Origin: a virus
IMG/VR virus record: IMGVR_UViG_3300015263_000944
Span: 1-43,394 of that record
Length of the DNA: 43,394 nucleotides
Strand: one strand, 5' to 3'
The notes below the pieces were generated by a model. That model searched no databases. It saw only the letters and a program-made list of their open reading frames with translations, and was not told the DNA's origin. How positions within the stretch are numbered: the first letter of the stretch is position 1; each line of letters starts with the position of its first letter. A program made the position numbers and the translations under genes. Below are positions 1 to 43,394 of this stretch, piece after piece.

Positions 1-737
1 TTGTTGATGTCACGAATCACCACACCTTCATAGGTTGGGTCATCCACTTCTTGCTCACGCAGGAAGTCTTGAATCTCTTCCAGCGTGTTGAAGACGATGA
101 GGCCGGGCGTACCCATGATGCCACCAGCACACTTGCGATCACTGGCAAGCTCTCGGGCTTCCAACTCTTCCCAACTCAACTCACGATGTCCCTCGAAAGC
201 CGTGAGCAGATAGACCCTTGGTTCCTCGTATCGTCGAACGATCTTGTTCCACGGCGAGCAGAACTCACAGACATAGGTGAGGCTGCGATCCAAAAATTGG
301 TCTAGGTCCGACAACTCATTCACATGCAAGGCCCGGCAGATTGCCTCTTGCCATGTGAAGTCTTGGAACTGCATGTTGTCCAGTGCGAACGAACCACGAG
401 TATTGACCCGCCACTTCTCATAGAAGTAGATGATCGCAAGTGAACCGTCCTCTTTGTCTTGGACAATGAAGTTCGAGAAGTCGAAGTGGCCCATTTCATC
501 CTGCACTTCGCCCCAGTTGAAGAAGCGATTGAAGGACTTCGCCACTACCTCGAAGGTGTGTTTGTGCAAAACCAGCCCACGGCATTCACGCACAATGGGA
601 TGTGTCTTCGGCGATTCGATCTGGTCATAGTTCAAGATGACCAGAGGATCGTGAGGATGTTCTGCTATTTTGATGCCTAACTCGTTTTCCAGATCGGTCA
701 GGCTTTTTGTCTGTAGATATTGCTGTGTGTGGAGCAT
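1..737 (-). CDS. RNA ligase, Rnl1-like nucleotidyltransferase (partial; C-terminus beyond position 1)
   Basis: Absent from ORF track because there is no stop in the window. Hand translation of minus strand from ATG (plus-strand cat 735-737, SD AGGAGGG upstream) is open for 245 codons to position 1. Contains covalent-lysine motif I KEDGSL and a motif IV-like YEGVVIRD. Confidence 0.6.
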   Translation of the reverse strand, partial: MLHTQQYLQTKSLTDLENELGIKIAEHPHDPLVILNYDQIESPKTHPIVRECRGLVLHKHTFEVVAKSFNRFFNWGEVQDEMGHFDFSNFIVQDKEDGSLAIIYFYEKWRVNTRGSFALDNMQFQDFTWQEAICRALHVNELSDLDQFLDRSLTYVCEFCSPWNKIVRRYEEPRVYLLTAFEGHRELSWEELEARELASDRKCAGGIMGTPGLIVFNTLEEIQDFLREQEVDDPTYEGVVIRDIN

Positions 738-749
738 CCGTGCCCTCCT

Positions 750-775
750 GTCTTATGGCTTCTTGCCATTAAGAC
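750..775 (-). promoter_or_regulatory. near-perfect 10-11 bp stem-loop in 5' leader of the RNA ligase gene, immediately upstream of its SD
   Basis: gtcttatggc-ttctt-gccattaagac read in sequence; lies between intergenic motif copy 817-828 and ATG 737. Confidence 0.4.
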
Positions 776-825
776 AGTATAGAGGGCATCAAAGTTCGGT
801 GCAATGTCTTAAAAAACAGCGGGTG

Positions 826-1461
826 TTAGCCGGGCCGAGGCCGCTCATCGACGGGCAGCCATCCATCGTACCCATCGTCGGACGGCGGTGGCGGGGAGCA
901 ACTGCCACCAGAGCAGCCGCTCCCTACGCCGTTGACCGCTTCTCCACGCTGGATAGCTTCCCACTGTGCGTCGGAAATGCCGGGCGGCTTCACGTTGCCG
1001 TATCGCCGCAGGTAAGCCGAGCTATCGCCATCCGCACCATAGCCGCAGTTCCAGCAGATGTCGATCTGATGCTGCACTCGTGCGCCACATTGAGGACACT
1101 GGAACTTCCAGTTGGCCGGTGGCTTGAATGCAGTGTTTGGTTCAGCCATCCCCGTCTGTCGAACGATGTCCGAATCCGGGTTGAACGGATACGGCAAACT
1201 GTCGATGTAGGGGTCGCCGCCACGTCTCAGGTATGATTGGAACTGGATGTTCCGACCATAGAAGAGACGCATCAGAACATTGACGATCACCCAGCAGATT
1301 CCACCGAAGAATGCCACGGTGAGCACTGCCGAGATTGCCATTTCGAGAGGCGTCCAGAAACTCGTTTCGGTCGCCCAGTTCCATGCCGATGCGATCACCA
1401 TGTAGATCATAAAGATGATCACACATGCTCGCACGAAGACATTTGACTTAGACGTTCTCAT
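826..1461 (-). CDS. membrane protein with C-terminal zinc-ribbon (CPQCG...CWNCG)
   Basis: Track ORF 826..1530; I prefer internal ATG at 1461 (SD GGGAGGAAG 8 nt upstream, N-terminal hydrophobic segment, 14-nt overlap with upstream stop) over the 1530 start. Confidence 0.5.
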   Translation of the reverse strand: MRTSKSNVFVRACVIIFMIYMVIASAWNWATETSFWTPLEMAISAVLTVAFFGGICWVIVNVLMRLFYGRNIQFQSYLRRGGDPYIDSLPYPFNPDSDIVRQTGMAEPNTAFKPPANWKFQCPQCGARVQHQIDICWNCGYGADGDSSAYLRRYGNVKPPGISDAQWEAIQRGEAVNGVGSGCSGGSCSPPPPSDDGYDGWLPVDERPRPG

Positions 1462-1960
1462 CGGGTTCTTCCTCCCATATTTCCACCGGGGCTTGCCCAT
1501 CAATCTCGCCCAACTTCTCGATGACATCATCGGGTTCGTCGAGGTTCTTGATGGACATGACCGGTCTCTGGATCTCTTTGATCAGGCCCCAGTGAACCAC
1601 AGGCAGCACAAGGCTGTCCCGAGGACCGTTGCCGTACTGGTGAGTGCGGACATTCAAAACACTTGCTTGGTGCATCCAGCGGGCAACCTTGGTCAGTGTG
1701 ATGTCGTCGTCTCCATAAACTTCGAGTTCGATGGGGACGACATATCGCCGACACGGCTTGTCGCCATAGATGATTCGCATGATCTCTTGCATGTCTGCAC
1801 AAGCGGCAGTGGGTGTTGCGTACTTCAAGGCGTCGTTCTTCATCGCCTCTTCAGTAGACTCGACGAATTCCTCGCCAGTCCACACCTTGCCGTCTTCGAG
1901 ATTCTGAATCACATATCGCCGGGCAATCGGAGGCCCGACAGGATTTGCTCGTAGAATCAT
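1448..1960 (-). CDS. hypothetical protein
   Basis: Track ORF, ATG start, acidic C-terminus; no recognisable domain. Confidence 0.5.
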   Translation of the reverse strand: MILRANPVGPPIARRYVIQNLEDGKVWTGEEFVESTEEAMKNDALKYATPTAACADMQEIMRIIYGDKPCRRYVVPIELEVYGDDDITLTKVARWMHQASVLNVRTHQYGNGPRDSLVLPVVHWGLIKEIQRPVMSIKNLDEPDDVIEKLGEIDGQAPVEIWEEEPDENV

Positions 1961-1971
1961 GGTTGGTCCTC

Positions 1972-3093
1972 CTATGCGGCAAGCTCGTGCTCGGTGAGAC
2001 CACTCACCGGGGTTCGCACAACGAACCCCAGCAAGTGATCTACCACCTTGGATGCGTGGCTTGCGGCGTCAAAGATGTACTTGGGATCACTCTCCATGTG
2101 GCCGAGCCACGTCTTAACGTAAGACTGGCTTTGCTCCAACATCTGGTCGCTCATCGGCACGCCGATCTCCATGATAAGGAAACAGGCTCCGATCTCAGCG
2201 ATCAGTTCTTCAAAGGCATAGGGACGTTTTGAGTCCTTGATTGCCTTCTGCACGGACTTCACACGGCGAATGCCCCAATGGATCATCTCATGGAAGCGTG
2301 TTTCGTAGTAATCTGCCATCGAGGCGAAGGTTCGCTTCGGAGGCAGCATGATGGTGTCGGTTTGCTCCCGATAGATTGCTCGGTCGCCCCGATGGATCGT
2401 CTTCGCCCCAGTGTTGGACAGGAAGTCTTCCGCTGGCTTGAAGTCAGGTTCGGTGTTCTGAGTGCAAGGCAACGCTCGATACCGATCCAACTTGGCATCG
2501 ATGCCATTGGCGACATTGCTCGCAATGATCGAGACACGTCGCCGAGTCAGTTCGGCTGTCGCTCGTTTGCCCAAGTATCGCTCAGCGATCTCCAGCATCT
2601 CTGCGCCGCTGGTGCGACGGCTTTTGGTCTTGCGGCCCAACATCCGCTCGATGTTTGGCGATCTGCCATCCATCAATTCATCAACGCTGGGTGCCTTGAC
2701 CTGTGCGATGTTGTAGACGTAGAACTCACGCAGCAATGGCACCTTGATCGGTTCGCCCTTGCTGTTTCGGACCACCTTGCCGTTCTCGACCTTGTTGATG
2801 AAACGGAAGAGAGTGATTGCAGTGGGCAGTTCGTCATTGATGACCCCACCAACATTTCTCAACCACGTCAGATCGCTACCCCAGTGCTTCGACTCGAAGC
2901 CTTGCACAAGAGAGGACCACATCAGCAAGAGCGGGTTGATGCCGCTGTAGCGACGACCCGAGGCAAAGTTACATGGTGCTCCAGTATTGGAGTTGGTGCT
3001 CCATGCTCGTCGCCACGGGGGCAGCCCTTTGGCAAGGGCATCAACCATCAAAGCGGTAATGTTTTCACGGATTTGGTTTGCAGTTTTGTTCAT
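1972..3093 (-). CDS. ardC: ArdC-like antirestriction protein (N-terminal ssDNA-binding ArdC-N with PW..RRAW, C-terminal HExxH metallopeptidase-like motif HEMIHW)
   Basis: Track ORF; SD AAGGAGATA upstream of ATG 3093; HEMIHWG zincin-like motif and ArdC-N-like N-terminus recognised from memory; TAG stop. Confidence 0.65.
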   Translation of the reverse strand: MNKTANQIRENITALMVDALAKGLPPWRRAWSTNSNTGAPCNFASGRRYSGINPLLLMWSSLVQGFESKHWGSDLTWLRNVGGVINDELPTAITLFRFINKVENGKVVRNSKGEPIKVPLLREFYVYNIAQVKAPSVDELMDGRSPNIERMLGRKTKSRRTSGAEMLEIAERYLGKRATAELTRRRVSIIASNVANGIDAKLDRYRALPCTQNTEPDFKPAEDFLSNTGAKTIHRGDRAIYREQTDTIMLPPKRTFASMADYYETRFHEMIHWGIRRVKSVQKAIKDSKRPYAFEELIAEIGACFLIMEIGVPMSDQMLEQSQSYVKTWLGHMESDPKYIFDAASHASKVVDHLLGFVVRTPVSGLTEHELAA

Positions 3094-3112
3094 GGTGTAT
3101 CTCCTTGACCTA

Positions 3113-3125
3113 CAAGCGGGTGTTA
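3113..3125 (-). promoter_or_regulatory. conserved intergenic motif copy (minus strand TAACACCCGCTTG, here TTTAACACCCGCTTGT) 20 nt upstream of ardC-like ATG
   Basis: Exact repeat of motif seen at 10 junctions; directly preceded (minus sense) by hairpin 3128-3168. Confidence 0.5.
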
Positions 3126-3127
3126 AA

Positions 3128-3168
3128 CCAGCAGAGCCGCCCCGGTTTCCCGAGACGGCTCAAGCTGG
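3128..3168 (-). terminator. imperfect stem-loop downstream of RuvB-like gene stop
   Basis: ccagcagagccg ... cggctcaagctgg arms read in sequence; followed on minus strand by TTTAACA. Confidence 0.4.
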
Positions 3169-3175
3169 GGAGCAA

Positions 3176-4420
3176 CTACCGCTTGGACTCGAAGTATTCG
3201 GCTGTGACCTTGCGACCACGATGCTCGATGCCTCGCTTGTCCAGTTCGGCCAACCCTGCCTCGGTGATACAGCATCCTCTGCCGCTGACGGAAACCACAT
3301 AGGGTCCGCCGCCAGTGTAAGCCATTAGGAACGGCAGTTCGTACTTCTGCACCTGCTCGATGCGGCATTGAGCCACGCCGGGCAGTCGGGTTTCAGCGAT
3401 AGGACGCTGACCAAGAGCCGCCAAAATAGCAACCTGCTTCTTGGTGAAACCCCATTCGTCGAGGCCGATGTCCTCAGCCACCGCAGCACAAGCATCCTGC
3501 CATGTATGAGACGGCATGATGTCTCGACGCTGAATGACCTTGGTTGCGAAGTTGAGAGCTTCACGAGGCACACGACGATACTGGGCGACCATTTCGCAGA
3601 CATCTTCAGGCATAGTGCCAGTCAGATCGCCTACGGCATGGTACTCGTCCATCTTCATCTTGACGATTTGAGTGATCTCTTCCACGCCAGCGGCGTGCCA
3701 CTCGATGGCCGTACCCAAACGATTTTCCAGAGCATCGAACAACATGCCACGTTCAGTGGTCGCTGCCACCCAACAAATGTTGCGGCAGTTGACCTGCTGC
3801 TGTTCAGCATTGATGCCGGGGGCTTTGAGGGCCATGATCCCGTCATCACGCTCCATCGCATTCAAGAGTCCACCCTTCATCATCTTGCGAGGAATCAGAT
3901 GGGCTTCATCGAAGAACACGATGCACGGCGGCACGGTGTAATCGGTGTTGTCTTCGGGGTTCTTCCACTCGACAATAGGCTTGAAGGTGATGTCACCCTT
4001 GATCGGGCTGTAAAGGCTGTCCCCACCGAACGTGTGCTCGGCGAAAGCATCCTTGATTTGCTCGAACAAGTCCCATGTATTGGCGATGGATGCAGCTTGC
4101 ACGAAGACGAACGGAATACCGATGGTCTTGGCGAACTGTTTCACCACATAGGTCTTACCCTGACCGCTCCCGGCATAGATGCCGAAGTTGCAGCCACGCA
4201 GCGAACGGTTGAACCGCTTGAGGGCCGTGAAGGCGAAGTCACGCAGAATCCGCATGTTGCCTTCATTGGCGTCACTGACGATCACCTTGTTCAGAGGGCA
4301 GTTCTTGTTGTTGTTCGACAACGCCATCCGAATCTGTTCCTCGGTCGGAGCCGCAGGCAAGCTGGGATACTTCCGGTCGGAACTGGGATCGAAGAAAACC
4401 TTCATTAACTGTTGAGTCAT
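3176..4420 (-). CDS. RuvB-like AAA+ ATPase (Holliday-junction branch-migration helicase-like)
   Basis: Track ORF 3176..4468 starts at TTG directly abutting the motif; I use ATG 4420 (MTQQLMK, SD AAAGGG). Walker A GSGQGKT, Walker B FFDEAH, sensor-1 AATTERGMLFDALENRLG closely resembling RuvB ATTR.G.L...R.G, C-terminal winged-helix-like tail. Confidence 0.6.
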   Translation of the reverse strand: MTQQLMKVFFDPSSDRKYPSLPAAPTEEQIRMALSNNNKNCPLNKVIVSDANEGNMRILRDFAFTALKRFNRSLRGCNFGIYAGSGQGKTYVVKQFAKTIGIPFVFVQAASIANTWDLFEQIKDAFAEHTFGGDSLYSPIKGDITFKPIVEWKNPEDNTDYTVPPCIVFFDEAHLIPRKMMKGGLLNAMERDDGIMALKAPGINAEQQQVNCRNICWVAATTERGMLFDALENRLGTAIEWHAAGVEEITQIVKMKMDEYHAVGDLTGTMPEDVCEMVAQYRRVPREALNFATKVIQRRDIMPSHTWQDACAAVAEDIGLDEWGFTKKQVAILAALGQRPIAETRLPGVAQCRIEQVQKYELPFLMAYTGGGPYVVSVSGRGCCITEAGLAELDKRGIEHRGRKVTAEYFESKR

Positions 4421-4470
4421 GGGAAACGCCCTTTCTTGGAATGCGTCACAACTTTTGTACTGATGCAATC

Positions 4471-4483
4471 CAAGCGGGTGTTA
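4471..4483 (-). promoter_or_regulatory. conserved intergenic motif copy overlapping the TAA stop of the sigma-factor gene
   Basis: caagcgggtgtta; tta at 4481-4483 is the stop codon of ORF 4481..5380. Confidence 0.5.
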
Positions 4484-5380
4484 CGCAGCGTACTGGGCGT
4501 CCCGACCCACCAGATAATCCTTCATCTTGTCGCAAGCCCTTTTGAACGCAAGACATAGGGCGGCTTTGGTGTACAGATTTCCCGTGTTTGGATTGATCCG
4601 GGTCCGAGTCATTTCGGCTCGCAGCGAGGAATCGCCAACCATATAGCCGACGACCAGTTCCCGTTCGAGATCGGTCAGGCCAGCTTCGTCGATGGCGAGT
4701 TGAATTTCCTCTTCATCGATGGGGCCGTCGCCGAAATTGCCACCAGCCGAAGAGACTTCAGCAGCCAGCGGAATCGTCTTGTACATGGCATCGGCCACCT
4801 TATCGGCCTGTCGGTCGGAGATGTCCTCCCCTTCCTTCCGCAGCAATTGGATGGCTTCCTCGAAGCTGCATTGTCGCTGGCTCATGGTCCTCATCACCAT
4901 TCGGCGAATCGTTTTGATCGCACGTCCCACACCAGCACGTTCCTCTTGTTCACGGACGTAGCACGACATGGCACGTCGGAGGGCAGTATGCAAGAGCGTC
5001 GTAAAAGCGGTGCTGCCGTCATAGTGTTGGACGGCATTGACGAGGGCCACGCATCCCTCTTGGATGTAATCGTCTGGCTCGATCTCGGGATTGTCCCGGC
5101 GATTCGACTTCCAGAAAGAGTTCGCCATCCAGCAGACTTGGCGGATGTACGCACTGAGGAATGAACCCTCAAATCTCAGAAGTGCCTCCATCATCCGACG
5201 TGTCTCACCTCGCAGGGAAATCGCTCCCTGAAGAAAGTCGGTGCGAAGCCGCTTGATGTTGGCCTCGCCATACTTGGTGGCCGCAAACTTCTGCAAGCAG
5301 CCCACGACTTCGCAGAGTTCATTGTCTCGGTCGGCCCGCTCTGCATCGGTCCAATGCGTTGCTTTGATGGTGGTCGCCAT
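4481..5380 (-). CDS. sigma-70 family RNA polymerase sigma factor (regions 2 and 4 recognisable)
   Basis: Track ORF, ATG start. Region 2-like YIQEGCVALVNAVQHYDGSTAFTTLLHTALRRAM and region 4 HTH-like DLERELVVGYMVGDSSLRAEM...TKAALCLAFKRA. Confidence 0.6.
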   Translation of the reverse strand: MATTIKATHWTDAERADRDNELCEVVGCLQKFAATKYGEANIKRLRTDFLQGAISLRGETRRMMEALLRFEGSFLSAYIRQVCWMANSFWKSNRRDNPEIEPDDYIQEGCVALVNAVQHYDGSTAFTTLLHTALRRAMSCYVREQEERAGVGRAIKTIRRMVMRTMSQRQCSFEEAIQLLRKEGEDISDRQADKVADAMYKTIPLAAEVSSAGGNFGDGPIDEEEIQLAIDEAGLTDLERELVVGYMVGDSSLRAEMTRTRINPNTGNLYTKAALCLAFKRACDKMKDYLVGRDAQYAA

Positions 5381-5427
5381 GAATCGATCTCCCTGTGCTT
5401 GTGTTGTTGTGTAGGTTTCTGCGGTAC

Positions 5428-5439
5428 AAGCGGGTGTTC
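5428..5439 (-). promoter_or_regulatory. conserved intergenic motif copy upstream of sigma-factor gene; forms 5' arm of a hairpin with 5456-5465
   Basis: acaagcgggtgtt ... cccggcttgt complementary arms seen in sequence. Confidence 0.45.
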
Positions 5440-5471
5440 ATTGTGACAGACACGGCCCGGCTTGTAAAGGT

Positions 5472-5681
5472 TCATTCTCCAATTTGCGTTTCCCCAAAAT
5501 GGATCGTGTCCTGATGGGGGCTGAGAAAGTGCTTGCAAATGTGATCCGTCACAAACTCTATTGGGTCAACACCTTCTGGTGCCAACTTTGCCCAGTCCTT
5601 CACCCGTTGGGTGGTTTCGGAGTTCGTCTTCCGTCTCAGATGGAATCGAACATACCGACGAACTGCTTCTCGGGTGATCAT
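5472..5681 (-). CDS. hypothetical small basic protein (69 aa)
   Basis: Track ORF, ATG 5681 preceded 13 nt upstream by motif copy 5693-5705. Confidence 0.4.
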   Translation of the reverse strand: MITREAVRRYVRFHLRRKTNSETTQRVKDWAKLAPEGVDPIEFVTDHICKHFLSPHQDTIHFGETQIGE

Positions 5682-5692
5682 TGGTCTCTCTC

Positions 5693-5705
5693 CAAGCGGG
5701 TGTTA
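5693..5705 (-). promoter_or_regulatory. conserved intergenic motif copy; adjacent small hairpin agtcca-cttt-tggact 5705-5721 overlaps TAG stop of upstream gene
   Basis: Read directly. Confidence 0.45.
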
Positions 5706-5719
5706 GTCCAACTTTTGGA

Positions 5720-6910
5720 CTAGAAGCATCCCGCACATTGTTCACAGTCTTGGAACTCGAACTGATCGATGATGGGCAGCGAAGGCATTCCATCAATCAA
5801 CCCATTCGTTTGTATGAAATCGGCCATGCGCCCAGAACGATGCTTTGTGCGATGTCCCCACAATCCCTCAATCACTTGCAGTTGTTCTTGGCAGTTGTCT
5901 TCCATGCGAACAATGGCTCGCAGATAGTCACGACCATGTTCGGTTTGGGAATACAACTCCAACTCTTCTGCGGTGGTGGATGGACAGAACCAGCAAGCTG
6001 ATTTGACCGGCACCCCACCTTTCTTGATCCACTTGCGGCCAGTGTGATCGGACCAGCCGGGCAGACCTTCCTTCCGAATCTCTTCAAGGCATCGTTGACG
6101 ATCCCAGCCGAGTTCGATCAAAGGATACCAGTATTGGTACAACTGATCGTCGGTGATCTTGAATGAACGCCGTGAGTCATTCGGGCTTGCATCATAACCA
6201 ATCGCCACGATGCCTTGGTAGTGCTTGTCCCAGCACGTCTGGAATTCGTCAAGGCTCTCCCGGTATTTGTTCTGAGGCCCGATCTTCCACTTGGCACTGC
6301 ACTTTTTGCGTTTGAATGCCCATGAGGGGAGCGTGCGGTTGACGAGGCACTGTTGCTCCAGTGTGTGATACCAACCATTCTTCACTCGATCAGGAGAGGG
6401 CTTGTATCGCACAGTCACAACAGGCGGGAAACCCATCTGCTTGAGGTAGTCTTGAATGACTGGCTCGTAAGCATAGGTCTCTTTCTTCTCCGAGCCGGTG
6501 TCGGCGAAGGTGATGCAGGTCGGGCGGAACTGCGGACGCTTGTTCTTCTGTGAGTTGTAGAGCCGTGCCAGATGAATGAGCAGAGCGGTGCTGTCCACGC
6601 CCATCCCATAGCACACGGAGAAGGGACGGCCCATGCGGATGCGTTCCCACATGTTGTCGAAGGTGACAACCGGTGCAGGCTTGCACTCGGTCTCCATCTC
6701 CATGCTGAGTATGAGGCCACGAACTTCGGTGGCATTACCCAGCTTCATTTTCTTGGCCCAGTCAGATCGAGCTACATCCGCACACAGTTTGTTGAATGCG
6801 GCGAAGGGATCGGCGGCGATCTCTTCATCCATCTTCCATTCGATGTCGCTGATGACCCGCTGGAAGCGGGTGCGGTTGGGTTGTGCTTTCTCTTTGGTTT
6901 TGGTCGGCAT
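5720..6910 (-). CDS. PAPS reductase / DndC-like PP-loop ATP pyrophosphatase family protein with C-terminal Cys cluster
   Basis: Track ORF, ATG start with SD GGAGAA. PP-loop-like YGMGVDSTALLIHL (variant of SGGxDS) and C-terminal CWFCP...CEQCAGCF; TAG stop. Confidence 0.55.
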   Translation of the reverse strand: MPTKTKEKAQPNRTRFQRVISDIEWKMDEEIAADPFAAFNKLCADVARSDWAKKMKLGNATEVRGLILSMEMETECKPAPVVTFDNMWERIRMGRPFSVCYGMGVDSTALLIHLARLYNSQKNKRPQFRPTCITFADTGSEKKETYAYEPVIQDYLKQMGFPPVVTVRYKPSPDRVKNGWYHTLEQQCLVNRTLPSWAFKRKKCSAKWKIGPQNKYRESLDEFQTCWDKHYQGIVAIGYDASPNDSRRSFKITDDQLYQYWYPLIELGWDRQRCLEEIRKEGLPGWSDHTGRKWIKKGGVPVKSACWFCPSTTAEELELYSQTEHGRDYLRAIVRMEDNCQEQLQVIEGLWGHRTKHRSGRMADFIQTNGLIDGMPSLPIIDQFEFQDCEQCAGCF

Positions 6911-6941
6911 GTGGTTCTCCAGTTTTCCTGATGACGAACCA

Positions 6942-6953
6942 CAAGCGGGTGTT
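6942..6953 (-). promoter_or_regulatory. conserved intergenic motif copy sitting in the loop of inverted repeat tgacga(6932-6937)/tcgtca(6956-6961)
   Basis: Read directly; lies between TGA stop 6959 and ATG 6910. Confidence 0.45.
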
Positions 6954-6958
6954 GCTCG

Positions 6959-7177
6959 TCACACGTCGATGAATAACGGATAACTCGTCAGCAGGCCCAT
7001 TGCTTCGTCATACACCGGGCCGCTGTTCTTCAATCCCAGATTCTTTCGCAACCAGTTCATGTCGTGTCGCAGGATCTTGGGAAAGTTGAGTAGCTCCAAG
7101 AGTGATTGAAGCCTGATCCTCGCCGCCCTCTGTTCTGGTGTCGGCTGAGGCATGAGGTAAGCGAAACATTCTGGCAT
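6959..7177 (-). CDS. hypothetical small protein (72 aa)
   Basis: Track ORF 6959..7225; the 7225 start lies inside the motif, so I use ATG 7177 (MPECFAYL) with SD GGAGAA. Confidence 0.4.
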   Translation of the reverse strand: MPECFAYLMPQPTPEQRAARIRLQSLLELLNFPKILRHDMNWLRKNLGLKNSGPVYDEAMGLLTSYPLFIDV

Positions 7178-7202
7178 GGTGATTCTCCTCTCTGTTGATC
7201 CA

Positions 7203-7215
7203 CAAGCGGGTGTTA
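7203..7215 (-). promoter_or_regulatory. conserved intergenic motif copy (TTTAACACCCGCTTGT) immediately after terminator hairpin 7222-7251
   Basis: Read directly. Confidence 0.5.
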
Positions 7216-7221
7216 AACGCA

Positions 7222-7251
7222 ACAAGCCGCCTCATTGCTGAGGCGGCTTGT
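7222..7251 (-). terminator. 13-bp perfect stem-loop (acaagccgcctca-ttgc-tgaggcggcttgt) 30 nt downstream of ParB-like gene stop
   Basis: Perfect complementarity read in sequence; followed on minus strand by TGCGTTTAACA. Confidence 0.55.
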
Positions 7252-7281
7252 GATGCGATTGGGGTTCTGACCGGAAGCGGA

Positions 7282-22835: not shown

Positions 22836-24587
22836 TTACGCAGAACCGAAACACCTTTCGACTGACATATTCTGCGGCTGAATTCCGTGCTTCTCCGCAA
22901 AATCCTGAAGGTCATAGCTGTGATTGATGCCTCGTTGCTGTCGAGAGATTCGCTTCACAGCTTCTCGGAAGTCATCAACGATGACACCGGTTCGAGTCTT
23001 GGCTGCCAGATCACGATGGAGGGCGATCATCTTGGCTTCTTCAGCCAATGCCGCCAGCATTGCACCATTCACTGCATCGCCAAGGGTGAAGTCGTGTTCG
23101 TTGTTGACCCGATACAAAGTGCGTGACTTGGAGAACAAGTCCGACACCGCAAGGGTTATGGTTCCCATCATCTGAGAAGCATCAGCAAACGGCAAAGTCT
23201 TTGTGTGAATTTGCAAAATGTCGATGGCTTCCATCTCGCCGGGGCGATCAACTTTGATGTGCTTCGAGATGCGTCCCGGTCGAGTGATGGCTGGATCGAG
23301 AATGTCTGCCCGGTTGGACATCAACACAACAATTGGATTGGCTTCCGTATCGCTCGGATCAACACCATCCATCTCGCCTAAAAACATAGGTACGATGGTG
23401 TCAGACACATCACTGCTGCGACGAGTTCCACGTTGTGGCATAATGGCATCAGCCTCATCGAAAGCAAGCAGAGCTTTGTATCCATGCTGACGGTAGTGAT
23501 GGCGAGCACGCCGAAACAGTTCTCGGATCTCAGCCTCGGTGTTTCCAACCCATTTGCTGAGGATTTCAGGTGATTTGACGAAGATGTATCCACTTTCAAT
23601 AGCCTCCTTGCCATGTGCGTTTGCGACTGCCCATGCCATAACTCTTGCGAGCAGTGTCTTGCCGCAACCGGGAGGGCCGAACAACAACACACCACGCAGG
23701 GCTTGTACGTCGTAGTATTTGAAAAGGTCTGGCTCAAGGAATGGCAACTCCAGTGCGTCTCGAAGTTGCTGCTTGGCTGTCTCCAAACCACCAACATCAT
23801 CCCATGTGGCAGTGAGTTCAGATGTGACCTTGTAACGATCACTGTTATCTCGTGCCAACTTCTCCATTACGCAGAACATCGTAGGATCACAGGCGACTCG
23901 ATCACCTTCTTCCAATGCAATGCCACGAGGGTTGTTGACCAGATGTTTCTCGCCTTTGAGTTCAACTTCGACGCTGCTCTCTCCAACGAATGCAACAACA
24001 CGACAAATCGGGCCAGCATGAAGGTCATAGCCACGAGACACAATGGCTTTCGTGTCAGGCTTCACTTTGACTGGCTCGCCCACTTGTAGGTCGAGATCAC
24101 CGAGACCTTGAACTTCCCACGGCTTGCCGTCGATGCTCACCACCGCAAAGGTGCCATCGGTTTTTTCAGACAGGCGCACTTGTGCTGCGGCCTTGCCCTC
24201 GACACCAATCGGGAATCGCACTTCTTCTTCATTGTGCAACTTCACGAGCACTGTCCCATCGTCATCAACGATGGGAGTCTCGTTCAAGCCACTGATGATT
24301 CGCCCGCCTTGCTGGTAATACGGCGAATCAGGATCAACGACAACAACTTCATCGTTGGTCTTGAAGCAGCGAGGGTCCACTGAATTGTGGACTTTGAGAA
24401 GCGTGCCGAAGCACAGAGGCTCGCCTAGCAGGCGTTTCAGCTTTTCGTGATGCTGAATGAGTTTGGCTGTGAGATCACGATTGATGTCACGCAACTCAGT
24501 AATGTCATCATGGAGCCGACGTGTCTGTCTGCCGACTCGACGCTGAACTTCGGCCTCGATGAATTGTTCTACGTTCTGATCTGTCAT
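22836..24587 (-). CDS. AAA+ ATPase with N-terminal coiled coil and OB-like region (proteasome-associated ARC/PAN-like architecture)
   Basis: Track ORF, ATG. Walker A LLFGPPGCGKTLLARV, Walker B LLAFDEADAI. Confidence 0.6.
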   Translation of the reverse strand: MTDQNVEQFIEAEVQRRVGRQTRRLHDDITELRDINRDLTAKLIQHHEKLKRLLGEPLCFGTLLKVHNSVDPRCFKTNDEVVVVDPDSPYYQQGGRIISGLNETPIVDDDGTVLVKLHNEEEVRFPIGVEGKAAAQVRLSEKTDGTFAVVSIDGKPWEVQGLGDLDLQVGEPVKVKPDTKAIVSRGYDLHAGPICRVVAFVGESSVEVELKGEKHLVNNPRGIALEEGDRVACDPTMFCVMEKLARDNSDRYKVTSELTATWDDVGGLETAKQQLRDALELPFLEPDLFKYYDVQALRGVLLFGPPGCGKTLLARVMAWAVANAHGKEAIESGYIFVKSPEILSKWVGNTEAEIRELFRRARHHYRQHGYKALLAFDEADAIMPQRGTRRSSDVSDTIVPMFLGEMDGVDPSDTEANPIVVLMSNRADILDPAITRPGRISKHIKVDRPGEMEAIDILQIHTKTLPFADASQMMGTITLAVSDLFSKSRTLYRVNNEHDFTLGDAVNGAMLAALAEEAKMIALHRDLAAKTRTGVIVDDFREAVKRISRQQRGINHSYDLQDFAEKHGIQPQNMSVERCFGSA

Positions 24588-24628
24588 CCTTGACGTGCTC
24601 CCCGGCTTCGATCCCTGAAGCCGTTTTC

Positions 24629-24910
24629 TTAAAACTCATCGGGAAGTTGTTCTTTAAGTTCTGCCAACCTCTTATTAGCAGATTCTATGGCTTCCAGACG
24701 TTCCGGCGTCTCATCTTCTGTGTAACAATTCACATACCATCTGGAATTGCTACGCCAGAACTTGCCGCCGAATCCCAGCATACCACAAAACCGGTATTCG
24801 GTGCAATGTCCTTCTGTCTCTGTAAATACGAAATTCTCCAGCCAGAAGTCGGTTGCGCCGCACTCCTGCTGGAGAATCTCATATATGCGTTTGGCTGTGT
24901 CTTCATTCAT
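24629..24910 (-). CDS. hypothetical protein
   Basis: Track ORF, ATG. Confidence 0.45.
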   Translation of the reverse strand: MNEDTAKRIYEILQQECGATDFWLENFVFTETEGHCTEYRFCGMLGFGGKFWRSNSRWYVNCYTEDETPERLEAIESANKRLAELKEQLPDEF

Positions 24911-24919
24911 GCCAACATC

Positions 24920-25705
24920 TTAGCTGGCGTTGCGAATCTCCACAACCCGAATCTGCTGGCCGTTGCAATCGAGATCCTTCGTTTCGATCACAAAATCCTC
25001 GGCAATGTCGAGGCCAGCGGTTCTGAGCGTGCGGCTGTAGAGCCGCATATCGCCGTTTCGCTCGATTTGCTGGGTCTGACCGGAAGGCCCACCCAAGGTA
25101 TCGACGACTTCATCGTACTTCTCTTCCTGCGTCAACAGGATGCGGTTGTTGGCCGTGTCCATGATGACCTGTACGGGGTCGTTGTGGACGAGACCGAGTT
25201 CCTTGACGAACTCCGTGCGGACCATGAGGCGATTGCGGTAGTCCGTGCTGAACGTGCCGTCCGTGTTTTGACCACCGCTGTCATTGCCGTTGTTGCTCGG
25301 CGCAGCCGGGGCGGCAGCAGCAGCGACGGCTGCGACGGGTTGCCCGCTGTGACTGGGCTGGGGACGACTCTGCGGCGTGGCACTTCCGCCCCGAGCCTGA
25401 TACTGGTTCGGATCGGCGGTTTCGGGATGATAGACGAAGGCCCAGCCGCCACCCGGCATGTTCATCTGCGTCTGTTGCCACTTCATGTCGTTGCCGTTGG
25501 GATCGGTGTGACCCCAATCGATGGCGTCCCGGAGGCACTGGATTTCGTGGATGCCGCCACGCACGTCCTTGTGACGCATCTGGACGTTCTCACGCTGGCG
25601 GGTCTCGATGGTCACATCGTAGCCGGTGAACATCCGGCCTTCATCGAGAAACTGCTTGACGGTAGCTTCGAGTTGTTGTTCGGTTGTCGGGTCGAGTTGG
25701 CACAT
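24920..25705 (-). CDS. hypothetical protein with AbrB/MazE-like C-terminal region, tentative
   Basis: Track ORF 24920..25759 (GTG) trimmed to ATG 25705 (MCQLDPT) behind leader CCCGATCAAGGAGACC. Confidence 0.4.
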   Translation of the reverse strand: MCQLDPTTEQQLEATVKQFLDEGRMFTGYDVTIETRQRENVQMRHKDVRGGIHEIQCLRDAIDWGHTDPNGNDMKWQQTQMNMPGGGWAFVYHPETADPNQYQARGGSATPQSRPQPSHSGQPVAAVAAAAAPAAPSNNGNDSGGQNTDGTFSTDYRNRLMVRTEFVKELGLVHNDPVQVIMDTANNRILLTQEEKYDEVVDTLGGPSGQTQQIERNGDMRLYSRTLRTAGLDIAEDFVIETKDLDCNGQQIRVVEIRNAS

Positions 25706-25888
25706 TGTCGTTGGTCTCCTTGATCGGGTTTCTTTGGTTATCGTGAAAACACACGCCACACTTGAATTGTATGGCAGAAAACTTACATGGTTGAGCCTTA
25801 GAAGTATTTCTTCTTCAGCACAATTCCCACCAGAGTCACAGAACTCAAGCAGAAGATTCCTGCTAGGAACTGCGACAAAGAAGAGGAT

Positions 25889-26557
25889 TCATTTGCCAGA
25901 AGTACCAAGGTCTGCATTGGGGGATTCCTCCGAGAAGGGTCGCTGACGAGAGTTGAGCCTTTCGTTCATCTCTGCGTCATAGGTTACGTCTCGTTGCATC
26001 CAACCGATGGGTACGCCCATCGGGAAAGGCTTCGCAAACACGAACAGATGAAACTGGTTGGCTGTATCGTGACAACGAGATTCCGCAGGATGCAACTGGA
26101 ACGCCTCGTTCTCTGGCCCCACCAGTTCGCTTTTGATTTGCTGAAAGTGCCGCCAATCAATGATCGCACGTTGGTCGATCCGCTTGATCGACAACCAGTG
26201 CATCTCTTGGCCCATCTGATTCACCCACCAATCGCCCTCCTTGCAACCTCGGATGTTGCGGATGACATAGACTTCATAGATGTTGTTTCGGTGGCCTGTC
26301 ACCGAATCGAAGTCGTAGGTGGTCTGCCAGTAGTTCAGCTTGAAGTCTGGCAGAGGGTATTCCTCGAACGGCGTCATCTTCGCCGCTGGTCCTTCAGGCA
26401 CATGGACCGGAACCTCAACGGGTCGTTCGACAACCACTACCGCAGCATTGTCAGGAAGCTGATCCAGAACATGCTGAGGAAGAGGCGGCACGTTGCCGCT
26501 ACTCATCGAGAGCGGCAGAGCGTGCTTGCGTCTCCTGTTGTTCTTCTTGTTTCCCAT
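25889..26557 (-). CDS. hypothetical protein
   Basis: Track ORF, ATG behind leader CCCGATCAAGGAGAACTC. Confidence 0.5.
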   Translation of the reverse strand: MGNKKNNRRRKHALPLSMSSGNVPPLPQHVLDQLPDNAAVVVVERPVEVPVHVPEGPAAKMTPFEEYPLPDFKLNYWQTTYDFDSVTGHRNNIYEVYVIRNIRGCKEGDWWVNQMGQEMHWLSIKRIDQRAIIDWRHFQQIKSELVGPENEAFQLHPAESRCHDTANQFHLFVFAKPFPMGVPIGWMQRDVTYDAEMNERLNSRQRPFSEESPNADLGTSGK

Positions 26558-26629
26558 GAGTTCTCCTTGATCGGGTGTACAAGGTCATTGTATGGCACAA
26601 ATCAAGGAGAGTTCACTCCAACTTTTGGA

Positions 26630-28294
26630 CTAGAAGCTGATCTCGGCGAGATACTTCATCTCGATTCGACCACGCTTGTAGATGATCCATTCGTTGTTCT
26701 GGAGTCCGCCGTAGACGCCCCACGATGCGGTGTGACCAGCCTTGCCGAACACGCAGTGGTGCGGATTGGGCGGCGAGGTGAAACCGTGAGCATCCTTGGC
26801 AACGTGAGGGTTGCCGCAGATCACATCGAAGGCGAACATGAAGGCGTGACGACCAACCACTTCACCGCCACCACCATAGTAGGAGCGACGACCGGGATTG
26901 CACGACGAGCAATACCCTGCGGACTTTTTCCAATCGTCCGCAAAATATGACCCCGGCCCGAACATGGCACCGGTGATGATGACGCCGGTAAGTTGGTTCG
27001 GGAATCGCAGGTTCTCTCGTACAATGCCCGGCACGTTGACTGAACGTGTGCCGTGGAACATCAGGGCCGTGTTGGTATCGTAGTACAACTTGCGTTCCTG
27101 TGCCGTCAGATCGGGACGCTCACGCCACATCTGGTGCAATGGACGCTCGTTGTTCCACTTCTTCGGCATCTCGCCCAATGTGGCTTCCTGAGCAGCACGC
27201 ATGATCTTGCTGTCGCCGTCACGCTCGATTTCCCACATGTTGTGGACCTTGAGCTTGCCGACGTGACCATGCTTGTTGCGAGTGGAGTTGATCCACCAAT
27301 CTTCCAACCACTTGCCTTTCTCGCTCTTGGGGTCGAGATAAGCGACCTTGGCGGGAATACCGGCCATCACGTCGGTCTCGTCTTCCTCGATGTTCATGTC
27401 AACGGCTTGCAATGCCGTCTCGAACGCATCGATGTCGAGCCGCCATGTGGAGATGTTGTCTTGGCTCAGAATCCAGTCCGCTTCGGCGATACCCTGCGGC
27501 TTCGCCTTTGGAATGATGCCGTACAGGTGATAGGTGAGTTGCTTCAACTCGGTGTCGCTGACCTGAGCGGCCACCTCATTGCCGACGATCTTGATCCGAG
27601 CCATCGCATCATCCAGCACATCACGCCCTTCATCGAGGGCAGCTTGGGCTGGCAACGTGACCTTGCCGCTTTTGCCGCCAGACATGACGGCGTTGGTGTA
27701 GCTCACAGCACCACCGATTAGATCGGTGAACAACTTGCGAGTCTGCGGATCGAGATTGGACTTCTTCTTGGTCGTCTTCTTCTTCGAGGTAGGAGCGGCA
27801 GCCGGGGCAGCATTTGCGCCCTTGGCATCTTCGTTGGCGAGATTTTCGCAGCACGGCAAACCGACCAGACGTGTCGCCGACAAACGGACGACATACAAGT
27901 CTTTGCCCGGCTTGGCGACGAAGCGATCCTTCGAGCCGACCTTCTGCCATTGCCCACGACTGGTGTTCTTCGACTTGAACTGTTTCTCGCAACAGTCCTG
28001 TGCGTCTTGTTTCGACGAACACTCATGGAACTGGAATGAGGGCTTGTTGGGGCGACCGTCAGGCCGTGTGCGACCCCACTCGAAGTAGGCATAGAATTTG
28101 TTGTTGATGGTCGATTGGACGACGGCCAAGTGGTAATACTTGTTCGAGTCCACATCTTCCTGCTTGAAGCAGCCGAGATCGCAGAGGCAGGCATCGCCCC
28201 ACTCAGTATCTCGGCTGACGACCGGGCCGAGACCTTTGAAGTCACTGACACTGTGGCCCGCTGGCAGCGTTTGTTTTGCAAGTTTGGTCGCCAT
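26630..28294 (-). CDS. poly(ADP-ribose) polymerase-like protein: WGR domain + PARP catalytic domain with H-Y-E triad
   Basis: Track ORF, ATG with SD GGAGGAT. WGR motif YFEWGRTRPDG; catalytic motifs LMFHGTRS, GAMFGPGSYFADDWKKSAGYC and LQNNEWIIYKRGRIEMKYLAEI match the PARP1 sequences I recall. Confidence 0.65.
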   Translation of the reverse strand: MATKLAKQTLPAGHSVSDFKGLGPVVSRDTEWGDACLCDLGCFKQEDVDSNKYYHLAVVQSTINNKFYAYFEWGRTRPDGRPNKPSFQFHECSSKQDAQDCCEKQFKSKNTSRGQWQKVGSKDRFVAKPGKDLYVVRLSATRLVGLPCCENLANEDAKGANAAPAAAPTSKKKTTKKKSNLDPQTRKLFTDLIGGAVSYTNAVMSGGKSGKVTLPAQAALDEGRDVLDDAMARIKIVGNEVAAQVSDTELKQLTYHLYGIIPKAKPQGIAEADWILSQDNISTWRLDIDAFETALQAVDMNIEEDETDVMAGIPAKVAYLDPKSEKGKWLEDWWINSTRNKHGHVGKLKVHNMWEIERDGDSKIMRAAQEATLGEMPKKWNNERPLHQMWRERPDLTAQERKLYYDTNTALMFHGTRSVNVPGIVRENLRFPNQLTGVIITGAMFGPGSYFADDWKKSAGYCSSCNPGRRSYYGGGGEVVGRHAFMFAFDVICGNPHVAKDAHGFTSPPNPHHCVFGKAGHTASWGVYGGLQNNEWIIYKRGRIEMKYLAEISF

Positions 28295-28331
28295 TGAAAA
28301 TCCTCCGGGTTTCGTTACTTGGTTATCGCCA

Positions 28332-28344
28332 CAAGCGGGTGTTA
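28332..28344 (-). promoter_or_regulatory. conserved intergenic motif copy 3 nt after TAA stop of gene 28348..28653 and 37 nt upstream of PARP-like ATG
   Basis: acaagcgggtgttag read directly; the only copy outside the 0.8-10.2 kb block. Confidence 0.5.
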
Positions 28345-28347
28345 GCT

Positions 28348-28653
28348 TTAGTCACCGGTTGCGCCGAACATCCATTCCAAAAATTGGACCAGACCTTCCA
28401 TGGCCTGCTGACGCTCTGGCGTCGTGTATCGATAGGTGAGCCGATAAATCGGCAAGCCTTCTGCACTGGTGTCGTGTCGCACGAGAAACCAATCGTTGCC
28501 ATTGTCGAGTTGCCATGAGTCACTACCCATGCTCGTTTTCTGGTATGGGATCGTGTCTCCCTCACGCTCTCTCGGCACTTGGCCGATCACCATCGCCACT
28601 CGTTGAGCGACGAATGCTTCAGGTGTCTTCTTGGCTGTGCGGAAGTAGATCAT
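28348..28653 (-). CDS. hypothetical protein
   Basis: Track ORF, ATG; ATGA overlap with the upstream stop. Confidence 0.45.
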   Translation of the reverse strand: MIYFRTAKKTPEAFVAQRVAMVIGQVPREREGDTIPYQKTSMGSDSWQLDNGNDWFLVRHDTSAEGLPIYRLTYRYTTPERQQAMEGLVQFLEWMFGATGD

Positions 28654-29228
28654 TCTCCGACTGTTCCTGTTACGACGAAGCGAGACAAAACAGGAACCAG
28701 TTCGGCCACCTGCTCTGGACCCAACTTCATCTTGGTTGTGAGGACAGTCCCTTCGGGATACTCAAAGGGCTGCCAACTCTTTCCGGGAATCATGATTTCT
28801 GGTTTTGGATCATCGGGGCCGACCAACAGTGTCTCTTCGTGGCTCTCGATTGAATAGCCACAACCATACAAGTCAACGGTTGTCAGCTTCTCGACCGAGC
28901 CACACTTGAGAAACGTCTCGAAGAGTTCAAGGATGATCGCCGCTTGCTCCTGATCCAAATGAACTCGTGTGTGAACGAGCACGCTGTGCCAGTGAGGGTT
29001 CTCTTTCTTCGCTTGGAACTCTTCGTGTGCTCGATGCCACTCGATCCACGCCTGTTGTTTCTTCGGCGAGACCTTGTTGGAACAGCGAGGATTGGCATCA
29101 TTGACACCGAACCATATTGCGGCGGCAGTAGCGAGACTTGAATCTTGGATGGAACATTTGTTGCCGTCGAGGTCAGGAAATTCACCAAGCCTGAATCCAC
29201 GACTCGTCTTGTCCATCTTCAAAGTCAT
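28650..29228 (-). CDS. hypothetical protein
   Basis: Track ORF 28650..29234 (TTG) trimmed to ATG 29228 with SD AGGAGA. Confidence 0.45.
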   Translation of the reverse strand: MTLKMDKTSRGFRLGEFPDLDGNKCSIQDSSLATAAAIWFGVNDANPRCSNKVSPKKQQAWIEWHRAHEEFQAKKENPHWHSVLVHTRVHLDQEQAAIILELFETFLKCGSVEKLTTVDLYGCGYSIESHEETLLVGPDDPKPEIMIPGKSWQPFEYPEGTVLTTKMKLGPEQVAELVPVLSRFVVTGTVGE

Positions 29229-29396
29229 CGCCAATCTCCTGTTTTGTATTGAAGACGCCGATGAATCACGGGGTTACATACCCGCCGTACCTTACCGTCC
29301 ACTCATTGAGCCCATGGTCTCGCAGAGTGCCGCTGCTCTTGTCGTGGGTACACTTATCGAGTTCAGGCCGAAGCCAGACTCATCGGCGTCACGACC

Positions 29397-29425
29397 ATTG
29401 TATGGCACGAAAACTTGGCTGTAAA
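29397..29425 (-). promoter_or_regulatory. sigma70-like promoter TTTACA-N17-TACAAT with about 160-nt leader
   Basis: Plus strand attgta 29397-29402 and tgtaaa 29420-29425. Confidence 0.45.
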
Positions 29426-29426
29426 G

Positions 29427-30140
29427 CTAATCTGCCAACTTGTTCGGAACCATTGGAGCAGTCATCCAGTTTTGAGAGGTCTGGACGTGGTTGGCTCGAA
29501 CGTATTTCGCACAATGGGTGCGAAATTGTTCATAGAGAAATCCCTCAGTGGCTCGTACAACATAGCCCTCTGCCTCACAAGGCAGGAAGTCACGGGGGAA
29601 CTCGGGGACCGGCACTTCGTGGGAATCTTCGGCCAGTGCAAAAGTTGGAAAGGTGCCATTGCACTCCAGACCCTCTACCCATCGCTCACGCACCGTCTTT
29701 TCGTCCCAAACTCCACGCCACAGCACAGGCACCGTTTGGAGGCCCAAGTCTTCGCAGATTGCTTCCACTTTGTCCCACGGCAGACAGAGATTGTCATTGT
29801 AGATGCCGTAAACGAAGAAGTACGAAGGAAGCTGGTCATAGAAGATAGAGTGGTAGGCGTACACGTTCTCGCCGCAGATGCGGAAGTTCTGCGGGATGCG
29901 GTAGGCGAATGTGGCAGCGAAGCTCTTCATCCATGATCGAGATGGATGGTGCTTGCTGTCAATTGAACGAGCGTGCGTGTGTCCATCGGGATACACGGTC
30001 GTACATTCCCCGTCGAGCTTCTCAGTCATCACGACTTCCCGACCATCAAATGCAGTGGTATCGCTCCACCACACATCGTCGGAAGAGTTCGACTGGCTCC
30101 AAGGGAGGTTCATCGTTCGTGGGTATTTGGTGCGTTCCAT
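29427..30140 (-). CDS. compact ATP-dependent RNA/DNA ligase-family nucleotidyltransferase (motif I KLDGE, motif IV EGYVVR)
   Basis: Track ORF, ATG. Confidence 0.5.
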   Translation of the reverse strand: MERTKYPRTMNLPWSQSNSSDDVWWSDTTAFDGREVVMTEKLDGECTTVYPDGHTHARSIDSKHHPSRSWMKSFAATFAYRIPQNFRICGENVYAYHSIFYDQLPSYFFVYGIYNDNLCLPWDKVEAICEDLGLQTVPVLWRGVWDEKTVRERWVEGLECNGTFPTFALAEDSHEVPVPEFPRDFLPCEAEGYVVRATEGFLYEQFRTHCAKYVRANHVQTSQNWMTAPMVPNKLAD

Positions 30141-30158
30141 TCCTACATGATAAGGAAA

Positions 30159-31001
30159 TCAAAACAACTGGTCAATCAGTTTTGTCAGGCTGGGATCTCG
30201 GAGTCGCACCTGATGAGGAAGAAGCCATTCATATTTTTCGGAAAAGTCCAAATCGAATTTGGATACATTGCGATGAACCTCTTCGATCAGGAAAGCAAAC
30301 GCCCACTTTGAGAAGACCTCGTTTTTCACCTCATAGAACCCCATGCTGTGAAATGTTTTCTCCCGCCGATGAGGTGCGCCCCACTTGATGGCGTGTTCGC
30401 AGTCATCCATCCAGCGAAACCACTCGGGATGTTCCTTTTGAATGGCGTTGGATGTGCTCTCGTTGCCAAGCCAGAAAGCATCACTATACCAGTGACAGAG
30501 ACTCCACAGATAGTTCCTGAAGTCCTCGTCTTTCATCCCCTTGATCGCATATTCTTGGTACATTCCAAAGTAATTGCGTGCCGCTTCTGATTCCTTGTCG
30601 AAATAGAACAGGCCATCATTCAGGTTCTTGACCACCAGATCGGTCGAACGATGAAAAGGCAGAGGGGACTTGGCCCAAAAGACATCTGTGTCTGAATAGA
30701 GGATGACCTTCTGTGGAATGGTTTGTACAAAGTTCCAAATGTCGATCTGCCGAGATGTGATCATTGAATGGCGATCCCTTGTCTTTCCCTCAAAGAAATA
30801 AGGCCAATTCACCACTTCAAAATTCAACAACTCTGGATAGTGACCCCACTTGCCTTTGTAAGTGTCTCGTTGAATCACATAAACCTTGGAATCACAGCCC
30901 GCCCCTCGAAGAGACGCAATGCACAGAACGGTTCCCTCTTCTTGGTTCCATGTGTGGTACACCACGGCTGTCTCCGGGGAATTGTATTCTACTTTCAGCA
31001 T
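30159..31001 (-). CDS. putative glycosyltransferase (DxD motif YSDTDVFW)
   Basis: Track ORF, ATG overlapping the upstream TGA. Confidence 0.45.
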   Translation of the reverse strand: MLKVEYNSPETAVVYHTWNQEEGTVLCIASLRGAGCDSKVYVIQRDTYKGKWGHYPELLNFEVVNWPYFFEGKTRDRHSMITSRQIDIWNFVQTIPQKVILYSDTDVFWAKSPLPFHRSTDLVVKNLNDGLFYFDKESEAARNYFGMYQEYAIKGMKDEDFRNYLWSLCHWYSDAFWLGNESTSNAIQKEHPEWFRWMDDCEHAIKWGAPHRREKTFHSMGFYEVKNEVFSKWAFAFLIEEVHRNVSKFDLDFSEKYEWLLPHQVRLRDPSLTKLIDQLF

Positions 31002-31690
31002 AGCATGATCCGTTTCGCCATTTGATCATCTTGTATCTTCTGATCGTGCCGTGTGTAGTATGAACAATCTCGCCGTGCATGAGCGAGATAGTACCGCTCT
31101 TCTTCGTCCAAATTGGCTGGGTCGTTGTACCACGGCACATGACGGCCCGTGTATGGCCTATCCAACCTAAGAGAGTCTGTGATCTTGTAGACTTGAGGCA
31201 CATTTCTGTACAACGCAAAAGTTGTATCGACGTTCACGTCCCAGTATTCTCCGAGCTTCTTTTGCCAACAGATCTTTTCTGATCCTTGAATGAAGTGGTA
31301 ACGATGAATGTCATGCTTCGGCAAGTCGTTGATTTCAAGACTGATGCCTACTTTGATTCGCTCGGGATGTTGTTTTAGACCCTGCTTCATTTTGCGAATC
31401 ACATCGAGGGGGACGCCAGACAAATCCAAATCACAATCGCTGAAGGCGAAGTAATTGGATGATGGGAAGCCGAGATGGAAGTTACGAGTGAAACAACTCC
31501 ATGGACCAATGTTGTTGGTCAGCCGGATCAGTTCAAAGGAGCGATCTCTTTCGAAGAACTCAAGCAGCGGCGGATAGGTAGAGGCATTGTCTATGACAAT
31601 GGGCTTGAGTTCGGGAATCTGTGCAAAATACTCCAGCATTCCCTTGAGCGTAGTCAGTCGATTATAGCTGACAATGAAGACTGGGATCAT
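30995..31690 (-). CDS. family 2 glycosyltransferase
   Basis: Track ORF. GT2 N-terminal signature IPVFIVSYNRLTTL ... PIVIDNAST. Confidence 0.55.
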   Translation of the reverse strand: MIPVFIVSYNRLTTLKGMLEYFAQIPELKPIVIDNASTYPPLLEFFERDRSFELIRLTNNIGPWSCFTRNFHLGFPSSNYFAFSDCDLDLSGVPLDVIRKMKQGLKQHPERIKVGISLEINDLPKHDIHRYHFIQGSEKICWQKKLGEYWDVNVDTTFALYRNVPQVYKITDSLRLDRPYTGRHVPWYNDPANLDEEERYYLAHARRDCSYYTRHDQKIQDDQMAKRIMLC

Positions 31691-32037
31691 TGAGGCAACC
31701 TGTTGAGCACATCGATTAAGCGAACCTTATCGCCTACCATTTCGTTATGTGCCCCACCAGATCGCTCAATTCGAGGAGTATAGATATCGATCTGTCCGTC
31801 AATCGCAGTTTGACCAGCCATCATGGCCTCAAAGACACGATGATAACCGTCCATCATAAAGAAAGCTCCTCTGGGATTGTCTAAACGACTGACAATGATG
31901 GGCTTACCGGCAGAATGAGACAGAAGCCCATTGTGAAGGTCGTTGATTGCCTCCTCCACTTTGGGCTTCCATCCGAACAATCTACTGATCGGAATCGAGA
32001 TTGTCTGTTCTGTGATTAACCACTCTGAAAAACGCAC
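31687..32037 (-). CDS. small ParB/Sulfiredoxin-like domain protein (DGYHR motif), GTG start
   Basis: Track ORF; MMDGYHRVFEAMMAG resembles the ParB/Srx DGxHR core. Confidence 0.35.
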   Translation of the reverse strand: MRFSEWLITEQTISIPISRLFGWKPKVEEAINDLHNGLLSHSAGKPIIVSRLDNPRGAFFMMDGYHRVFEAMMAGQTAIDGQIDIYTPRIERSGGAHNEMVGDKVRLIDVLNRLPQ

Positions 32038-32038
32038 G

Positions 32039-32338
32039 TTAGTCCTTTTTGATTTTGAACTTGGGCATTCGGCCCTGTGCCTGCAAGAACTGGTTCAGTC
32101 GGAATCGTCTGTAAATGTAGCAGAAGATAACGCCGCCGATGATGCTCCACAGGAACCCTGCACTAGAAAACGGACCACCCATGTTCATCAACCACTGAAT
32201 CGCACCACCCACGAATGAGCCTGCGATACCAATGCCAACAGTGGGCAGAAAACCAACTGGATCTTCACCGGGATGCAACGCCTTTGCGATCAATCCCACG
32301 ATCAGTCCAAAGAAAACCCATCCAAGAATCCAAAACAT
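32039..32338 (-). CDS. GlsB/YeaQ/YmgE-family transglycosylase-associated membrane protein
   Basis: Track ORF, ATG; three glycine-rich TM segments. Confidence 0.55.
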   Translation of the reverse strand: MFWILGWVFFGLIVGLIAKALHPGEDPVGFLPTVGIGIAGSFVGGAIQWLMNMGGPFSSAGFLWSIIGGVIFCYIYRRFRLNQFLQAQGRMPKFKIKKD

Positions 32339-32359
32339 ATCAACCTCCGAGGTACAAAA

Positions 32360-33085
32360 TTACTTGGCTTCTGTATGTATGCGTGGCACGATCATAGTTC
32401 TAGGATGCACTTCTGCCGTCTTCAACAACATGACCAGTGTGTCAGGGCTGATCCCTGTGCCATCACAAAATTCGCATCGGCTGAGAGGCCCTAAATCAAA
32501 GTCCAACCATCTGCCAGTGCCGCCGCATCGTTCGCATTTTTGAACCACACTTCTCCCAGACATTGTGGTCTTGAAATCCCATGCCCCCTGAAAATGCTCA
32601 ACTTTCATCACCTCTCTGGAGCCCGATGCTGGGTCCGCAGTAATGATCGTATCGCTGGTGTAGCCTATGACGACAACGTAGTGCCATGTGGTGTCACCAC
32701 TTCTTAATAGGACGATGGGTGGCCGATCTTGGCTGACAAAATACTTCAACCGTTCAAGATCACCACGCAACATCTTGGCATCTATCCCAAAATGTTTGAG
32801 AGCAATAGGGAGGTACTCAGGAGAAGTCATCCCAATGGGCTCGCCGTGATATTCCAACCACTCAGTTTTTGTCTGCTTTTTCACCTCGTCCAGCGTGACC
32901 TCTTTCCCGTATCGCTTGAGCAACATGGTGACGCTCGTGGGTCCACAGGTGATGCCATCCGGTTGTTCGATGTATTGAAATCCGCCAACCTCATAAGACT
33001 CTGGGTGGGAATACTGCCAGTTGATTCCCCAGATAAAGGCCGCAACAGTAGTGATGATGAGTGTGACGAGCAAGATCTTTTTCAT
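32360..33085 (-). CDS. secreted papain-like cysteine peptidase, C39-like (peptidase_C39_2-type)
   Basis: Track ORF, ATG; N-terminal signal peptide; catalytic Cys in GITCGPTSV and His in WHYVVVIGY; C-terminal CxxC pairs. Confidence 0.5.
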   Translation of the reverse strand: MKKILLVTLIITTVAAFIWGINWQYSHPESYEVGGFQYIEQPDGITCGPTSVTMLLKRYGKEVTLDEVKKQTKTEWLEYHGEPIGMTSPEYLPIALKHFGIDAKMLRGDLERLKYFVSQDRPPIVLLRSGDTTWHYVVVIGYTSDTIITADPASGSREVMKVEHFQGAWDFKTTMSGRSVVQKCERCGGTGRWLDFDLGPLSRCEFCDGTGISPDTLVMLLKTAEVHPRTMIVPRIHTEAK

Positions 33086-33098
33086 ACAGTATCTATGA

Positions 33099-33129
33099 GA
33101 AAAGGCCCGGTTGTTTACCGGGCCTTTTC
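33099..33129. terminator. bidirectional intrinsic terminator gaaaaggcccgg-ttgttta-ccgggccttttc
   Basis: Perfect GC-rich stem flanked by A-run and T-run. Confidence 0.6.
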
Positions 33130-33154
33130 CTGTTGATCTTCAGTTGAAAGCGGA

Positions 33155-33508
33155 TCATTCCGCTGGGGTGTCGTCCCCGCCACTTTCATCCGTGGCTTCT
33201 TCCTCGTCGTCCTCTTCCTCGTTGCCTTGGTCGAGCGGCTTGCCGTTCGCCATGTTGTTCAACTGGTTGAGGAGCTTGCCGAGTTGCTTGTCGCACTTTT
33301 TCTTCTCGCCAGTGAACCGTCGCTCGGCAGCGTTCATCTGGTCTTGCAGTTCAAGACACTTGACGATGAGTTCTTTGGCTCGTTTCTTCCGGCCCTCGGC
33401 TTGTTCCTTGGAGACTTCTTCCAAAGCCTCCTTCAGAACATCGATGCTCTGCTTGTGTGGGCTGAGCAGTTTGTCGAGCCGGTCGGTGTTGCTGGTTTGG
33501 ACTCCCAT
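33155..33508 (-). CDS. hypothetical coiled-coil protein with acidic tail
   Basis: Track ORF, ATG. Confidence 0.45.
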   Translation of the reverse strand: MGVQTSNTDRLDKLLSPHKQSIDVLKEALEEVSKEQAEGRKKRAKELIVKCLELQDQMNAAERRFTGEKKKCDKQLGKLLNQLNNMANGKPLDQGNEEEDDEEEATDESGGDDTPAE

Positions 33509-33544
33509 TTCGGACTCCCTCCCTTTCTACGGTTGCGGGTTTGG

Positions 33545-34036
33545 TTAATCGAACACTGCGGAAAGCTGTTCGAGGACTTCTTCACTTTGGTCGTTGATGC
33601 GTTCGGCCTCATCGGCGGTGAGGTGTAGACCTTTCACCATCCGCTCCATGTCTTCGATGCCCTCCAAGATGATGTCGCATTGAACATCAACGGTATCGAC
33701 TTGACGTTTTGCCTCTTCCAGCAATGGCTCGATAGCGGAACGTCGGACGGAGTTATAACCACTGGGCCACGTTTCAGGCGTCAACCTGCCAACATCATAC
33801 CAGATGGCTTTGGAGCACAATTCTTGGACGATTGGCTTGCGGTTGTCAGGAAAGAGATAGCTGATCTCTCGTCGCAGGGAGACAACGAAGAGATCAACTC
33901 TTTCTGCCCGATTTGATTTCAGATGCTCTCGCTTGGAGATGCGGTTGACATGACGAATAGCCTTCCCGAGAGCCACAGCAAGCTGTTTCTTTTTGTCTTG
34001 CGGCAACTCTTCGATAGTGCTTGCGTTAAACATCAC
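33545..34036 (-). CDS. hypothetical protein
   Basis: Track ORF, ATG. Confidence 0.45.
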   Translation of the reverse strand: MMFNASTIEELPQDKKKQLAVALGKAIRHVNRISKREHLKSNRAERVDLFVVSLRREISYLFPDNRKPIVQELCSKAIWYDVGRLTPETWPSGYNSVRRSAIEPLLEEAKRQVDTVDVQCDIILEGIEDMERMVKGLHLTADEAERINDQSEEVLEQLSAVFD

Positions 34037-34052
34037 GCCTCTCCTTGAGACC

Positions 34053-35228
34053 TCAGTGATTTATGTGATCGGCAATGCCATTCAACATCATCCCGATCAT
34101 AGACCAGTCAACCTCGTCCGTCAAGAGAACGTCCCTTAATGTTTTCACCTCTACATAGGTTCGTTCTGTGTCCTCTATAACACCAAAAGTCTGTTGCTTC
34201 GCAGCAAGTTCCTCTGCTTGACGAATCTCCTCTTCTGTAAGCTCAACCGTGAAAAGCACAGCCTTGTGAGTCGAAAGCGTCGATGCTAATTGCCTTGCAC
34301 ACACCTGATTGAATCGACTGGCTGGTATTTCAAGTCCTGTCTCTTCTTTGAGTTCATCGGCGGCGATCTCCAACGCATTTTCTTTGTTCTTGAAAGAAGA
34401 ACCGCCCGGAAGCTCATGCACAAATCCTGTGCTGTTTCGAGCAGGAGAGCGAAACTCCTTGATCAGTACAATTTTTGTAGCCAAAAGATCGTTGGAGTCA
34501 AGATCCAGCCAGTAAGGCAAGATGGTGGAGATGTCCGAGCGGGTGAAGATGTACTCATTTTCCTTGTACCGCTGTTCGGAATCAATCCAGACTTTCACCC
34601 ACAAAATGTAGGAGAACAGGAAGTTGATCTTGGGGATCACAAACTTCCACAACACCTTGGCCTCATCAAGCCGATTGCCTGCGGCTTCTTGTTCCTTAAG
34701 CCATGCTTGGAACATCGGCGTATTGTAGATGTCTAGCGGCACATAGCGAGAGCCACCTTCACGATCTGCGCCCTTTAGTTCCGCAACTTGGCTTGCTAGT
34801 TGTTGTATGGAGTTGCACGGCTCACGGCCAGTACAATCTTTGTAAAGCCAGTCGAGATAGCGGGTCTTGGGTGCATCGTCTGGCCGACCATAGAAGAGCT
34901 TCCCATCGTTCACATATCGACCGAATTCAACATTCGTAGTGAAAGCAGGCATCGAGTCCAGATTTCGTGGCACCCACGCCACGATTCGGTCGGAAATTTC
35001 AAGACCCAGCTTCTCCCATTCAGTTTGAGAGTTATAGTCCTTCGACCATTCCCCGTCCCGAGCTTCGGGCACAAAGACATGACCATCGAAACCAGCTTCA
35101 GCTAGGGCCTCGATCATCTGGGGACGCCACGAAGCAACTGGGTTGTCTCGGCGTGGCGTAGGACCAACAAGAAAGACGGACTTGTTGATCGTATTGGGAA
35201 TCGCTTCCCTTGCGTAAATGATGTGCAT
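34053..35228 (-). CDS. fusion protein: N-terminal nucleoside 2-deoxyribosyltransferase-like Rossmann domain + C-terminal Nudix-like domain
   Basis: Track ORF, ATG with SD AAGGAGG. N-term VFLVGPT...HVFVPEARDGEW; C-term variant Nudix box E-x7-DELKEETGL. Confidence 0.5.
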   Translation of the reverse strand: MHIIYAREAIPNTINKSVFLVGPTPRRDNPVASWRPQMIEALAEAGFDGHVFVPEARDGEWSKDYNSQTEWEKLGLEISDRIVAWVPRNLDSMPAFTTNVEFGRYVNDGKLFYGRPDDAPKTRYLDWLYKDCTGREPCNSIQQLASQVAELKGADREGGSRYVPLDIYNTPMFQAWLKEQEAAGNRLDEAKVLWKFVIPKINFLFSYILWVKVWIDSEQRYKENEYIFTRSDISTILPYWLDLDSNDLLATKIVLIKEFRSPARNSTGFVHELPGGSSFKNKENALEIAADELKEETGLEIPASRFNQVCARQLASTLSTHKAVLFTVELTEEEIRQAEELAAKQQTFGVIEDTERTYVEVKTLRDVLLTDEVDWSMIGMMLNGIADHINH

Positions 35229-35304
35229 TTGAACCTCCTTGTTCAGACGGAATTAAAGGAGATTCAACAAATCAACGCAAGAGCATCTTTGACAAAACTT
35301 CAGA

Positions 35305-35907
35305 TTATCTCTGAAGTTGCGCCGTCAGCCCTGAGCGAGTGTACTTCATCATCGTGAAGACATCACTCCCGAAAGCCTCACTGATTTCCTCGCCACGGGT
35401 AAACATAGCATCCATCAAATCGCTGGCCTTCTTCCAGTATTTGACGGCGTACTCAGGATCACTCGACAACCAATCGCAGACGTTGCAGAAACGGTCGGCG
35501 CACTTGATGACCAGAGCATCCACGCTCTTCTGCATGAATGATCGCATGTAATCCCGCTTCTGAATGTGGTCGGGTCGCTCATCACGAGGGTCAGGAATGA
35601 ACGTCAACTCGCTCACGATTGAAGCGGCATCTTCGCCGATCACAGCGATGAGTTCCTCATCTGTGACACCACAATCCTCTTTGGTGTCATGGCAGATGGT
35701 GGCCTTCCATACCTTCAGATTCCGCAATTCCCACTCCGTACCAATGACTGTGAGAACAGACATGGGATGGACAATGAAAGGCAGGCCGCTTCCCTTGCGG
35801 AACTGTCCTCGATGTCGATCTGTGGCGAAATCAATGGCTGCGAGAATCTCGGATTGAGCGTCTTCTGTAAAGACATCCGGTTCAGGCGGCGGGATCACTT
35901 TGGTCAT
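35305..35907 (-). CDS. HD-domain small alarmone hydrolase (SpoT/Mesh1-like (p)ppGpp hydrolase family)
   Basis: Track ORF, ATG with SD GGAGGAGG. Motifs HRGQFRKGSGLPFIVHP and ICHDTKED. Confidence 0.6.
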   Translation of the reverse strand: MTKVIPPPEPDVFTEDAQSEILAAIDFATDRHRGQFRKGSGLPFIVHPMSVLTVIGTEWELRNLKVWKATICHDTKEDCGVTDEELIAVIGEDAASIVSELTFIPDPRDERPDHIQKRDYMRSFMQKSVDALVIKCADRFCNVCDWLSSDPEYAVKYWKKASDLMDAMFTRGEEISEAFGSDVFTMMKYTRSGLTAQLQR

Positions 35908-36013
35908 ATTTTACCTCCTCCGTGCAGGTAATTGGCTTCCAATATCATCCGTAAGGCCCGCTACAGTTTAGACCAAACGGGAGGAATGTCAATCCTGCAC
36001 CATAAATAACGTG

Positions 36014-36745
36014 ATGACAAACTTCGTAATAATTGCAGAACTCCGTTCGGGATACCAACTTCTCGCCACACTGCTGAATTCAAATCCAGAGGTGTTGTGC
36101 TTGGGAGAGATTTATGGCCGCAAGAGATCTGTAAGAATACAGAGCCTTTTCGGCAATGAAGTTCCAGTTCTCGAAGATAGCGACTCGTCTGTGAATTACT
36201 TCAAGACGGTCCTTGCTCCATTGGCAGAGCGAACGAACCGGAAAGCTTTCGGTTTCAAACTCAATTATGTGGACTGCATGGAAAACGACAACTGGCGAGA
36301 GTTGTGGGATTTCATTGCGTCAGAAAGATGGCACGTCATTCATCTCCGACGACTCAATGTGCTGGATCGAGCCATCTCAGAGAAACTCGCCATTGAACAA
36401 TGGCGATGGAACAACGAGCAATATGACACACAGATCAGGATCACGTTTGATGAACTAGAGTTCTACTACCAACGTGCCCTTCGATGGCAAAAGTGGGCCA
36501 ACGATCACTTCAAAAACTCACCCATCTGCCATGTGACCTATGAAGAACTCACAAGGCAAAGATACCAAACCTGTCAGAAAGTGCAAGAGTTCTTGGGGGT
36601 TCAACCAAGAGAATTGACCTCGTTCATGCAAAAGCAGCGTGTGGGCGGGCAAGCTACATTCGTCAAAAACTACCGCCGACTCTACAGTCAATGTGTGAGC
36701 CACCCCATCTACAAGCACTGGCTAACCGACATCCCAGTCATCTAG
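36014..36745 (+). CDS. sulfotransferase (Stf0-like PAPS-binding loop RSGYQLLATLL)
   Basis: Track ORF 36011 (GTG)/36014 (ATG); weak SD. Confidence 0.5.
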   Translation: MTNFVIIAELRSGYQLLATLLNSNPEVLCLGEIYGRKRSVRIQSLFGNEVPVLEDSDSSVNYFKTVLAPLAERTNRKAFGFKLNYVDCMENDNWRELWDFIASERWHVIHLRRLNVLDRAISEKLAIEQWRWNNEQYDTQIRITFDELEFYYQRALRWQKWANDHFKNSPICHVTYEELTRQRYQTCQKVQEFLGVQPRELTSFMQKQRVGGQATFVKNYRRLYSQCVSHPIYKHWLTDIPVI

Positions 36746-37856
36746 GGAACGAAATCTGGACCAGTTCTTGGATTTCGGATGCGGCCTTCTTGTCCACCAA
36801 TGGGGCGACATCAAATGGCTTGATGTACTGCAAATCCATCTTGAGTTCTTTGGCTCGCTCTTGAGCTTTCAGTGAGTTCTCCTTGAAGATGCCGACGTTG
36901 TTTTGGTTGAGGATCAAGTCCCCCAACTGAACCACCCCTGCTTGATCGTAGGTGGGAAGCATCCAGATTGAGTCCACCCCGATGTCGGCTGCCATCTCAA
37001 CCATTGCTGTCATCTCATGTACATTCAGCATATTGATGTTGTTGTAGATGGTGGTTCGATGATGCCACCCCTTCCCAATCTCATCTCGTATCTTGATCCA
37101 TCGCCTGAGATTCGCAACTACCTTATCCAACGCATCCAAGCGGCGAATCTTTTTGTGCGTAGCTGGCGTGGCGGCATCTAAGGACCACGAAATTTCCGAC
37201 CAATCTACATTGTCAAAGAATCTCCGACACACCTTCTCTGTGAGACAAATGCCGTTGGTGTTGGTGGTGAATCGAATGTGATGTTTCTCAAAATCAAACC
37301 GCACCTTCTCGAAGATACGGAACACAGCATTTTGCCAGAATGGTTCTGCAATCCCAAGAACAGAAAACTGGGTCAGATAAGGCATGAGTGGCCGGGCCTT
37401 CTCGCACAGCATATCGGTCAAATCCTCCTGTTGTGGCTTCACAAAATTGCGGATACACATGATGCACGCAGGGTTTTCCTCACTGGGCTCATACCCTCCA
37501 ATGTTGCAGTGCCGATCTGGAAGACAAATCTCAAGCCATGTGGGGTAAAATGAATTCGCATATGTGGGGGCCGGTCCAGACTTCTTTGGTTTCACCTTGT
37601 AAGGACAAGCTGTACCTTGACCACATACAGGATGCAATTGCCCCGCCTCTGTTTGTTTGCGAATTTCATTCGCTAATGGACCTCTCCAAAGATCAAGAAC
37701 TTCTGTGGTAGCATCCAGCCTTCCGAGTTGAACCATCTGGTAACAACACATCGATACATCGCCCCAACTATTGAGAATCACTTTGTTGTGAGGGTTGGAG
37801 CAGAATGTATTGGTTTTGGTTCCAAATCGTCCTATATCTTGAGCCAGTTTCAGCAT
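36738..37856 (-). CDS. non-canonical radical-SAM-like enzyme, paralog A (FC-x17-CC N-terminal motif; HCNIGG-x13-ACIMC; GIAEPFW; TTNTNG)
   Basis: Track ORF 36738..37970; I choose ATG 37856 because it gives the same spacing to the FC motif as the paralogs and removes the 110-nt overlap (37907 or 37934 also possible). Confidence 0.45.
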   Translation of the reverse strand: MLKLAQDIGRFGTKTNTFCSNPHNKVILNSWGDVSMCCYQMVQLGRLDATTEVLDLWRGPLANEIRKQTEAGQLHPVCGQGTACPYKVKPKKSGPAPTYANSFYPTWLEICLPDRHCNIGGYEPSEENPACIMCIRNFVKPQQEDLTDMLCEKARPLMPYLTQFSVLGIAEPFWQNAVFRIFEKVRFDFEKHHIRFTTNTNGICLTEKVCRRFFDNVDWSEISWSLDAATPATHKKIRRLDALDKVVANLRRWIKIRDEIGKGWHHRTTIYNNINMLNVHEMTAMVEMAADIGVDSIWMLPTYDQAGVVQLGDLILNQNNVGIFKENSLKAQERAKELKMDLQYIKPFDVAPLVDKKAASEIQELVQISFPR

Positions 37857-37860
37857 ATCA

Positions 37861-39459
37861 TCAAATGAACATGGGGCGTTGACCAGTAATCGAGACAAGC
37901 TCGACATCTTTACCAGCCATATCCTTCTGGGCATCCTCCAGAGTGTTACAAATCGGTCTCTTCTTGCCATTCAGTGAAGTGTTAATCAAACATTCCACAC
38001 CACTTTCTTCACCATAAGCTACCAACAACTGATGCAGCCATGGATCGTCTTGCTTGTTTACTACTTGGGGACGAGCAGTCCCATCTTTATGAACAATGGC
38101 AGGCAGCAACTCTTTTGCCTCTTCCGTACAATGCACTCGATATTGCATGTATTTTCCACGGGGGCCAATGAAGAAGCGGTCAAATTGCTCTGCTGTCACA
38201 ATCGGAGCAAGAGGTCGGTAGAACTCTCTCTTTTTAATCTGTTGCGAAACTCTTCTGAGGTTTTTTCTATTCTTCGCAGAAGCAAGGATCGAACGAAAGC
38301 CTAGTGCCCGTGGACCAGCTTCGGCTTTGCCACGCAACAGACCGATTACCTGACCGTTCGATAGTCGTGATGCGATTTGTTCCGGCTGCTGTGGGCCGAG
38401 ACGAGGCAGAGGCGTTTGCAAGGTGTGCAAAGAAGGTGACGAGAGTTTGGGCCACCAACCATTGAGGTGATAGAAAGCCCATGCTGCGGCACCCAGAGCA
38501 AGTCCGCTATCATCTGTTGGGGGACCGAACACCACGTCTTTCACCATGCCGTGAATGCGTGTGTTGAGTTCGAGGGCCAGTGTTGTGCCACCACCAATCA
38601 CCACACCTCGACCCATTCCAAATTTTGTAATGTTGTCTTCAATCCCCGGCCAGATGATATCGTTGGTGTACCACTTGTAAAAGTGGGCAACGTAATCCAT
38701 GTTCTCTCGGGTAAGTTGCCACGAGTAATTAGGAATTGTTGGATATTGAGTGGTGTGCGTGTATGGGTCCATGCTGAACTCCACCGTCTTTCGCACAAAC
38801 TCCCAGCCATTCCATTTTCGACAGTTGGTGACATATCCAGCCAGCCCCATAGCCTTTCCAGCACTGTTGTATCCCAACAGACTCGTGAGGGGGATGCTGG
38901 TCGGGATGACAGGTGCTCGCTCAAATCTCCGTACTCCTGATGGTCCAATCTCACCCACCAACGAAGAATGAGGAACACCATGAGCGTCTAATCCGACGCC
39001 ATCGTATGCCATAAAGAACCGTTCTTGGTCATCTGGCCGAAAACACCAAGCAGAAACTATGTGAGCGAGATGATGGTTGATCACCATGTCTGGGTTGCGA
39101 CCCAGCGTCCAATAGATGAAGTTTTCTCGTTCCTTTGGTGCGTAGGAGCGGATCAGGAAAGGATCGTATTTTGTTGATTCTGTGCTGATGTTACCGATAC
39201 TATGCCACAGTTCCTCTTTGGTGGCGTGCTCTCCACCAATTGCCACCAAAACACAGAAATCATCATCCCGCAGCGGCCCGAGATCGGGAAAGTATTCTGC
39301 CAGACAGCTTAATGCAGGCTTCTCGGCATTGTAATCATATCCGCCGTGGTTCTTTTTCCTTTTGTAGCGTTCGCATTGAGCGTAGAACTCAACCTCGCCG
39401 TCCTCATTGATAATAACGACTGCCGAATCATGTCCAAAATGTACGCCGATGAATCTCAT
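37861..39459 (-). CDS. carbamoyltransferase (NodU/CmcH family)
   Basis: Track ORF, ATG. N-terminal MRFIGVHFGHDSAVVIINEDGEV and HHLAHIVSAW hallmark motifs. Confidence 0.65.
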   Translation of the reverse strand: MRFIGVHFGHDSAVVIINEDGEVEFYAQCERYKRKKNHGGYDYNAEKPALSCLAEYFPDLGPLRDDDFCVLVAIGGEHATKEELWHSIGNISTESTKYDPFLIRSYAPKERENFIYWTLGRNPDMVINHHLAHIVSAWCFRPDDQERFFMAYDGVGLDAHGVPHSSLVGEIGPSGVRRFERAPVIPTSIPLTSLLGYNSAGKAMGLAGYVTNCRKWNGWEFVRKTVEFSMDPYTHTTQYPTIPNYSWQLTRENMDYVAHFYKWYTNDIIWPGIEDNITKFGMGRGVVIGGGTTLALELNTRIHGMVKDVVFGPPTDDSGLALGAAAWAFYHLNGWWPKLSSPSLHTLQTPLPRLGPQQPEQIASRLSNGQVIGLLRGKAEAGPRALGFRSILASAKNRKNLRRVSQQIKKREFYRPLAPIVTAEQFDRFFIGPRGKYMQYRVHCTEEAKELLPAIVHKDGTARPQVVNKQDDPWLHQLLVAYGEESGVECLINTSLNGKKRPICNTLEDAQKDMAGKDVELVSITGQRPMFI

Positions 39460-39482
39460 GTCGTTATCATAGTATATACCGT

Positions 39483-40508
39483 ATGATCAATTCGTGGAGA
39501 ATCGAACGAACCGCCTTTTGCAACTATCCTTTTCAGAGGGTCAAAATAGACTCCGAGGGATACTGCAACTTCTGCTGTTCTCACGCTCGTCGCTGTCTGG
39601 GGAACGTCTTAGAGAAAGATCTCTGGGACATTTGGAACTGTCCAAAAGCCAAGAAAATTAGGGAAGACACGTTGCGAGGCGTAATGCACCCGACATGTGC
39701 CCAAGAATCATGTCCTCTCTTCCATATTAGAGACAATCTACCTTCTAAGACGTTTACCCAAAAAGAGTTGCCATCTCAATTTGAGATTGATCTACCAAAT
39801 ACCCACTGCAACATCGGCGGCACGAAGCCTACCGCAGACACAGCTTGCATCATGTGCGAGAGGGCTGCCCCCAATTTCGTCCCACAAATTGATCGGCTGC
39901 CAGAAGTTTGTGAGGCCCTGAAACCTTATGTGAAATACATCGACACGATCCATGTGCAAGGAGTGGCCGAACCATTCTGGCAAGGCCGCATCTTCGATTG
40001 TCTGGAGGCTCTGGGCGTCGATAAATACAAAGATCAAATCGTGGTCAGCACAACCACGAATGGCACCGTGATCGATGCAAAGAAGATGGAAAAATGGTTG
40101 GCATATCCGAAAAGTTGCGCCACCTTCTCGTTGGATGCCGCAACACCAGAGACGTACCAAAAGATCCGTCGCCTCAACGCCTATCACGCTGTGATCAAAA
40201 CCATGCTGAGGCTTAACCAACAGCGAACCGGACAACAGAAGATGTACATCCACAACAACATCAATCTGTTGAACATCGCCGAGGTCTCACAGATGGTTGA
40301 AACGGCAGCAATGGTGGGCGCAGATTCTATCAGCTTTCAGCCAACATCATGTTTGCCGGGATTAGAGGTGTCGGCTTCCAACCTCAAACAATTCAATGAA
40401 GCCGAAACACAAATTTTGGAATCAGCAGATAGGCTAGGTGTGACTGTGGAGTTTTGGAGAAAGTTGACGCTGGACATTGAGCCCACCCTTGTTCAACTTA
40501 AAGTGTGA
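39483..40508 (+). CDS. non-canonical radical-SAM-like enzyme, paralog B
   Basis: Track ORF, ATG. FCNYPFQRVKIDSEGYCNFCC; HCNIGGTKPTADTACIMCER; GVAEPFW; TTTNGT; C-terminal IHNNINLLNIAEV. Confidence 0.5.
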   Translation: MINSWRIERTAFCNYPFQRVKIDSEGYCNFCCSHARRCLGNVLEKDLWDIWNCPKAKKIREDTLRGVMHPTCAQESCPLFHIRDNLPSKTFTQKELPSQFEIDLPNTHCNIGGTKPTADTACIMCERAAPNFVPQIDRLPEVCEALKPYVKYIDTIHVQGVAEPFWQGRIFDCLEALGVDKYKDQIVVSTTTNGTVIDAKKMEKWLAYPKSCATFSLDAATPETYQKIRRLNAYHAVIKTMLRLNQQRTGQQKMYIHNNINLLNIAEVSQMVETAAMVGADSISFQPTSCLPGLEVSASNLKQFNEAETQILESADRLGVTVEFWRKLTLDIEPTLVQLKV

Positions 40509-41559
40509 GTTGAACAAGGTGCTCTGTCATGCCCAGATCGAGCGGGCGGATGAAGTTGTAAGGCACATTCAATCGCTTGCATTCTGCAATAATATCTTGT
40601 TGGGCCTTTTTGAAGAGCCCACAGTTGTCCTCATTGACCAAGATCTTGTAATTGAACCCATCTGTAGGATTGAACTCGACATATTCCACATTGGCCTTGG
40701 CTGCGATCTGCACCATACCTACAACTTCTTGAACATTCATGATGTTGATGTTGTTGTGGATTCGTAAGAACTGGCGACTTCTTACACGCTCTTTCGAGAA
40801 AGCGTAAAGAGTTTCGATCACTTTGTCGAAACAGTCGAAGATGCGGATTCTCTTGAAGGTTTCCGGCGTGGCGGCATCGATTGAGAAGTTTGTGATGCTA
40901 TGAGGGGCACGTCGCAAATACTCCTCACGCACTCGCTTCTTTAAGAGTGTGCCATTCGTTGTGACACTAAGTGTGATTTGATCGGCATACTCATCGAAAC
41001 CTAAAACGTCCATCACATCAAACAACAGAAAACCATCTTCCCGTGTTTGCAGGAACGGCTCAGCAATACCTTGGATGTGAATCTGTTTGAGATTGGGAAC
41101 AATATGCTTGATTCGTCCCAACACTTCAAACAGATGATCTTTCTCTGGCCTGAAGAATGGAGCGGATCGCTCGCACATAATGCAAGCTGGCGACTTCTCT
41201 GGATCAGGGTTCTTTCCGCCCACATTGCAGTGAGTGTTGGGGAGGTCGATTTCTAAGAAGTTGGGATACTCGTTGTAGACAATCCGCTTCTTGGGATAGG
41301 GTTTCTCCATCGACTTGTAAGGACAGCCCGGAGTACAACATTTGGAATGGAGTTGCCCATTGCGAGTCGATTCTCGGATCGCCTCGGCCACTTCTCCAAA
41401 CCACACCTCATCGAATGTGTTCTCCAGCACATTGCCCACATAGGCTTCCGCCTCGGGCTTCAGAGGGTCGGGCCGCATGAAGCAACACATGGCAAGGTTG
41501 CCCTCGCATGTGATTCTGGCCCGGTTGAACGGCATGTCACAAAAAGCTTCTATCCACAT
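40498..41559 (-). CDS. non-canonical radical-SAM-like enzyme, paralog C
   Basis: Track ORF, ATG. HCNVGGKNPDPEKSPACIMCER; GIAEPFL; TTNGT. Confidence 0.5.
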   Translation of the reverse strand: MWIEAFCDMPFNRARITCEGNLAMCCFMRPDPLKPEAEAYVGNVLENTFDEVWFGEVAEAIRESTRNGQLHSKCCTPGCPYKSMEKPYPKKRIVYNEYPNFLEIDLPNTHCNVGGKNPDPEKSPACIMCERSAPFFRPEKDHLFEVLGRIKHIVPNLKQIHIQGIAEPFLQTREDGFLLFDVMDVLGFDEYADQITLSVTTNGTLLKKRVREEYLRRAPHSITNFSIDAATPETFKRIRIFDCFDKVIETLYAFSKERVRSRQFLRIHNNINIMNVQEVVGMVQIAAKANVEYVEFNPTDGFNYKILVNEDNCGLFKKAQQDIIAECKRLNVPYNFIRPLDLGMTEHLVQLTL

Positions 41560-41984
41560 GCACTATTAGAGTTCGACTGCGGTAAAAAGAATCCGCAATT
41601 AGTGCATTGTTCACCTTCGACACGATGCTTGCATTTGGGACAATACGGCTCGAAGGGGTTGATGTTGCTGCGGATCAAACTCCACTCCTCGTCGGTGGGT
41701 TCCCGCCAGCAATTTGTGCTCACATCCACATCATATTCACCTTCCCAATCCCGTGAGTAATGGAAGATGCCTTCCCAGACCCAAATGCCTTCATCGGGGG
41801 AGTTGTTGTCGGTGATCCCCAATTCATCAGCACTGGCTCCAAGGGCGTCGATTTCATGTTCAAGAATTTCGCCGTAGAACCAGATGATGAAGCCTCCAGA
41901 CTTGGAGAATCCGATCAGTGCTCGTTGAACCGGGTCCGCTGGAAAACTTGCTTCCTGACTAATCTGGCTCAGATCGAATTTCAT
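41550..41984 (-). CDS. hypothetical acidic protein with C-terminal zinc ribbon (CPKC...CTNC)
   Basis: Track ORF 41550..42017 (TTG) trimmed to ATG 41984, which overlaps the upstream TGA as ATGA; TAG stop. Confidence 0.4.
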   Translation of the reverse strand: MKFDLSQISQEASFPADPVQRALIGFSKSGGFIIWFYGEILEHEIDALGASADELGITDNNSPDEGIWVWEGIFHYSRDWEGEYDVDVSTNCWREPTDEEWSLIRSNINPFEPYCPKCKHRVEGEQCTNCGFFLPQSNSNSACG

Positions 41985-43012
41985 AACAGAATCTCTGAGA
42001 GGTGCTTCATGTCCCAACTCATATTGTCGAAGACAGGTGTATCCGTGTAACTGCTGAGTTCTTTGATCCCCAGTGGTGAAGAAGAAATCTTCCCAGAAAC
42101 AGCATCCGGTTTCAAGCCGAACTGGCTTTGGAGCACTTGTAGGCCACCCACCGCTCCGAACGCATCGCTGGCAGCAAAGATCAGACGGTGGATGCGTTTC
42201 TGAACCGTTGGATTCGACAACAGCATGGCCGTCTCACGCTGGATGATTCCATCTGCTAACTCCACAACCCAGAAGTTGCGTGGGTTGTTGGCATACTTCA
42301 GGTCAGTCTCGTTAAAGATTCGCAACAACTCCGACTCGTCCATCATGTATGTTGATGGATACCCGAAGTATGTGAAATCGTTGATGTAAGATGCGCCACA
42401 ATCCTGCATTCGCAGGATATCTTTCAAGCTGGCTGTCCCTGTGATCTTCGAGGCCCGGACATTGTGTCCCATTGACGAAAGAGCCCAACAGCAGGCTGCC
42501 GCCGTATAACTCTTGCCAGCATTCATCGATGTCCCCACCACCAAGATCAGTTTGGCACGAGAATCTTTCTCATCGGCATCAGTCGCCTTGGGTTTGATGA
42601 TGGGATAACGACGTGTGTTGAGCACCTCGCCATCGTCGTCGATAACGTAACCCAGCACCTTGATCTTAGTGGGTTCTTGGATCACCGAATTCTTATGGAG
42701 CATCGTGGCAATCACGCCAGAGCGTGCCACGAGGTCAATCTCATGGGGGCAATCATCTGGGATGATAGCCTCGTAATAGTCTGGGGCATAGCGGTTGCCG
42801 AAAACGAACAGCCCTTTTGTGCCCTCGTTCACGGAGTGGATTCGGCCCGACTTGTTCTCCAGATCGGTGTGTTGTCCCTTGCGGACGACTTTGCCATAAA
42901 CAACATCACCGATCTCAGGTTTTTTGTCCCGAAACTCATACGACTTGATGAGTTTCTTTCCGAGACAATAGGCCGCACTGGTGAAGATATAGCCGGGGGA
43001 AATCCGTTTCAT
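41981..43012 (-). CDS. DUF1611-like protein with CobQ/MinD-type P-loop (GTSMNAGKS)
   Basis: Track ORF 41981..43081 trimmed to ATG 43012 (MKRISPGYIF) overlapping the upstream TGA. Confidence 0.45.
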   Translation of the reverse strand: MKRISPGYIFTSAAYCLGKKLIKSYEFRDKKPEIGDVVYGKVVRKGQHTDLENKSGRIHSVNEGTKGLFVFGNRYAPDYYEAIIPDDCPHEIDLVARSGVIATMLHKNSVIQEPTKIKVLGYVIDDDGEVLNTRRYPIIKPKATDADEKDSRAKLILVVGTSMNAGKSYTAAACCWALSSMGHNVRASKITGTASLKDILRMQDCGASYINDFTYFGYPSTYMMDESELLRIFNETDLKYANNPRNFWVVELADGIIQRETAMLLSNPTVQKRIHRLIFAASDAFGAVGGLQVLQSQFGLKPDAVSGKISSSPLGIKELSSYTDTPVFDNMSWDMKHLSEILL

Positions 43013-43383
43013 TCCTCGTCCTTTACGAAGTAAGAACAGTAAGGGCAGTAGGCCCAGTGAGGTTCGAGTTCTTTCTGGCAATTCTTACAAACCGGATCTT
43101 CGTCATCGTGCCAACGATCTTTCTTGTGCCATCGAATTTGCAACAACACAATGACAACTGGCACGATGGTCGCCATCTGTCTGAAAATCCAGATGATGTC
43201 ACCGGTGCCATTGTGCCAATCGATAGATGCTTTCGTCAATAGGGCGAAGTATCCAACAAGTAAGAACGCATAAGTCCAACCGGAGATATCCCGCACTTCA
43301 CGATGTTTATGAATCTTCCAGACTTGCAACCAATAGCTGGCCGCAAGCACGCCAATGGCGATCCATGTGATTGTTTGAATCAT
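43009..43383 (-). CDS. small membrane protein (LAB_N-like domain, tentative) with C-terminal zinc ribbon
   Basis: Track ORF, ATG with SD AGGAAGG. Confidence 0.45.
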   Translation of the reverse strand: MIQTITWIAIGVLAASYWLQVWKIHKHREVRDISGWTYAFLLVGYFALLTKASIDWHNGTGDIIWIFRQMATIVPVVIVLLQIRWHKKDRWHDDEDPVCKNCQKELEPHWAYCPYCSYFVKDEE

Positions 43384-43394
43384 TCGTCCTTCCT

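Follow-up and report, generated by a model that had tools for sequence, protein, structure and literature searches.

What would two RNA ligase genes, a tRNA with a stop-codon anticodon and a gene resembling peptidyl-tRNA hydrolases be doing together on one phage genome? The question is raised by the window analysed here, i.e., the whole stretch of 43,394 nt, an accessory part of the genome of a huge (jumbo-class) phage. A preliminary description, made from the DNA alone, had read positions 1–30140 as an RNA/tRNA repair and translation toolkit. As a repertoire this is plausible, being known from jumbo phages (PMC7824862), among them phage CBB (PMC5259590), while the polynucleotide kinase (Pnkp) partner that it considered possible and the independence of the tRNA and the PTH2-like gene found no support. 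The span is not one single feature, with about 35 unrelated genes lying inside it. Both ligases, the suppressor tRNA, a second tRNA and the Pth2-like gene are all on the minus strand (Table 1). Relatives of the two ligases and of the Pth2-like protein are found together on the same long contigs (e.g., of 128,658 and 693,098 bp), and the gene order around these genes is kept across relatives; thus, their grouping is not due to chance.

In our view, the region probably combines an RNA end-joining module with a switch in which a suppressor tRNA would control a Pth2-fold gene and a cupin gene. In the former, a T4 Rnl1-family ligase and a minimal PF09414 ligase would be accompanied by a 2H phosphoesterase and a NUDIX hydrolase; modules of this kind are already known from jumbo phages. 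What is new is that the Pth2-like and cupin genes open with a stop codon that appears readable only by the neighbouring suppressor tRNA, an arrangement repeated in dozens of huge phages.

Table 1. Features of the window discussed in the text.
Feature	Position	Strand	Description
Ligase 1	1..737	−	T4 Rnl1-family RNA ligase; ATG at 737, gene continuing past position 1 at its 3' end
HNH endonuclease	13255..13926	−	PF01844; downstream of the tRNA cluster; position kept in L003 and L004
Cupin-like gene	15108..15521	−	Early amber stop: ATG 15519–15521, TCG, TAG 15513–15515
Amber suppressor tRNA	15921..15992	−	Anticodon CUA, canonical cloverleaf; ARAGORN; Rfam RF00005, 67.7 bits
tRNA-Val(GAC)	16041..16179	−	64-nt structured insert (16084–16147) between nucleotides 31 and 32; ARAGORN, introns allowed
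tRNA-like mini element	16184..16265	−	6-bp acceptor-like stem, small hairpin, T-arm (folds)
Pth2-fold gene	16409..16783	−	Early amber stop, then 121 sense codons
NUDIX hydrolase	18819..19454	−	PF00293, 37 bits; NudE-like; adjoins the 2H gene; position syntenic in relatives
Candidate 2H phosphoesterase	19779..20405	−	PF22547 2H-SAK, E=0.0017, below threshold
Ligase 2	29427..30140	−	Stand-alone RNA-ligase nucleotidyltransferase domain, 237 aa; terminates in TAG

RNA Ligases and Candidate Healing Enzymes

The window had been proposed to open inside an Rnl1-like ligase, and this identity holds. Of the 374 residues of ligase 1, the N-terminal 245 lie within the window. It reaches 69 bits with Pfam PF09511 (RNA_lig_T4_1; cut-off 28.3), matches the T4 Rnl1 structures 2c5u and 5tt6 (E ~1e-7), and contains both KEDGSL, which aligns to motif I of the T4 enzyme (K99-EDG), and EGVVIRD, which aligns to its motif IV (EGYVA). 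The full architecture (~374 aa with a C-terminal domain) extends beyond the part present here and is seen in P0121, a 99%-identical full-length counterpart of 374 aa that covers positions ~7–356 of the 377 of phrog_562 (T4 gp63/RnlA) at 170 bits. Length, nucleophile motif and motif IV are shared with T4 Rnl1 (gp63), as are, via P0121, motif V and the C-terminal region; the kinship is, however, only distant. Against the NCBIfam equivalog model TIGR02308, the score of 48.3 bits lies under the cut-off of 242, and we place ligase 1 by its sequence as a member of the T4 Rnl1 family, not as an equivalog.

The second, compact ligase was likewise borne out: PF09414 recognises it at 107 bits (cut-off 27), its motifs I, III, IV and V are present, and K41, D43, G44, E91, E191/G192 and K212 are invariant among 35 homologs. 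It aligns only with positions 132–340 of the 342-position phrog_24030 profile. Its AlphaFold model (pLDDT 90.4) has NgrRnl, T4 Rnl2, Trl1-LIG and archaeal Rnl3 as top folds (E ~1e-5, TM 0.4–0.5), DNA ligases scoring more weakly, while its sequence profile found no match among solved structures. Ligase 2 shares the nucleotidyltransferase fold and the four motifs with Rnl5 (Deinococcus DraRnl/Naegleria NgrRnl) and T4 Rnl2, but has neither the N-terminal module of the former nor the C-terminal domain of the latter, and reaches TM values of only 0.4–0.5 against any solved ligase. Assignment as a strict Rnl2 or Rnl5 was rejected, as the entire protein is nucleotidyltransferase domain and an appended nick-sealing domain is absent. 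A DRB0094-family ligase has been reported as enriched in recoded phages (PMC10879173). Neither protein was reassigned to the DNA ligases or mRNA-capping enzymes, which would have undone the earlier identification; searches by profile and by fold group both with ATP-dependent RNA ligases.

In the candidate 2H phosphoesterase, both HxT/S motifs (EHITVIR, PLHLSFGH) are kept in 4–5 homologs, including L003, L004, L005 and L048, and the protein is possibly a healing enzyme for 2',3'-cyclic phosphate ends; in T4, a phosphatase stands in its place. A Pnkp-type kinase/phosphatase, suspected just beyond position 1, had no match among the ~55 proteins of the window, nor was a kinase/phosphatase found beside the ligase 1 homolog in L002. 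The same holds for the syntenic locus L122 (128.6 kb), in which the 10 kb that follow the ligase downstream contain CsrA, DUF3228 and small unknown genes. A further, near-identical contig has a single called gene past the ligase, of 165 aa, which is encoded on the other strand and lies where the contig ends.

These enzymes invite comparison with T4. In line with the preliminary description, ligases and healing enzymes might rejoin tRNAs of host or phage that anticodon nucleases have cleaved, with the tRNAs and the Pth2-like protein as independent back-ups for damaged translation machinery. This we regard as a serious possibility that falls somewhat short of an even chance. It is favoured by the full-length homology of ligase 1 to RnlA, by the 2H esterase and the NUDIX hydrolase, and by the description of the same repertoire as RNA repair in jumbo phages (PMC7824862). 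However, no Pnkp accompanies the ligase in the three places searched, and the conserved early stops described below, together with their match to tRNA anticodons, are left unexplained. Counter-defence is compatible with our reading of the end-joining module and competes with it only over the purpose of the tRNA and the Pth2-like gene.

The tRNA Cluster

The predicted suppressor tRNA was recovered by both ARAGORN and Rfam; its closest phage relatives are annotated as tRNA-Trp or tRNA-TERM. Of the tRNA genes announced earlier, standard ARAGORN settings return this one only, the second, tRNA-Val(GAC), appearing only when introns are allowed. In five homologs of the latter, the anticodon is again one for Val, and the insert again forms a covarying hairpin, with GGGACGCC as its conserved loop. 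A search for intron or ribozyme families in the insert gave none at E up to 10. A group I intron was rejected on size (64 nt versus a core of at least ~200 nt), and an archaeal-type (bulge-helix-bulge) intron on structure, the insert helix stacking straight on the anticodon stem and 3-nt bulges being absent. Lak megaphages also have "enigmatic" conserved tRNA inserts (PMC6784885), which, however, are unrelated in sequence. The adjacent tRNA-like mini element is conserved in L004 and L015 and has just a weak partial match to YrlA in Rfam. In phage CBB, an HNH gene also stands at the end of the tRNA run.

The fungal tRNA ligase Trl1 unites an Rnl1-class ligase with a 2H CPDase. By analogy, the insert of tRNA-Val, and of similar tRNAs in relatives, might be cut on both sides, after which the 2H esterase would heal the tRNA halves and the Rnl1-type ligase would join them. 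The pairing of catalytic classes is the same, the insert is conserved and structured with its anticodon retained, and phage CBB and the 693-kb contig likewise combine insert-bearing tRNAs with two RNA ligases. We nevertheless hold a splicing system to be unlikely, given that no endonuclease or kinase for it was identified, the insert junctions show no bulge-helix-bulge, the spliced loop of the window's tRNA would carry A33 instead of the near-universal U33, and such ligases are present in many jumbo phages.

A Stop Codon at the Entrance of Two Genes

The gene described as PTH2-like does encode a Pth2 fold. On its own, the protein scores 17.1 bits against PF01981, below the Pfam threshold of 23, which some homologs pass (e.g., XacN1 ORF364, 25.3 bits); the family profile matches solved Pth2 structures at E=7e-7 (the chain listed as 24bt_A, a peptidyl-tRNA hydrolase). 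The AlphaFold model (pLDDT 90.6) is matched only by Pth2 structures (TM 0.6–0.7), and the top 15 Foldseek hits are all of the Pth2 family. With archaeal and eukaryal Pth2 (PF01981; MJ0051, AF2095, human Bit1) it shares, besides the fold, the Q-x-x-H-A helix and the T-A-x-A strand, both invariant in the phage family, but the GK and DAGxT segments that the aligned solved sequence contains are missing; hence, hydrolase activity is not assured. In some phages, the domain is fused to an HD-like N-terminal domain.

The start of this gene consists of a Shine–Dalgarno sequence (AGGAGAAGGA), ATG (16781–16783), TTG and TAG (16775–16777), followed by AAC. Between the TAG and the first strand of the domain, β1 (YVYIFVR), there is no ATG, GTG or TTG, the first being a GTG at 16702 that lies inside the domain. 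The frame could therefore be completed only through readthrough of UAG at codon 3, and the tRNA and the Pth2-like gene, treated earlier as separate investments, appear instead to be coupled. Across the tRNA cluster, the cupin-like gene (phrog_4786, "cysteine dioxygenase" family, 120 bits) opens in the same manner, and its early TAG recurs in seven loci (the window, L004, L005, L015, L104, L105 and L106). These are the only two genes in the window with an in-frame TAG, in both cases at codon 3, and both flank tRNA(CUA).

If the phage were recoded throughout (code 15, TAG as Gln), both TAGs would be ordinary sense codons. The presence of tRNA(CUA), the Q found in homologs at this position, and the fact that several related loci are AT-rich phages of a kind known to be recoded speak for such a code. 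However, TAG is the ordinary terminator of nine of the 50 window genes, including ligase 2, whose length matches that of its homologs, and thus, the region is not recoded throughout. Reading TAG as sense neither merges nor lengthens real genes, and in the window the hallmarks of code 15 (many in-frame TAGs, TAG not used as terminator) are not seen. Full recoding is, therefore, quite improbable.

Conservation of the Early Stop in Huge Phages

Among ~81 non-redundant homologous loci from huge phages, about 43–45 have a Pth2-like gene gated by such a stop. With GTG and TTG allowed as starts, 43 of the 81 are gated (37 by TAG, five by TGA, one by TAA); with ATG as the sole alternative start the count is 45, the stop being codon 3 in 23. 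The cultured phages GAP32, CBB, ME3, RsoM2USA and Arash are included, and in the close relatives L003, L004 and L005 a Shine–Dalgarno sequence, ATG, one to five codons and TAG precede the conserved YVYIFVR. The position of the stop is fixed at codons 2–9. Its type follows the neighbouring anticodon: TAG accompanies a flanking CUA tRNA in 26 of 26 cases and UCA alone in none, whereas TGA accompanies UCA in 4 of 4 and CUA in none (Fisher's exact p ~4e-5). The base 3' of the stop is A in 26, G in 15, C in four and T in no case, whereas T makes up 27.5% of the background. Over 1.07 Mb of loci, the pattern of Shine–Dalgarno sequence, ATG, short leader, stop and long reading frame occurs 37 times with TAG, 10 with TAA and 16 with TGA, the TAG cases being mostly Pth2-like or cupin genes. 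In eleven TAG-gated loci, tRNA(CUA) was not found within 4 kb on each side and could sit elsewhere in those genomes. The gate is frequent, not obligatory, as ~37 homologs start in the ordinary way, and 23 of these still adjoin a suppressor tRNA.

These regularities bear on the view that the early stops are functionless, i.e., pseudogenes, sequencing errors or misplaced starts, with translation beginning after the stop or never. Gene callers do start downstream (P0241, 97 aa; GAP32_397; CBB_406), and XacN1 and Xoo-sp13 have an in-frame ATG four codons past the TAG. Yet the same layout stands in more than 40 independent lineages (28–80% identity), including finished genomes from cultured phages, the Shine–Dalgarno sequence precedes the upstream ATG, downstream starts would remove strand β1, and both the anticodon match and the avoidance of T would be unaccounted for; we consider functionless stops very improbable.

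A Proposed Suppressor-Dependent Switch

In the switch that we favour, the phage tRNA(CUA) lies between two genes, each beginning with ATG, one sense codon and UAG. Where charged suppressor is absent, release factor 1 would stop translation after a dipeptide; where it is present, UAG would be decoded and full-length protein made. As suppression would be needed to pass UAG, the Pth2-like and cupin proteins would be made only when, and as far as, suppression is active. Charging of tRNA(CUA) and its decoding of UAG in vivo are suggested indirectly, by the conserved in-frame cognate stops beside the tRNA. Gln is the probable inserted residue, given that Q occupies this position in the close homologs P0244 and P0258. 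Alternatively, initiation may occur at a non-canonical codon after the stop. The ligases lie 13–15 kb away from the tRNA cluster, and nothing was found to support a mechanistic tie between them and the switch.

Stop-codon recoding has been described for Lak megaphages (PMC6784885), by Borges et al. in a preprint (10.1101/2021.08.26.457843) and for crAss-like phages (PMC9523058). There, too, a phage suppressor tRNA reads in-frame stops, with a proposed role in timing expression; however, many stops are scattered over late genes, whereas here there is one per gene, at codons 2–9, in two small genes adjoining the tRNA, while TAG still terminates. The jumbo-phage repertoires of Iyer et al. 2021 (PMC7824862) and of phage CBB, which carries the same gene set (PMC5259590), likewise pair an Rnl1-type ligase with another RNA ligase and include a 2H esterase, NUDIX, Pth2 and numerous tRNAs along with a suppressor tRNA, but these descriptions treat the parts as parallel functions and do not mention a stop codon coupling the tRNA to the Pth2-like gene.

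The bar minigenes of phage lambda are two-codon open reading frames whose toxicity depends on peptidyl-tRNA hydrolase. The ATG-NNN-stop leader of the Pth2-like gene may be seen as an echo of these, although bar is not fused in frame to a gene.

Implications for Huge Phages

As to the later role of the Pth2-like protein, we favour the guess that it disposes of peptidyl- or aminoacyl-tRNA arising as by-products of suppression, or else exerts feedback on the suppressor itself. More broadly, and only tentatively, the suppressor tRNA of huge phages might be a dedicated translational activator of a tiny regulon (the Pth2-fold hydrolase and, in this lineage, the cupin), acting through one cognate stop at codons 2–9, with the Pth2-like enzyme closing a loop that sets readthrough by acting on the suppressor or its peptidyl-tRNA. 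If true, this would explain why non-recoded jumbo phages carry "orphan" suppressor tRNAs, and the RNA ligases of the same genomes may mature tRNAs carrying protein-dependent mini-introns. Gating by a single stop could then be a stepping stone toward full stop-codon recoding.

Early Stop Codons in Two Genes Beside the Suppressor tRNA

In the window, the Pth2-like gene and, on the far side of the tRNA cluster, a cupin gene carry an in-frame TAG just after the start codon. Such a stop, presumed to be readable only by a cognate suppressor tRNA, is referred to here as a gate. The suppressor tRNA of the preliminary description is confirmed as a canonical tRNA(CUA), and the PTH2-like gene reported there is borne out as well. 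On its own, the protein encoded after the TAG remains under the Pfam PTH2 threshold; the family profile matches solved Pth2 proteins (E=7e-7), and a structure model (pLDDT 90.6) matches Pth2 structures exclusively. From an aligned solved Pth2 sequence it differs by the lack of both the GK and the DAGxT segments. In the window gene, no ATG, GTG or TTG follows the TAG ahead of YVYIFVR, the first conserved strand, and gene callers place the start at a GTG within the domain (homologous protein P0241). Three relatives at 60-80% identity are arranged alike (M-H-L-P-H-T-*, M-R-P-D-T-* and M-T-*), and two homologs without the stop have Q at the gate position.

The early TAG of the cupin gene is repeated in six homologous loci of other phages or contigs (L004, L005, L015, L104, L105 and L106) and is missing in distant actinophage-type cupin homologs. 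In L015, an in-frame TGA stands beside it, where homologs have E or G, a hint of opal suppression in this lineage. The Pth2-like and cupin genes are the only two window genes with the early in-frame TAG pattern. Recoding of the whole window was considered and rejected, since reading TAG, TGA or TAA as sense yields no sensible gain in ORF length and TAG terminates 9 of the 50 window genes.

Features of the window and of related loci, with coordinates referring to the sequence named
Feature	Sequence	Coordinates	Strand	Characteristics
Ligase 1	window	737→1	-	ATG at 737; exits at position 1; 245 residues visible
ArdC-like antirestriction/metallopeptidase	window	1972-3093	-
Sigma-70 region-2 protein	window	4481-5380	-
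PAPS-reductase-like protein	window	5720-6910	-
ParB-like protein	window	7282-8703	-
Octamer GGGACGCC	window	4496, 7678, 16106, 25523, 31410, 35121		invariant insert loop
Cupin gene	window	15521-15108	-	ATG TCG TAG AAC ...; phrog_4786, 120 bits
Suppressor tRNA(CUA)	window	15921-15992	-
Palindrome TTTAGTTGCGACTTTCAATTGAAAGTCGCAACTAAA	window	15997-16032		perfect, 36 nt, between two tRNAs
tRNA-Val with insert	window	16041-16179	-	64-nt insert in anticodon stem after nucleotide 31
tRNA-like element	window	16184-16265	-	additional 25-nt hairpin in loop
CCGGACAT repeats	window	16276-16396		four copies, three in tandem, 10-nt period
Pth2-like gene	window	16783-16409	-	AGGAGAAGGAAACC ATG TTG TAG AAC ..., then 121 sense codons
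2H-phosphoesterase-like gene	window	19779-20405		weak Pfam match
AAA ATPase	window	22836-24587	-	583 aa; nearest proteasome ATPase Mpa/ARC (TIGR03689, 267 bits)
WGR + PARP catalytic domain protein	window	26630-28294	-	554 aa
Ligase 2	window	29427-30140	-	237 aa
Nucleoside 2-deoxyribosyltransferase-like protein (391 aa) and adjoining HD domain (200 aa)	window	34053-35907	-	HD domain related to RelA/SpoT hydrolase domain
Modification cluster	window	36011-41559		three radical-SAM/SPASM proteins, carbamoyltransferase, sulfotransferase
tRNA-Val with insert	L004	11057-11200
tRNA-Val with insert	L005	7128-7268
tRNA-Val with insert	L015	759-895	-
tRNA-Val with insert	L011	334-487
Opal suppressor tRNA(UCA)	L004	10490-10563
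tRNA(UAU)	L004	10723-10869		83-nt insert in T-arm (T-stem); Rfam tRNA 39.7 bits
tRNA-like gene, longer insert	L004	10877-11045
tRNA-like element	L004	about 10427-10484
tRNA-like element	L015	about 975-1040	-
In-frame TGA in cupin gene	L015	about 255-265	-
Long tRNAs	CBB (L103)	10535-10655, 24359-24468, 29710-29823, 31411-31532, 36648-36766		110-122 nt, annotated
tRNA(CUA)	Arash (L127)	5310-5384		annotated as tRNA-Phe; ARAGORN anticodon CUA
Pth2-like fusion	XacN1 (L100)	1964-2803
Pth2-like fusion	RAS14 (L123)	3443-4303
Pth2-like fusion	Xoo-sp13 (L125)	3467-4309

Distribution of the Gate

A scan of the family alignment against viral contigs returned 80 loci, many of them on contigs of 100-530 kb. 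Loci were classified as gated if an SD, an ATG and a few codons are followed by an in-frame stop, without an alternative start that keeps strand beta-1. When GTG and TTG are allowed as starts, 43 of 81 non-redundant loci are gated (37 by TAG, 5 by TGA and 1 by TAA); when ATG alone is allowed as alternative start, the number is 45, with the stop being codon 3 in 23 of these. A suppressor tRNA is found in the examined flanks of 54 of the 81 loci and, wherever one is present, the gate stop is its cognate: TAG is paired with a CUA tRNA in 26 loci and with UCA alone in none, and TGA with a UCA tRNA in four and with CUA in none. The base 3' of the gate stop is A in 26 cases, G in 15, C in 4 and never T, against a T background of 27.5% in those loci. 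Throughout 1.07 Mb of locus DNA, the arrangement SD-ATG-short leader-stop-long ORF occurs 37 times with TAG, versus 10 times with TAA and 16 times with TGA, and the TAG instances mostly belong to the Pth2-like family or to the cupin.

Among cultured phages, for which GenBank was searched by tblastn followed by inspection of the DNA, the gate is present in Cronobacter phage GAP32 and Pectobacterium phage CBB (both M-A-Q-*), Ralstonia phage RsoM2USA (M-L-*), Acinetobacter phage ME3 (M-T-*) and Salmonella phage Arash (M-L-*); a 595-kb uncultured phage is also gated. In ME3, CBB and Arash, a tRNA(CUA) lies 0.4-4 kb from the gated gene. Gated genes are truncated or missed in annotation (GAP32_397, CBB_406, Arash gp84c), and that of RsoM2USA is unannotated; in Arash, where the gene is located 1.3 kb from the tRNA(CUA), annotation gives a fragment of 50 aa named "peptidyl-tRNA hydrolase". 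The Pth2-like gene of RaK2 has a normal start. The corresponding genes of the Xanthomonas and Stenotrophomonas jumbo phages XacN1, RAS14 and Xoo-sp13 encode fusions in which the Pth2-like domain is preceded by a domain of about 170 aa that weakly resembles HD domains. These genes open with ATG-AAG(-AAG)-TAG, and the gate is unambiguous only in RAS14, because in XacN1 and Xoo-sp13 an ATG follows shortly after the TAG. For XacN1, two tRNA(CUA) genes have been described, with no target genes identifiable (PMC5852040); for RsoM2USA (PMC8504454) and Atu_ph07 (PMC6102473), the abundance of the stop codon has been noted and no specific target named.

The best-supported reading of these sequences is that the suppressor tRNA activates translation of the two genes beside it, the Pth2-like and the cupin gene. 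The basis of this proposed switch—stop position, conservation, anticodon match and context bias—is directly observed. Without suppression, release factor 1 would act at the UAG and a dipeptide would result; with charged tRNA(CUA), the UAG would be decoded and the full protein produced. What we infer from this arrangement is that read-through takes place, which residue it inserts and how the Pth2-like protein then functions.

Insert-Bearing tRNAs

The tRNA-Val of the cluster was detected by ARAGORN with introns allowed. Across homologs, its insert measures 61-79 nt and is situated between nucleotides 31 and 32; in five of them the cloverleaf is kept with compensatory changes, and a Val anticodon is contained in the 7 nt after the insert (GAC, UAC, UAC, AAC and UAC). 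Five of the six pairs of the insert hairpin covary, closing the conserved loop AAAGGGACGCCAGA. The octamer of this loop occurs six times in the window versus 1.2 expected, a count reached in 0 of 100 shuffles. In the closest viral relative, the insertion site holds a different sequence of 83 nt. A bulge-helix-bulge (BHB) intron is ruled out by folds at the insert junctions, and the insert is too short for a group I intron; no Rfam ribozyme or intron family was found in the tRNA inserts at E up to 10. BLAST of the spliced tRNA returned phage tRNAs of many specificities and, hence, gave no identity. An insert pattern search of viral and metagenome collections yielded mostly tandem tRNA-Arg false positives, with L011 and L015 as true homologs and L018 as a candidate.

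Further inserts are found in L004, a locus on a 693-kb relative, where GGCCGTAGnGGTTGCAAACnTGAAAGCT is common to the inserts of the tRNA(UAU) and of the longer-insert tRNA-like gene; an opal suppressor tRNA(UCA) is also present. Four of the five long tRNAs of CBB share an insert motif consisting of a GATTCTTG hairpin and then ACAGCAACCATAC; they are not discussed in the CBB paper. Lak megaphages carry "enigmatic" tRNA introns (PMC6784885).

Directly upstream of the tRNAs, the window, L004 and L015 contain a tRNA-like element of 58-82 nt, which combines an acceptor-like stem of 6 bp with a small hairpin, a single-stranded stretch of 10 nt and a T-arm. The CCGGACAT repeats between this element and the stop of the Pth2-like gene could form an array that binds protein or acts as promoter. 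In L004 and L015, the Pth2-like gene is followed by hairpins (GAAAGTCGCAACT) similar to the palindrome of the window.

RNA Ligases and Genome Context

Almost all window genes are carried by the minus strand, among them the two RNA-ligase-family genes of the preliminary description, which are upheld by Pfam (PF09511, RNA_lig_T4_1, 69 bits for the visible part of ligase 1; PF09414, 107 bits for ligase 2). Ligase 1 contains both the KEDGSL and the EGVVIRD motif. Its full-length counterpart from another sample (P0121; 374 aa, 99% identical) aligns end-to-end with the PHROG family of T4 gp63/RnlA and also with solved T4 Rnl1 structures. The catalytic motifs of ligase 2 are all invariant in 35 homologs. 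As a sequence-profile search of the PDB matched no solved structure, structural relatives were sought by a fold search with an AlphaFold model (pLDDT 90.4). Its top matches are exclusively ATP-dependent RNA ligases (NgrRnl, T4 Rnl2, Trl1-LIG and archaeal Rnl3; E about 1e-5, TM 0.4-0.5), with DNA ligases lower in the ranking and capping enzymes without significance. Profiles and folds thus favour RNA ligases, and the assignment to DNA-ligase or capping families, named beforehand as a refutation, did not arise. Of an RNA-ligase profile of 342 positions, ligase 2 spans the catalytic half alone; it is therefore a bare nucleotidyltransferase domain, different from Rnl2/Rnl5 proper. Both ligases have homologs in the hundreds to thousands, which recur together on long contigs (128,658, 155,661, 219,283, 618,287 and 693,098 bp); the ligase pair on its own is an ordinary jumbo-phage feature.

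In relatives, the gene order AAA ATPase, NUDIX, Pth2-like, tRNAs, HNH, ParB-like, AAA, ArdC, ligase 1 is kept. Together with the recurring long contigs and with window relatives on IMG/VR viral contigs of 70-530 kb, this indicates that the window originates from a huge phage. A DNA search for close cultured relatives matched nothing except tRNA, and the label Fuerstiella of one ligase homolog is only a hint of the host.

The predicted Pnkp partner is unsupported: a Pfam scan of about 55 window proteins revealed no polynucleotide kinase/phosphatase, and none is found in the 10 kb past the ligase in L122, the syntenic 128.6-kb relative, which encode CsrA, DUF3228 and small uncharacterised proteins. 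At another ligase-1 locus, the neighbours are thymidylate synthase and DHFR. The 2H-phosphoesterase-like gene, both HxT/S motifs of which are kept in five homologs, adjoins a NUDIX hydrolase gene. For the RNA repair toolkit proposed earlier, the gene identities hold and the kinase partner lacks support. Ligases, 2H esterase and NUDIX fit the RNA-repair repertoire known from jumbo phages (PMC7824862). These enzymes may serve RNA repair or, instead or in addition, the maturation of insert-bearing tRNAs.

Upstream of ligase 1, the ArdC-like, sigma-70, PAPS-reductase-like and ParB-like genes follow the same order as in L122. The WGR/PARP protein and the Mpa/ARC-related ATPase are unusual in a phage. 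The modification cluster may constitute a peptide- or sugar-modification pathway, and the RelA/SpoT-related HD domain possibly acts against nucleotide signalling.

Significance of the Gate

The coupling of a suppressor tRNA to a Pth2-like gene via a single early cognate stop goes unmentioned in the open-access literature searched, comprising the Borges preprint, jumbo-phage surveys and phage genome papers. We rate it as a new form of suppressor-tRNA-based recoding and the toolkit as one more member of an already-known kind. The pattern points to concrete suppressor targets beside the tRNA, where papers on cultured jumbo phages found or named none, and lends itself to direct tests in phages whose hosts are Pectobacterium, Cronobacter, Acinetobacter, Ralstonia and Salmonella. 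The gate represents a natural design for tRNA-dependent expression switches; suppression would be used here without recoding of the remaining genome, which bears on the origin of alternative codes in phages.

Follow-up and report, generated by a model that had tools for sequence, protein, structure and literature searches.

A gene-junction motif of a virus and its relatives as a probable phage-specific class of promoters

The gp55 late promoter of phage T4 consists of a single element, TATAAATA, with the start a fixed distance downstream. Promoters of the T7 family and of Syn5 are single contiguous blocks of 15-23 bp, specific for each phage lineage. The gp36 sigma factor of phiEco32 reads a single element, tAATGTAtA, and transcripts start 6-8 bp downstream; the missing -35 element is explained by the missing sigma region 4 (PMC8948821). 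Promoters of the AR9 virion polymerase have a 13-nt block, six further bases and G at +1, and tolerate nearly no deviation (PMC5312081). In T4-type phages, small variable genes are bordered by PeSL (promoter-early stem-loop) cassettes, composites of a terminator hairpin and a promoter (PMC4122927).

An element probably of this familiar kind, belonging to a motif family with no earlier description, recurs in the window, by which we mean the whole 43,394 nucleotides analysed here from IMG/VR virus record IMGVR_UViG_3300015263_000944, a fragment of an uncultivated giant phage. The motif is T-R-ACACCCGCTTG. A search for TAACACCCGCTTGT with up to two mismatches returned ten matches, confined to the minus (coding) strand, against 0.10 expected from shuffled sequences, which bears out the ten coding-strand copies of a preliminary description. 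The motif copies and the features around them are as follows.

28332-28344, minus: motif copy TAACACCCGCTTG; the ATG (28294) of a PARP/WGR-domain gene follows after 37 nt
10209-10221, minus: motif copy whose TAA ends the upstream gene (10824-10219), with the ATG of an AAA_5 ATPase gene 47 nt on
10202, minus: predicted start A for the 10209-10221 copy
8850-8882, minus: intrinsic-terminator-like hairpin (-28.6 kcal/mol, z -2.2), motif directly downstream
8833-8845, minus: motif copy directly after this hairpin, 129 nt before a ParB-like gene
8765-8793: sigma70-like promoter between the 8833-8845 copy and the ParB-like gene
7222-7251, minus: intrinsic-terminator-like hairpin (-31.4 kcal/mol, z -5.6), motif directly downstream
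7203-7215, minus: motif copy 2-3 nt after this hairpin, 25 nt before an ATG (7177)
7196, minus: predicted start A for the 7203-7215 copy
6942-6954, minus: motif copy CAACACCCGCTTG, 31 nt before the ATG (6910) of a PAPS-reductase-like gene
5693-5705, minus: motif copy 11 nt before the ATG (5681) of a 69-aa gene
5440-5468, minus: sigma70-like promoter TTTACA-N17-CACAAT, before the sigma gene
5427-5439, minus: motif copy GAACACCCGCTTG, abutting the -10 of this promoter, 46 nt before the sigma-factor ATG
4481-5380, minus: sigma-70-family factor of 299 aa with sigma2, sigma3-like, linker and sigma4-like domains, candidate reader of the motif
4471-4483, minus: motif copy whose TAA is the sigma gene stop, 50 nt before an AAA ATPase gene
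3128-3168, minus: intrinsic-terminator-like hairpin (-35.3 kcal/mol, z -4.1), motif directly downstream
3113-3125, minus: motif copy 2-3 nt after this hairpin, 19 nt before an ArdC-like ATG
3106, minus: predicted start A for the 3113-3125 copy, the first base of AAGGAG
816-828, minus: degenerate motif copy TAACACCCGCTGT, with TAA as the stop of the upstream gene and 3' end CTGT, not CTTG; an RNA-ligase gene follows after 78 nt and extends beyond the window edge

Nine copies lie about where the preliminary description had placed them. The other, given there as 8823-8835, is at 8833-8845, and an additional degenerate copy proposed at 18231-18246 is not supported: it departs from the motif at three positions that are invariant elsewhere, and its score is below 8 bits. 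Scores in the window are bimodal: true sites earn 21-31 bits, the best of the others reaches 12, and no tail of weak, degenerate sites follows. The first base is G or C instead of T in two copies (5439, 6954). As had been reported, three copies (10221, 4483, 828) supply the TAA stop of the upstream gene, and the distance to the next start codon varies; it measures 11-129 nt where 10 to about 125 had been claimed, and is usually 20-50 nt, an ordinary length for a 5' UTR. The longer dispersed repeat, found also inside genes, that the description had set as a refuting case is not what we see: the block has sharp edges and dissimilar flanks, so it is not a piece of a longer repeat, and gene interiors are essentially free of it. 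One 9-nt fragment, CACCCGCTT, occurs within a gene at 6864-6872, the remainder of the motif being missing. The motif is unstructured and matched no Rfam family, and its information profile shows one block alone, with no -35-like second block.

Across nine sequences totalling 147 kb, the coding strand has 115 exact 11-nt cores and the opposite strand none. At equivalent junctions in the syntenic relatives L001, L002, L003 and L005, whose sigma factors are 42-54% identical, the core is identical despite variation in the flanks and in G+C content (40-55%). More distant relatives have lineage-specific variants with a common RACACC, such as TTAGCGGACACCAGCCAT; the block is 13-15 nt long, or 18-22 nt in L010 and L011. 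The variants are these.

L006: TNAG-ACACCCGCTTG
L008: AG-ACACCC-N5
L010: YTTAGCGGACACCAGCCAT
L011: TTAGCGGACACCCTMCATG

Relatives also carry arrays of 50 and 25 motif copies, with one copy for each small orphan gene and a density of up to one copy per ~300 bp. In the larger array, the motif is fused with the stop codon of the preceding gene in 34 of 50 cases. Between the two arrays protein homology is almost absent, and neither shows any to the sigma cluster, while their junctions are identical. Some array copies are followed immediately on the 3' side by a hairpin and a second copy, in motif-hairpin-motif tandems.

Downstream of the block come five unconserved bases, a pyrimidine at +6 and a purine at +7 (counted from the block). 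At sigma-cluster loci the pyrimidine is present in 40 of 47 cases (p=2e-7) and the purine in 43 of 47 (p=1e-8); the corresponding counts in the gene arrays are 53/68 and 68/68. The step also follows the variant blocks, in 7/8 cases in L010 and 5/7 in L011. One-element promoters of multisubunit RNA polymerases are laid out in this way, as a block, a 6-nt discriminator and Y(-1)R(+1). T-R-ACACCCGCTTG would then occupy about -19 to -7, the six weakly conserved bases would be the discriminator, the -35 element would be absent, and transcription would start at the conserved purine 7 nt past the last G, preceded by the pyrimidine.

Strong hairpins with U-rich tails stand 0-3 nt 5' of the motif in the window, L001, L002 and L005, and precede a minority of copies. 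The preliminary description was right that such hairpins are real and strong, the third lying at 8850-8882 and not at 8840-8872; its view of the motif's TTTAACA as a U-tract applies to the few copies next to a terminator and is not a general property. Several upstream hairpins have good U-tracts, such as UUUUU in L001 and UUGUUUUGUUUU in L002, and several that adjoin the motif have weak ones such as UUUAAC. Where a terminator lies just upstream and the ATG only 19-25 nt on (3125, 7215), the motif must supply initiation.

The motif is thus probably the recognition block of a phage-specific class of promoters and acts on DNA. This reading is favoured by the strict strand and junction specificity, by conservation with lineage-specific change across divergent relatives, by motif copies right after strong terminators with no space for another promoter, by the pyrimidine-purine step conserved 6-7 nt downstream, and by the presence of a sigma-factor gene within the regulon. 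We infer from sequence the promoter identity, the position of the transcript start and the reading polymerase alike.

A sigma-70-family gene is found within the cluster in every lineage, and a copy of the motif takes in part or all of the stop codon of this gene, or comes straight after it, in the window and in the orthologues whose DNA context was read (L001, L002, L003, L008 and L010). The sigma70-like promoter upstream of the gene is present in the window and its close relatives L001, L002 and L005; its -35 region, gaaccTTTACAa, is conserved in those three and variant in L003. In the cascade that we propose, host sigma70 holoenzyme would first fire promoters of the form TTTACA-N17-(C/T)ACAAT, one of which precedes the sigma gene. 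The new phage sigma on host core polymerase would then turn on dozens of motif promoters, including its own gene's. Targets would be the AAA ATPase, ParB-like, PAPS-reductase-like, ArdC-like, PARP and RNA-ligase genes and, in relatives, the long arrays of small orphan genes. The product of 4481-5380 is the likeliest reader, a tentative assignment with nearly even chances. Among orthologues with an identical motif, the residues with which sigma factors usually read -10 and -35 differ, and they give no supporting co-variation.

Like the gp36 and gp55 systems, this one has a single block, no -35 element, a predicted start at fixed spacing, and a phage sigma-70-family protein whose own gene lies behind a host-type promoter. 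It differs in that the motif is longer and G+C-rich, not A+T-rich, that copies are far denser, that the window's sigma has a sigma4-like domain where gp36 and gp55 lack region 4, and that the pairing of sigma and motif is putative. AR9 early promoters, AAATATATATTAT-(6N)-G+1, share the extended invariant block intolerant of deviation, the six unconserved bases and the purine start, as well as the giant-phage setting and a second promoter type before some genes (PMC5312081); AR9 blocks, by contrast, are A+T-rich, and phiKZ-type phages have split beta/beta' polymerases but lack a sigma-70-family factor. The T7 family and Syn5 resemble it in their single lineage-specific blocks; their promoters, however, are conserved through +1 with A+T-rich positions -4 to -1, whereas here a 5-nt unconserved gap precedes the pyrimidine-purine step. 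PeSLs likewise flank unrelated orphan genes with identical junctions, and differ in that their promoters are host sigma70 early promoters, while our block is not sigma70-like and most copies are hairpin-free.

Some features sit awkwardly with a promoter. The block's G+C-richness is unusual beside a melted segment, a sigma4-like domain is normally paired with a -35 element, and the array density is extreme. Array copies with a hairpin immediately 3' would be promoters firing into that hairpin.

A phage-encoded RNA polymerase, in place of host core and phage sigma, is an unlikely reader. It could be a multisubunit enzyme of phiKZ/AR9 type, injected or made early, or a T7/Syn5-like single-subunit enzyme whose gene lies beyond the window. 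This reading is a variation on the best explanation, with the promoter claim common to both. Invariance over 13-22 nt without degenerate copies is typical of phage polymerases; the block-(6N)-purine arrangement matches AR9 early promoters, and the motif also fits AR9 late promoters, AACA-N6-T-R(+1) (PMC5312081). CACCCG is common to the motif and the Syn5 promoter ATTGGGCACCCGTAA-G(+1), in a register that would put the start at the motif's last G, and one L008 copy has CACCCGTAAG in common with Syn5. The AR9-late and Syn5 likenesses, however, imply different enzymes and another start site; at most one of them can be meaningful, so they are probably chance. The motif-driven genes resemble early, host-takeover or anti-defence genes and the arrays lie close to contig ends, but a sigma gene conserved in the regulon would be redundant to a phage with its own polymerase, and the unconserved 5-nt gap before the pyrimidine-purine step tells against a T7-type enzyme, whose promoters are conserved through +1. 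No RNA-polymerase gene, split beta/beta' or single-subunit, was found in the scanned ORFs of the 43-kb window or the called-gene tables (precomputed Pfam hits) of related loci, the IMG/VR arrays L032, L038 and L114 falling outside the family-library scans.

Of the two roles first suggested, a phage-specific promoter and a terminator-coupled processing site, the second is weaker, because a minority of copies follow a hairpin and because a pyrimidine-purine step at fixed distance is a signature of transcription start, not of cleavage. A sequence-specific endoribonuclease that cuts polycistronic transcripts at the motif into single-gene mRNAs, with the hairpins as 3' stabilisers and not terminators, appears improbable. 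It would suit the one-motif-per-gene arrays, the fusion of array copies to the upstream stop, and the adjoining hairpins with weak U-tracts. The Shine-Dalgarno sequence of some genes overlaps the 3' end of the block, which also fits cleavage and counts against a promoter, since it would be missing from a transcript starting 7 nt downstream. Yet no candidate nuclease was identified, the motif lacks structure and an Rfam match, the step exactly 6-7 nt downstream has no cleavage rationale, several hairpins have good U-tracts, and the sigma70-like promoter adjoining 5427-5439 would begin transcripts within the motif. We know of no phage precedent for a linear 13-nt RNase site invariant across lineages.

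It is very improbable that the motif is mainly a recombination linker, offering identical short junctions for cassette swaps between phages, with or without a role in expression. Each orphan gene of the arrays is bounded by the motif, arrays nearly devoid of shared homology have identical junctions, the tandems resemble inserted modules, and PeSL cassettes act in this way (PMC4122927). In PeSLs, however, promoter function is primary and recombination secondary; there is no motif-associated recombinase, and recombination alone leaves unexplained the co-orientation with genes, the fixed pyrimidine-purine step, the 20-50 nt placement and the lineage variants. Least credible is a role in stopping or pausing transcription, as a sequence-specific signal or as the U-tract portion of intrinsic terminators. 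Hairpins abut three window copies and several in relatives, and many copies overlap the upstream stop codon, but most copies have no hairpin, were transcription to stop ahead of almost all genes, those downstream, such as the ArdC-like one 19 nt on, would be left promoterless, and the core is C/G-rich, not U-rich.

A search of the window with TAACACCCGCTTGT, allowing up to two mismatches, returned ten matches, all on the minus strand, where dinucleotide-preserving shuffles give an expectation of 0.10. The ten junction copies of the preliminary description are therefore real, although the one placed at 8823-8835 was off by ten and belongs at 8833-8845, its hairpin shifting likewise. As had been described, every copy lies between genes of the coding (minus) strand, and three of the ten supply the TAA stop codon of the upstream gene; a start codon follows 11-129 nt downstream. 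With a weight matrix built from the copies, members reach 21-31 bits, against 12 bits for the best other site of the window. The motif therefore has no degenerate tail, and the site at 18231-18246, earlier proposed as a degenerate eleventh copy, is not a member. Similarity between copies is confined to the block, with unrelated flanks, and the information profile shows one sharply bounded block, T-R-A-C-A-C-C-C-G-C-T-T-G, followed by two weakly preferred positions.

Nine of the ten copies fall inside 816-10221. Genes behind the motif encode an ArdC-like protein, two AAA ATPases, a sigma-70-family factor, a PAPS-reductase-like protein, a ParB-like protein, a PARP/WGR protein and an RNA ligase. 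Behind the remaining, isolated copy at 28332-28344 lies the gene for a 554-aa protein (26630-28294, minus strand) with WGR and poly(ADP-ribose) polymerase catalytic domains.

The window belongs to a metagenomic contig of about 239 kb. Nucleotide and protein searches found no close relative among GenBank phages, only distant PAPS-reductase matches. In IMG/VR, scans with the sigma protein, the ParB-like protein or alignments of either gave no matches, a metagenome scan gave one weak, irrelevant match, and a genome scan gave none. Three syntenic contigs were reached through sigma homologues (45-54% identity); in these the core recurs at gene junctions, again on the coding strand, in 8, 8 and 2 exact copies. 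Homologues of the ParB-like protein are far commoner (64 proteins, on contigs of up to 685 kb) and gave further loci. The close relative L005 (40% G+C) has 11 exact copies, while more distant loci carry variants: TNAG-ACACCCGCTTG in L006, a looser AG-ACACCC-N5 in L008 (an NCBI assembly, 275 kb), YTTAGCGGACACCAGCCAT in L010 (8 copies) and TTAGCGGACACCCTMCATG in L011 (7 copies). RACACC is common to the whole family, and the parts 5' and 3' of it differ by lineage, the pattern expected for the target of a co-evolving protein. Exact 11-nt cores in nine sequences (147 kb) number 115 on the coding strand and none on the opposite strand.

An exact-match scan of IMG/VR identified two contigs in which the motif stands before almost every gene of long arrays of orphan genes encoding about 100 residues each.

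Motif arrays in IMG/VR contigs
3300015263_000653, contig positions 2355-20593 (L032 and L038): 50 copies in 18 kb
3300022562_000947, contig end (L114): 25 copies in 6.5 kb

Upstream of each array gene stand the motif, a CA-rich leader (CAACACAACAC) and GGAGATCGC. Motif-hairpin-motif tandems occur at some array junctions. A second scan found no further exact TAACACCCGCTTGG elsewhere on the two array contigs, which suggests that the arrays are confined to their regions of these 81-90-kb contigs; it falls short of proof because the scan covered that single variant.

Several lines of evidence indicate that the motif is probably a phage-specific promoter element. At three window copies, and at copies in L001, L002 and L005, the motif begins 0-3 nt after a strong hairpin (-25 to -35 kcal/mol; z as low as -5.6), and several of these hairpins have good U-tracts. 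The ATG of the ArdC-like gene then follows the motif after just 19 nt and that of the gene at 7177 after 25 nt, and the motif is the only conserved element there that could restart transcription. Distances from motif to ATG cluster at 20-50 nt, a normal leader length. Downstream of the block, five positions are weakly conserved and conservation then resumes as a pyrimidine-purine step. Across the sigma-cluster loci (47 copies with unrelated leaders), position +6, counted from the last G of the motif, is a pyrimidine in 40 of 47 (p=2e-7) and position +7 a purine in 43 of 47 (p=1e-8). The corresponding counts in the arrays are 53/68 and 68/68, and the step also follows the variant blocks in L010 (7 of 8) and L011 (5 of 7). 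Starts of multisubunit RNA polymerases are as a rule marked in this way: the purine is +1, the pyrimidine -1, and a -10-type element lies six to seven bases upstream. Information profiles, including one of 49 aligned array copies, reveal no -35-like second block upstream. The layout is thus that of a one-element promoter, a single block without a -35 and with the step 6-7 nt downstream, the start site itself being a prediction.

Predicted transcription starts in the window
10202, 8826, 7196, 6935, 5686, 5420 and 4464
3106, the first base of AAGGAG

The gene most open to consideration as encoding the reader of the motif lies within the motif cluster itself.

Candidate reader in the window
4481-5380, minus strand: sigma-70-family factor, 299 aa, with profile, PDB and structure matches

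The product matches Pfam Sigma70_r2 (3.1e-7) and NCBIfam TIGR02937 (1.1e-8, under the curated cut-off, which its orthologue P0002 passes), and a profile of four orthologues matches FliA and RpoD chains in PDB. Its AlphaFold model (pLDDT 71.5) has an N-terminal helical part, sigma2, a sigma3-like segment, a disordered linker and a sigma4-like domain, and is aligned by Foldseek to full-length sigma-A chains. Orthologues occur in L001, L002, L003, L005, L006, L008, L010 and L011, and all lineages examined have the same AAA ATPase gene beside the sigma gene. In the window, L001, L002, L003, L008 and L010 the stop codon of the sigma gene is overlapped by a motif copy or has one immediately after it. 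Upstream of the sigma gene in the window, L001, L002 and L005 lies a sigma70-like promoter whose -35 region, gaaccTTTACAa, is conserved; L003 has a variant. We give roughly even chances to the proposal that this factor, together with host core polymerase, reads the motif. In such a cascade, host holoenzyme would first make the sigma factor, which would then switch on the motif regulon, its own gene included.

Two findings count against this link. The C-terminal 75 residues of the factor align and fold like region 4 (AlphaFold/Foldseek), and orthologues with an identical motif differ from one another at the residues that usually read DNA. A search for motif variants co-varying with sigma residues was uninformative. 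T4 gp55, like gp36 of phage phiEco32, lacks region 4. The gp36 promoter has one element, with starts 6-8 bp downstream, and its missing -35 is ascribed to the absence of region 4 (PMC8948821). It is a precedent for a sigma promoter of one element, with a start distance like that predicted for the motif, whereas the window factor, unlike gp36, has a region-4-like domain. It is doubtful, although worth stating, that in giant phages a sigma factor keeping sigma2, sigma3 and sigma4 reads one G+C-rich, near-invariant block of 13-22 nt ending at -7, without a -35, across a regulon with up to one promoter per 300 bp, the block doubling as upstream stop codon and as exchange junction for orphan genes. 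If true, sigma-promoter recognition of this kind would have no described counterpart.

The promoter could instead be read by a phage polymerase encoded outside the window, which we regard as unlikely. Promoters of the AR9 virion polymerase consist of a 13-nt block, six unspecified bases and G at +1, and are intolerant of change, while AR9 late promoters have the form AACA-(6N)-T-R (PMC5312081). The motif fits the early geometry as block-(6N)-purine and also the late form, the latter in AACA copies only and not in GACA copies; it further has CACCCG in common, in register, with the Syn5 promoter (PMC3950665). The AR9 and Syn5 likenesses imply enzymes and start sites that differ, so no more than one of them can be meaningful. 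Promoters of the T7/Syn5 type are continuous through +1 and A+T-rich from -4 to -1, whereas the block here ends in GCTTG and is followed by the weak five-position gap and then the pyrimidine-purine step. No single-subunit or split beta/beta'-like polymerase gene was seen among the scanned ORFs of the window, itself part of the 239-kb contig, or in the called-gene tables of related loci.

The preliminary description offered a promoter or a terminator-coupled processing site as candidate roles; the promoter is favored by the upstream terminators, the leader length, the pyrimidine-purine step and the missing -35, and the other roles are weaker. An RNA-processing site would account for one copy per gene and for the adjoining hairpins, but it is very improbable, as there is no candidate nuclease, the motif has neither structure nor an Rfam match, and the pyrimidine-purine step is left unexplained. 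Intrinsic termination is excluded for most copies: several had been said to follow a hairpin, which holds for three window copies but only three of the ten, and the core is C/G-rich and unstructured. A stem between ACACC and a downstream GGTGT is found in L114 only and so is not general. A role as recombination linker is plausible as a side effect, since the two arrays have identical junctions yet almost no protein similarity to one another, and the motif-hairpin-motif tandems resemble inserted modules. PeSL cassettes of T4-type phages offer a parallel for such junction exchange (PMC4122927). PeSL, however, is a host sigma70-type early promoter fused to a stem-loop, whereas the motif has no TTGACA/TATAAT-like elements and hairpins at a minority of copies.

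Other known elements were considered and rejected. A sigma54 promoter does not fit, since the spacing differs by one and the motif lacks the GG/GC invariants; an ECF-type promoter would have AAC and GTC 16-17 nt apart, against about 14-15 nt here, where the spacer is moreover conserved. A T4 MotA box would need a downstream -10, and an integron attC site a GTTRRRY core, an imperfect palindrome and an integrase, all lacking here. The motif is not palindromic, unlike a ParB/KorB operator; it contains no CCUCC, as an anti-Shine-Dalgarno mimic would; and DNA uptake or Chi-like sequences are not restricted to junctions. More than half of the sigma-cluster copies lie away from a stop codon, contrary to a termination-reinitiation signal.

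The first three bases of the motif are TAA or TGA, and they form the real upstream stop in 17 of 39 sigma-cluster copies and 34 of 50 array copies. They are kept also in copies that do not serve as a stop, which makes the overlap look like a product of genome compaction around a fixed promoter block and not like a feature with a translational role. A tRNA gene at 15921-15992 (minus strand; ARAGORN label tRNA-Pyl; Rfam tRNA, 67.7 bits) has the anticodon CUA of an amber suppressor, a hint that some genes of this phage may read through or recode TAG. The stop built into the motif is always TAA or TGA.

That phages have promoters of their own at gene junctions is a classic finding, and the motif, as an element of a known kind, overturns no current idea. 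A literature search with the motif string returned PCR primers only. As far as the searched literature shows, the motif family, its lineage variants, its G+C-rich block of 13-22 nt, its density and its association with a three-domain sigma factor are undescribed. The motif provides a regulatory map for a clade of uncultivated giant phages (contigs of 100-685 kb), marking genes of one temporal class, probable transcript starts and a likely switch gene. If the sigma link is true, sigma and motif would form a compact, highly specific pair with lineage-specific variants, useful both as orthogonal expression parts and for studying how a sigma factor reads DNA without a -35. The identical 13-mers at the borders of the array genes point to a way in which small host-takeover genes could pass between giant phages.

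Elsewhere in the window the promoters belong to another, sigma70-like family, TTTACA-N17-(C/T)ACAAT, often extended to gcTTTACAgccaa..gtgcCATACAAT and often then followed by cccGATCAAGGAG. It is dominant in the motif-free part of the window and also precedes the sigma and ParB-like genes. It could be an early class read by the host, or else the true target of the phage sigma factor.

Further promoter and operator-like sequences in the window
29397-29425, 22210-22238, 10892-10920, 8765-8793 and 5440-5468, minus strand: sigma70-type promoters, gcTTTACAgccaa..gtgcCATACAAT
26587-26594 and 25766-25773, minus strand: further CATACAAT
8882-8893, 10922-10933, 5707-5718, 26617-26628, 28377-28388 and others: near-palindromic CCAAAAnTTGTA / TCCAAAAGTTGGA

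The near-palindrome has 16 matches against 3.1 expected. It adjoins promoters and hairpins, is conserved in relatives and occurs also in L006, L008, L011, L032 and L038; it looks like the operator of a dimeric regulator.

The motif-driven cluster of the relatives includes CsrA homologues (L002 14569-14757, L010 20320-20643, L011 19984-20241) and AcrVA2-like proteins (L001 8391-9356, L005 14354-15355, L008 18381-19337), suggesting a host-takeover or anti-defence module. A gene-free stretch of 528 nt before the ParB-like gene of L008 (9474-10000), with the motif variant ACACCCGTAAG at its start and a sigma70-like promoter at its end, may contain a structured RNA. The AAA_5 ATPase orthologue of L006 (7625-9835) reaches 736 aa, an enlarged form in which weak matches to Hint and LAGLIDADG homing endonucleases make an intein probable.

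Follow-up and report, generated by a model that had tools for sequence, protein, structure and literature searches.

What an intact PARP would do in a phage was asked of a 43,394-nucleotide stretch of viral DNA (the window). The PARP-like gene lies at 26630..28294 on the minus strand, runs from an ATG start to a TAG stop and encodes 554 amino acids (ORF call, Pfam, AF2 model, Foldseek). A strong ribosome-binding site, the Shine-Dalgarno GGAGGA (28301..28306, minus strand), can be read in the sequence, 6 nt ahead of the ATG. From N to C terminus the protein comprises an N-terminal extension, a WGR domain, a Lys-rich disordered linker, a predicted helical domain (HD) and an ART catalytic domain. 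A first-pass annotation had named it a PARP with a WGR domain, from the catalytic motifs HGT (aa 414-416), GAMFGPGSYFADDWKKSAGYC (aa 442-462) and NEWIIYKRGRIEMKYL (aa 534-549) and the WGR motif YFEWGRTRPDG (aa 70-80), and had proposed a profile search and a structural comparison with PARP1. All four motifs are present. Both Pfam profiles scored over threshold: PARP PF00644 (E 1.4e-19, 70.8 bits against a cutoff of 26.7, aa 385-553) and WGR PF05406 (E 6.4e-6, 26.6 bits against 22, aa 48-118). The AF2 model had a pLDDT of 86.2 and a pTM of 0.86. Its best Foldseek matches were the WGR-HD-ART portions of PARP1 and PARP2 on DNA breaks (E 1e-22 to 1e-19), aligned end to end with TM scores, normalised to the target, of 0.62-0.70.

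All domains were placed on the minus strand. The WGR domain (27914..28186, ~aa 37-127) was delimited by the Pfam match, a beta-rich fold over aa 37-127 and alignment to the PARP1 WGR; W73-G74-R75 lines up with the 'WGR' of PARP1 in phmmer and in the family profile. The Lys/Ala/Pro-rich linker (27749..27853, aa 148-182) is predicted to be disordered, with pLDDT below 50 at aa 164-176, and in the family alignment its sequence varies while the lysines are kept. The helical (PARP_reg-like) domain (27395..27748, ~aa 183-300) was assigned from AF2 helices at aa 183-205, 217-237, 241-260 and 281-296 and from profile alignment; the family profile matched the PARP1 helical domain with an i-E of 5.7e-6, and the domain also falls within the full-length Foldseek alignments. 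Pfam PARP_reg (PF02877) matched none of the 41 family members. The ART domain (26633..27367, ~aa 310-554) rests on the Pfam match, invariant residues and alignment with the PARP1 segments HG, GIYFAD, KS..Y and NEY (phmmer, family profile). Its catalytic codons are H414 (27053-27055), Y450 (26945-26947) and E535 (26690-26692). Profile, structure and family conservation thus support the reading that this phage-type genome encodes a member of the PARP family that has a WGR domain and keeps the H-Y-E triad intact.

The triad and the NAD-site residues were invariant among the 41 family members, all of which matched Pfam PARP and 40 of which had a detectable WGR. The nicotinamide-site residues (the G after H, the K-S pair and the second Y) were all present and matched to their PARP1 equivalents, and H414, G415, Y450, K457, S458, Y461, N534 and E535 were invariant both in the family alignment and in the phage and host clades. 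Across 73 sequences from these two clades, G74 was invariant, position 75 was R or K and position 73 was always aromatic. This pattern was counted in favour of selection for activity and ligand sensing, and the gene apparently encodes a complete, active PARP-type ADP-ribosylating enzyme. The protein matched H-Y-E PARP profiles and structures only, and an R-S-E motif of the T4 Alt/Mod type was absent. The first-pass reading of an intact triad that includes the elongation glutamate was right as to the residues, but the H-Y-E triad, although required for chain elongation, does not guarantee it: PARP3 and PARP4 have it and are mono-transferases. PARP4, labelled a mono-ADP-ribosyltransferase, was itself among the family-profile matches. 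The phage protein may therefore be a mono-transferase or a polymerase.

Relatives were located on 24 IMG/VR viral contigs and on one 595-kb GenBank 'uncultured phage'. PARPs had been called rare in phages. This holds for cultured-phage records, of which 8 of 50,697 have one, but not for metagenomes, where the family has at least 707 members; PARPs with WGR, helical and catalytic parts are moreover annotated in phages XacN1, FBKp34 and RAS14. A WGR-PARP is thus a kind of protein already known in bacteria and annotated in cultured phages, and what is new here is its genomic context. Phage PARPs have been listed before, and we know of no functional study or biochemical evidence for any of them. 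The window protein belongs to a large metagenomic clade on viral contigs of 100-690 kb. In a midpoint-rooted NJ tree, the only tree made, this phage clade was sister to a retron-linked cellular clade confined to Planctomycetota. The DNA most likely comes from a very large Planctomycetes phage, Planctomycetota being the probable hosts.

A promoter-like 13-nt motif, TAACACCCGCTTG (28332..28344, minus strand), lies 37 nt upstream of the PARP ATG. A search allowing up to 2 mismatches found 10 copies in the window, every one of them on the minus strand; shuffled sequences gave an expectation of 0.8, and none of 100 shuffles reached 10. Each copy stands 11-129 nt upstream of a same-strand, ATG-initiated ORF of at least 69 aa. 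The other nine copies fall in one minus-strand block (816..10221), at 816, 3113, 4471, 5427, 5693, 6942, 7203, 8833 and 10209, so the PARP gene is, as had been claimed for the window, the only gene outside the block to carry the motif. The block genes behind it encode an Rnl1-like ligase, an ArdC-like anti-restriction protein, an AAA+ ATPase, a sigma-70 region-2 factor, a PAPS-reductase-like protein, a ParB-like protein, an AAA_5 ATPase and two small ORFs. In the closest relative (L074), whose PARP is 79% identical, the motif is exact and an approximately 30-nt block, AGCTAACACCCGCTTGTGRCGATAACCAA, is kept upstream of the gene while the flanks have diverged. The motif was not found upstream of PARP in more distant relatives; one of the family's loci (L003) has a hairpin plus TTTACA-N17-TATACT in front of PARP. 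This arrangement and the conserved motif in L074 both speak for PARP as a transcription unit of its own. The proposal that PARP is co-regulated with the block gains from the exact copy in the closest relative and loses from the lack of a match to the sigma-70 or other known promoter consensuses. We infer that the motif acts as a promoter, and co-regulation through it is plausible.

Two genes downstream of PARP lies a second gene of interest (24920..25705, minus strand). Its 261-aa product begins with a winged-helix domain and ends in an MraZ-like tandem AbrB/SpoVT fold, with a disordered linker between the two. Homologues of this partner were present near PARP in 15 of the 29 viral loci, always downstream and on the same strand, at distances of 0.05-2.8 kb and often with other genes between. 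One phage lineage, accounting for 10 of the 29 viral loci, carries PARP with no detectable partner, and the partner is therefore not obligatory. Among cellular loci, 23 of 44 had a homologue, in variable gene order and including a fusion to the retron RT; the partner N-domain is homologous to the N-terminal extension of Planctomycetota retron RTs. JGI names two partner members PrlF-type antitoxin.

The host operons supply the context of these RTs. PARP adjoins type XIII retron components in about 18-21 Planctomycetota loci. The order is HEAT-ARM_XIII (E 3e-160), SWIM_XIII (E 1e-183), RT_XIII (E 2e-154), WGR-PARP and Macro (E 1e-45), in genes that overlap by 4 nt. N. pilleata Pla100 has an operon of this make-up, in which the RT carries the winged-helix extension. 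Genes for RT, SWIM and HEAT-ARM were absent from the window and from all 29 viral loci, and no PADLOC model matched PARP or its partner. In the phage, PARP does not belong to a retron. The retron linkage was seen only in the cellular sister clade, which counts against a conflict role in the phage. Pfam searches of every ORF of at least 50 aa in the 43-kb window, together with a Macro HMM derived from the host-operon gene, turned up no Macro, PARG or ARH eraser, so that the window offers no evident route for reversing any modification. A Macro gene lay within 10 kb of PARP in 1 of 29 viral loci.

Genes for nucleic-acid end processing also occur nearby. A PF09414 ligase lies ~0.3-6 kb upstream of PARP in 10 of 29 viral loci, and the window holds a second (Rnl1-like) RNA ligase, a NudE-like NUDIX protein and a weak 2H match. 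Such RNA ligase, NUDIX and 2H-like genes would suit a repair or RNA-end role equally well as one in conflict.

Taken together, we give a probability of roughly one half to the reading that the gene product is a nucleic-acid-activated ADP-ribosyltransferase working with the winged-helix/MraZ-like partner in phage-host conflict. Domain make-up, the conserved catalytic and WGR residues, the motif with its conservation and the gene linkage are observed; activation by nucleic acid, expression timing, targets and the part played in conflict are inferred. PARP would be transcribed as its own unit from the 13-nt motif that it has in common with the block of anti-restriction and host-takeover-type genes. 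The product would be an active, NAD+-consuming enzyme of the same type as PARP1/2/3 and the bacterial PARPs. On the analogy of that family, the helical domain would hold the catalytic site shut as long as the WGR domain has no nucleic-acid ligand bound, the ligand in known enzymes being a DNA end or nick. Once activated, the enzyme would modify itself along with DNA-associated proteins close by, or possibly the ends of nucleic acids, and would act jointly with the DNA-binding partner. The bacterial WGR-PARPs HaPARP and CdPARP carry out DNA-dependent poly-ADP-ribosylation in vitro (PMC5966428, PMC8120803). The phage pair is read as a module directed against DNA-associated machinery of the host or a competitor, rather than as a housekeeping repair factor, because the same pairing of PARP and winged-helix domain is found inside the type XIII retron-PARP-Macro operons of Planctomycetota.

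A wider proposal is less likely. WGR-PARP and the winged-helix/MraZ-like protein may form an unrecognised two-component ADP-ribosylation module, common to the type XIII retron-PARP-Macro immunity operons of Planctomycetota and to their huge phages. In the host, msDNA or the RT complex would gate the PARP effector and Macro would reset it; the phages would have captured the effector without RT or eraser and would express it alongside anti-restriction genes, against the host or rival phages. If true, no retron with a PARP effector would have been described before, and a phage PARP would gain its first functional role.

Eukaryotic break sensors have this WGR-HD-ART architecture, and the enzyme might instead detect nicks or breaks in the very large phage genome and recruit, through ADP-ribose marks, end-healing and sealing enzymes such as the adjacent ligase. 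Genome maintenance has been suggested as a role for jumbo-phage 'PARP1' genes (PMC11662467), and both the upstream PF09414 ligase and the other end-processing genes of the window would fit. The ligase linkage, however, tracks a single syntenic lineage and may be mere collinearity, whereas linkage to the DNA-binding partner is tighter and independent of gene order, and that in hosts is to retron and Macro, hallmarks of conflict systems. No PAR reader or eraser was evident in the window, and we consider a maintenance sensor unlikely. The end-processing set, with its two RNA ligases, 2H-like protein and NUDIX, could also point to mono-ADP-ribosylation of phosphorylated DNA or RNA ends, capping phage or host termini. 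PARP1-3 and Tpt1-type enzymes ADP-ribosylate such ends in vitro, and the WGR of PARP2/3 recognises 5'-phosphorylated ends. But nothing specific in the sequence separates end modification from modification of proteins, and the end-processing genes are only loosely associated with PARP, so that capping appears very improbable.

The remaining alternatives share the setting of conflict and differ in what the pair would do. Phage PARP and the winged-helix domain might disturb the retron XIII-PARP-Macro system of the host, for instance through titration of its msDNA or RT-docking surface, or might drain or redirect NAD+ from NAD-dependent immunity. The sister relationship to the retron-linked clade is consistent with such counter-defence, as are the ArdC-like anti-restriction gene behind the same motif and the retention by phages of only PARP and the RT's N-terminal winged-helix domain, with no RT, SWIM, HEAT or Macro. 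A pure decoy would nevertheless have no need of an invariant triad, NAD+ depletion would hurt the phage too, and the direction of transfer is not settled by a midpoint-rooted NJ tree; we think this quite unlikely. Huge phages carry inter-phage conflict systems, and PARP could be a toxic effector that the partner curbs and that superinfection or DNA damage sets free, so that competitors are aborted. The MraZ/AbrB fold of the partner's C-domain is typical of antitoxins and repressors, two members bear the PrlF-type name, and the host order of PARP then Macro resembles the writer/eraser pairs of DarT-DarG. Against this, the partner's distance and the intervening genes are at odds with the translational coupling of typical TA pairs, and one phage lineage does without it, which leaves a toxin-regulator pair a poor prospect.

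The proposed conflict enzyme was compared with known systems. To our knowledge, evidence for PARP function in prokaryotes comes from two in vitro studies, and we know of no characterised phage PARP. The assayed bacterial WGR-PARPs, like the phage protein with its predicted helical domain, carry WGR, helical domain and H-Y-E ART on one chain of ~420-550 aa. They are chromosomal, paired with PARG and assayed for DNA-dependent PARylation, whereas the phage PARP is known from sequence and has no eraser in 43 kb; it differs further in a 47-aa N-terminal extension, the Lys-rich linker and the winged-helix/MraZ-like companion. As in the phage protein, Pfam PARP_reg goes undetected in most bacterial PARPs though the helical domain is modelled (PMC5966428). 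The model of the phage protein shares the WGR-HD-ART fold of human PARP1, PARP2 and PARP3 over the full chain (Foldseek E 1e-22 to 1e-19) at 17-19% identity, and the phage protein has no zinc fingers or BRCT. An HPF1-type cofactor is, as far as we know, absent from bacteria. The PARP1 NAD-site residues H, G, Y, K, S, Y and E are all matched; PARP1 Y986 corresponds to N533.

The cultured-phage PARPs of Xanthomonas XacN1 (BBA65562), Klebsiella vB_KpM_FBKp34 (QQV91759) and Stenotrophomonas RAS14 (WAX21566) likewise start with a WGR-like part, followed by a helical region and an H-Y-E ART, and the FBKp34 record names all three domains. They are compact (423-428 aa), only their catalytic half aligns to the window PARP (25-34% identity, 26-38% coverage), and their hosts, unlike the probable host of the window phage, are Gammaproteobacteria. 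Perina and colleagues reportedly listed PARP genes in phages Aeh1 and Cellulophaga phi4:1 in 2014. T4 Alt, ModA and ModB on the phage side and DarT in a conflict system are NAD+-using ADP-ribosyltransferases that reprogramme or poison an opponent. Alt and Mod fall within the R-S-E clade, whereas the phage PARP is of the H-Y-E clade with a WGR sensor; DarT has no WGR or HD and targets thymidine in ssDNA, and its partner DarG is a Macro eraser like the Macro gene of the host operon. Type XIII retrons (Mx162/Mx65 class) consist of an RT, a SWIM/DEDE protein and a WGR-like HEAT/ARM protein, all three of which lie directly upstream of PARP in the cellular sister clade, and the accessory protein also has a WGR-like domain (PMC7736814).

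The cellular counterpart thus has PARP between a retron and a Macro eraser, and the phage clade is abundant, strongly conserved in its catalytic and sensor residues, and provided with a genetic handle in a co-inherited DNA-binding partner and a defined motif. The system opens to test the activator of a WGR-PARP, its targets during infection and the place of ADP-ribose polymers in prokaryotic immunity. The answer bears on the origin of the eukaryotic DNA-damage PARPs, whose proposed ancestors are conflict systems of this sort.

The PARP gene is an ORF of 554 aa (26630-28294, minus strand) with an ATG start, GGAGGA 6 nt upstream of it, and a TAG stop. It contains all the peptide motifs quoted in the first-pass annotation, which had proposed a phage PARP with a WGR domain and an intact H-Y-E triad. 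Pfam placed a PARP catalytic domain (PF00644, aa 385-553, E 1.4e-19) and a WGR domain (PF05406, aa 48-118, E 6.4e-6), both above curated thresholds, and PHROGs assigned the C-terminus to phrog_23333 ('polymerase'). A PDB sequence search returned only PARPs, headed by human PARP1 WGR-HD-CAT constructs, with the WGR, helical domain and catalytic (ART) stretches collinear. At least 707 relatives were found by database search; the best 120 clusters are all full length and metagenomic, share 47-100% identity and lie on contigs of up to 693 kb. PARPs had been called rare in phages, a claim that is tempered by these numbers and by the annotated PARPs of cultured phages.

Residues H414, G415, Y450, K457, S458, Y461, N534 and E535, which include the triad (H414, Y450, E535), are invariant in a 41-sequence alignment and in 32 sister-clade sequences from cellular genomes. 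In both sets the WGR motif has an invariant G74, R or K at position 75 and an aromatic residue at position 73 throughout. AlphaFold2, run on the 41-sequence alignment, gave a confident model (pLDDT 86.2, pTM 0.86), in which a beta-rich N-terminal domain is followed by a Lys-rich linker that is disordered (aa 164-176), a helical bundle (aa 183-296) and the ART domain. Its full-chain Foldseek matches in the PDB (E 1e-22 to 1e-19, TM normalised to target 0.62-0.70) include break-bound structures, those of PARP1 WGR-HD-ART with a double-strand DNA break (7s6h, 4dqy) and of PARP2 (6x0l). Pfam PARP_reg matched 0 of 41 family members; the family profile aligned with the helical domain of PARP1 at i-E 5.7e-6, and most bacterial PARPs likewise have a helical domain without a PARP_reg match (PMC5966428). 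Given the Pfam matches, conservation, model, Foldseek matches and helical-domain alignment, the protein is a WGR-helical-ART PARP that retains all residues needed to bind NAD+ and catalyse the reaction, and is predicted to be active, as a mono- or poly-ADP-ribosyltransferase. The first observation is confirmed and its core interpretation supported.

No structural genes were found in the 43-kb window. Its HNH endonucleases, T4-type RNA ligases, SpoT-like hydrolase and amber-suppressor tRNA are typical of large phages and, together with the contigs on which the relatives lie, speak for its coming from a phage. Full-length PARP relatives are carried by 24 IMG/VR viral contigs (16-572 kb), and others by the GenBank 'uncultured phage' LR756511 (595 kb, one relative) and metagenomic contigs of 618-693 kb. 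The window gene order is common to the 618- and 622-kb contigs and a 55-kb contig, whose PARP is the same as that on a 691-kb contig. In a collection with one genome per species, relatives were encoded at 44 cellular loci, among them loci of the isolate Neorhodopirellula pilleata Pla100 and of closed chromosomes of 7.8-8.3 Mb. Nearly all are from Planctomycetota (Pirellulaceae, Gemmataceae, Isosphaeraceae), and the phage's hosts are therefore probably members of this phylum. A rough NJ tree, rooted at its midpoint, separated a diverse phage clade, containing the window, from a Planctomycetota clade, within which LR756511 was grouped.

The 13-nt motif TAACACCCGCTTG occurs ten times in the window (up to two mismatches; 0.8 expected), always on the minus strand. 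Nine copies lie within 816-10221 and the one previously noted at the PARP gene is 37 nt upstream of the ATG. Every copy is followed after 11-129 nt by an ATG-initiated ORF. The block encodes an Rnl1-like ligase, an ArdC-like anti-restriction protein, AAA+ ATPases, a sigma-70 region-2 protein, and PAPS-reductase-like and ParB-like proteins. The closest relative, L074, has a PARP 79% identical to this one; its upstream gene is different, yet the motif is conserved 5' of PARP together with about 30 nt of surrounding sequence, and the co-regulation with the block proposed earlier is plausible. The motif is absent 5' of PARP in more distant relatives; in L003 the gene is preceded instead by a hairpin and TTTACA-N17-TATACT. 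TAACACCCGCTTG is unlike a sigma-70 promoter, and scans for the consensus scored no better than chance. We infer that it is a lineage-specific promoter-like element and that PARP belongs to the same regulon as the anti-restriction block. The sigma-like protein (4481-5380, minus strand) has sigma-70 region 2 only (ECF/FliA-like partial matches) and its own upstream copy, and is a candidate reader of this single-element motif.

A 13-bp palindrome, TCCAA-N3-TTGGA, was found 12 times in the window (1.9 expected). Three copies are perfect (26617-26629, 28376-28388, 5707-5719) and nine have one mismatch. Two perfect copies bracket PARP, one overlapping the stop codon, the other 32 nt 5' of the promoter-like motif; neither arrangement is kept in the closest relative. 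The palindrome may be an operator or cassette boundary. TAG stops end 5 of 9 complete motif-preceded genes, PARP included, versus 1 of 30 other genes (Fisher p ~0.002, with the incomplete tenth motif-preceded gene entered as non-TAG). Together with the amber-suppressor tRNA (anticodon CUA; 15921-15992, minus strand; Rfam and ARAGORN), this bias may reflect regulated readthrough or stop-codon recoding elsewhere in the phage.

Two ORFs downstream of PARP lies the gene for a 261-aa winged-helix/MraZ-like partner protein (24920-25705, minus strand). Its family has 81 members, on the same contigs as the PARPs, and no Pfam domain. In 15 of 29 viral loci the partner gene lies downstream of PARP and on its strand; the partner's N-terminal domain occurs in 23 of 44 cellular loci, fused to a retron RT just 5' of PARP (18 loci) or as a free gene abutting PARP (5 loci). 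A third phage lineage has PARP without the partner, and the linkage is not universal. Because it outlasts changes in gene order and fusion, the linkage is good evidence for a functional connection. Just 3' of PARP and partner, the gene for a 583-aa AAA+ ATPase (22836-24587, minus strand) is conserved in one phage lineage, at 10 of 29 viral loci. The whole of its product resembles the Mpa/ARC/PAN proteasomal unfoldases (TIGR03689 E 3e-79, under the family cutoff).

A tight operon with PARP in fourth place occurs in about 20 Planctomycetota loci. There PARP follows HEAT-ARM_XIII (PADLOC E 3e-160), SWIM_XIII (E 1e-183) and RT_XIII (E 2e-154; Pfam RVT_1 E 1.6e-22), the last with an N-terminal extension homologous to the partner. 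Together these three genes make up a type XIII retron (Mx162/Mx65 class). The WGR-PARP (Pfam) is followed by a Macro-domain gene (Pfam E 1.2e-45), which overlaps it by 4 nt in N. pilleata Pla100 (L019, NZ_SJPM01000010.1, 2014-10123). The five-gene operon is also present in L012, L013, L015-L017, L020, L024, L025, L030, L031, L039, L040 and others. Judged from its genes, it is a type XIII retron with a putative ADP-ribose writer and eraser appended. RT, SWIM and HEAT genes were found in 0 of 29 viral loci and a Macro domain in one.

Two RNA ligases (T4 Rnl1-like, 3-737; PF09414, 29427-30140), a weak 2H-phosphoesterase match (19779-20405) and a NudE-like NUDIX hydrolase (18819-19454), all on the minus strand, together resemble a toolkit for RNA/ADP-ribose end processing spread around PARP. 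A stand-alone SpoT/RelA-type HD_4 domain (35305-35907, minus strand), probably an alarmone hydrolase, lies within 10 kb of PARP in 13 of 29 viral loci. The region 36011-41559 holds a cluster of three radical-SAM/SPASM proteins, a carbamoyltransferase and a sulfotransferase. Partly kept in relatives, the cluster suggests a phage-encoded pathway that modifies peptides, nucleosides or glycans.

Established at the level of sequence are an intact PARP-type active site, a conserved WGR sensor motif, a separate putative transcription signal in common with host-takeover-type genes, and a co-inherited putative DNA-binding partner. By analogy with PARP1-3, HaPARP and CdPARP, the helical domain would autoinhibit the enzyme, a nucleic-acid end bound by the WGR domain would lift the inhibition, and NAD+ would then be spent on auto- and trans-ADP-ribosylation. 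Because of the sister clade's retron-Macro setting and the ArdC-type regulon, a role in phage-host or phage-phage conflict is most likely. Sensing of breaks in the phage's own genome, the role proposed in PMC11662467, has a modest chance of being correct. Action as a decoy or NAD competitor against a host system is unlikely, a toxin-regulator pair is less likely still, and modification of nucleic-acid ends is the least likely. The comparative context provides a concrete, testable hypothesis.

PARPs are already known, though uncharacterised, as a class of phage gene, having been listed by Perina 2014, Iyer 2021 and Iyer 2022, and in a 2024 jumbo-phage survey (PMC11662467). Within the literature searched, the clade's size and host range, the partner protein and the retron XIII-PARP-Macro operon in the host phylum appear to be new. 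The accessory protein of Mx162/Mx65-class retrons also has a WGR-like domain (PMC7736814); neither that paper nor the other literature searched mentions PARP or Macro with type XIII retrons, and the five-gene operon was not found in the retron and ADP-ribosylation literature searched. Compact PARPs of 423-428 aa are encoded by the cultured jumbo or large phages XacN1, vB_KpM_FBKp34 and RAS14 (L076-L078). Local gene order looks common to XacN1 and RAS14; in both, an acyl-CoA thioesterase gene lies about 1.5-1.7 kb 3' of PARP. Since these proteins and the earlier listings precede it, the window PARP is not a new kind. The three proteins have its WGR-helical-H-Y-E layout, explicit in the FBKp34 GenBank record, and their phages offer tractable experimental models of what a phage PARP does.

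Follow-up and report, generated by a model that had tools for sequence, protein, structure and literature searches.

The window, i.e., the whole 43,394-nucleotide stretch of viral DNA analysed here, holds 18 tightly packed ORFs between positions 29427 and 43383, the largest intergenic gap in this span being 103 bp (35908-36010). The span belongs to a syntenic backbone shared by the genomes of a lineage of huge, uncultivated phages, in which gene order is strict (GT2-GT2-GT2-M50-ClpX-GGACT-...-rSAM-C-(cassette)-rSAM-A-HD_4-...-YeaQ-RNA ligase) over contigs that reach 693 kb. Within the span, the backbone comprises rSAM-C, rSAM-A, HD_4, two proteins without assigned function, YeaQ and RNA ligase; the three conserved GT2 genes lie about 8-10 kb past the end of the window. 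A preliminary description had taken the region for a single co-functioning accessory cluster of about 14 kb, a picture that has to be abandoned since much of the span is conserved lineage backbone.

Radical-SAM paralogues and their cassette

The conserved paralogues rSAM-C and rSAM-A bound a hypervariable cassette which, in this genome, consists of (i) rSAM-B; and (ii) a NodU/TobZ-type carbamoyltransferase. A sulfotransferase is located just outside, beyond rSAM-A. Occurrence was counted in 14 non-redundant related loci, each covering at least 4 kb downstream of an rSAM-C orthologue, and the presence of homologues was also scored in 28 related loci that are 10 kb or longer.

All three radical-SAM genes pass Pfam thresholds, as the initial identification of a trio implied. 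rSAM-C (40498..41559, minus strand), the conserved anchor of the module, and rSAM-A (36738..37856, minus strand), which closes the cassette, both contain an N-terminal twitch/SPASM-like auxiliary Fe-S domain and a CX12-14CX2C cluster motif. rSAM-A (SPASM, 26.9 bits; HC-x13-CxxC) recurs in 13 of the 14 loci, with orthologues 50-58% identical; its start is most likely 37856 (372 aa, the JGI gene call), in favour of which a start at 37970 was set aside. The third paralogue, rSAM-B (39483..40508), is a facultative cassette member encoded on the opposite (plus) strand and found in seven of the 14 loci. It has an N-terminal SPASM match (36.1 bits) and an HC-x12-CxxC motif, and its best NCBIfam match, NF033640 (N_Twi_rSAM), scores 72.7 bits, the cutoff being 170.

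Altogether, 45 paralogues with the radical-SAM fold fall into five orthologue groups, and 43 of them keep the N-terminal CX12GX4C...C...C and HC-x12-14-CxxC motifs; rSAM-C and rSAM-A diverged anciently. Members of the subfamily are few (92 of 1.84 billion representatives at E<=1e-30), and it is absent from isolated phages; a tblastn search of 50,697 phage records with rSAM-C returned no match. No transmembrane segment was found in any of the enzymes.

The carbamoyltransferase (37861..39459, minus strand), a facultative cassette member present in eight of the 14 loci and absent from six, is a well-founded O-carbamoyltransferase of the NodU/CmcH/TobZ family, in line with the NodU/CmcH label first proposed. 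It exceeds the Pfam gathering scores (PF16861, 167 bits; PF02543, 32.6 bits), matches phrog_1601 (1.6e-71) and, among PDB sequences, NovN (2.6e-34), GdmN and TobZ, with which its 'HHLAH' metal motif aligns. The sulfotransferase (36011..36745, plus strand) is of the PAPS type (PF13469, 35.8 bits, above the gathering score) and its sequence shows an 'RSG' loop near the N-terminus as well as the motif 'R..LDRAIS'; the enzyme class initially given is confirmed, the Stf0 model itself scoring only 17.7 against a cutoff of 22. It is a rare accessory gene, encountered in one of the 14 loci and matched by none of the 50,697 phage records; a 43% homologue sits within the cassette in L014/L035.

Locus comparison shows, in support of the earlier reading, that the radical-SAM genes and the carbamoyltransferase repeatedly co-occur in related genomes, and this core grouping exceeds chance. 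The cassettes of relatives encode Methyltransf_23 (1.7e-6), Methyltransf_24 (1.6e-16) and Glyco_trans_1_2 (1.5e-5) proteins, a GT2-like protein, an SGNH-like protein, more radical-SAM paralogues and a sulfotransferase. Nearly all cassette genes with a recognisable domain are group-transfer enzymes or extra radical-SAM paralogues. The exception, in L003, is a probable homing endonuclease: a 257-aa ORF inserted directly after rSAM-C, together with a duplicated 62-residue rSAM-C tail, an arrangement typical of such elements. Cassette genes are frequently on the opposite strand; in L041 the slot contains rSAM-B alone, and L043 lacks any cassette.

Other genes of the span

Besides the radical-SAM pair, the backbone genes are the following: (i) an HD_4 (RelA/SpoT-type) phosphohydrolase (35305..35907, minus strand; PF13328, 33.2 bits; phrog_990, 5e-26), present in 12 of the 14 loci and nearly always adjoining rSAM-A; (ii) two conserved proteins of 117 and 163 aa (33155..34036, minus strand), with homologues in L004, L005, L018 and L041 and no family match in the profile libraries; (iii) a small membrane protein of the GlsB/YeaQ/YmgE family (32039..32338, minus strand; PF04226, 28.3 bits), recovered from 11 of the 28 loci at 47-74% identity; and (iv) an RNA ligase (29427..30140, minus strand; PF09414, 107 bits), whose orthologues (51-61%) occur in five loci and which is probably outside the pathway. 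The ligase, the phosphohydrolase and a fusion of a nucleoside 2-deoxyribosyltransferase (NDT)-like domain (PF15891, 37.5 bits) to a Nudix box had gone unmentioned in the preliminary description. In this last protein (34053..35228, minus strand) the Nudix signature 'ELKEETGLE' is readable; apart from one partial homologue, an ORF of 155 aa in L014, the gene is specific to this genome.

The membrane-anchored C39-like cysteine peptidase (32360..33085, minus strand; PF03412, 57 bits; PF13529, 50 bits) has a single N-terminal hydrophobic segment and two C-terminal CxxCxGxG zinc-finger motifs. Its identification and that of the GlsB/YeaQ protein, both above the Pfam gathering scores, agree with the first reading of the region; its place in a co-functioning cluster is not supported, as it recurs in only three of the 28 loci.

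Upstream of rSAM-C lie a 155-aa protein with a C-terminal zinc ribbon (41550..42017, minus strand; DZR match only marginal), whose 29-40% homologues occupy the position directly upstream of rSAM-C in L005, L017, L018, L027 and L041; a SIMIBI-type, 'DUF1611-like' P-loop protein (41981..43081, minus strand); and a PQ-loop (semiSWEET/LAB_N-like) membrane protein with a zinc ribbon (43009..43383, minus strand), with orthologues (47-73% identity) near rSAM-C in five loci. The PF07755 match of the P-loop protein spans residues 167-210 only, i.e., the P-loop stretch, and its one match (35%) is in an unannotated faecal phage record; no homologue was found in related loci. At the other end of the span is a 116-aa protein (31687..32037, minus strand), the one first called ParB/Srx-like; searches of Pfam, NCBIfam, PHROGs, PADLOC and PDB returned no match for it, and that call is unsupported. 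Next to it is a genome-specific GT2-like (GT-A type) protein (30995..31690, minus strand), with no homologue in related loci or phage records. The names initially given to the GT2 (PF00535, 19.5 bits against 23.3), the P-loop protein (22.7 against 25) and the PQ-loop/LAB_N protein (PF04193, 20.8 against 22) are all sub-threshold. None of the 28 loci contains a counterpart of the GT2-like, 116-aa, NDT-Nudix or P-loop gene, and the co-occurrence once assumed for them falls accordingly.

The DxD-motif protein (30159..31001, minus strand) is probably a nucleotide-sugar transferase; its match to PF03407 is marginal (E=0.046; 0.019 for its L003 homologue). It is 24-25% identical to proteins of L002 and L003 that adjoin the carbamoyltransferase inside the cassette, and 'D-x-D-x-F' and 'N-x-G-x-F-Y-F' are invariant. 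In an hhalign comparison with a GT8 the DxD stretch alone lined up (probability 0.5%), and its single-sequence AF2 model has a pLDDT of only 34.

A decorated sugar compound as candidate product

The explanation favoured here, tentatively and as somewhat short of probable, is that the module makes a sugar-containing molecule in the cytoplasm and O-decorates it in a way specific to each lineage. All module enzymes would be soluble and act in the cytoplasm. The radical-SAM enzymes would act on a scaffold, either a sugar or a sugar nucleotide, through C-H-based redox or rearrangement chemistry; the hydroxyls of this scaffold would then be capped by the exchangeable group-transfer enzymes, with carbamoyl groups from carbamoyl phosphate and ATP, sulfate from PAPS and methyl groups as a further option. 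Glycosyltransferases may attach or extend the sugar, the candidates being the three conserved GT2 genes beyond the window and, in this phage, also the GT2-like and DxD proteins. What results would be a decorated glycan or glycoconjugate that is specific to the lineage and differs from phage to phage.

The structurally characterised TobZ/NodU/NovN/GdmN family members matching in PDB O-carbamoylate hydroxyl groups, and the targets of TobZ, NodU and NovN are sugar hydroxyls. Independent distant members of the radical-SAM family (35-43% identity) adjoin glycosyltransferases: a GT2 with overlapping stop/start in L051; a GT1, then a sulfotransferase, in L061; GT32-type, GT8 and sulfotransferase genes in L071; and a GT8 plus a B12-radical-SAM gene in L012. 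Phage carbamoyltransferases are reported to adjoin glycosyltransferases in contigs of unmodified DNA (PMC8670742). In other phages the slot holds a sulfotransferase, methyltransferases and GT-like proteins, which is how a tailoring pathway would look if its decoration steps could be exchanged; to this extent the earlier tailoring proposal is supported. The product's turnover from phage to phage points to a molecule that is exposed or targeted by defences, for instance a glycan of the virion or of the host envelope.

Several observations were counted against the glycan reading: the sub-threshold GT2-like and DxD calls, the irregular presence of the carbamoyltransferase and the rarity of the sulfotransferase noted above, and a second group of distant members (34-38% identity; AT-rich viral contigs L015, L016 and L066) in a DNA-metabolism context, flanked by PolB, a PLP enzyme, a P-loop kinase and a protein with a DNA-methylase match. 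Inspection of 49 kb revealed no gene for nucleotide-sugar synthesis (nucleotidyltransferase, dehydratase, aminotransferase). Between the backbone GT2 genes and the module lie ClpX, an M50 peptidase and several proteins without assigned function, so that only position ties these GT2 genes to the module.

Alternative explanations

The same distant group, near PolB and the DNA-methylase match, speaks for an unlikely alternative in which the radical-SAM enzymes and the carbamoyltransferase (with sulfo-, methyl- and glycosyltransferases) build a hypermodified base, possibly with a decorated base-linked sugar. The genome would thus be shielded from restriction and CRISPR, an arms race driving cassette turnover. 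Radical-SAM enzymes are reportedly involved in thymidine hypermodification, and the nearby HD_4, NDT-Nudix and RNA ligase genes handle nucleotides. One phage member of the carbamoyltransferase family turns 5hmC into 5-carbamoyloxymethylcytosine, on DNA and dNTPs (PMC8670742), and GT-A and GT-B enzymes of phages are known to add glycans to DNA as a hypermodification (bioRxiv 10.1101/2023.12.21.572611). Nevertheless, neither the Pfam lists covering the window and the next 6 kb nor the 21-kb loci of L004 and L005 contain a thymidylate-synthase-type hydroxymethylase, 5mYOX/TET, C5-methyltransferase, dCMP deaminase, MazG-type or DpdA/TGT gene, and it was exactly such co-occurrence with base-modifying genes on which the MetaGPA study rested its modification link. 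The failure of rSAM-C to match phage records also counts against hypermodification. Furthermore, we know of no sulfated or carbamoylated DNA sugars.

Quite unlikely is a mosaic in which rSAM-C and rSAM-A form a conserved pair with a separate role, the rSAM-C–rSAM-A and YeaQ–RNA ligase intervals being recombination hotspots that collect unrelated accessory genes, so that carbamoylation, sulfation and glycosyl transfer share no product. The four genes without homologues in the 28 loci, the opposite-strand cassette genes, the homing-endonuclease-like insertion and the reduced or missing cassettes would all fit. But cassette content is strongly non-random, with the same rare radical-SAM subfamily, group-transfer enzymes and little else recognisable; besides, the DxD protein adjoins the carbamoyltransferase in two loci, and L061 and L071 likewise pair a distant family member with a sulfotransferase.

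More doubtful still is a nucleoside-type small molecule, a modified nucleoside or nucleotide that would shut down or manipulate the host, likened to peptidyl-nucleoside antibiotics or a chain terminator. The pathways of blasticidin, polyoxin and albomycin combine radical-SAM enzymes, carbamoyl- and methyltransferases and NDT-family hydrolases, and here HD_4 is the near-constant neighbour of rSAM-A, with an NDT-like/Nudix protein nearby. However, the latter is specific to this genome, matches to viperin and pVip span the generic core only (rSAM-C has none), no aminotransferase, ATP-grasp or NRPS-type gene was seen, and the only export gene seen is the weakly supported PQ-loop protein.

The weakest reading, and a very improbable one, is a RiPP-like modification in which a protein of the phage or the host would be cross-linked or epimerised by the SPASM/twitch radical-SAM enzymes, the C39 peptidase of the span cutting a leader: small conserved proteins without assigned function do lie nearby, but the free intergenic space holds no free-standing small ORF (as already reported, no precursor peptide was found), the radical-SAM proteins have no RRE/PqqD-like domain, their N-terminus being the Fe-S domain itself, the rarely recurring peptidase is not fused to an ABC transporter, and carbamoyl-, sulfo- and glycosyltransferases are atypical in RiPP clusters.

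Gene order in the huge-phage lineage

Positions 27861-43394 of the window match JGI metagenome contig 3300022562 Ga0247387_10000286 (100,747 bp) with 0 mismatches in 15,534 bases. Metagenomic contigs between 177 kb and 693 kb long carry close homologues of the studied genes, IMG/VR viral genomes (177 kb, 235 kb and 459 kb) being among them; in consequence, the element is considered a huge (jumbo or mega) phage. There is also a longer assembly of this phage, as the DxD protein (30159-31001, named after its motif) has a further record on a contig of 238,888 bp. Near-identical DNA was not found in isolated phages, nor was any DNA-level likeness found among 50,697 phage records. As for the window itself, positions 1-17220 and 17221-43394 belong to two separate JGI contigs of one sample (Ga0247387_10009791 and Ga0247387_10000286, respectively), which have been joined.

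The span 29427-43383 contains 18 tightly packed ORFs, 16 of them on the minus strand, with a widest gap of 103 bp. Operon boundaries cannot be drawn within it, because the promoter and terminator scan returned counts at chance level. Its G+C content is 0.492 versus 0.536 in the remaining window (1-29426), and every gene of the cassette, i.e., the variable interval between the radical-SAM paralogues rSAM-C (40498-41559) and rSAM-A (36738-37856), has a G+C content of 0.47 to 0.51.

For the comparison of gene order, ORFs were called in 68 related loci and then matched against the proteins of the window. The backbone of the lineage runs, in this order, through GT2, GT2, small protein, GT2, M50 peptidase, ClpX, GGACT, unknowns, (PQ-loop), (155-aa protein), rSAM-C, the variable cassette, rSAM-A, HD_4, two unknowns, (C39), YeaQ, RNA ligase and, further on, PARP. 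In the window, the PQ-loop and 155-aa proteins lie at 43009-43383 and 41550-42017. Recurrence was counted in 14 non-redundant loci where rSAM-C has an orthologue of at least 60% identity, followed downstream by no less than 4 kb of sequence. Orthologues of rSAM-A and of the HD_4 phosphohydrolase (35305-35907) are present in 13 and 12 of these loci, those of the carbamoyltransferase (37861-39459) and of the third radical-SAM paralogue, rSAM-B (39483-40508), in eight and seven, and that of the sulfotransferase (36011-36745) in one. The DxD protein likewise recurs in one locus, a second copy (locus L002) falling under the coverage filter.

Cassette content differs among loci (designated here by L numbers). 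Some cassettes consist of a single gene, encoding rSAM-B (L041), a Methyltransf_23 methyltransferase (L027, L029), a sulfotransferase (L014/L035) or a protein of 265-268 aa that has a GDS-type motif and matches GDSL marginally (L036). Others combine the carbamoyltransferase with rSAM-B (L017, L018), with rSAM-B and the same type of Methyltransf_23 protein (L005), or with the GDS-motif protein (L004). In L002 and L003, the DxD protein is accompanied by additional radical-SAM paralogues and by one or two carbamoyltransferases; the cassettes of L031 and L047 carry a radical-SAM paralogue, a carbamoyltransferase, rSAM-B, and Glyco_trans_1_2-like, GT2-like and Methyltransf_24 proteins. Nearly all cassette genes with a recognisable domain encode radical-SAM paralogues of the same subfamily or group-transfer enzymes, the sole exception being a probable homing endonuclease in L003. 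Outside the cassette, the C39 peptidase (32360-33085, minus strand) appears in three of the 28 loci of at least 10 kb; in these same loci no homologue was found of the GT2-like protein (30995-31690), the 116-aa protein (31687-32037), the NDT part of the NDT-Nudix fusion (34053-35228) or the P-loop protein (41981-43081).

The preliminary description had presented the span as a single accessory cluster of about 14 kb. It is better described as a conserved backbone with one hypervariable cassette (~36.0-40.5 kb) and another site of insertion at 30.2-32.0 kb, flanked by YeaQ and the RNA ligase. Nevertheless, the core idea of that description is supported, namely that radical-SAM chemistry goes together with carbamoyl, sulfate, methyl and glycosyl decorations that can be exchanged.

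The radical-SAM enzymes

According to Pfam, the SPASM/twitch match is N-terminal in all three paralogues (PF13186, 26.9-37.2 bits against a cutoff of 21.5) and is followed by the radical-SAM core, which shows the partial (beta/alpha)6 TIM-barrel fold and the motifs 'GIAEPF' (GGEP-like), 'TTNGT' and 'SIDA'. A TIM-barrel core and a Cys-rich auxiliary domain with CX9-15GX4C are shared with the SPASM/twitch subfamily (anSME, BtrN, SkfB, MoaA-like), but there the auxiliary Fe-S domain is C-terminal to the barrel. The number of paralogues, from two up to four or five per phage genome, is a further difference from these relatives. In an alignment of 25 sequences, C7, G20, C25, C26, C74 and C79, among others, are invariant, which gives a CX12GX4C signature plus two further Cys; C111-x14-C126-x2-C129 is invariant too. 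The full seven-Cys SPASM motif (CX2CX5CX3C, two auxiliary clusters) is absent, only C74-x4-C79 following the signature, and the five conserved N-terminal Cys would fit a twitch-like domain with enough ligands for one auxiliary cluster. The canonical radical-SAM motif CX3CX2C keeps its three Cys, but their spacing here is CX12-14CX2C; the pattern H-C-x12-14-C-x2-C occurs in 43 of 45 paralogues from 16 loci.

Among NCBIfam models, NF033640 'N_Twi_rSAM' (twitch domain-containing radical SAM protein) is the top match of rSAM-B and rSAM-C, and for rSAM-A it is slightly outscored by TIGR04317. Its scores for the three paralogues (50.1, 72.7 and 59.6 bits) are far under the 170-bit cutoff. An identity as viperins was discarded: the pVip matches are weak, partial and limited to the core (27.1 bits for rSAM-A, 18.4 bits for rSAM-B and none for rSAM-C).

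Five old orthologue groups can be told apart among the radical-SAM paralogues; C and A are near-universal, and B and two others are facultative. In fact, rSAM-C is the best conserved protein of the region, with 62-78% identity versus 55-66% for ClpX. As regards rSAM-A, its start is most likely at 37856 and, hence, the apparent overlap with the carbamoyltransferase gene disappears. In L003 (IMGVR_UViG_3300023179_000009, 11057-12057), a 257-aa ORF on the opposite strand directly follows rSAM-C, and beyond it a 62-residue C-terminal fragment of rSAM-C is duplicated with 73% identity; this ORF, the probable homing endonuclease, looks like an insertion into the module's best conserved gene.

Members of this rare subfamily are few: when 1.84 billion representative proteins were searched exhaustively with HMMER, 92 were found at E<=1e-30 and 186 at E<=1e-10. 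No match to rSAM-C was found by tblastn in the 50,697 phage records, nor at E<=1 among PDB sequences. Among 185,579 species genomes, the subfamily is limited to five short MAG contigs, four binned as Bdellovibrionota and one as Chthonomonas, and the Bdellovibrionota binning could hint at gene origin or host range. Several of the radical-SAM relatives on MAG contigs (L009, L011, L012, L013) have long N-terminal extensions (475-632 aa), and the neighbours of the one in L012 are a B12-radical-SAM enzyme and a GT8.

Transferases and other genes of the span

Regarding the individual gene assignments of the preliminary description, those of the carbamoyltransferase, the sulfotransferase, the three SPASM domains, the C39 peptidase and the GlsB/YeaQ protein (32039-32338) all lie above curated Pfam cutoffs. 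The carbamoyltransferase scores 167.4 bits with PF16861 (cutoff 27) and 32.6 bits with PF02543 (cutoff 24); it has Kae1-like N-terminal and YrdC-like C-terminal domains, and its HxxxH metal site 'HHLAH' aligns to that of NovN. With the NodU equivalog model NF041651 it reaches 120.6 bits, against a cutoff of 1000. Its relatives in isolated phages are restricted to phrog_1601, 'Nol-like carbamoyltransferase' (146 records, mostly Synechococcus and Prochlorococcus myoviruses). These cyanophage and pelagiphage proteins belong to the same family, but identity is only ~25-28% over ~75% of the protein, and the phages that encode them are devoid of homologues of the radical-SAM enzymes described here.

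The sulfotransferase call stands (PF13469, 35.8 bits, cutoff 27), but its Stf0 type does not, the score with PF09037 being 17.7 against 22 bits; 'ELRSGYQLL' and 'RRLNVLDRAIS', readable in the sequence, are taken to be the 5'-PSB and 3'-PB motifs. Matches do exist behind the GT2, DUF1611 and PQ-loop calls, all of them below cutoff: 19.5 bits for the GT2-like protein with PF00535 (cutoff 23.3, E=0.001, 134 residues including a 'DCD' motif), 22.7 bits for the P-loop protein with DUF1611 (P-loop stretch only) and 20.8 bits for the PQ-loop protein. When the 50,697 phage records were searched by tblastn, the sulfotransferase and the GT2-like protein had no match, and the P-loop protein had one, uninformative, in an unannotated faecal phage record. 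As for the proposed DxD glycosyltransferase, the DxD and NxGxFYF motifs are the same in all three sequences aligned, and matches to PF03407 are marginal (14.1 bits, and 15.4 bits for the L003 homologue, cutoff 22). Its hhalign comparison with GT8 was non-significant, a single-sequence AF2 model, with a pLDDT of 34, was unusable, and the homologue search returned only the protein itself. PDB sequence searches with the DxD profile and the P-loop protein gave nothing usable. The 116-aa protein was formerly labelled ParB/Srx-like, a label without support, as it has no match in Pfam (E<=5), NCBIfam, PHROGs, PADLOC or PDB (E<=10). On the other hand, Pfam adds three genes that had not been listed: the RNA ligase (29427-30140), the HD_4 phosphohydrolase and the NDT-like/Nudix fusion.

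The C39 peptidase (PF03412, 57.2 bits, cutoff 22) is a stand-alone protein of 241 aa in which the 'TCGP' Cys and the 'WHYVVV' His can be read. Neither fusion or adjacency to an ABC exporter nor a double-glycine leader gene was found nearby. It has an N-terminal membrane anchor and ends with two DnaJ-type CxxCxGxG motifs ('CERCGGTG', 'CEFCDGTG'), and this combination of anchor and zinc-finger end is an uncommon architecture for C39.

Possible products, precedents and remaining genes

The readings of the module are ranked here on the evidence for sugars, DNA or nucleotides, and peptides weighed together. On this basis, the product may be a decorated glycan or glycoconjugate, a reading which is put forward tentatively and at rather less than an even chance. 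The carbamoyltransferase matches TobZ/NodU/NovN/GdmN-family members with solved structures; these enzymes O-carbamoylate hydroxyl groups, which in the case of TobZ, NovN and NodU are sugar hydroxyls. Taken across cassettes, the carbamoyl, sulfate, methyl and possibly acyl transfer enzymes, together with the GT-like proteins, are a classic carbohydrate-tailoring set, and three conserved GT2 genes are located 8-10 kb off. Distant, independent members of the rSAM subfamily adjoin glycosyltransferases in four unrelated contexts, in two of them with a sulfotransferase as well. Similarly, carbamoyltransferases on contigs of unmodified DNA adjoin glycosyltransferases (MetaGPA, PMC8670742). Besides, no transmembrane segments are present in the enzymes of the module and, therefore, its chemistry is considered cytoplasmic. 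The cassette enzymes would then act on what the radical-SAM enzymes produce, the substrate would probably be a sugar, and the variability of the cassette might reflect selection on an exposed molecule.

In Nod-factor tailoring, NodU, NodH and NodS add carbamoyl, sulfate and methyl groups, respectively, to an oligosaccharide made by a GT2 enzyme. The same three chemistries recur here across cassettes together with GT2 genes, but NodA/NodB-type genes are missing, the setting is a phage genome, and the radical-SAM enzymes have no counterpart in Nod-factor synthesis. Phage glycan and tailoring islands, as well as phage carbamoyltransferases, are already known. In the glycan loci of phages and giant viruses, among them mycobacteriophage virion glycosylation (Freeman et al. 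2023, via PMC12619734) and the DNA-glycan clusters (bioRxiv 10.1101/2023.12.21.572611), soluble, phage-encoded GT-A-type transferases and tailoring enzymes form variable islands like the present one; however, radical-SAM, carbamoyltransferase or sulfotransferase genes are reported for none of these systems. A link to the 'Moraphage' lineage (PMC12619734) could not be made, its genomes being of <=307 kb and radical-SAM and carbamoyl genes going unmentioned in that paper.

Hypermodification of DNA or nucleotides is an unlikely alternative, although a phage enzyme of the carbamoyltransferase family makes 5-carbamoyloxymethylcytosine (PMC8670742) and HD_4, Nudix and NDT-like domains lie near the module. 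For that 5hmC pathway, TobZ positions 408, 421 and 423 are the discriminating ones, and the paper's text leaves out which residues there characterise the modifying clade. The window and its flanks lack the neighbours of the pathway (thymidylate-synthase-type dCMP hydroxymethylase, MazG-like and dCMP deaminase), no called gene there matching PF00303 or related models, and no hydroxymethylase, dioxygenase, C5-methyltransferase or transglycosylase appeared in any inspected flank. DNA-glycan clusters are defined by 5mYOX, C5-MT or ThyS neighbours (bioRxiv 10.1101/2023.12.21.572611), which are missing here. Thymidine hypermodification clusters (PMC5889632, PMC8989533) are mosaic and variable and may include a radical-SAM enzyme, as is the case here, but their 5-hmdU kinase, aGPT-Pplase and PLP enzyme are absent from the module. 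In favour of hypermodification, another group of distant rSAM relatives, on AT-rich viral contigs, has as neighbours PolB, a PLP enzyme and a P-loop kinase, as well as a protein matching DNA methylases. Such a row, different from the present one and conserved, is found at 4677-12228 of L016 (IMGVR_UViG_3300032138_000524, 131.8 kb) and comprises PolB, a 239-aa protein, a PLP enzyme, a CxxCxxCC protein, a shikimate-kinase-like P-loop kinase, the radical-SAM enzyme and the 406-aa DNA-methylase-match protein; it also occurs on the AT-rich viral contigs L015, L066, L053 and L059, and is a candidate DNA-hypermodification cluster. With low probability, the huge-phage module and its exchangeable transferases would make a kind of nucleic-acid hypermodification not known before. 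DNA bases might, for instance, bear a sugar or side chain remodelled by radical-SAM enzymes and carbamoylated or sulfated, with the cassette as a diversifying 'modification code' to evade host nucleases.

The idea that the span is a mosaic of unrelated genes is slightly less credible than DNA or nucleotide hypermodification as a whole. Co-occurrence in relatives, the test named beforehand in the preliminary description, failed for several peripheral genes and held for the core of radical-SAM enzymes and carbamoyltransferase. A nucleoside-type metabolite is improbable. Peptide modification is the least probable reading: SPASM/twitch enzymes have a general affinity for peptides, and a C39 peptidase is sporadically present, but neither a precursor ORF nor an RRE/PqqD-like domain was found in Pfam, NCBIfam or the ORF gaps, and the leader-peptide search left no free small ORF in gaps of <=103 bp.

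There is a real chance that the module hides new chemistry. The searchable literature yielded no description of a conserved N-terminal-twitch rSAM pair on either side of an exchangeable tailoring cassette in huge phages, and the combination of huge phages with radical SAM or carbamoyltransferase retrieved nothing relevant. Huge phages (200-700 kb) have many genes of unexplained purpose, and the rSAM module is among the best conserved in this lineage; the subfamily behind it has neither a characterised member nor a counterpart in cultured phages. A fixed radical-SAM pair around exchangeable decoration enzymes offers a natural experiment for new radical-SAM chemistry, and the same layout may lead to a glycan, metabolite or DNA modification of phage origin that is new as well. 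Should the product be displayed on virions or DNA, arms-race diversification among giant phages would have a marker in the cassette. As tools, the enzymes could be used for the carbamoylation or sulfation of sugars or nucleic acids.

The remaining window also encodes AAA ATPases, a sigma factor and an ArdC-like anti-restriction protein (1972-3093, minus strand; ArdcN + MPTase-PolyVal; phrog_7245, 4.6e-49). A PAPS-reductase-like protein (5720-6910; phrog_424, 1.6e-23) and an adjoining ParB-like protein (7282-8703; phrog_3264), both on the minus strand, form a pair that resembles IbrA/IbrB and, as far as tested, bears no relation to the sulfotransferase. Finally, a 554-aa protein with WGR and PARP domains (poly-ADP-ribose-polymerase-like; 26630-28294, minus strand) is kept in five related huge-phage loci with 45-60% identity.

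Follow-up and report, generated by a model that had tools for sequence, protein, structure and literature searches.

Three genes in the window (the whole 43,394-nucleotide stretch of viral DNA analysed here) raise the question of whether proteins without the canonical CxxxCxxC motif can be functional radical-SAM enzymes, and on what such enzymes would act. The ORF listing contains all three (A, B and C; Table 1), and they are true paralogues, as the initial annotation had proposed: B shares 34% identity with A and 41% with C over the full length, and the three score 367–474 bits against a common family profile (A, 367 bits). They belong to a family of uncharacterised radical-SAM enzymes of about 200 clusters at 50% identity, which is nearly confined to phage-like metagenomic contigs of 70–690 kb; tblastn found no homologues in cultured phages. 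The contig studied here is itself probably a huge-phage genome. Our best reading is that A, B and C are genuine twitch-type radical-SAM enzymes with a putative role in carbohydrate tailoring, for which both the substrate and the chemistry are proposals.

Table 1. Features of the radical-SAM cassette and its surroundings
Feature	Coordinates	Strand	Remarks
280-aa protein, no assigned function	30159..31001	-	homology group 6
HD_4 (SpoT/RelA-type HD) phosphohydrolase, cassette flank	35305..35907	-	Pfam HD_4 33.2 bits
Sulfotransferase-family protein, 244 aa	36011..36745	+	Pfam Sulfotransfer_3 E=1.3e-8, 35.8 bits, above cutoff
Radical-SAM paralogue A, 372 aa	36738..37856	-	N-terminal twitch and radical-SAM core, C117-x13-C131-x2-C134
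A cluster loop codons C117...C134 (CNIGGYEPSEENPACIMC)	37455..37508	-	derived from ORF start 37856
O-carbamoyltransferase, NodU/CmcH-type, 532 aa	37861..39459	-	between A and B
Radical-SAM paralogue B, 341 aa	39483..40508	+	twitch Cys C13, C31, C32, C72, C77; C109-x12-C122-x2-C125
B N-terminal twitch (truncated SPASM), C13 to C77, C-x12-G-x4-C	39519..39713	+	Pfam SPASM 36.1 bits, residues 13–77
B cluster loop codons C109...C125 (CNIGGTKPTADTACIMC)	39807..39857	+	
Radical-SAM paralogue C, 353 aa	40498..41559	-	C111-x14-C126-x2-C129
C cluster loop codons C111...C129 (CNVGGKNPDPEKSPACIMC)	41173..41229	-	

The genes are closely interlocked. The start of A at 37856 agrees with the N-termini of its homologues and is separated by 4 nt from the stop codon of the carbamoyltransferase gene, the carbamoyltransferase and B are arranged head-to-head with a 23-nt spacer, and C converges on B, which its 3′ end overlaps by 11 nt. 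The sulfotransferase gene is likewise convergent with A and overlaps its 3′ end.

The radical-SAM barrel proposed in the initial annotation is supported by structure prediction. The AF2 model of B (pLDDT 95.3, pTM 0.91) contains a partial (beta/alpha)6 TIM-barrel core, and a Foldseek search against the PDB agrees with this fold. The Pfam Radical_SAM profile (PF04055) has a gathering threshold of 29.5 bits, which A, B and C do not reach (24.5, 25.0 and 26.7 bits; E 7e-6 to 3e-5) but some homologues pass (P0133, 37.1 bits; P0136, 32.0 bits). Because the three proteins miss this threshold and public gene calls are too short for both B and C (the JGI call of C comprises 330 aa and has a truncated N-terminus), the family is probably under-annotated. 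Judged by sequence, the putative SAM-binding motifs (GGE-like and ribose) are present in all three: G160 and E163 are invariant in the GGE-like motif Q-G-(V/I)-A-E-P-F, as are N193 in T-T-N-G and both residues of S216-x-D218. The downstream elements reported earlier, G(V/I)AEPF(W/L), TTNGT and IHNNIN, were all recovered, the latter two as NTNGI and IYNNIN in A. A closer affiliation with MoaA/PqqE did not hold, as the NCBIfam scores (17–38 bits) fall far short of the respective cutoffs (231 or more).

All three proteins contain the HCN(I/V)GG...ACIMC segment, and the canonical CxxxCxxC that it replaces occurs nowhere in A, B or C. The first spacing is x13 in A, x12 in B and x14 in C, however, rather than x13 or x15, and the gap between GG and A-C, previously given as 9–11 residues, is 8, 7 and 9, respectively. 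The extended spacing as such is real and analogous to the CX14CX2C of QueE (PMC4389238). C-x12-14-C-x2-C is kept by 120/120 of the best database homologues (canonical motif, 0/120), a retention far beyond chance, and by every copy in 19 loci. In a 122-sequence alignment with a mean identity of 36%, C109, C122 and C125 are invariant. The C-x12/13/14-C-x2-C stretch sits where CX3CX2C would be, after strand E99-102, and at the same aligned position three family members (P0134, P0176 and P0183) carry CNTxC(I/L/M)MC with an x3 spacing, while seven further members have x5. Since these sequences align in register, the same three cysteines are homologous throughout. Relative to canonical-motif members, the alignment places a 9-residue insertion in B and one of 9–11 residues across the family; on this evidence, the CxxxCxxC loop has been enlarged by a 9–11-residue insertion (N-phi-G-G-x-x-P...) between Cys1 and Cys2.

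Such a stretched motif could alternatively have lost SAM-cluster binding, leaving non-catalytic Fe-S proteins or structural scaffolds. The absence of CxxxCxxC from A, B and C would fit this idea, as would a Pfam Radical_SAM match that stays below the gathering threshold and begins only after the first cysteine. We nevertheless regard degeneration as very improbable: the three cysteines together with G(V/I)AEPF, TTNG and S-x-D show no or almost no variation in the same 122 divergent sequences, QueE is functional with CX14CX2C (PMC4389238), and a loop that differs in length (x3, x5, x11-14) between fixed cysteines speaks for a tolerated insertion rather than for decay.

The FC-x17-CC signature is found in 3/3 proteins and forms the first half of an N-terminal SPASM/twitch domain. 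The earlier statement that a SPASM tail is missing is therefore true of the C-terminus only, since the signature lies inside an N-terminal auxiliary Fe-S domain: the N-termini of A, B and C score 27–37 bits (A, 27 bits) with Pfam SPASM (PF13186), whose curated cutoff is 21.5. This domain occupies residues ~7–80, ahead of the core, whereas SPASM/twitch domains are defined as C-terminal in the literature (PMC9477430); the CX9-15GX4C pattern is nonetheless present (C13-x12-G26-x4-C31 in B). A full SPASM domain has seven or eight cysteines and two clusters, and a twitch domain three or four cysteines and one cluster; the five conserved cysteines (C13, C31, C32, C72 and C77) fit a twitch with one cluster rather than a full SPASM domain. 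The family profile matches the BtrN twitch (residues 163–249) with E=6.6e-5, C13, C31 and C77 fall on the BtrN ligands C169, C187 and C235, and C72 lies two residues off C232. The domain probably holds one auxiliary [4Fe-4S] cluster.

The neighbouring genes hint at the kind of substrate. The carbamoyltransferase (Pfam Carbam_trans_C, E=2.7e-49; PHROG 1601, 243 bits) has NovN, GdmN and TobZ as PDB relatives (E about 1e-29 to 1e-34), and its orthologues adjoin radical-SAM genes of the family in L002, L004 (two copies), L006 and L016/L017. In phages, NodU-like carbamoyltransferases form part of sugar clusters, HTVC008M being one example. The sulfotransferase is a probable tailoring partner; an orthologue with 43% identity lies between two family members in L005, and further sulfotransferases are found close to members in L018/L019 and L024. 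A carbamoyltransferase between the paralogues and an adjacent sulfotransferase point to carbohydrate tailoring. Both partners are optional, as L015 has three radical-SAM genes with neither of them, and the radical-SAM proteins thus do not depend on them. Across phage-like contigs, the cassettes vary, combining 1–5 paralogues with carbamoyl-, sulfo-, methyl- and glycosyltransferases. Loci of the clade have 1–3 GT2 genes upstream of the cassette wherever the fetched flank extends far enough. Among independent contexts, L018 contains GT1, sulfotransferase and GT2 genes, L024 encodes GT2/7C, an FkbM-type methyltransferase, GNAT and Sulfotransfer_2, and L003 combines GT2/GT9 with a sugar nucleotidyltransferase; no obvious sugar genes were found in L007/L010, L008/L009 and L012. 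The glycan association is one of neighbourhood only, and a large share of it stems from a single phage clade with inherited synteny. Two relatives, P0246 and P0250, are GT4-radical-SAM-twitch fusion proteins; a match of P0211 to CBM_6 stays below the cutoff (22.4 against 28.9 bits). The 280-aa protein, whose single family match is sub-threshold (Nucleotid_trans, E=0.046), has homologues within the radical-SAM/carbamoyltransferase cassette of L004 and L006 and is possibly a cassette component displaced in this window.

Other neighbours suit a role in nucleotide or phage DNA modification, in which A, B and C would act on (deoxy)nucleotide or DNA-linked groups and the transferases would finish an anti-restriction adduct. 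The cassette is flanked by the HD_4 phosphohydrolase and a nucleoside-deoxyribosyltransferase-like/Nudix fusion, family members lie directly beside DNA methyltransferase genes in L003 (MethyltransfD12), and L004/L006 have a strong N6_N4_Mtase match ~3 kb away (the neighbour in L007/L010 gives a sub-threshold N6_N4_Mtase match only). Moreover, the structural and profile neighbours include the nucleotide-acting Viperin, MoaA and QueE, and in genomes that are otherwise syntenic the cassette is hypervariable, as would be expected of an arms-race locus. HD_4 adjoins the cassette in L002, L005, L014, L015 and L016, but it was not seen there in L022 and L023; its link to the cassette is uncertain and may reflect backbone synteny only. 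The nearest bacterial relatives reside in polysaccharide rather than nucleotide loci, and hydroxymethylases, kinases or transglycosylases like those of known pathways for pyrimidine or deazapurine hypermodification were not seen near the cassettes. We therefore consider nucleotide or DNA modification an unlikely role.

Peptides are the substrates of most SPASM/twitch enzymes characterised so far, and the best structural matches include SuiB, SkfB, CteB and anSME. A, B and C might accordingly be RiPP- or anSME-type maturases that introduce cross-links, epimerisations or formylglycine into a phage peptide or structural protein. The conserved backbone near the cassette encodes a C39-peptidase-like protein, an M50 protease and ClpX, and thuricin CD, where two radical-SAM enzymes reportedly act jointly on one RiPP, would provide a precedent. 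Yet we found no RRE/PqqD-like recognition domain in A, B or C, whose N-terminus is the twitch domain, and an unsystematic look noticed no conserved short precursor-type ORF beside the tightly packed cassettes. Given that the partner enzymes (O-carbamoyl-, sulfo-, methyl- and glycosyltransferases) are of kinds usually seen in sugar tailoring, and that bacterial relatives occur in polysaccharide loci or as GT4 fusions, peptide maturation seems quite improbable.

Arrays of 2–5 paralogues occur in L002, L004, L005, L006, L014, L015, L016 and L022, and orthologues of A-, B- and C-type can be identified across genomes. Those of A share 53–58% identity (L002, L005, L006); C is the best-conserved paralogue across related phage contigs (62–78% in L002, L004, L005 and L006). 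In outgroup relatives, 2–3 modules are fused in tandem in one polypeptide. The recurrence of multi-copy arrays in related genomes fits joint or sequential action, and A, B and C may, as initially suggested, act in sequence on one substrate.

With moderate confidence, we therefore favour carbohydrate tailoring by functional radical-SAM enzymes, which would bind the cluster, cleave SAM and work with the carbamoyl- and sulfotransferase as a variable tailoring cassette. Each paralogue would abstract hydrogen at a position or residue of its own in a glycan or nucleotide sugar, with the twitch cluster serving as an electron relay, and the outcome could be a BtrN/DesII/AprD4-type oxidation, epimerisation or deoxygenation. 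The transferases would afterwards decorate hydroxyl groups on the same carbohydrate, whose location might be the virion, the host envelope or a DNA sugar. A wider scenario is doubtful and offered tentatively: a widespread huge-phage clade may have its own system that mixes 1–5 specialised expanded-loop N-twitch enzymes with carbamoyl-, sulfo-, methyl- and glycosyltransferases in combinatorial fashion, yielding undescribed radically modified sugars on virions, host envelopes or glycosylated DNA that diversify host range or evade defence, and the N-terminal twitch may have arisen by circular permutation of tandem-fused (core-twitch)n ancestors.

If active, these proteins would offer a natural x3, x5, x11-14 series for the limits to which a SAM-cluster loop can be stretched and a clear example of a twitch domain relocated to the N-terminus, and would add radical chemistry to the tailoring toolkit of huge phages, whose auxiliary metabolism is largely uncharted. 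From their recurrent association with O-carbamoyl-, sulfo- and methyltransferases, we would expect sugars with unusual decorations, and these could play a part in phage–host recognition.

Comparison with known systems delimits what is new. Extended CXnCX2C motifs with n = 4–11 have been catalogued for other uncharacterised clusters at RadicalSAM.org, so the motif alone is not unprecedented (PMC9477430). Those clusters share with A, B and C a natural variation of the first spacing but belong to other megaclusters, and among the listed examples none has n = 12–14 or is described with an N-terminal twitch (PMC9477430). QueE of Burkholderia multivorans (CX14CX2C) likewise combines an extended Cys1–Cys2 loop with an otherwise canonical cluster site (PMC4389238); neither fold nor profile places A, B or C in QueE. 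A matching architecture is described by NF033640 (N_Twi_rSAM, twitch domain-containing radical SAM protein), an uncharacterised subfamily with an N-terminal twitch followed by the core. It is the top NCBIfam match for B and C and the second for A, but the scores (50.6 for A, 72.7 for B, 59.6 for C) fall below its curated cutoff of 170. Relatives tested reach at most 112 bits and cover profile positions 3–310 of 398, leaving the last ~90 positions unmatched. The x12-14 insertion further sets the window family apart from distant N-twitch relatives (P0249, P0253, P0244), which keep CxxxCxxC.

Detectable homologues (tblastn E 1e-6 to 4e-12) also occur in bacteria, in each case among glycosyltransferases and nucleotide-sugar enzymes. 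Two N-twitch proteins (87–89 bits against the family HMM) lie within polysaccharide loci on one Manganitrophus and one Paracoccus plasmid, and the rfb/glycosyltransferase plasmid of Brachyspira hyodysenteriae has, like the window, several tandem paralogues, here a five-gene array among seven radical-SAM/SPASM genes. The radical-SAM genes of this plasmid, pBHWA1, are likewise uncharacterised (PMC4267127). All differ from A, B and C in their low identity (24–26%), canonical CxxxCxxC and bacterial replicons, and the Brachyspira copies also in a C-terminal twitch. These distant Brachyspira relatives suggest a possible parallel with virulence-linked bacterial surface glycans. BtrN, a 2-deoxy-scyllo-inosamine dehydrogenase, differs in its C-terminal twitch, its canonical motif and a core region without significant similarity, but its twitch ligands are in register with the aligned cysteines of A, B and C, for which one auxiliary cluster is predicted as in BtrN. 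Its substrate, an aminoglycoside sugar and thus a carbohydrate-type small molecule, makes BtrN a model for the proposed chemistry, and by this analogy a shared function may be inferred.

All three open reading frames that the initial annotation described as paralogous radical-SAM (rSAM)-like genes are present, and their products (A, B and C) are related over their full length, with B sharing 34% identity with A and 41% with C. Each carries FC-x17-CC near the N-terminus, the cluster loop H-C-N-(I/V)-G-G...A-C-I-M-C, and the G(V/I)AEPF(W/L), (T/N)TNG(T/I) and I(H/Y)NNIN motifs. The cysteine motif is indeed non-canonical, with no copy of CxxxCxxC anywhere in A, B or C; the proposed spacing of 13 or 15 residues between the first two cysteines needs correction to 13 (A), 12 (B) and 14 (C). 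The chosen start codons are correct, as homologues align from residue 1, first conserved cysteine included. In the public JGI annotation, B (274 aa) and C (330 aa) are both called from internal Met codons, too late. These late starts remove the region with the first conserved cysteine of the twitch domain, so that the precomputed Pfam annotation holds only a weak Radical_SAM match and no SPASM domain. The family to which A, B and C belong is probably under-annotated in metagenome catalogues. DNA repeats at 35-43.4 kb, considered as recombination sites, proved to be residual paralogue similarity in the HCNIGG, AEPFW and IHNNIN regions, and promoter and terminator scans gave signals at or near the shuffled background.

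Coordinates of the rSAM paralogues, their cassette and further features in the window and in related loci (L numbers)
Feature	Sequence	Position	Strand	Remarks
rSAM paralogue A	window	36738-37856	-	
rSAM paralogue B	window	39483-40508	+	
rSAM paralogue C	window	40498-41559	-	
Carbamoyltransferase	window	37861-39459		
Sulfotransferase	window	36011-36745		
Head-to-head spacer	window	39460-39482		
Head-to-head spacer	L002	9973-10000		
Head-to-head spacer	L004	7276-7298		
Homing endonuclease gene inside or beside cassette	L006	11081-11854		LAGLIDADG
Homing endonuclease gene inside or beside cassette	L014	6023-6940		LAGLIDADG
Homing endonuclease gene inside or beside cassette	L023	11098-12150		HNH
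Family member P0132	L011	1038-2936		Bdellovibrionales MAG contig
Uncharacterised protein, displaced from cassette	window	30159-31001		
Nucleoside 2-deoxyribosyltransferase-like (PF15891) N-terminal and probable Nudix C-terminal half	window	34053-35228	-	391 aa; Nudix from weak PDB matches, E=0.064
WGR and PARP catalytic-domain protein (poly-ADP-ribose polymerase-like)	window	26630-28294	-	554 aa
PAPS-reductase-like	window	5720-6910	-	PHROG 424
ParB-like, nearby	window	7282-8703	-	PHROG 3264
ArdC-N and zincin-like MPTase-PolyVal metallopeptidase	window	1972-3093	-	anti-restriction-type fusion
C39-peptidase-like	window	32360-33085	-	N-terminal hydrophobic segment; C-terminal CxxCxGxG-type zinc-finger repeat (CERCGGTG...CEFCDGTG)
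Protein directly past paralogue C	window	41981-43081	-	366 aa; P-loop; DUF1611_C 22.7 bits, weak, under cutoff

The initial finding was real and its reading broadly right, but it missed an N-terminal SPASM/twitch domain. Pfam SPASM matches the N-terminus of A, B and C at 27-37 bits (threshold 21.5); Radical_SAM scores 24.5-26.7 bits, just under the threshold of 29.5, and its match opens at profile position 10, past the usual first cysteine. Among NCBIfam models, N_Twi_rSAM (NF033640, "twitch domain-containing radical SAM protein") ranks first for B and C and second for A, at 51-73 bits, far under its cutoff of 170. A phmmer search of B against PDB sequences gave no match; the family profile alone (122 sequences) reached the twitch domain of BtrN (E=6.6e-5). 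This domain is C-terminal in BtrN, whereas it aligns to the N-terminal domain of the family. The ligands of the BtrN cluster, C169, C187 and C235, correspond to C13, C31 and C77 (numbering of B), and C72 lies two residues off BtrN C232 because the family has CX4C and BtrN CX2C. The CX9-15GX4C signature is matched by C13-x12-G26-x4-C31. With five conserved cysteines (C13, C31, C32, C72 and C77), the N-terminal domain suits one auxiliary cluster, as in a twitch domain, and not the two of a full SPASM domain.

Structure prediction, proposed initially as a check, yielded a very confident AlphaFold2 model of B from the 122-sequence alignment (pLDDT 95.3, pTM 0.91), and Foldseek comparison with the PDB agrees with its rSAM fold. 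The closest viral models in BFVD, at 12-18% identity, represent rSAMs of phages that are themselves uncharacterised. By fold, A, B and C are radical-SAM superfamily members, and by domain content they are of SPASM/twitch type; they depart from the formal definitions in the spacing of the cysteines, in the auxiliary domain not being C-terminal, and in scoring under the curated PF04055 and NF033640 cutoffs. Membership of the QueE, MoaA/PqqE and viperin families was rejected, as was assignment to the classical C-terminal SPASM enzymes, given the N-terminal auxiliary domain. That the three proteins are catalytically dead is unlikely, since the cysteines and SAM-binding motifs are invariant, or almost so, throughout the 122 sequences.

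The stretched loop C-x12-14-C-x2-C is kept in all of the 120 best homologues (x13 in 90, x12 in 15 and x14 in 9), the other 6 escaping the pattern solely through a Phe where it permitted different residues; CxxxCxxC occurs in none of the 120. In the 19 loci retrieved, all family copies conform to the consensus C-N-phi-G-(G/L/P)-x-x-P-x3-6-(A/T/V)-C-phi-M-C. A search of 1.84 billion representatives returned 206 clusters at E<=1e-30, among which P0134, P0176 and P0183 have a canonical x3 loop, CNT(T/A)C(I/L/M)MC, and seven further clusters an x5 loop (e.g. CNINPSCIMC). In the alignment, both loop types match HCN...ACIMC of B cysteine for cysteine. The HCN cysteine (C109) is thus homologous to the canonical first cysteine, and the loop was stretched stepwise, from x3 through x5 to x11-14. 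Remoter relatives with an N-terminal twitch domain carry CNLKC(I/V)MC.

The nearest outgroup proteins differ in domain order: the core precedes the twitch domain in P0246, P0250, P0255, P0258 and P0262, core-twitch units are repeated two to three times in P0211, P0215, P0227, P0230, P0234, P0239, P0245 and P0256, and two twitch-core units stand in tandem in P0237, P0241, P0247 and P0263. Since a (core-twitch)n fusion inherently contains a twitch-then-core unit, the N-terminal twitch domain plausibly arose by circular permutation through duplication and fission. Judged by their architecture, the fusions show a tendency of such modules to act in multiples within one polypeptide. The multi-rSAM megaproteins (P0211, P0215 and P0227, of 1431-1927 aa, and P0237, P0241, P0247 and P0263), with two to three full rSAM and twitch modules, are apparently uncharacterised. 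Some family members bear terminal extensions: one of ~110 aa with a GYVDG...GWAWDP...GIGDG.HGF motif is C-terminal in P0098, P0125 and P0163 and N-terminal in P0133, and a different N-terminal extension of 220-290 aa occurs in P0130, P0132, P0136 and P0140. The N-terminal extension of P0176 is not significantly similar to a sulfotransferase domain (BLASTP E=11; Pfam E=0.32); in other members, extensions at either terminus drew no match from Pfam and resemble only one another and L011.

The family is enriched on large phage-like contigs. The window derives from a JGI metagenome contig of 100.7 kb. Seven related loci in IMG/VR lie on viral contigs of 8-459 kb, including L004-L006 (contigs of 177-459 kb), which have many backbone genes in common with the window; further metagenomic contigs that carry the family measure 70-690 kb. 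A pattern-seeded scan of bacterial and archaeal genomes (one per species, 185,579 species) found three matches, all in Bdellovibrionota MAG contigs, a lower bound because the scan requires the exact pattern. In 50,697 GenBank phage records, tblastn with A, B and C found no real homologue, the single match being a Wolbachia WO GT1-rSAM fusion (E=7e-3); cultured phages thus yielded no tblastn homologue, and PHROG matches were marginal (20-24 bits). Our literature search found no published description of the family.

The window, L002, L004-L006, L014-L017, L022 and L023 belong to one clade with a common gene order: GT2 (1-3 copies), M50 protease (missing in some), ClpX, GGACT, the cassette and, in most loci, HD_4, followed further on by a C39-like peptidase (some loci), RNA ligase and PARP. 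L020 and L021 are short contigs without usable gene context. Cassettes hold 1-5 family paralogues (one in L023, five in L016) and 0-2 carbamoyltransferases, joined by a sulfotransferase in the window and L005, methyltransferases in L002 and L016, a GT1-like protein in L016, and, in L004 and L006, the 280-310-aa uncharacterised protein that is displaced in the window. Across genomes, A-, B- and C-types are recognisable, with orthologue identities of 53-58%, 45-53% and 62-78%, respectively; the three paralogues therefore specialised long ago and did not arise by a recent local duplication. A head-to-head carbamoyltransferase/rSAM pair recurs in the window, L002, L004 (twice), L006 and L016, with starts 23-58 nt apart, which leaves insufficient space for two separate promoters. 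The spacer in the window is AT-rich (gtcgttatcatagtatataccgt), and the pair is inverted relative to the backbone between the window and L002. The homing endonuclease genes in related phage contigs would fit a cassette that serves as a gene-exchange hotspot.

Elsewhere, the window encodes a sigma factor, ArdC, ParB-like and PAPS-reductase-like proteins, AAA ATPases, PARP, RNA ligase, HNH and Nudix proteins; no virion structural genes were identified in it. The WGR/PARP protein is common to the whole phage clade (L002, L014-L017, L022 and L023); a PARP-type protein is unusual in a phage. The PAPS-reductase-like and ParB-like proteins, neither with a Pfam match, form a pair that resembles IbrA/IbrB-type modules, and the ArdC-N fusion may be a sign that the contig also carries a conjugative-element or anti-defence toolkit. 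L005, L015 and L016 also encode comparable C39-domain proteins, and the deoxyribosyltransferase-like/Nudix fusion is kept near the cassette in L005 and L015; none of the related loci examined encodes a homologue of the protein past paralogue C.

A, B and C are probably carbohydrate-tailoring rSAM enzymes. They are accompanied by enzymes of kinds that typically decorate sugar hydroxyls; one of these, the carbamoyltransferase, belongs to the NodU/CmcH type of O-carbamoyltransferases and has NovN, GdmN and TobZ as PDB relatives. Cultured cyanophages and pelagiphages encode relatives of it (about 27% identity); in HTVC008M this gene clusters with a glycosyltransferase, a methyltransferase, a UDP-glucose dehydrogenase and a 2OG oxygenase, while its neighbourhood in S-SSM7 was uninformative. 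Outside the main clade, in settings independent of it, family genes lie with GT1, Sulfotransfer_3 and GT2 (L018/L019), with GT2/7C, an FkbM-type methyltransferase, GNAT and Sulfotransfer_2 (L024), or with a GT2/GT9 fusion, a methyltransferase and a sugar nucleotidyltransferase (L003). Some remoter relatives are GT4 glycosyltransferase fusions, and P0211 matches CBM_6 below threshold (22.4 bits; cutoff 28.9). N-twitch relatives on Manganitrophus and Paracoccus plasmids (family-HMM scores of 87-89 bits) are found, respectively, inside an EPS locus (GT4 genes, alginate lyase, ABC transporter, alginate export) and between nucleotide-sugar dehydrogenase and GT25/GT genes. In Brachyspira hyodysenteriae, seven rSAM/SPASM genes of plasmid pBHWA1, five of them tandem, stand amid rfbABCD, rfbF and glycosyltransferases in a block that is strain-variable, correlated with virulence and functionally unstudied (PMC4267127).

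Adjoining HD, Nudix/deoxyribosyltransferase-like and DNA-methylase genes would fit enzymes that modify nucleotides or DNA, a reading we regard as unlikely. It is distinctly improbable that A, B and C mature peptides or proteins: the SPASM/twitch tradition and the peptidases close by point that way, but an RRE domain is absent, no conserved precursor-type ORF was noticed, and both the accompanying enzymes and the bacterial settings speak against it. For carbohydrate tailoring, BtrN, DesII, AprD4 and BlsE offer mechanistic models, in which sugar carbons might be oxidised, epimerised, deoxygenated or decarboxylated by the enzymes. Electrons would be relayed by the twitch cluster, and carbamoyl and sulfate groups attached by the transferases, with a virion glycan, the host envelope or a DNA-linked sugar as candidate targets.

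The family is an uncharacterised one that combines an N-terminal twitch domain with a stretched cluster loop and is used as multi-paralogue, probable tailoring cassettes. Its enzymology and its phage biology are both open to testing; thousands of rSAM families are still uncharacterised. The weight of the finding is tempered by precedents for extended loops. QueE carries CX14CX2C and HmdB CX5CX2C (PMC4389238), and RadicalSAM.org catalogues uncharacterised clusters with CX4-11CX2C (PMC9477430), so the principle of a stretched loop is already known; new here are its length and its presence in a twitch-type enzyme.
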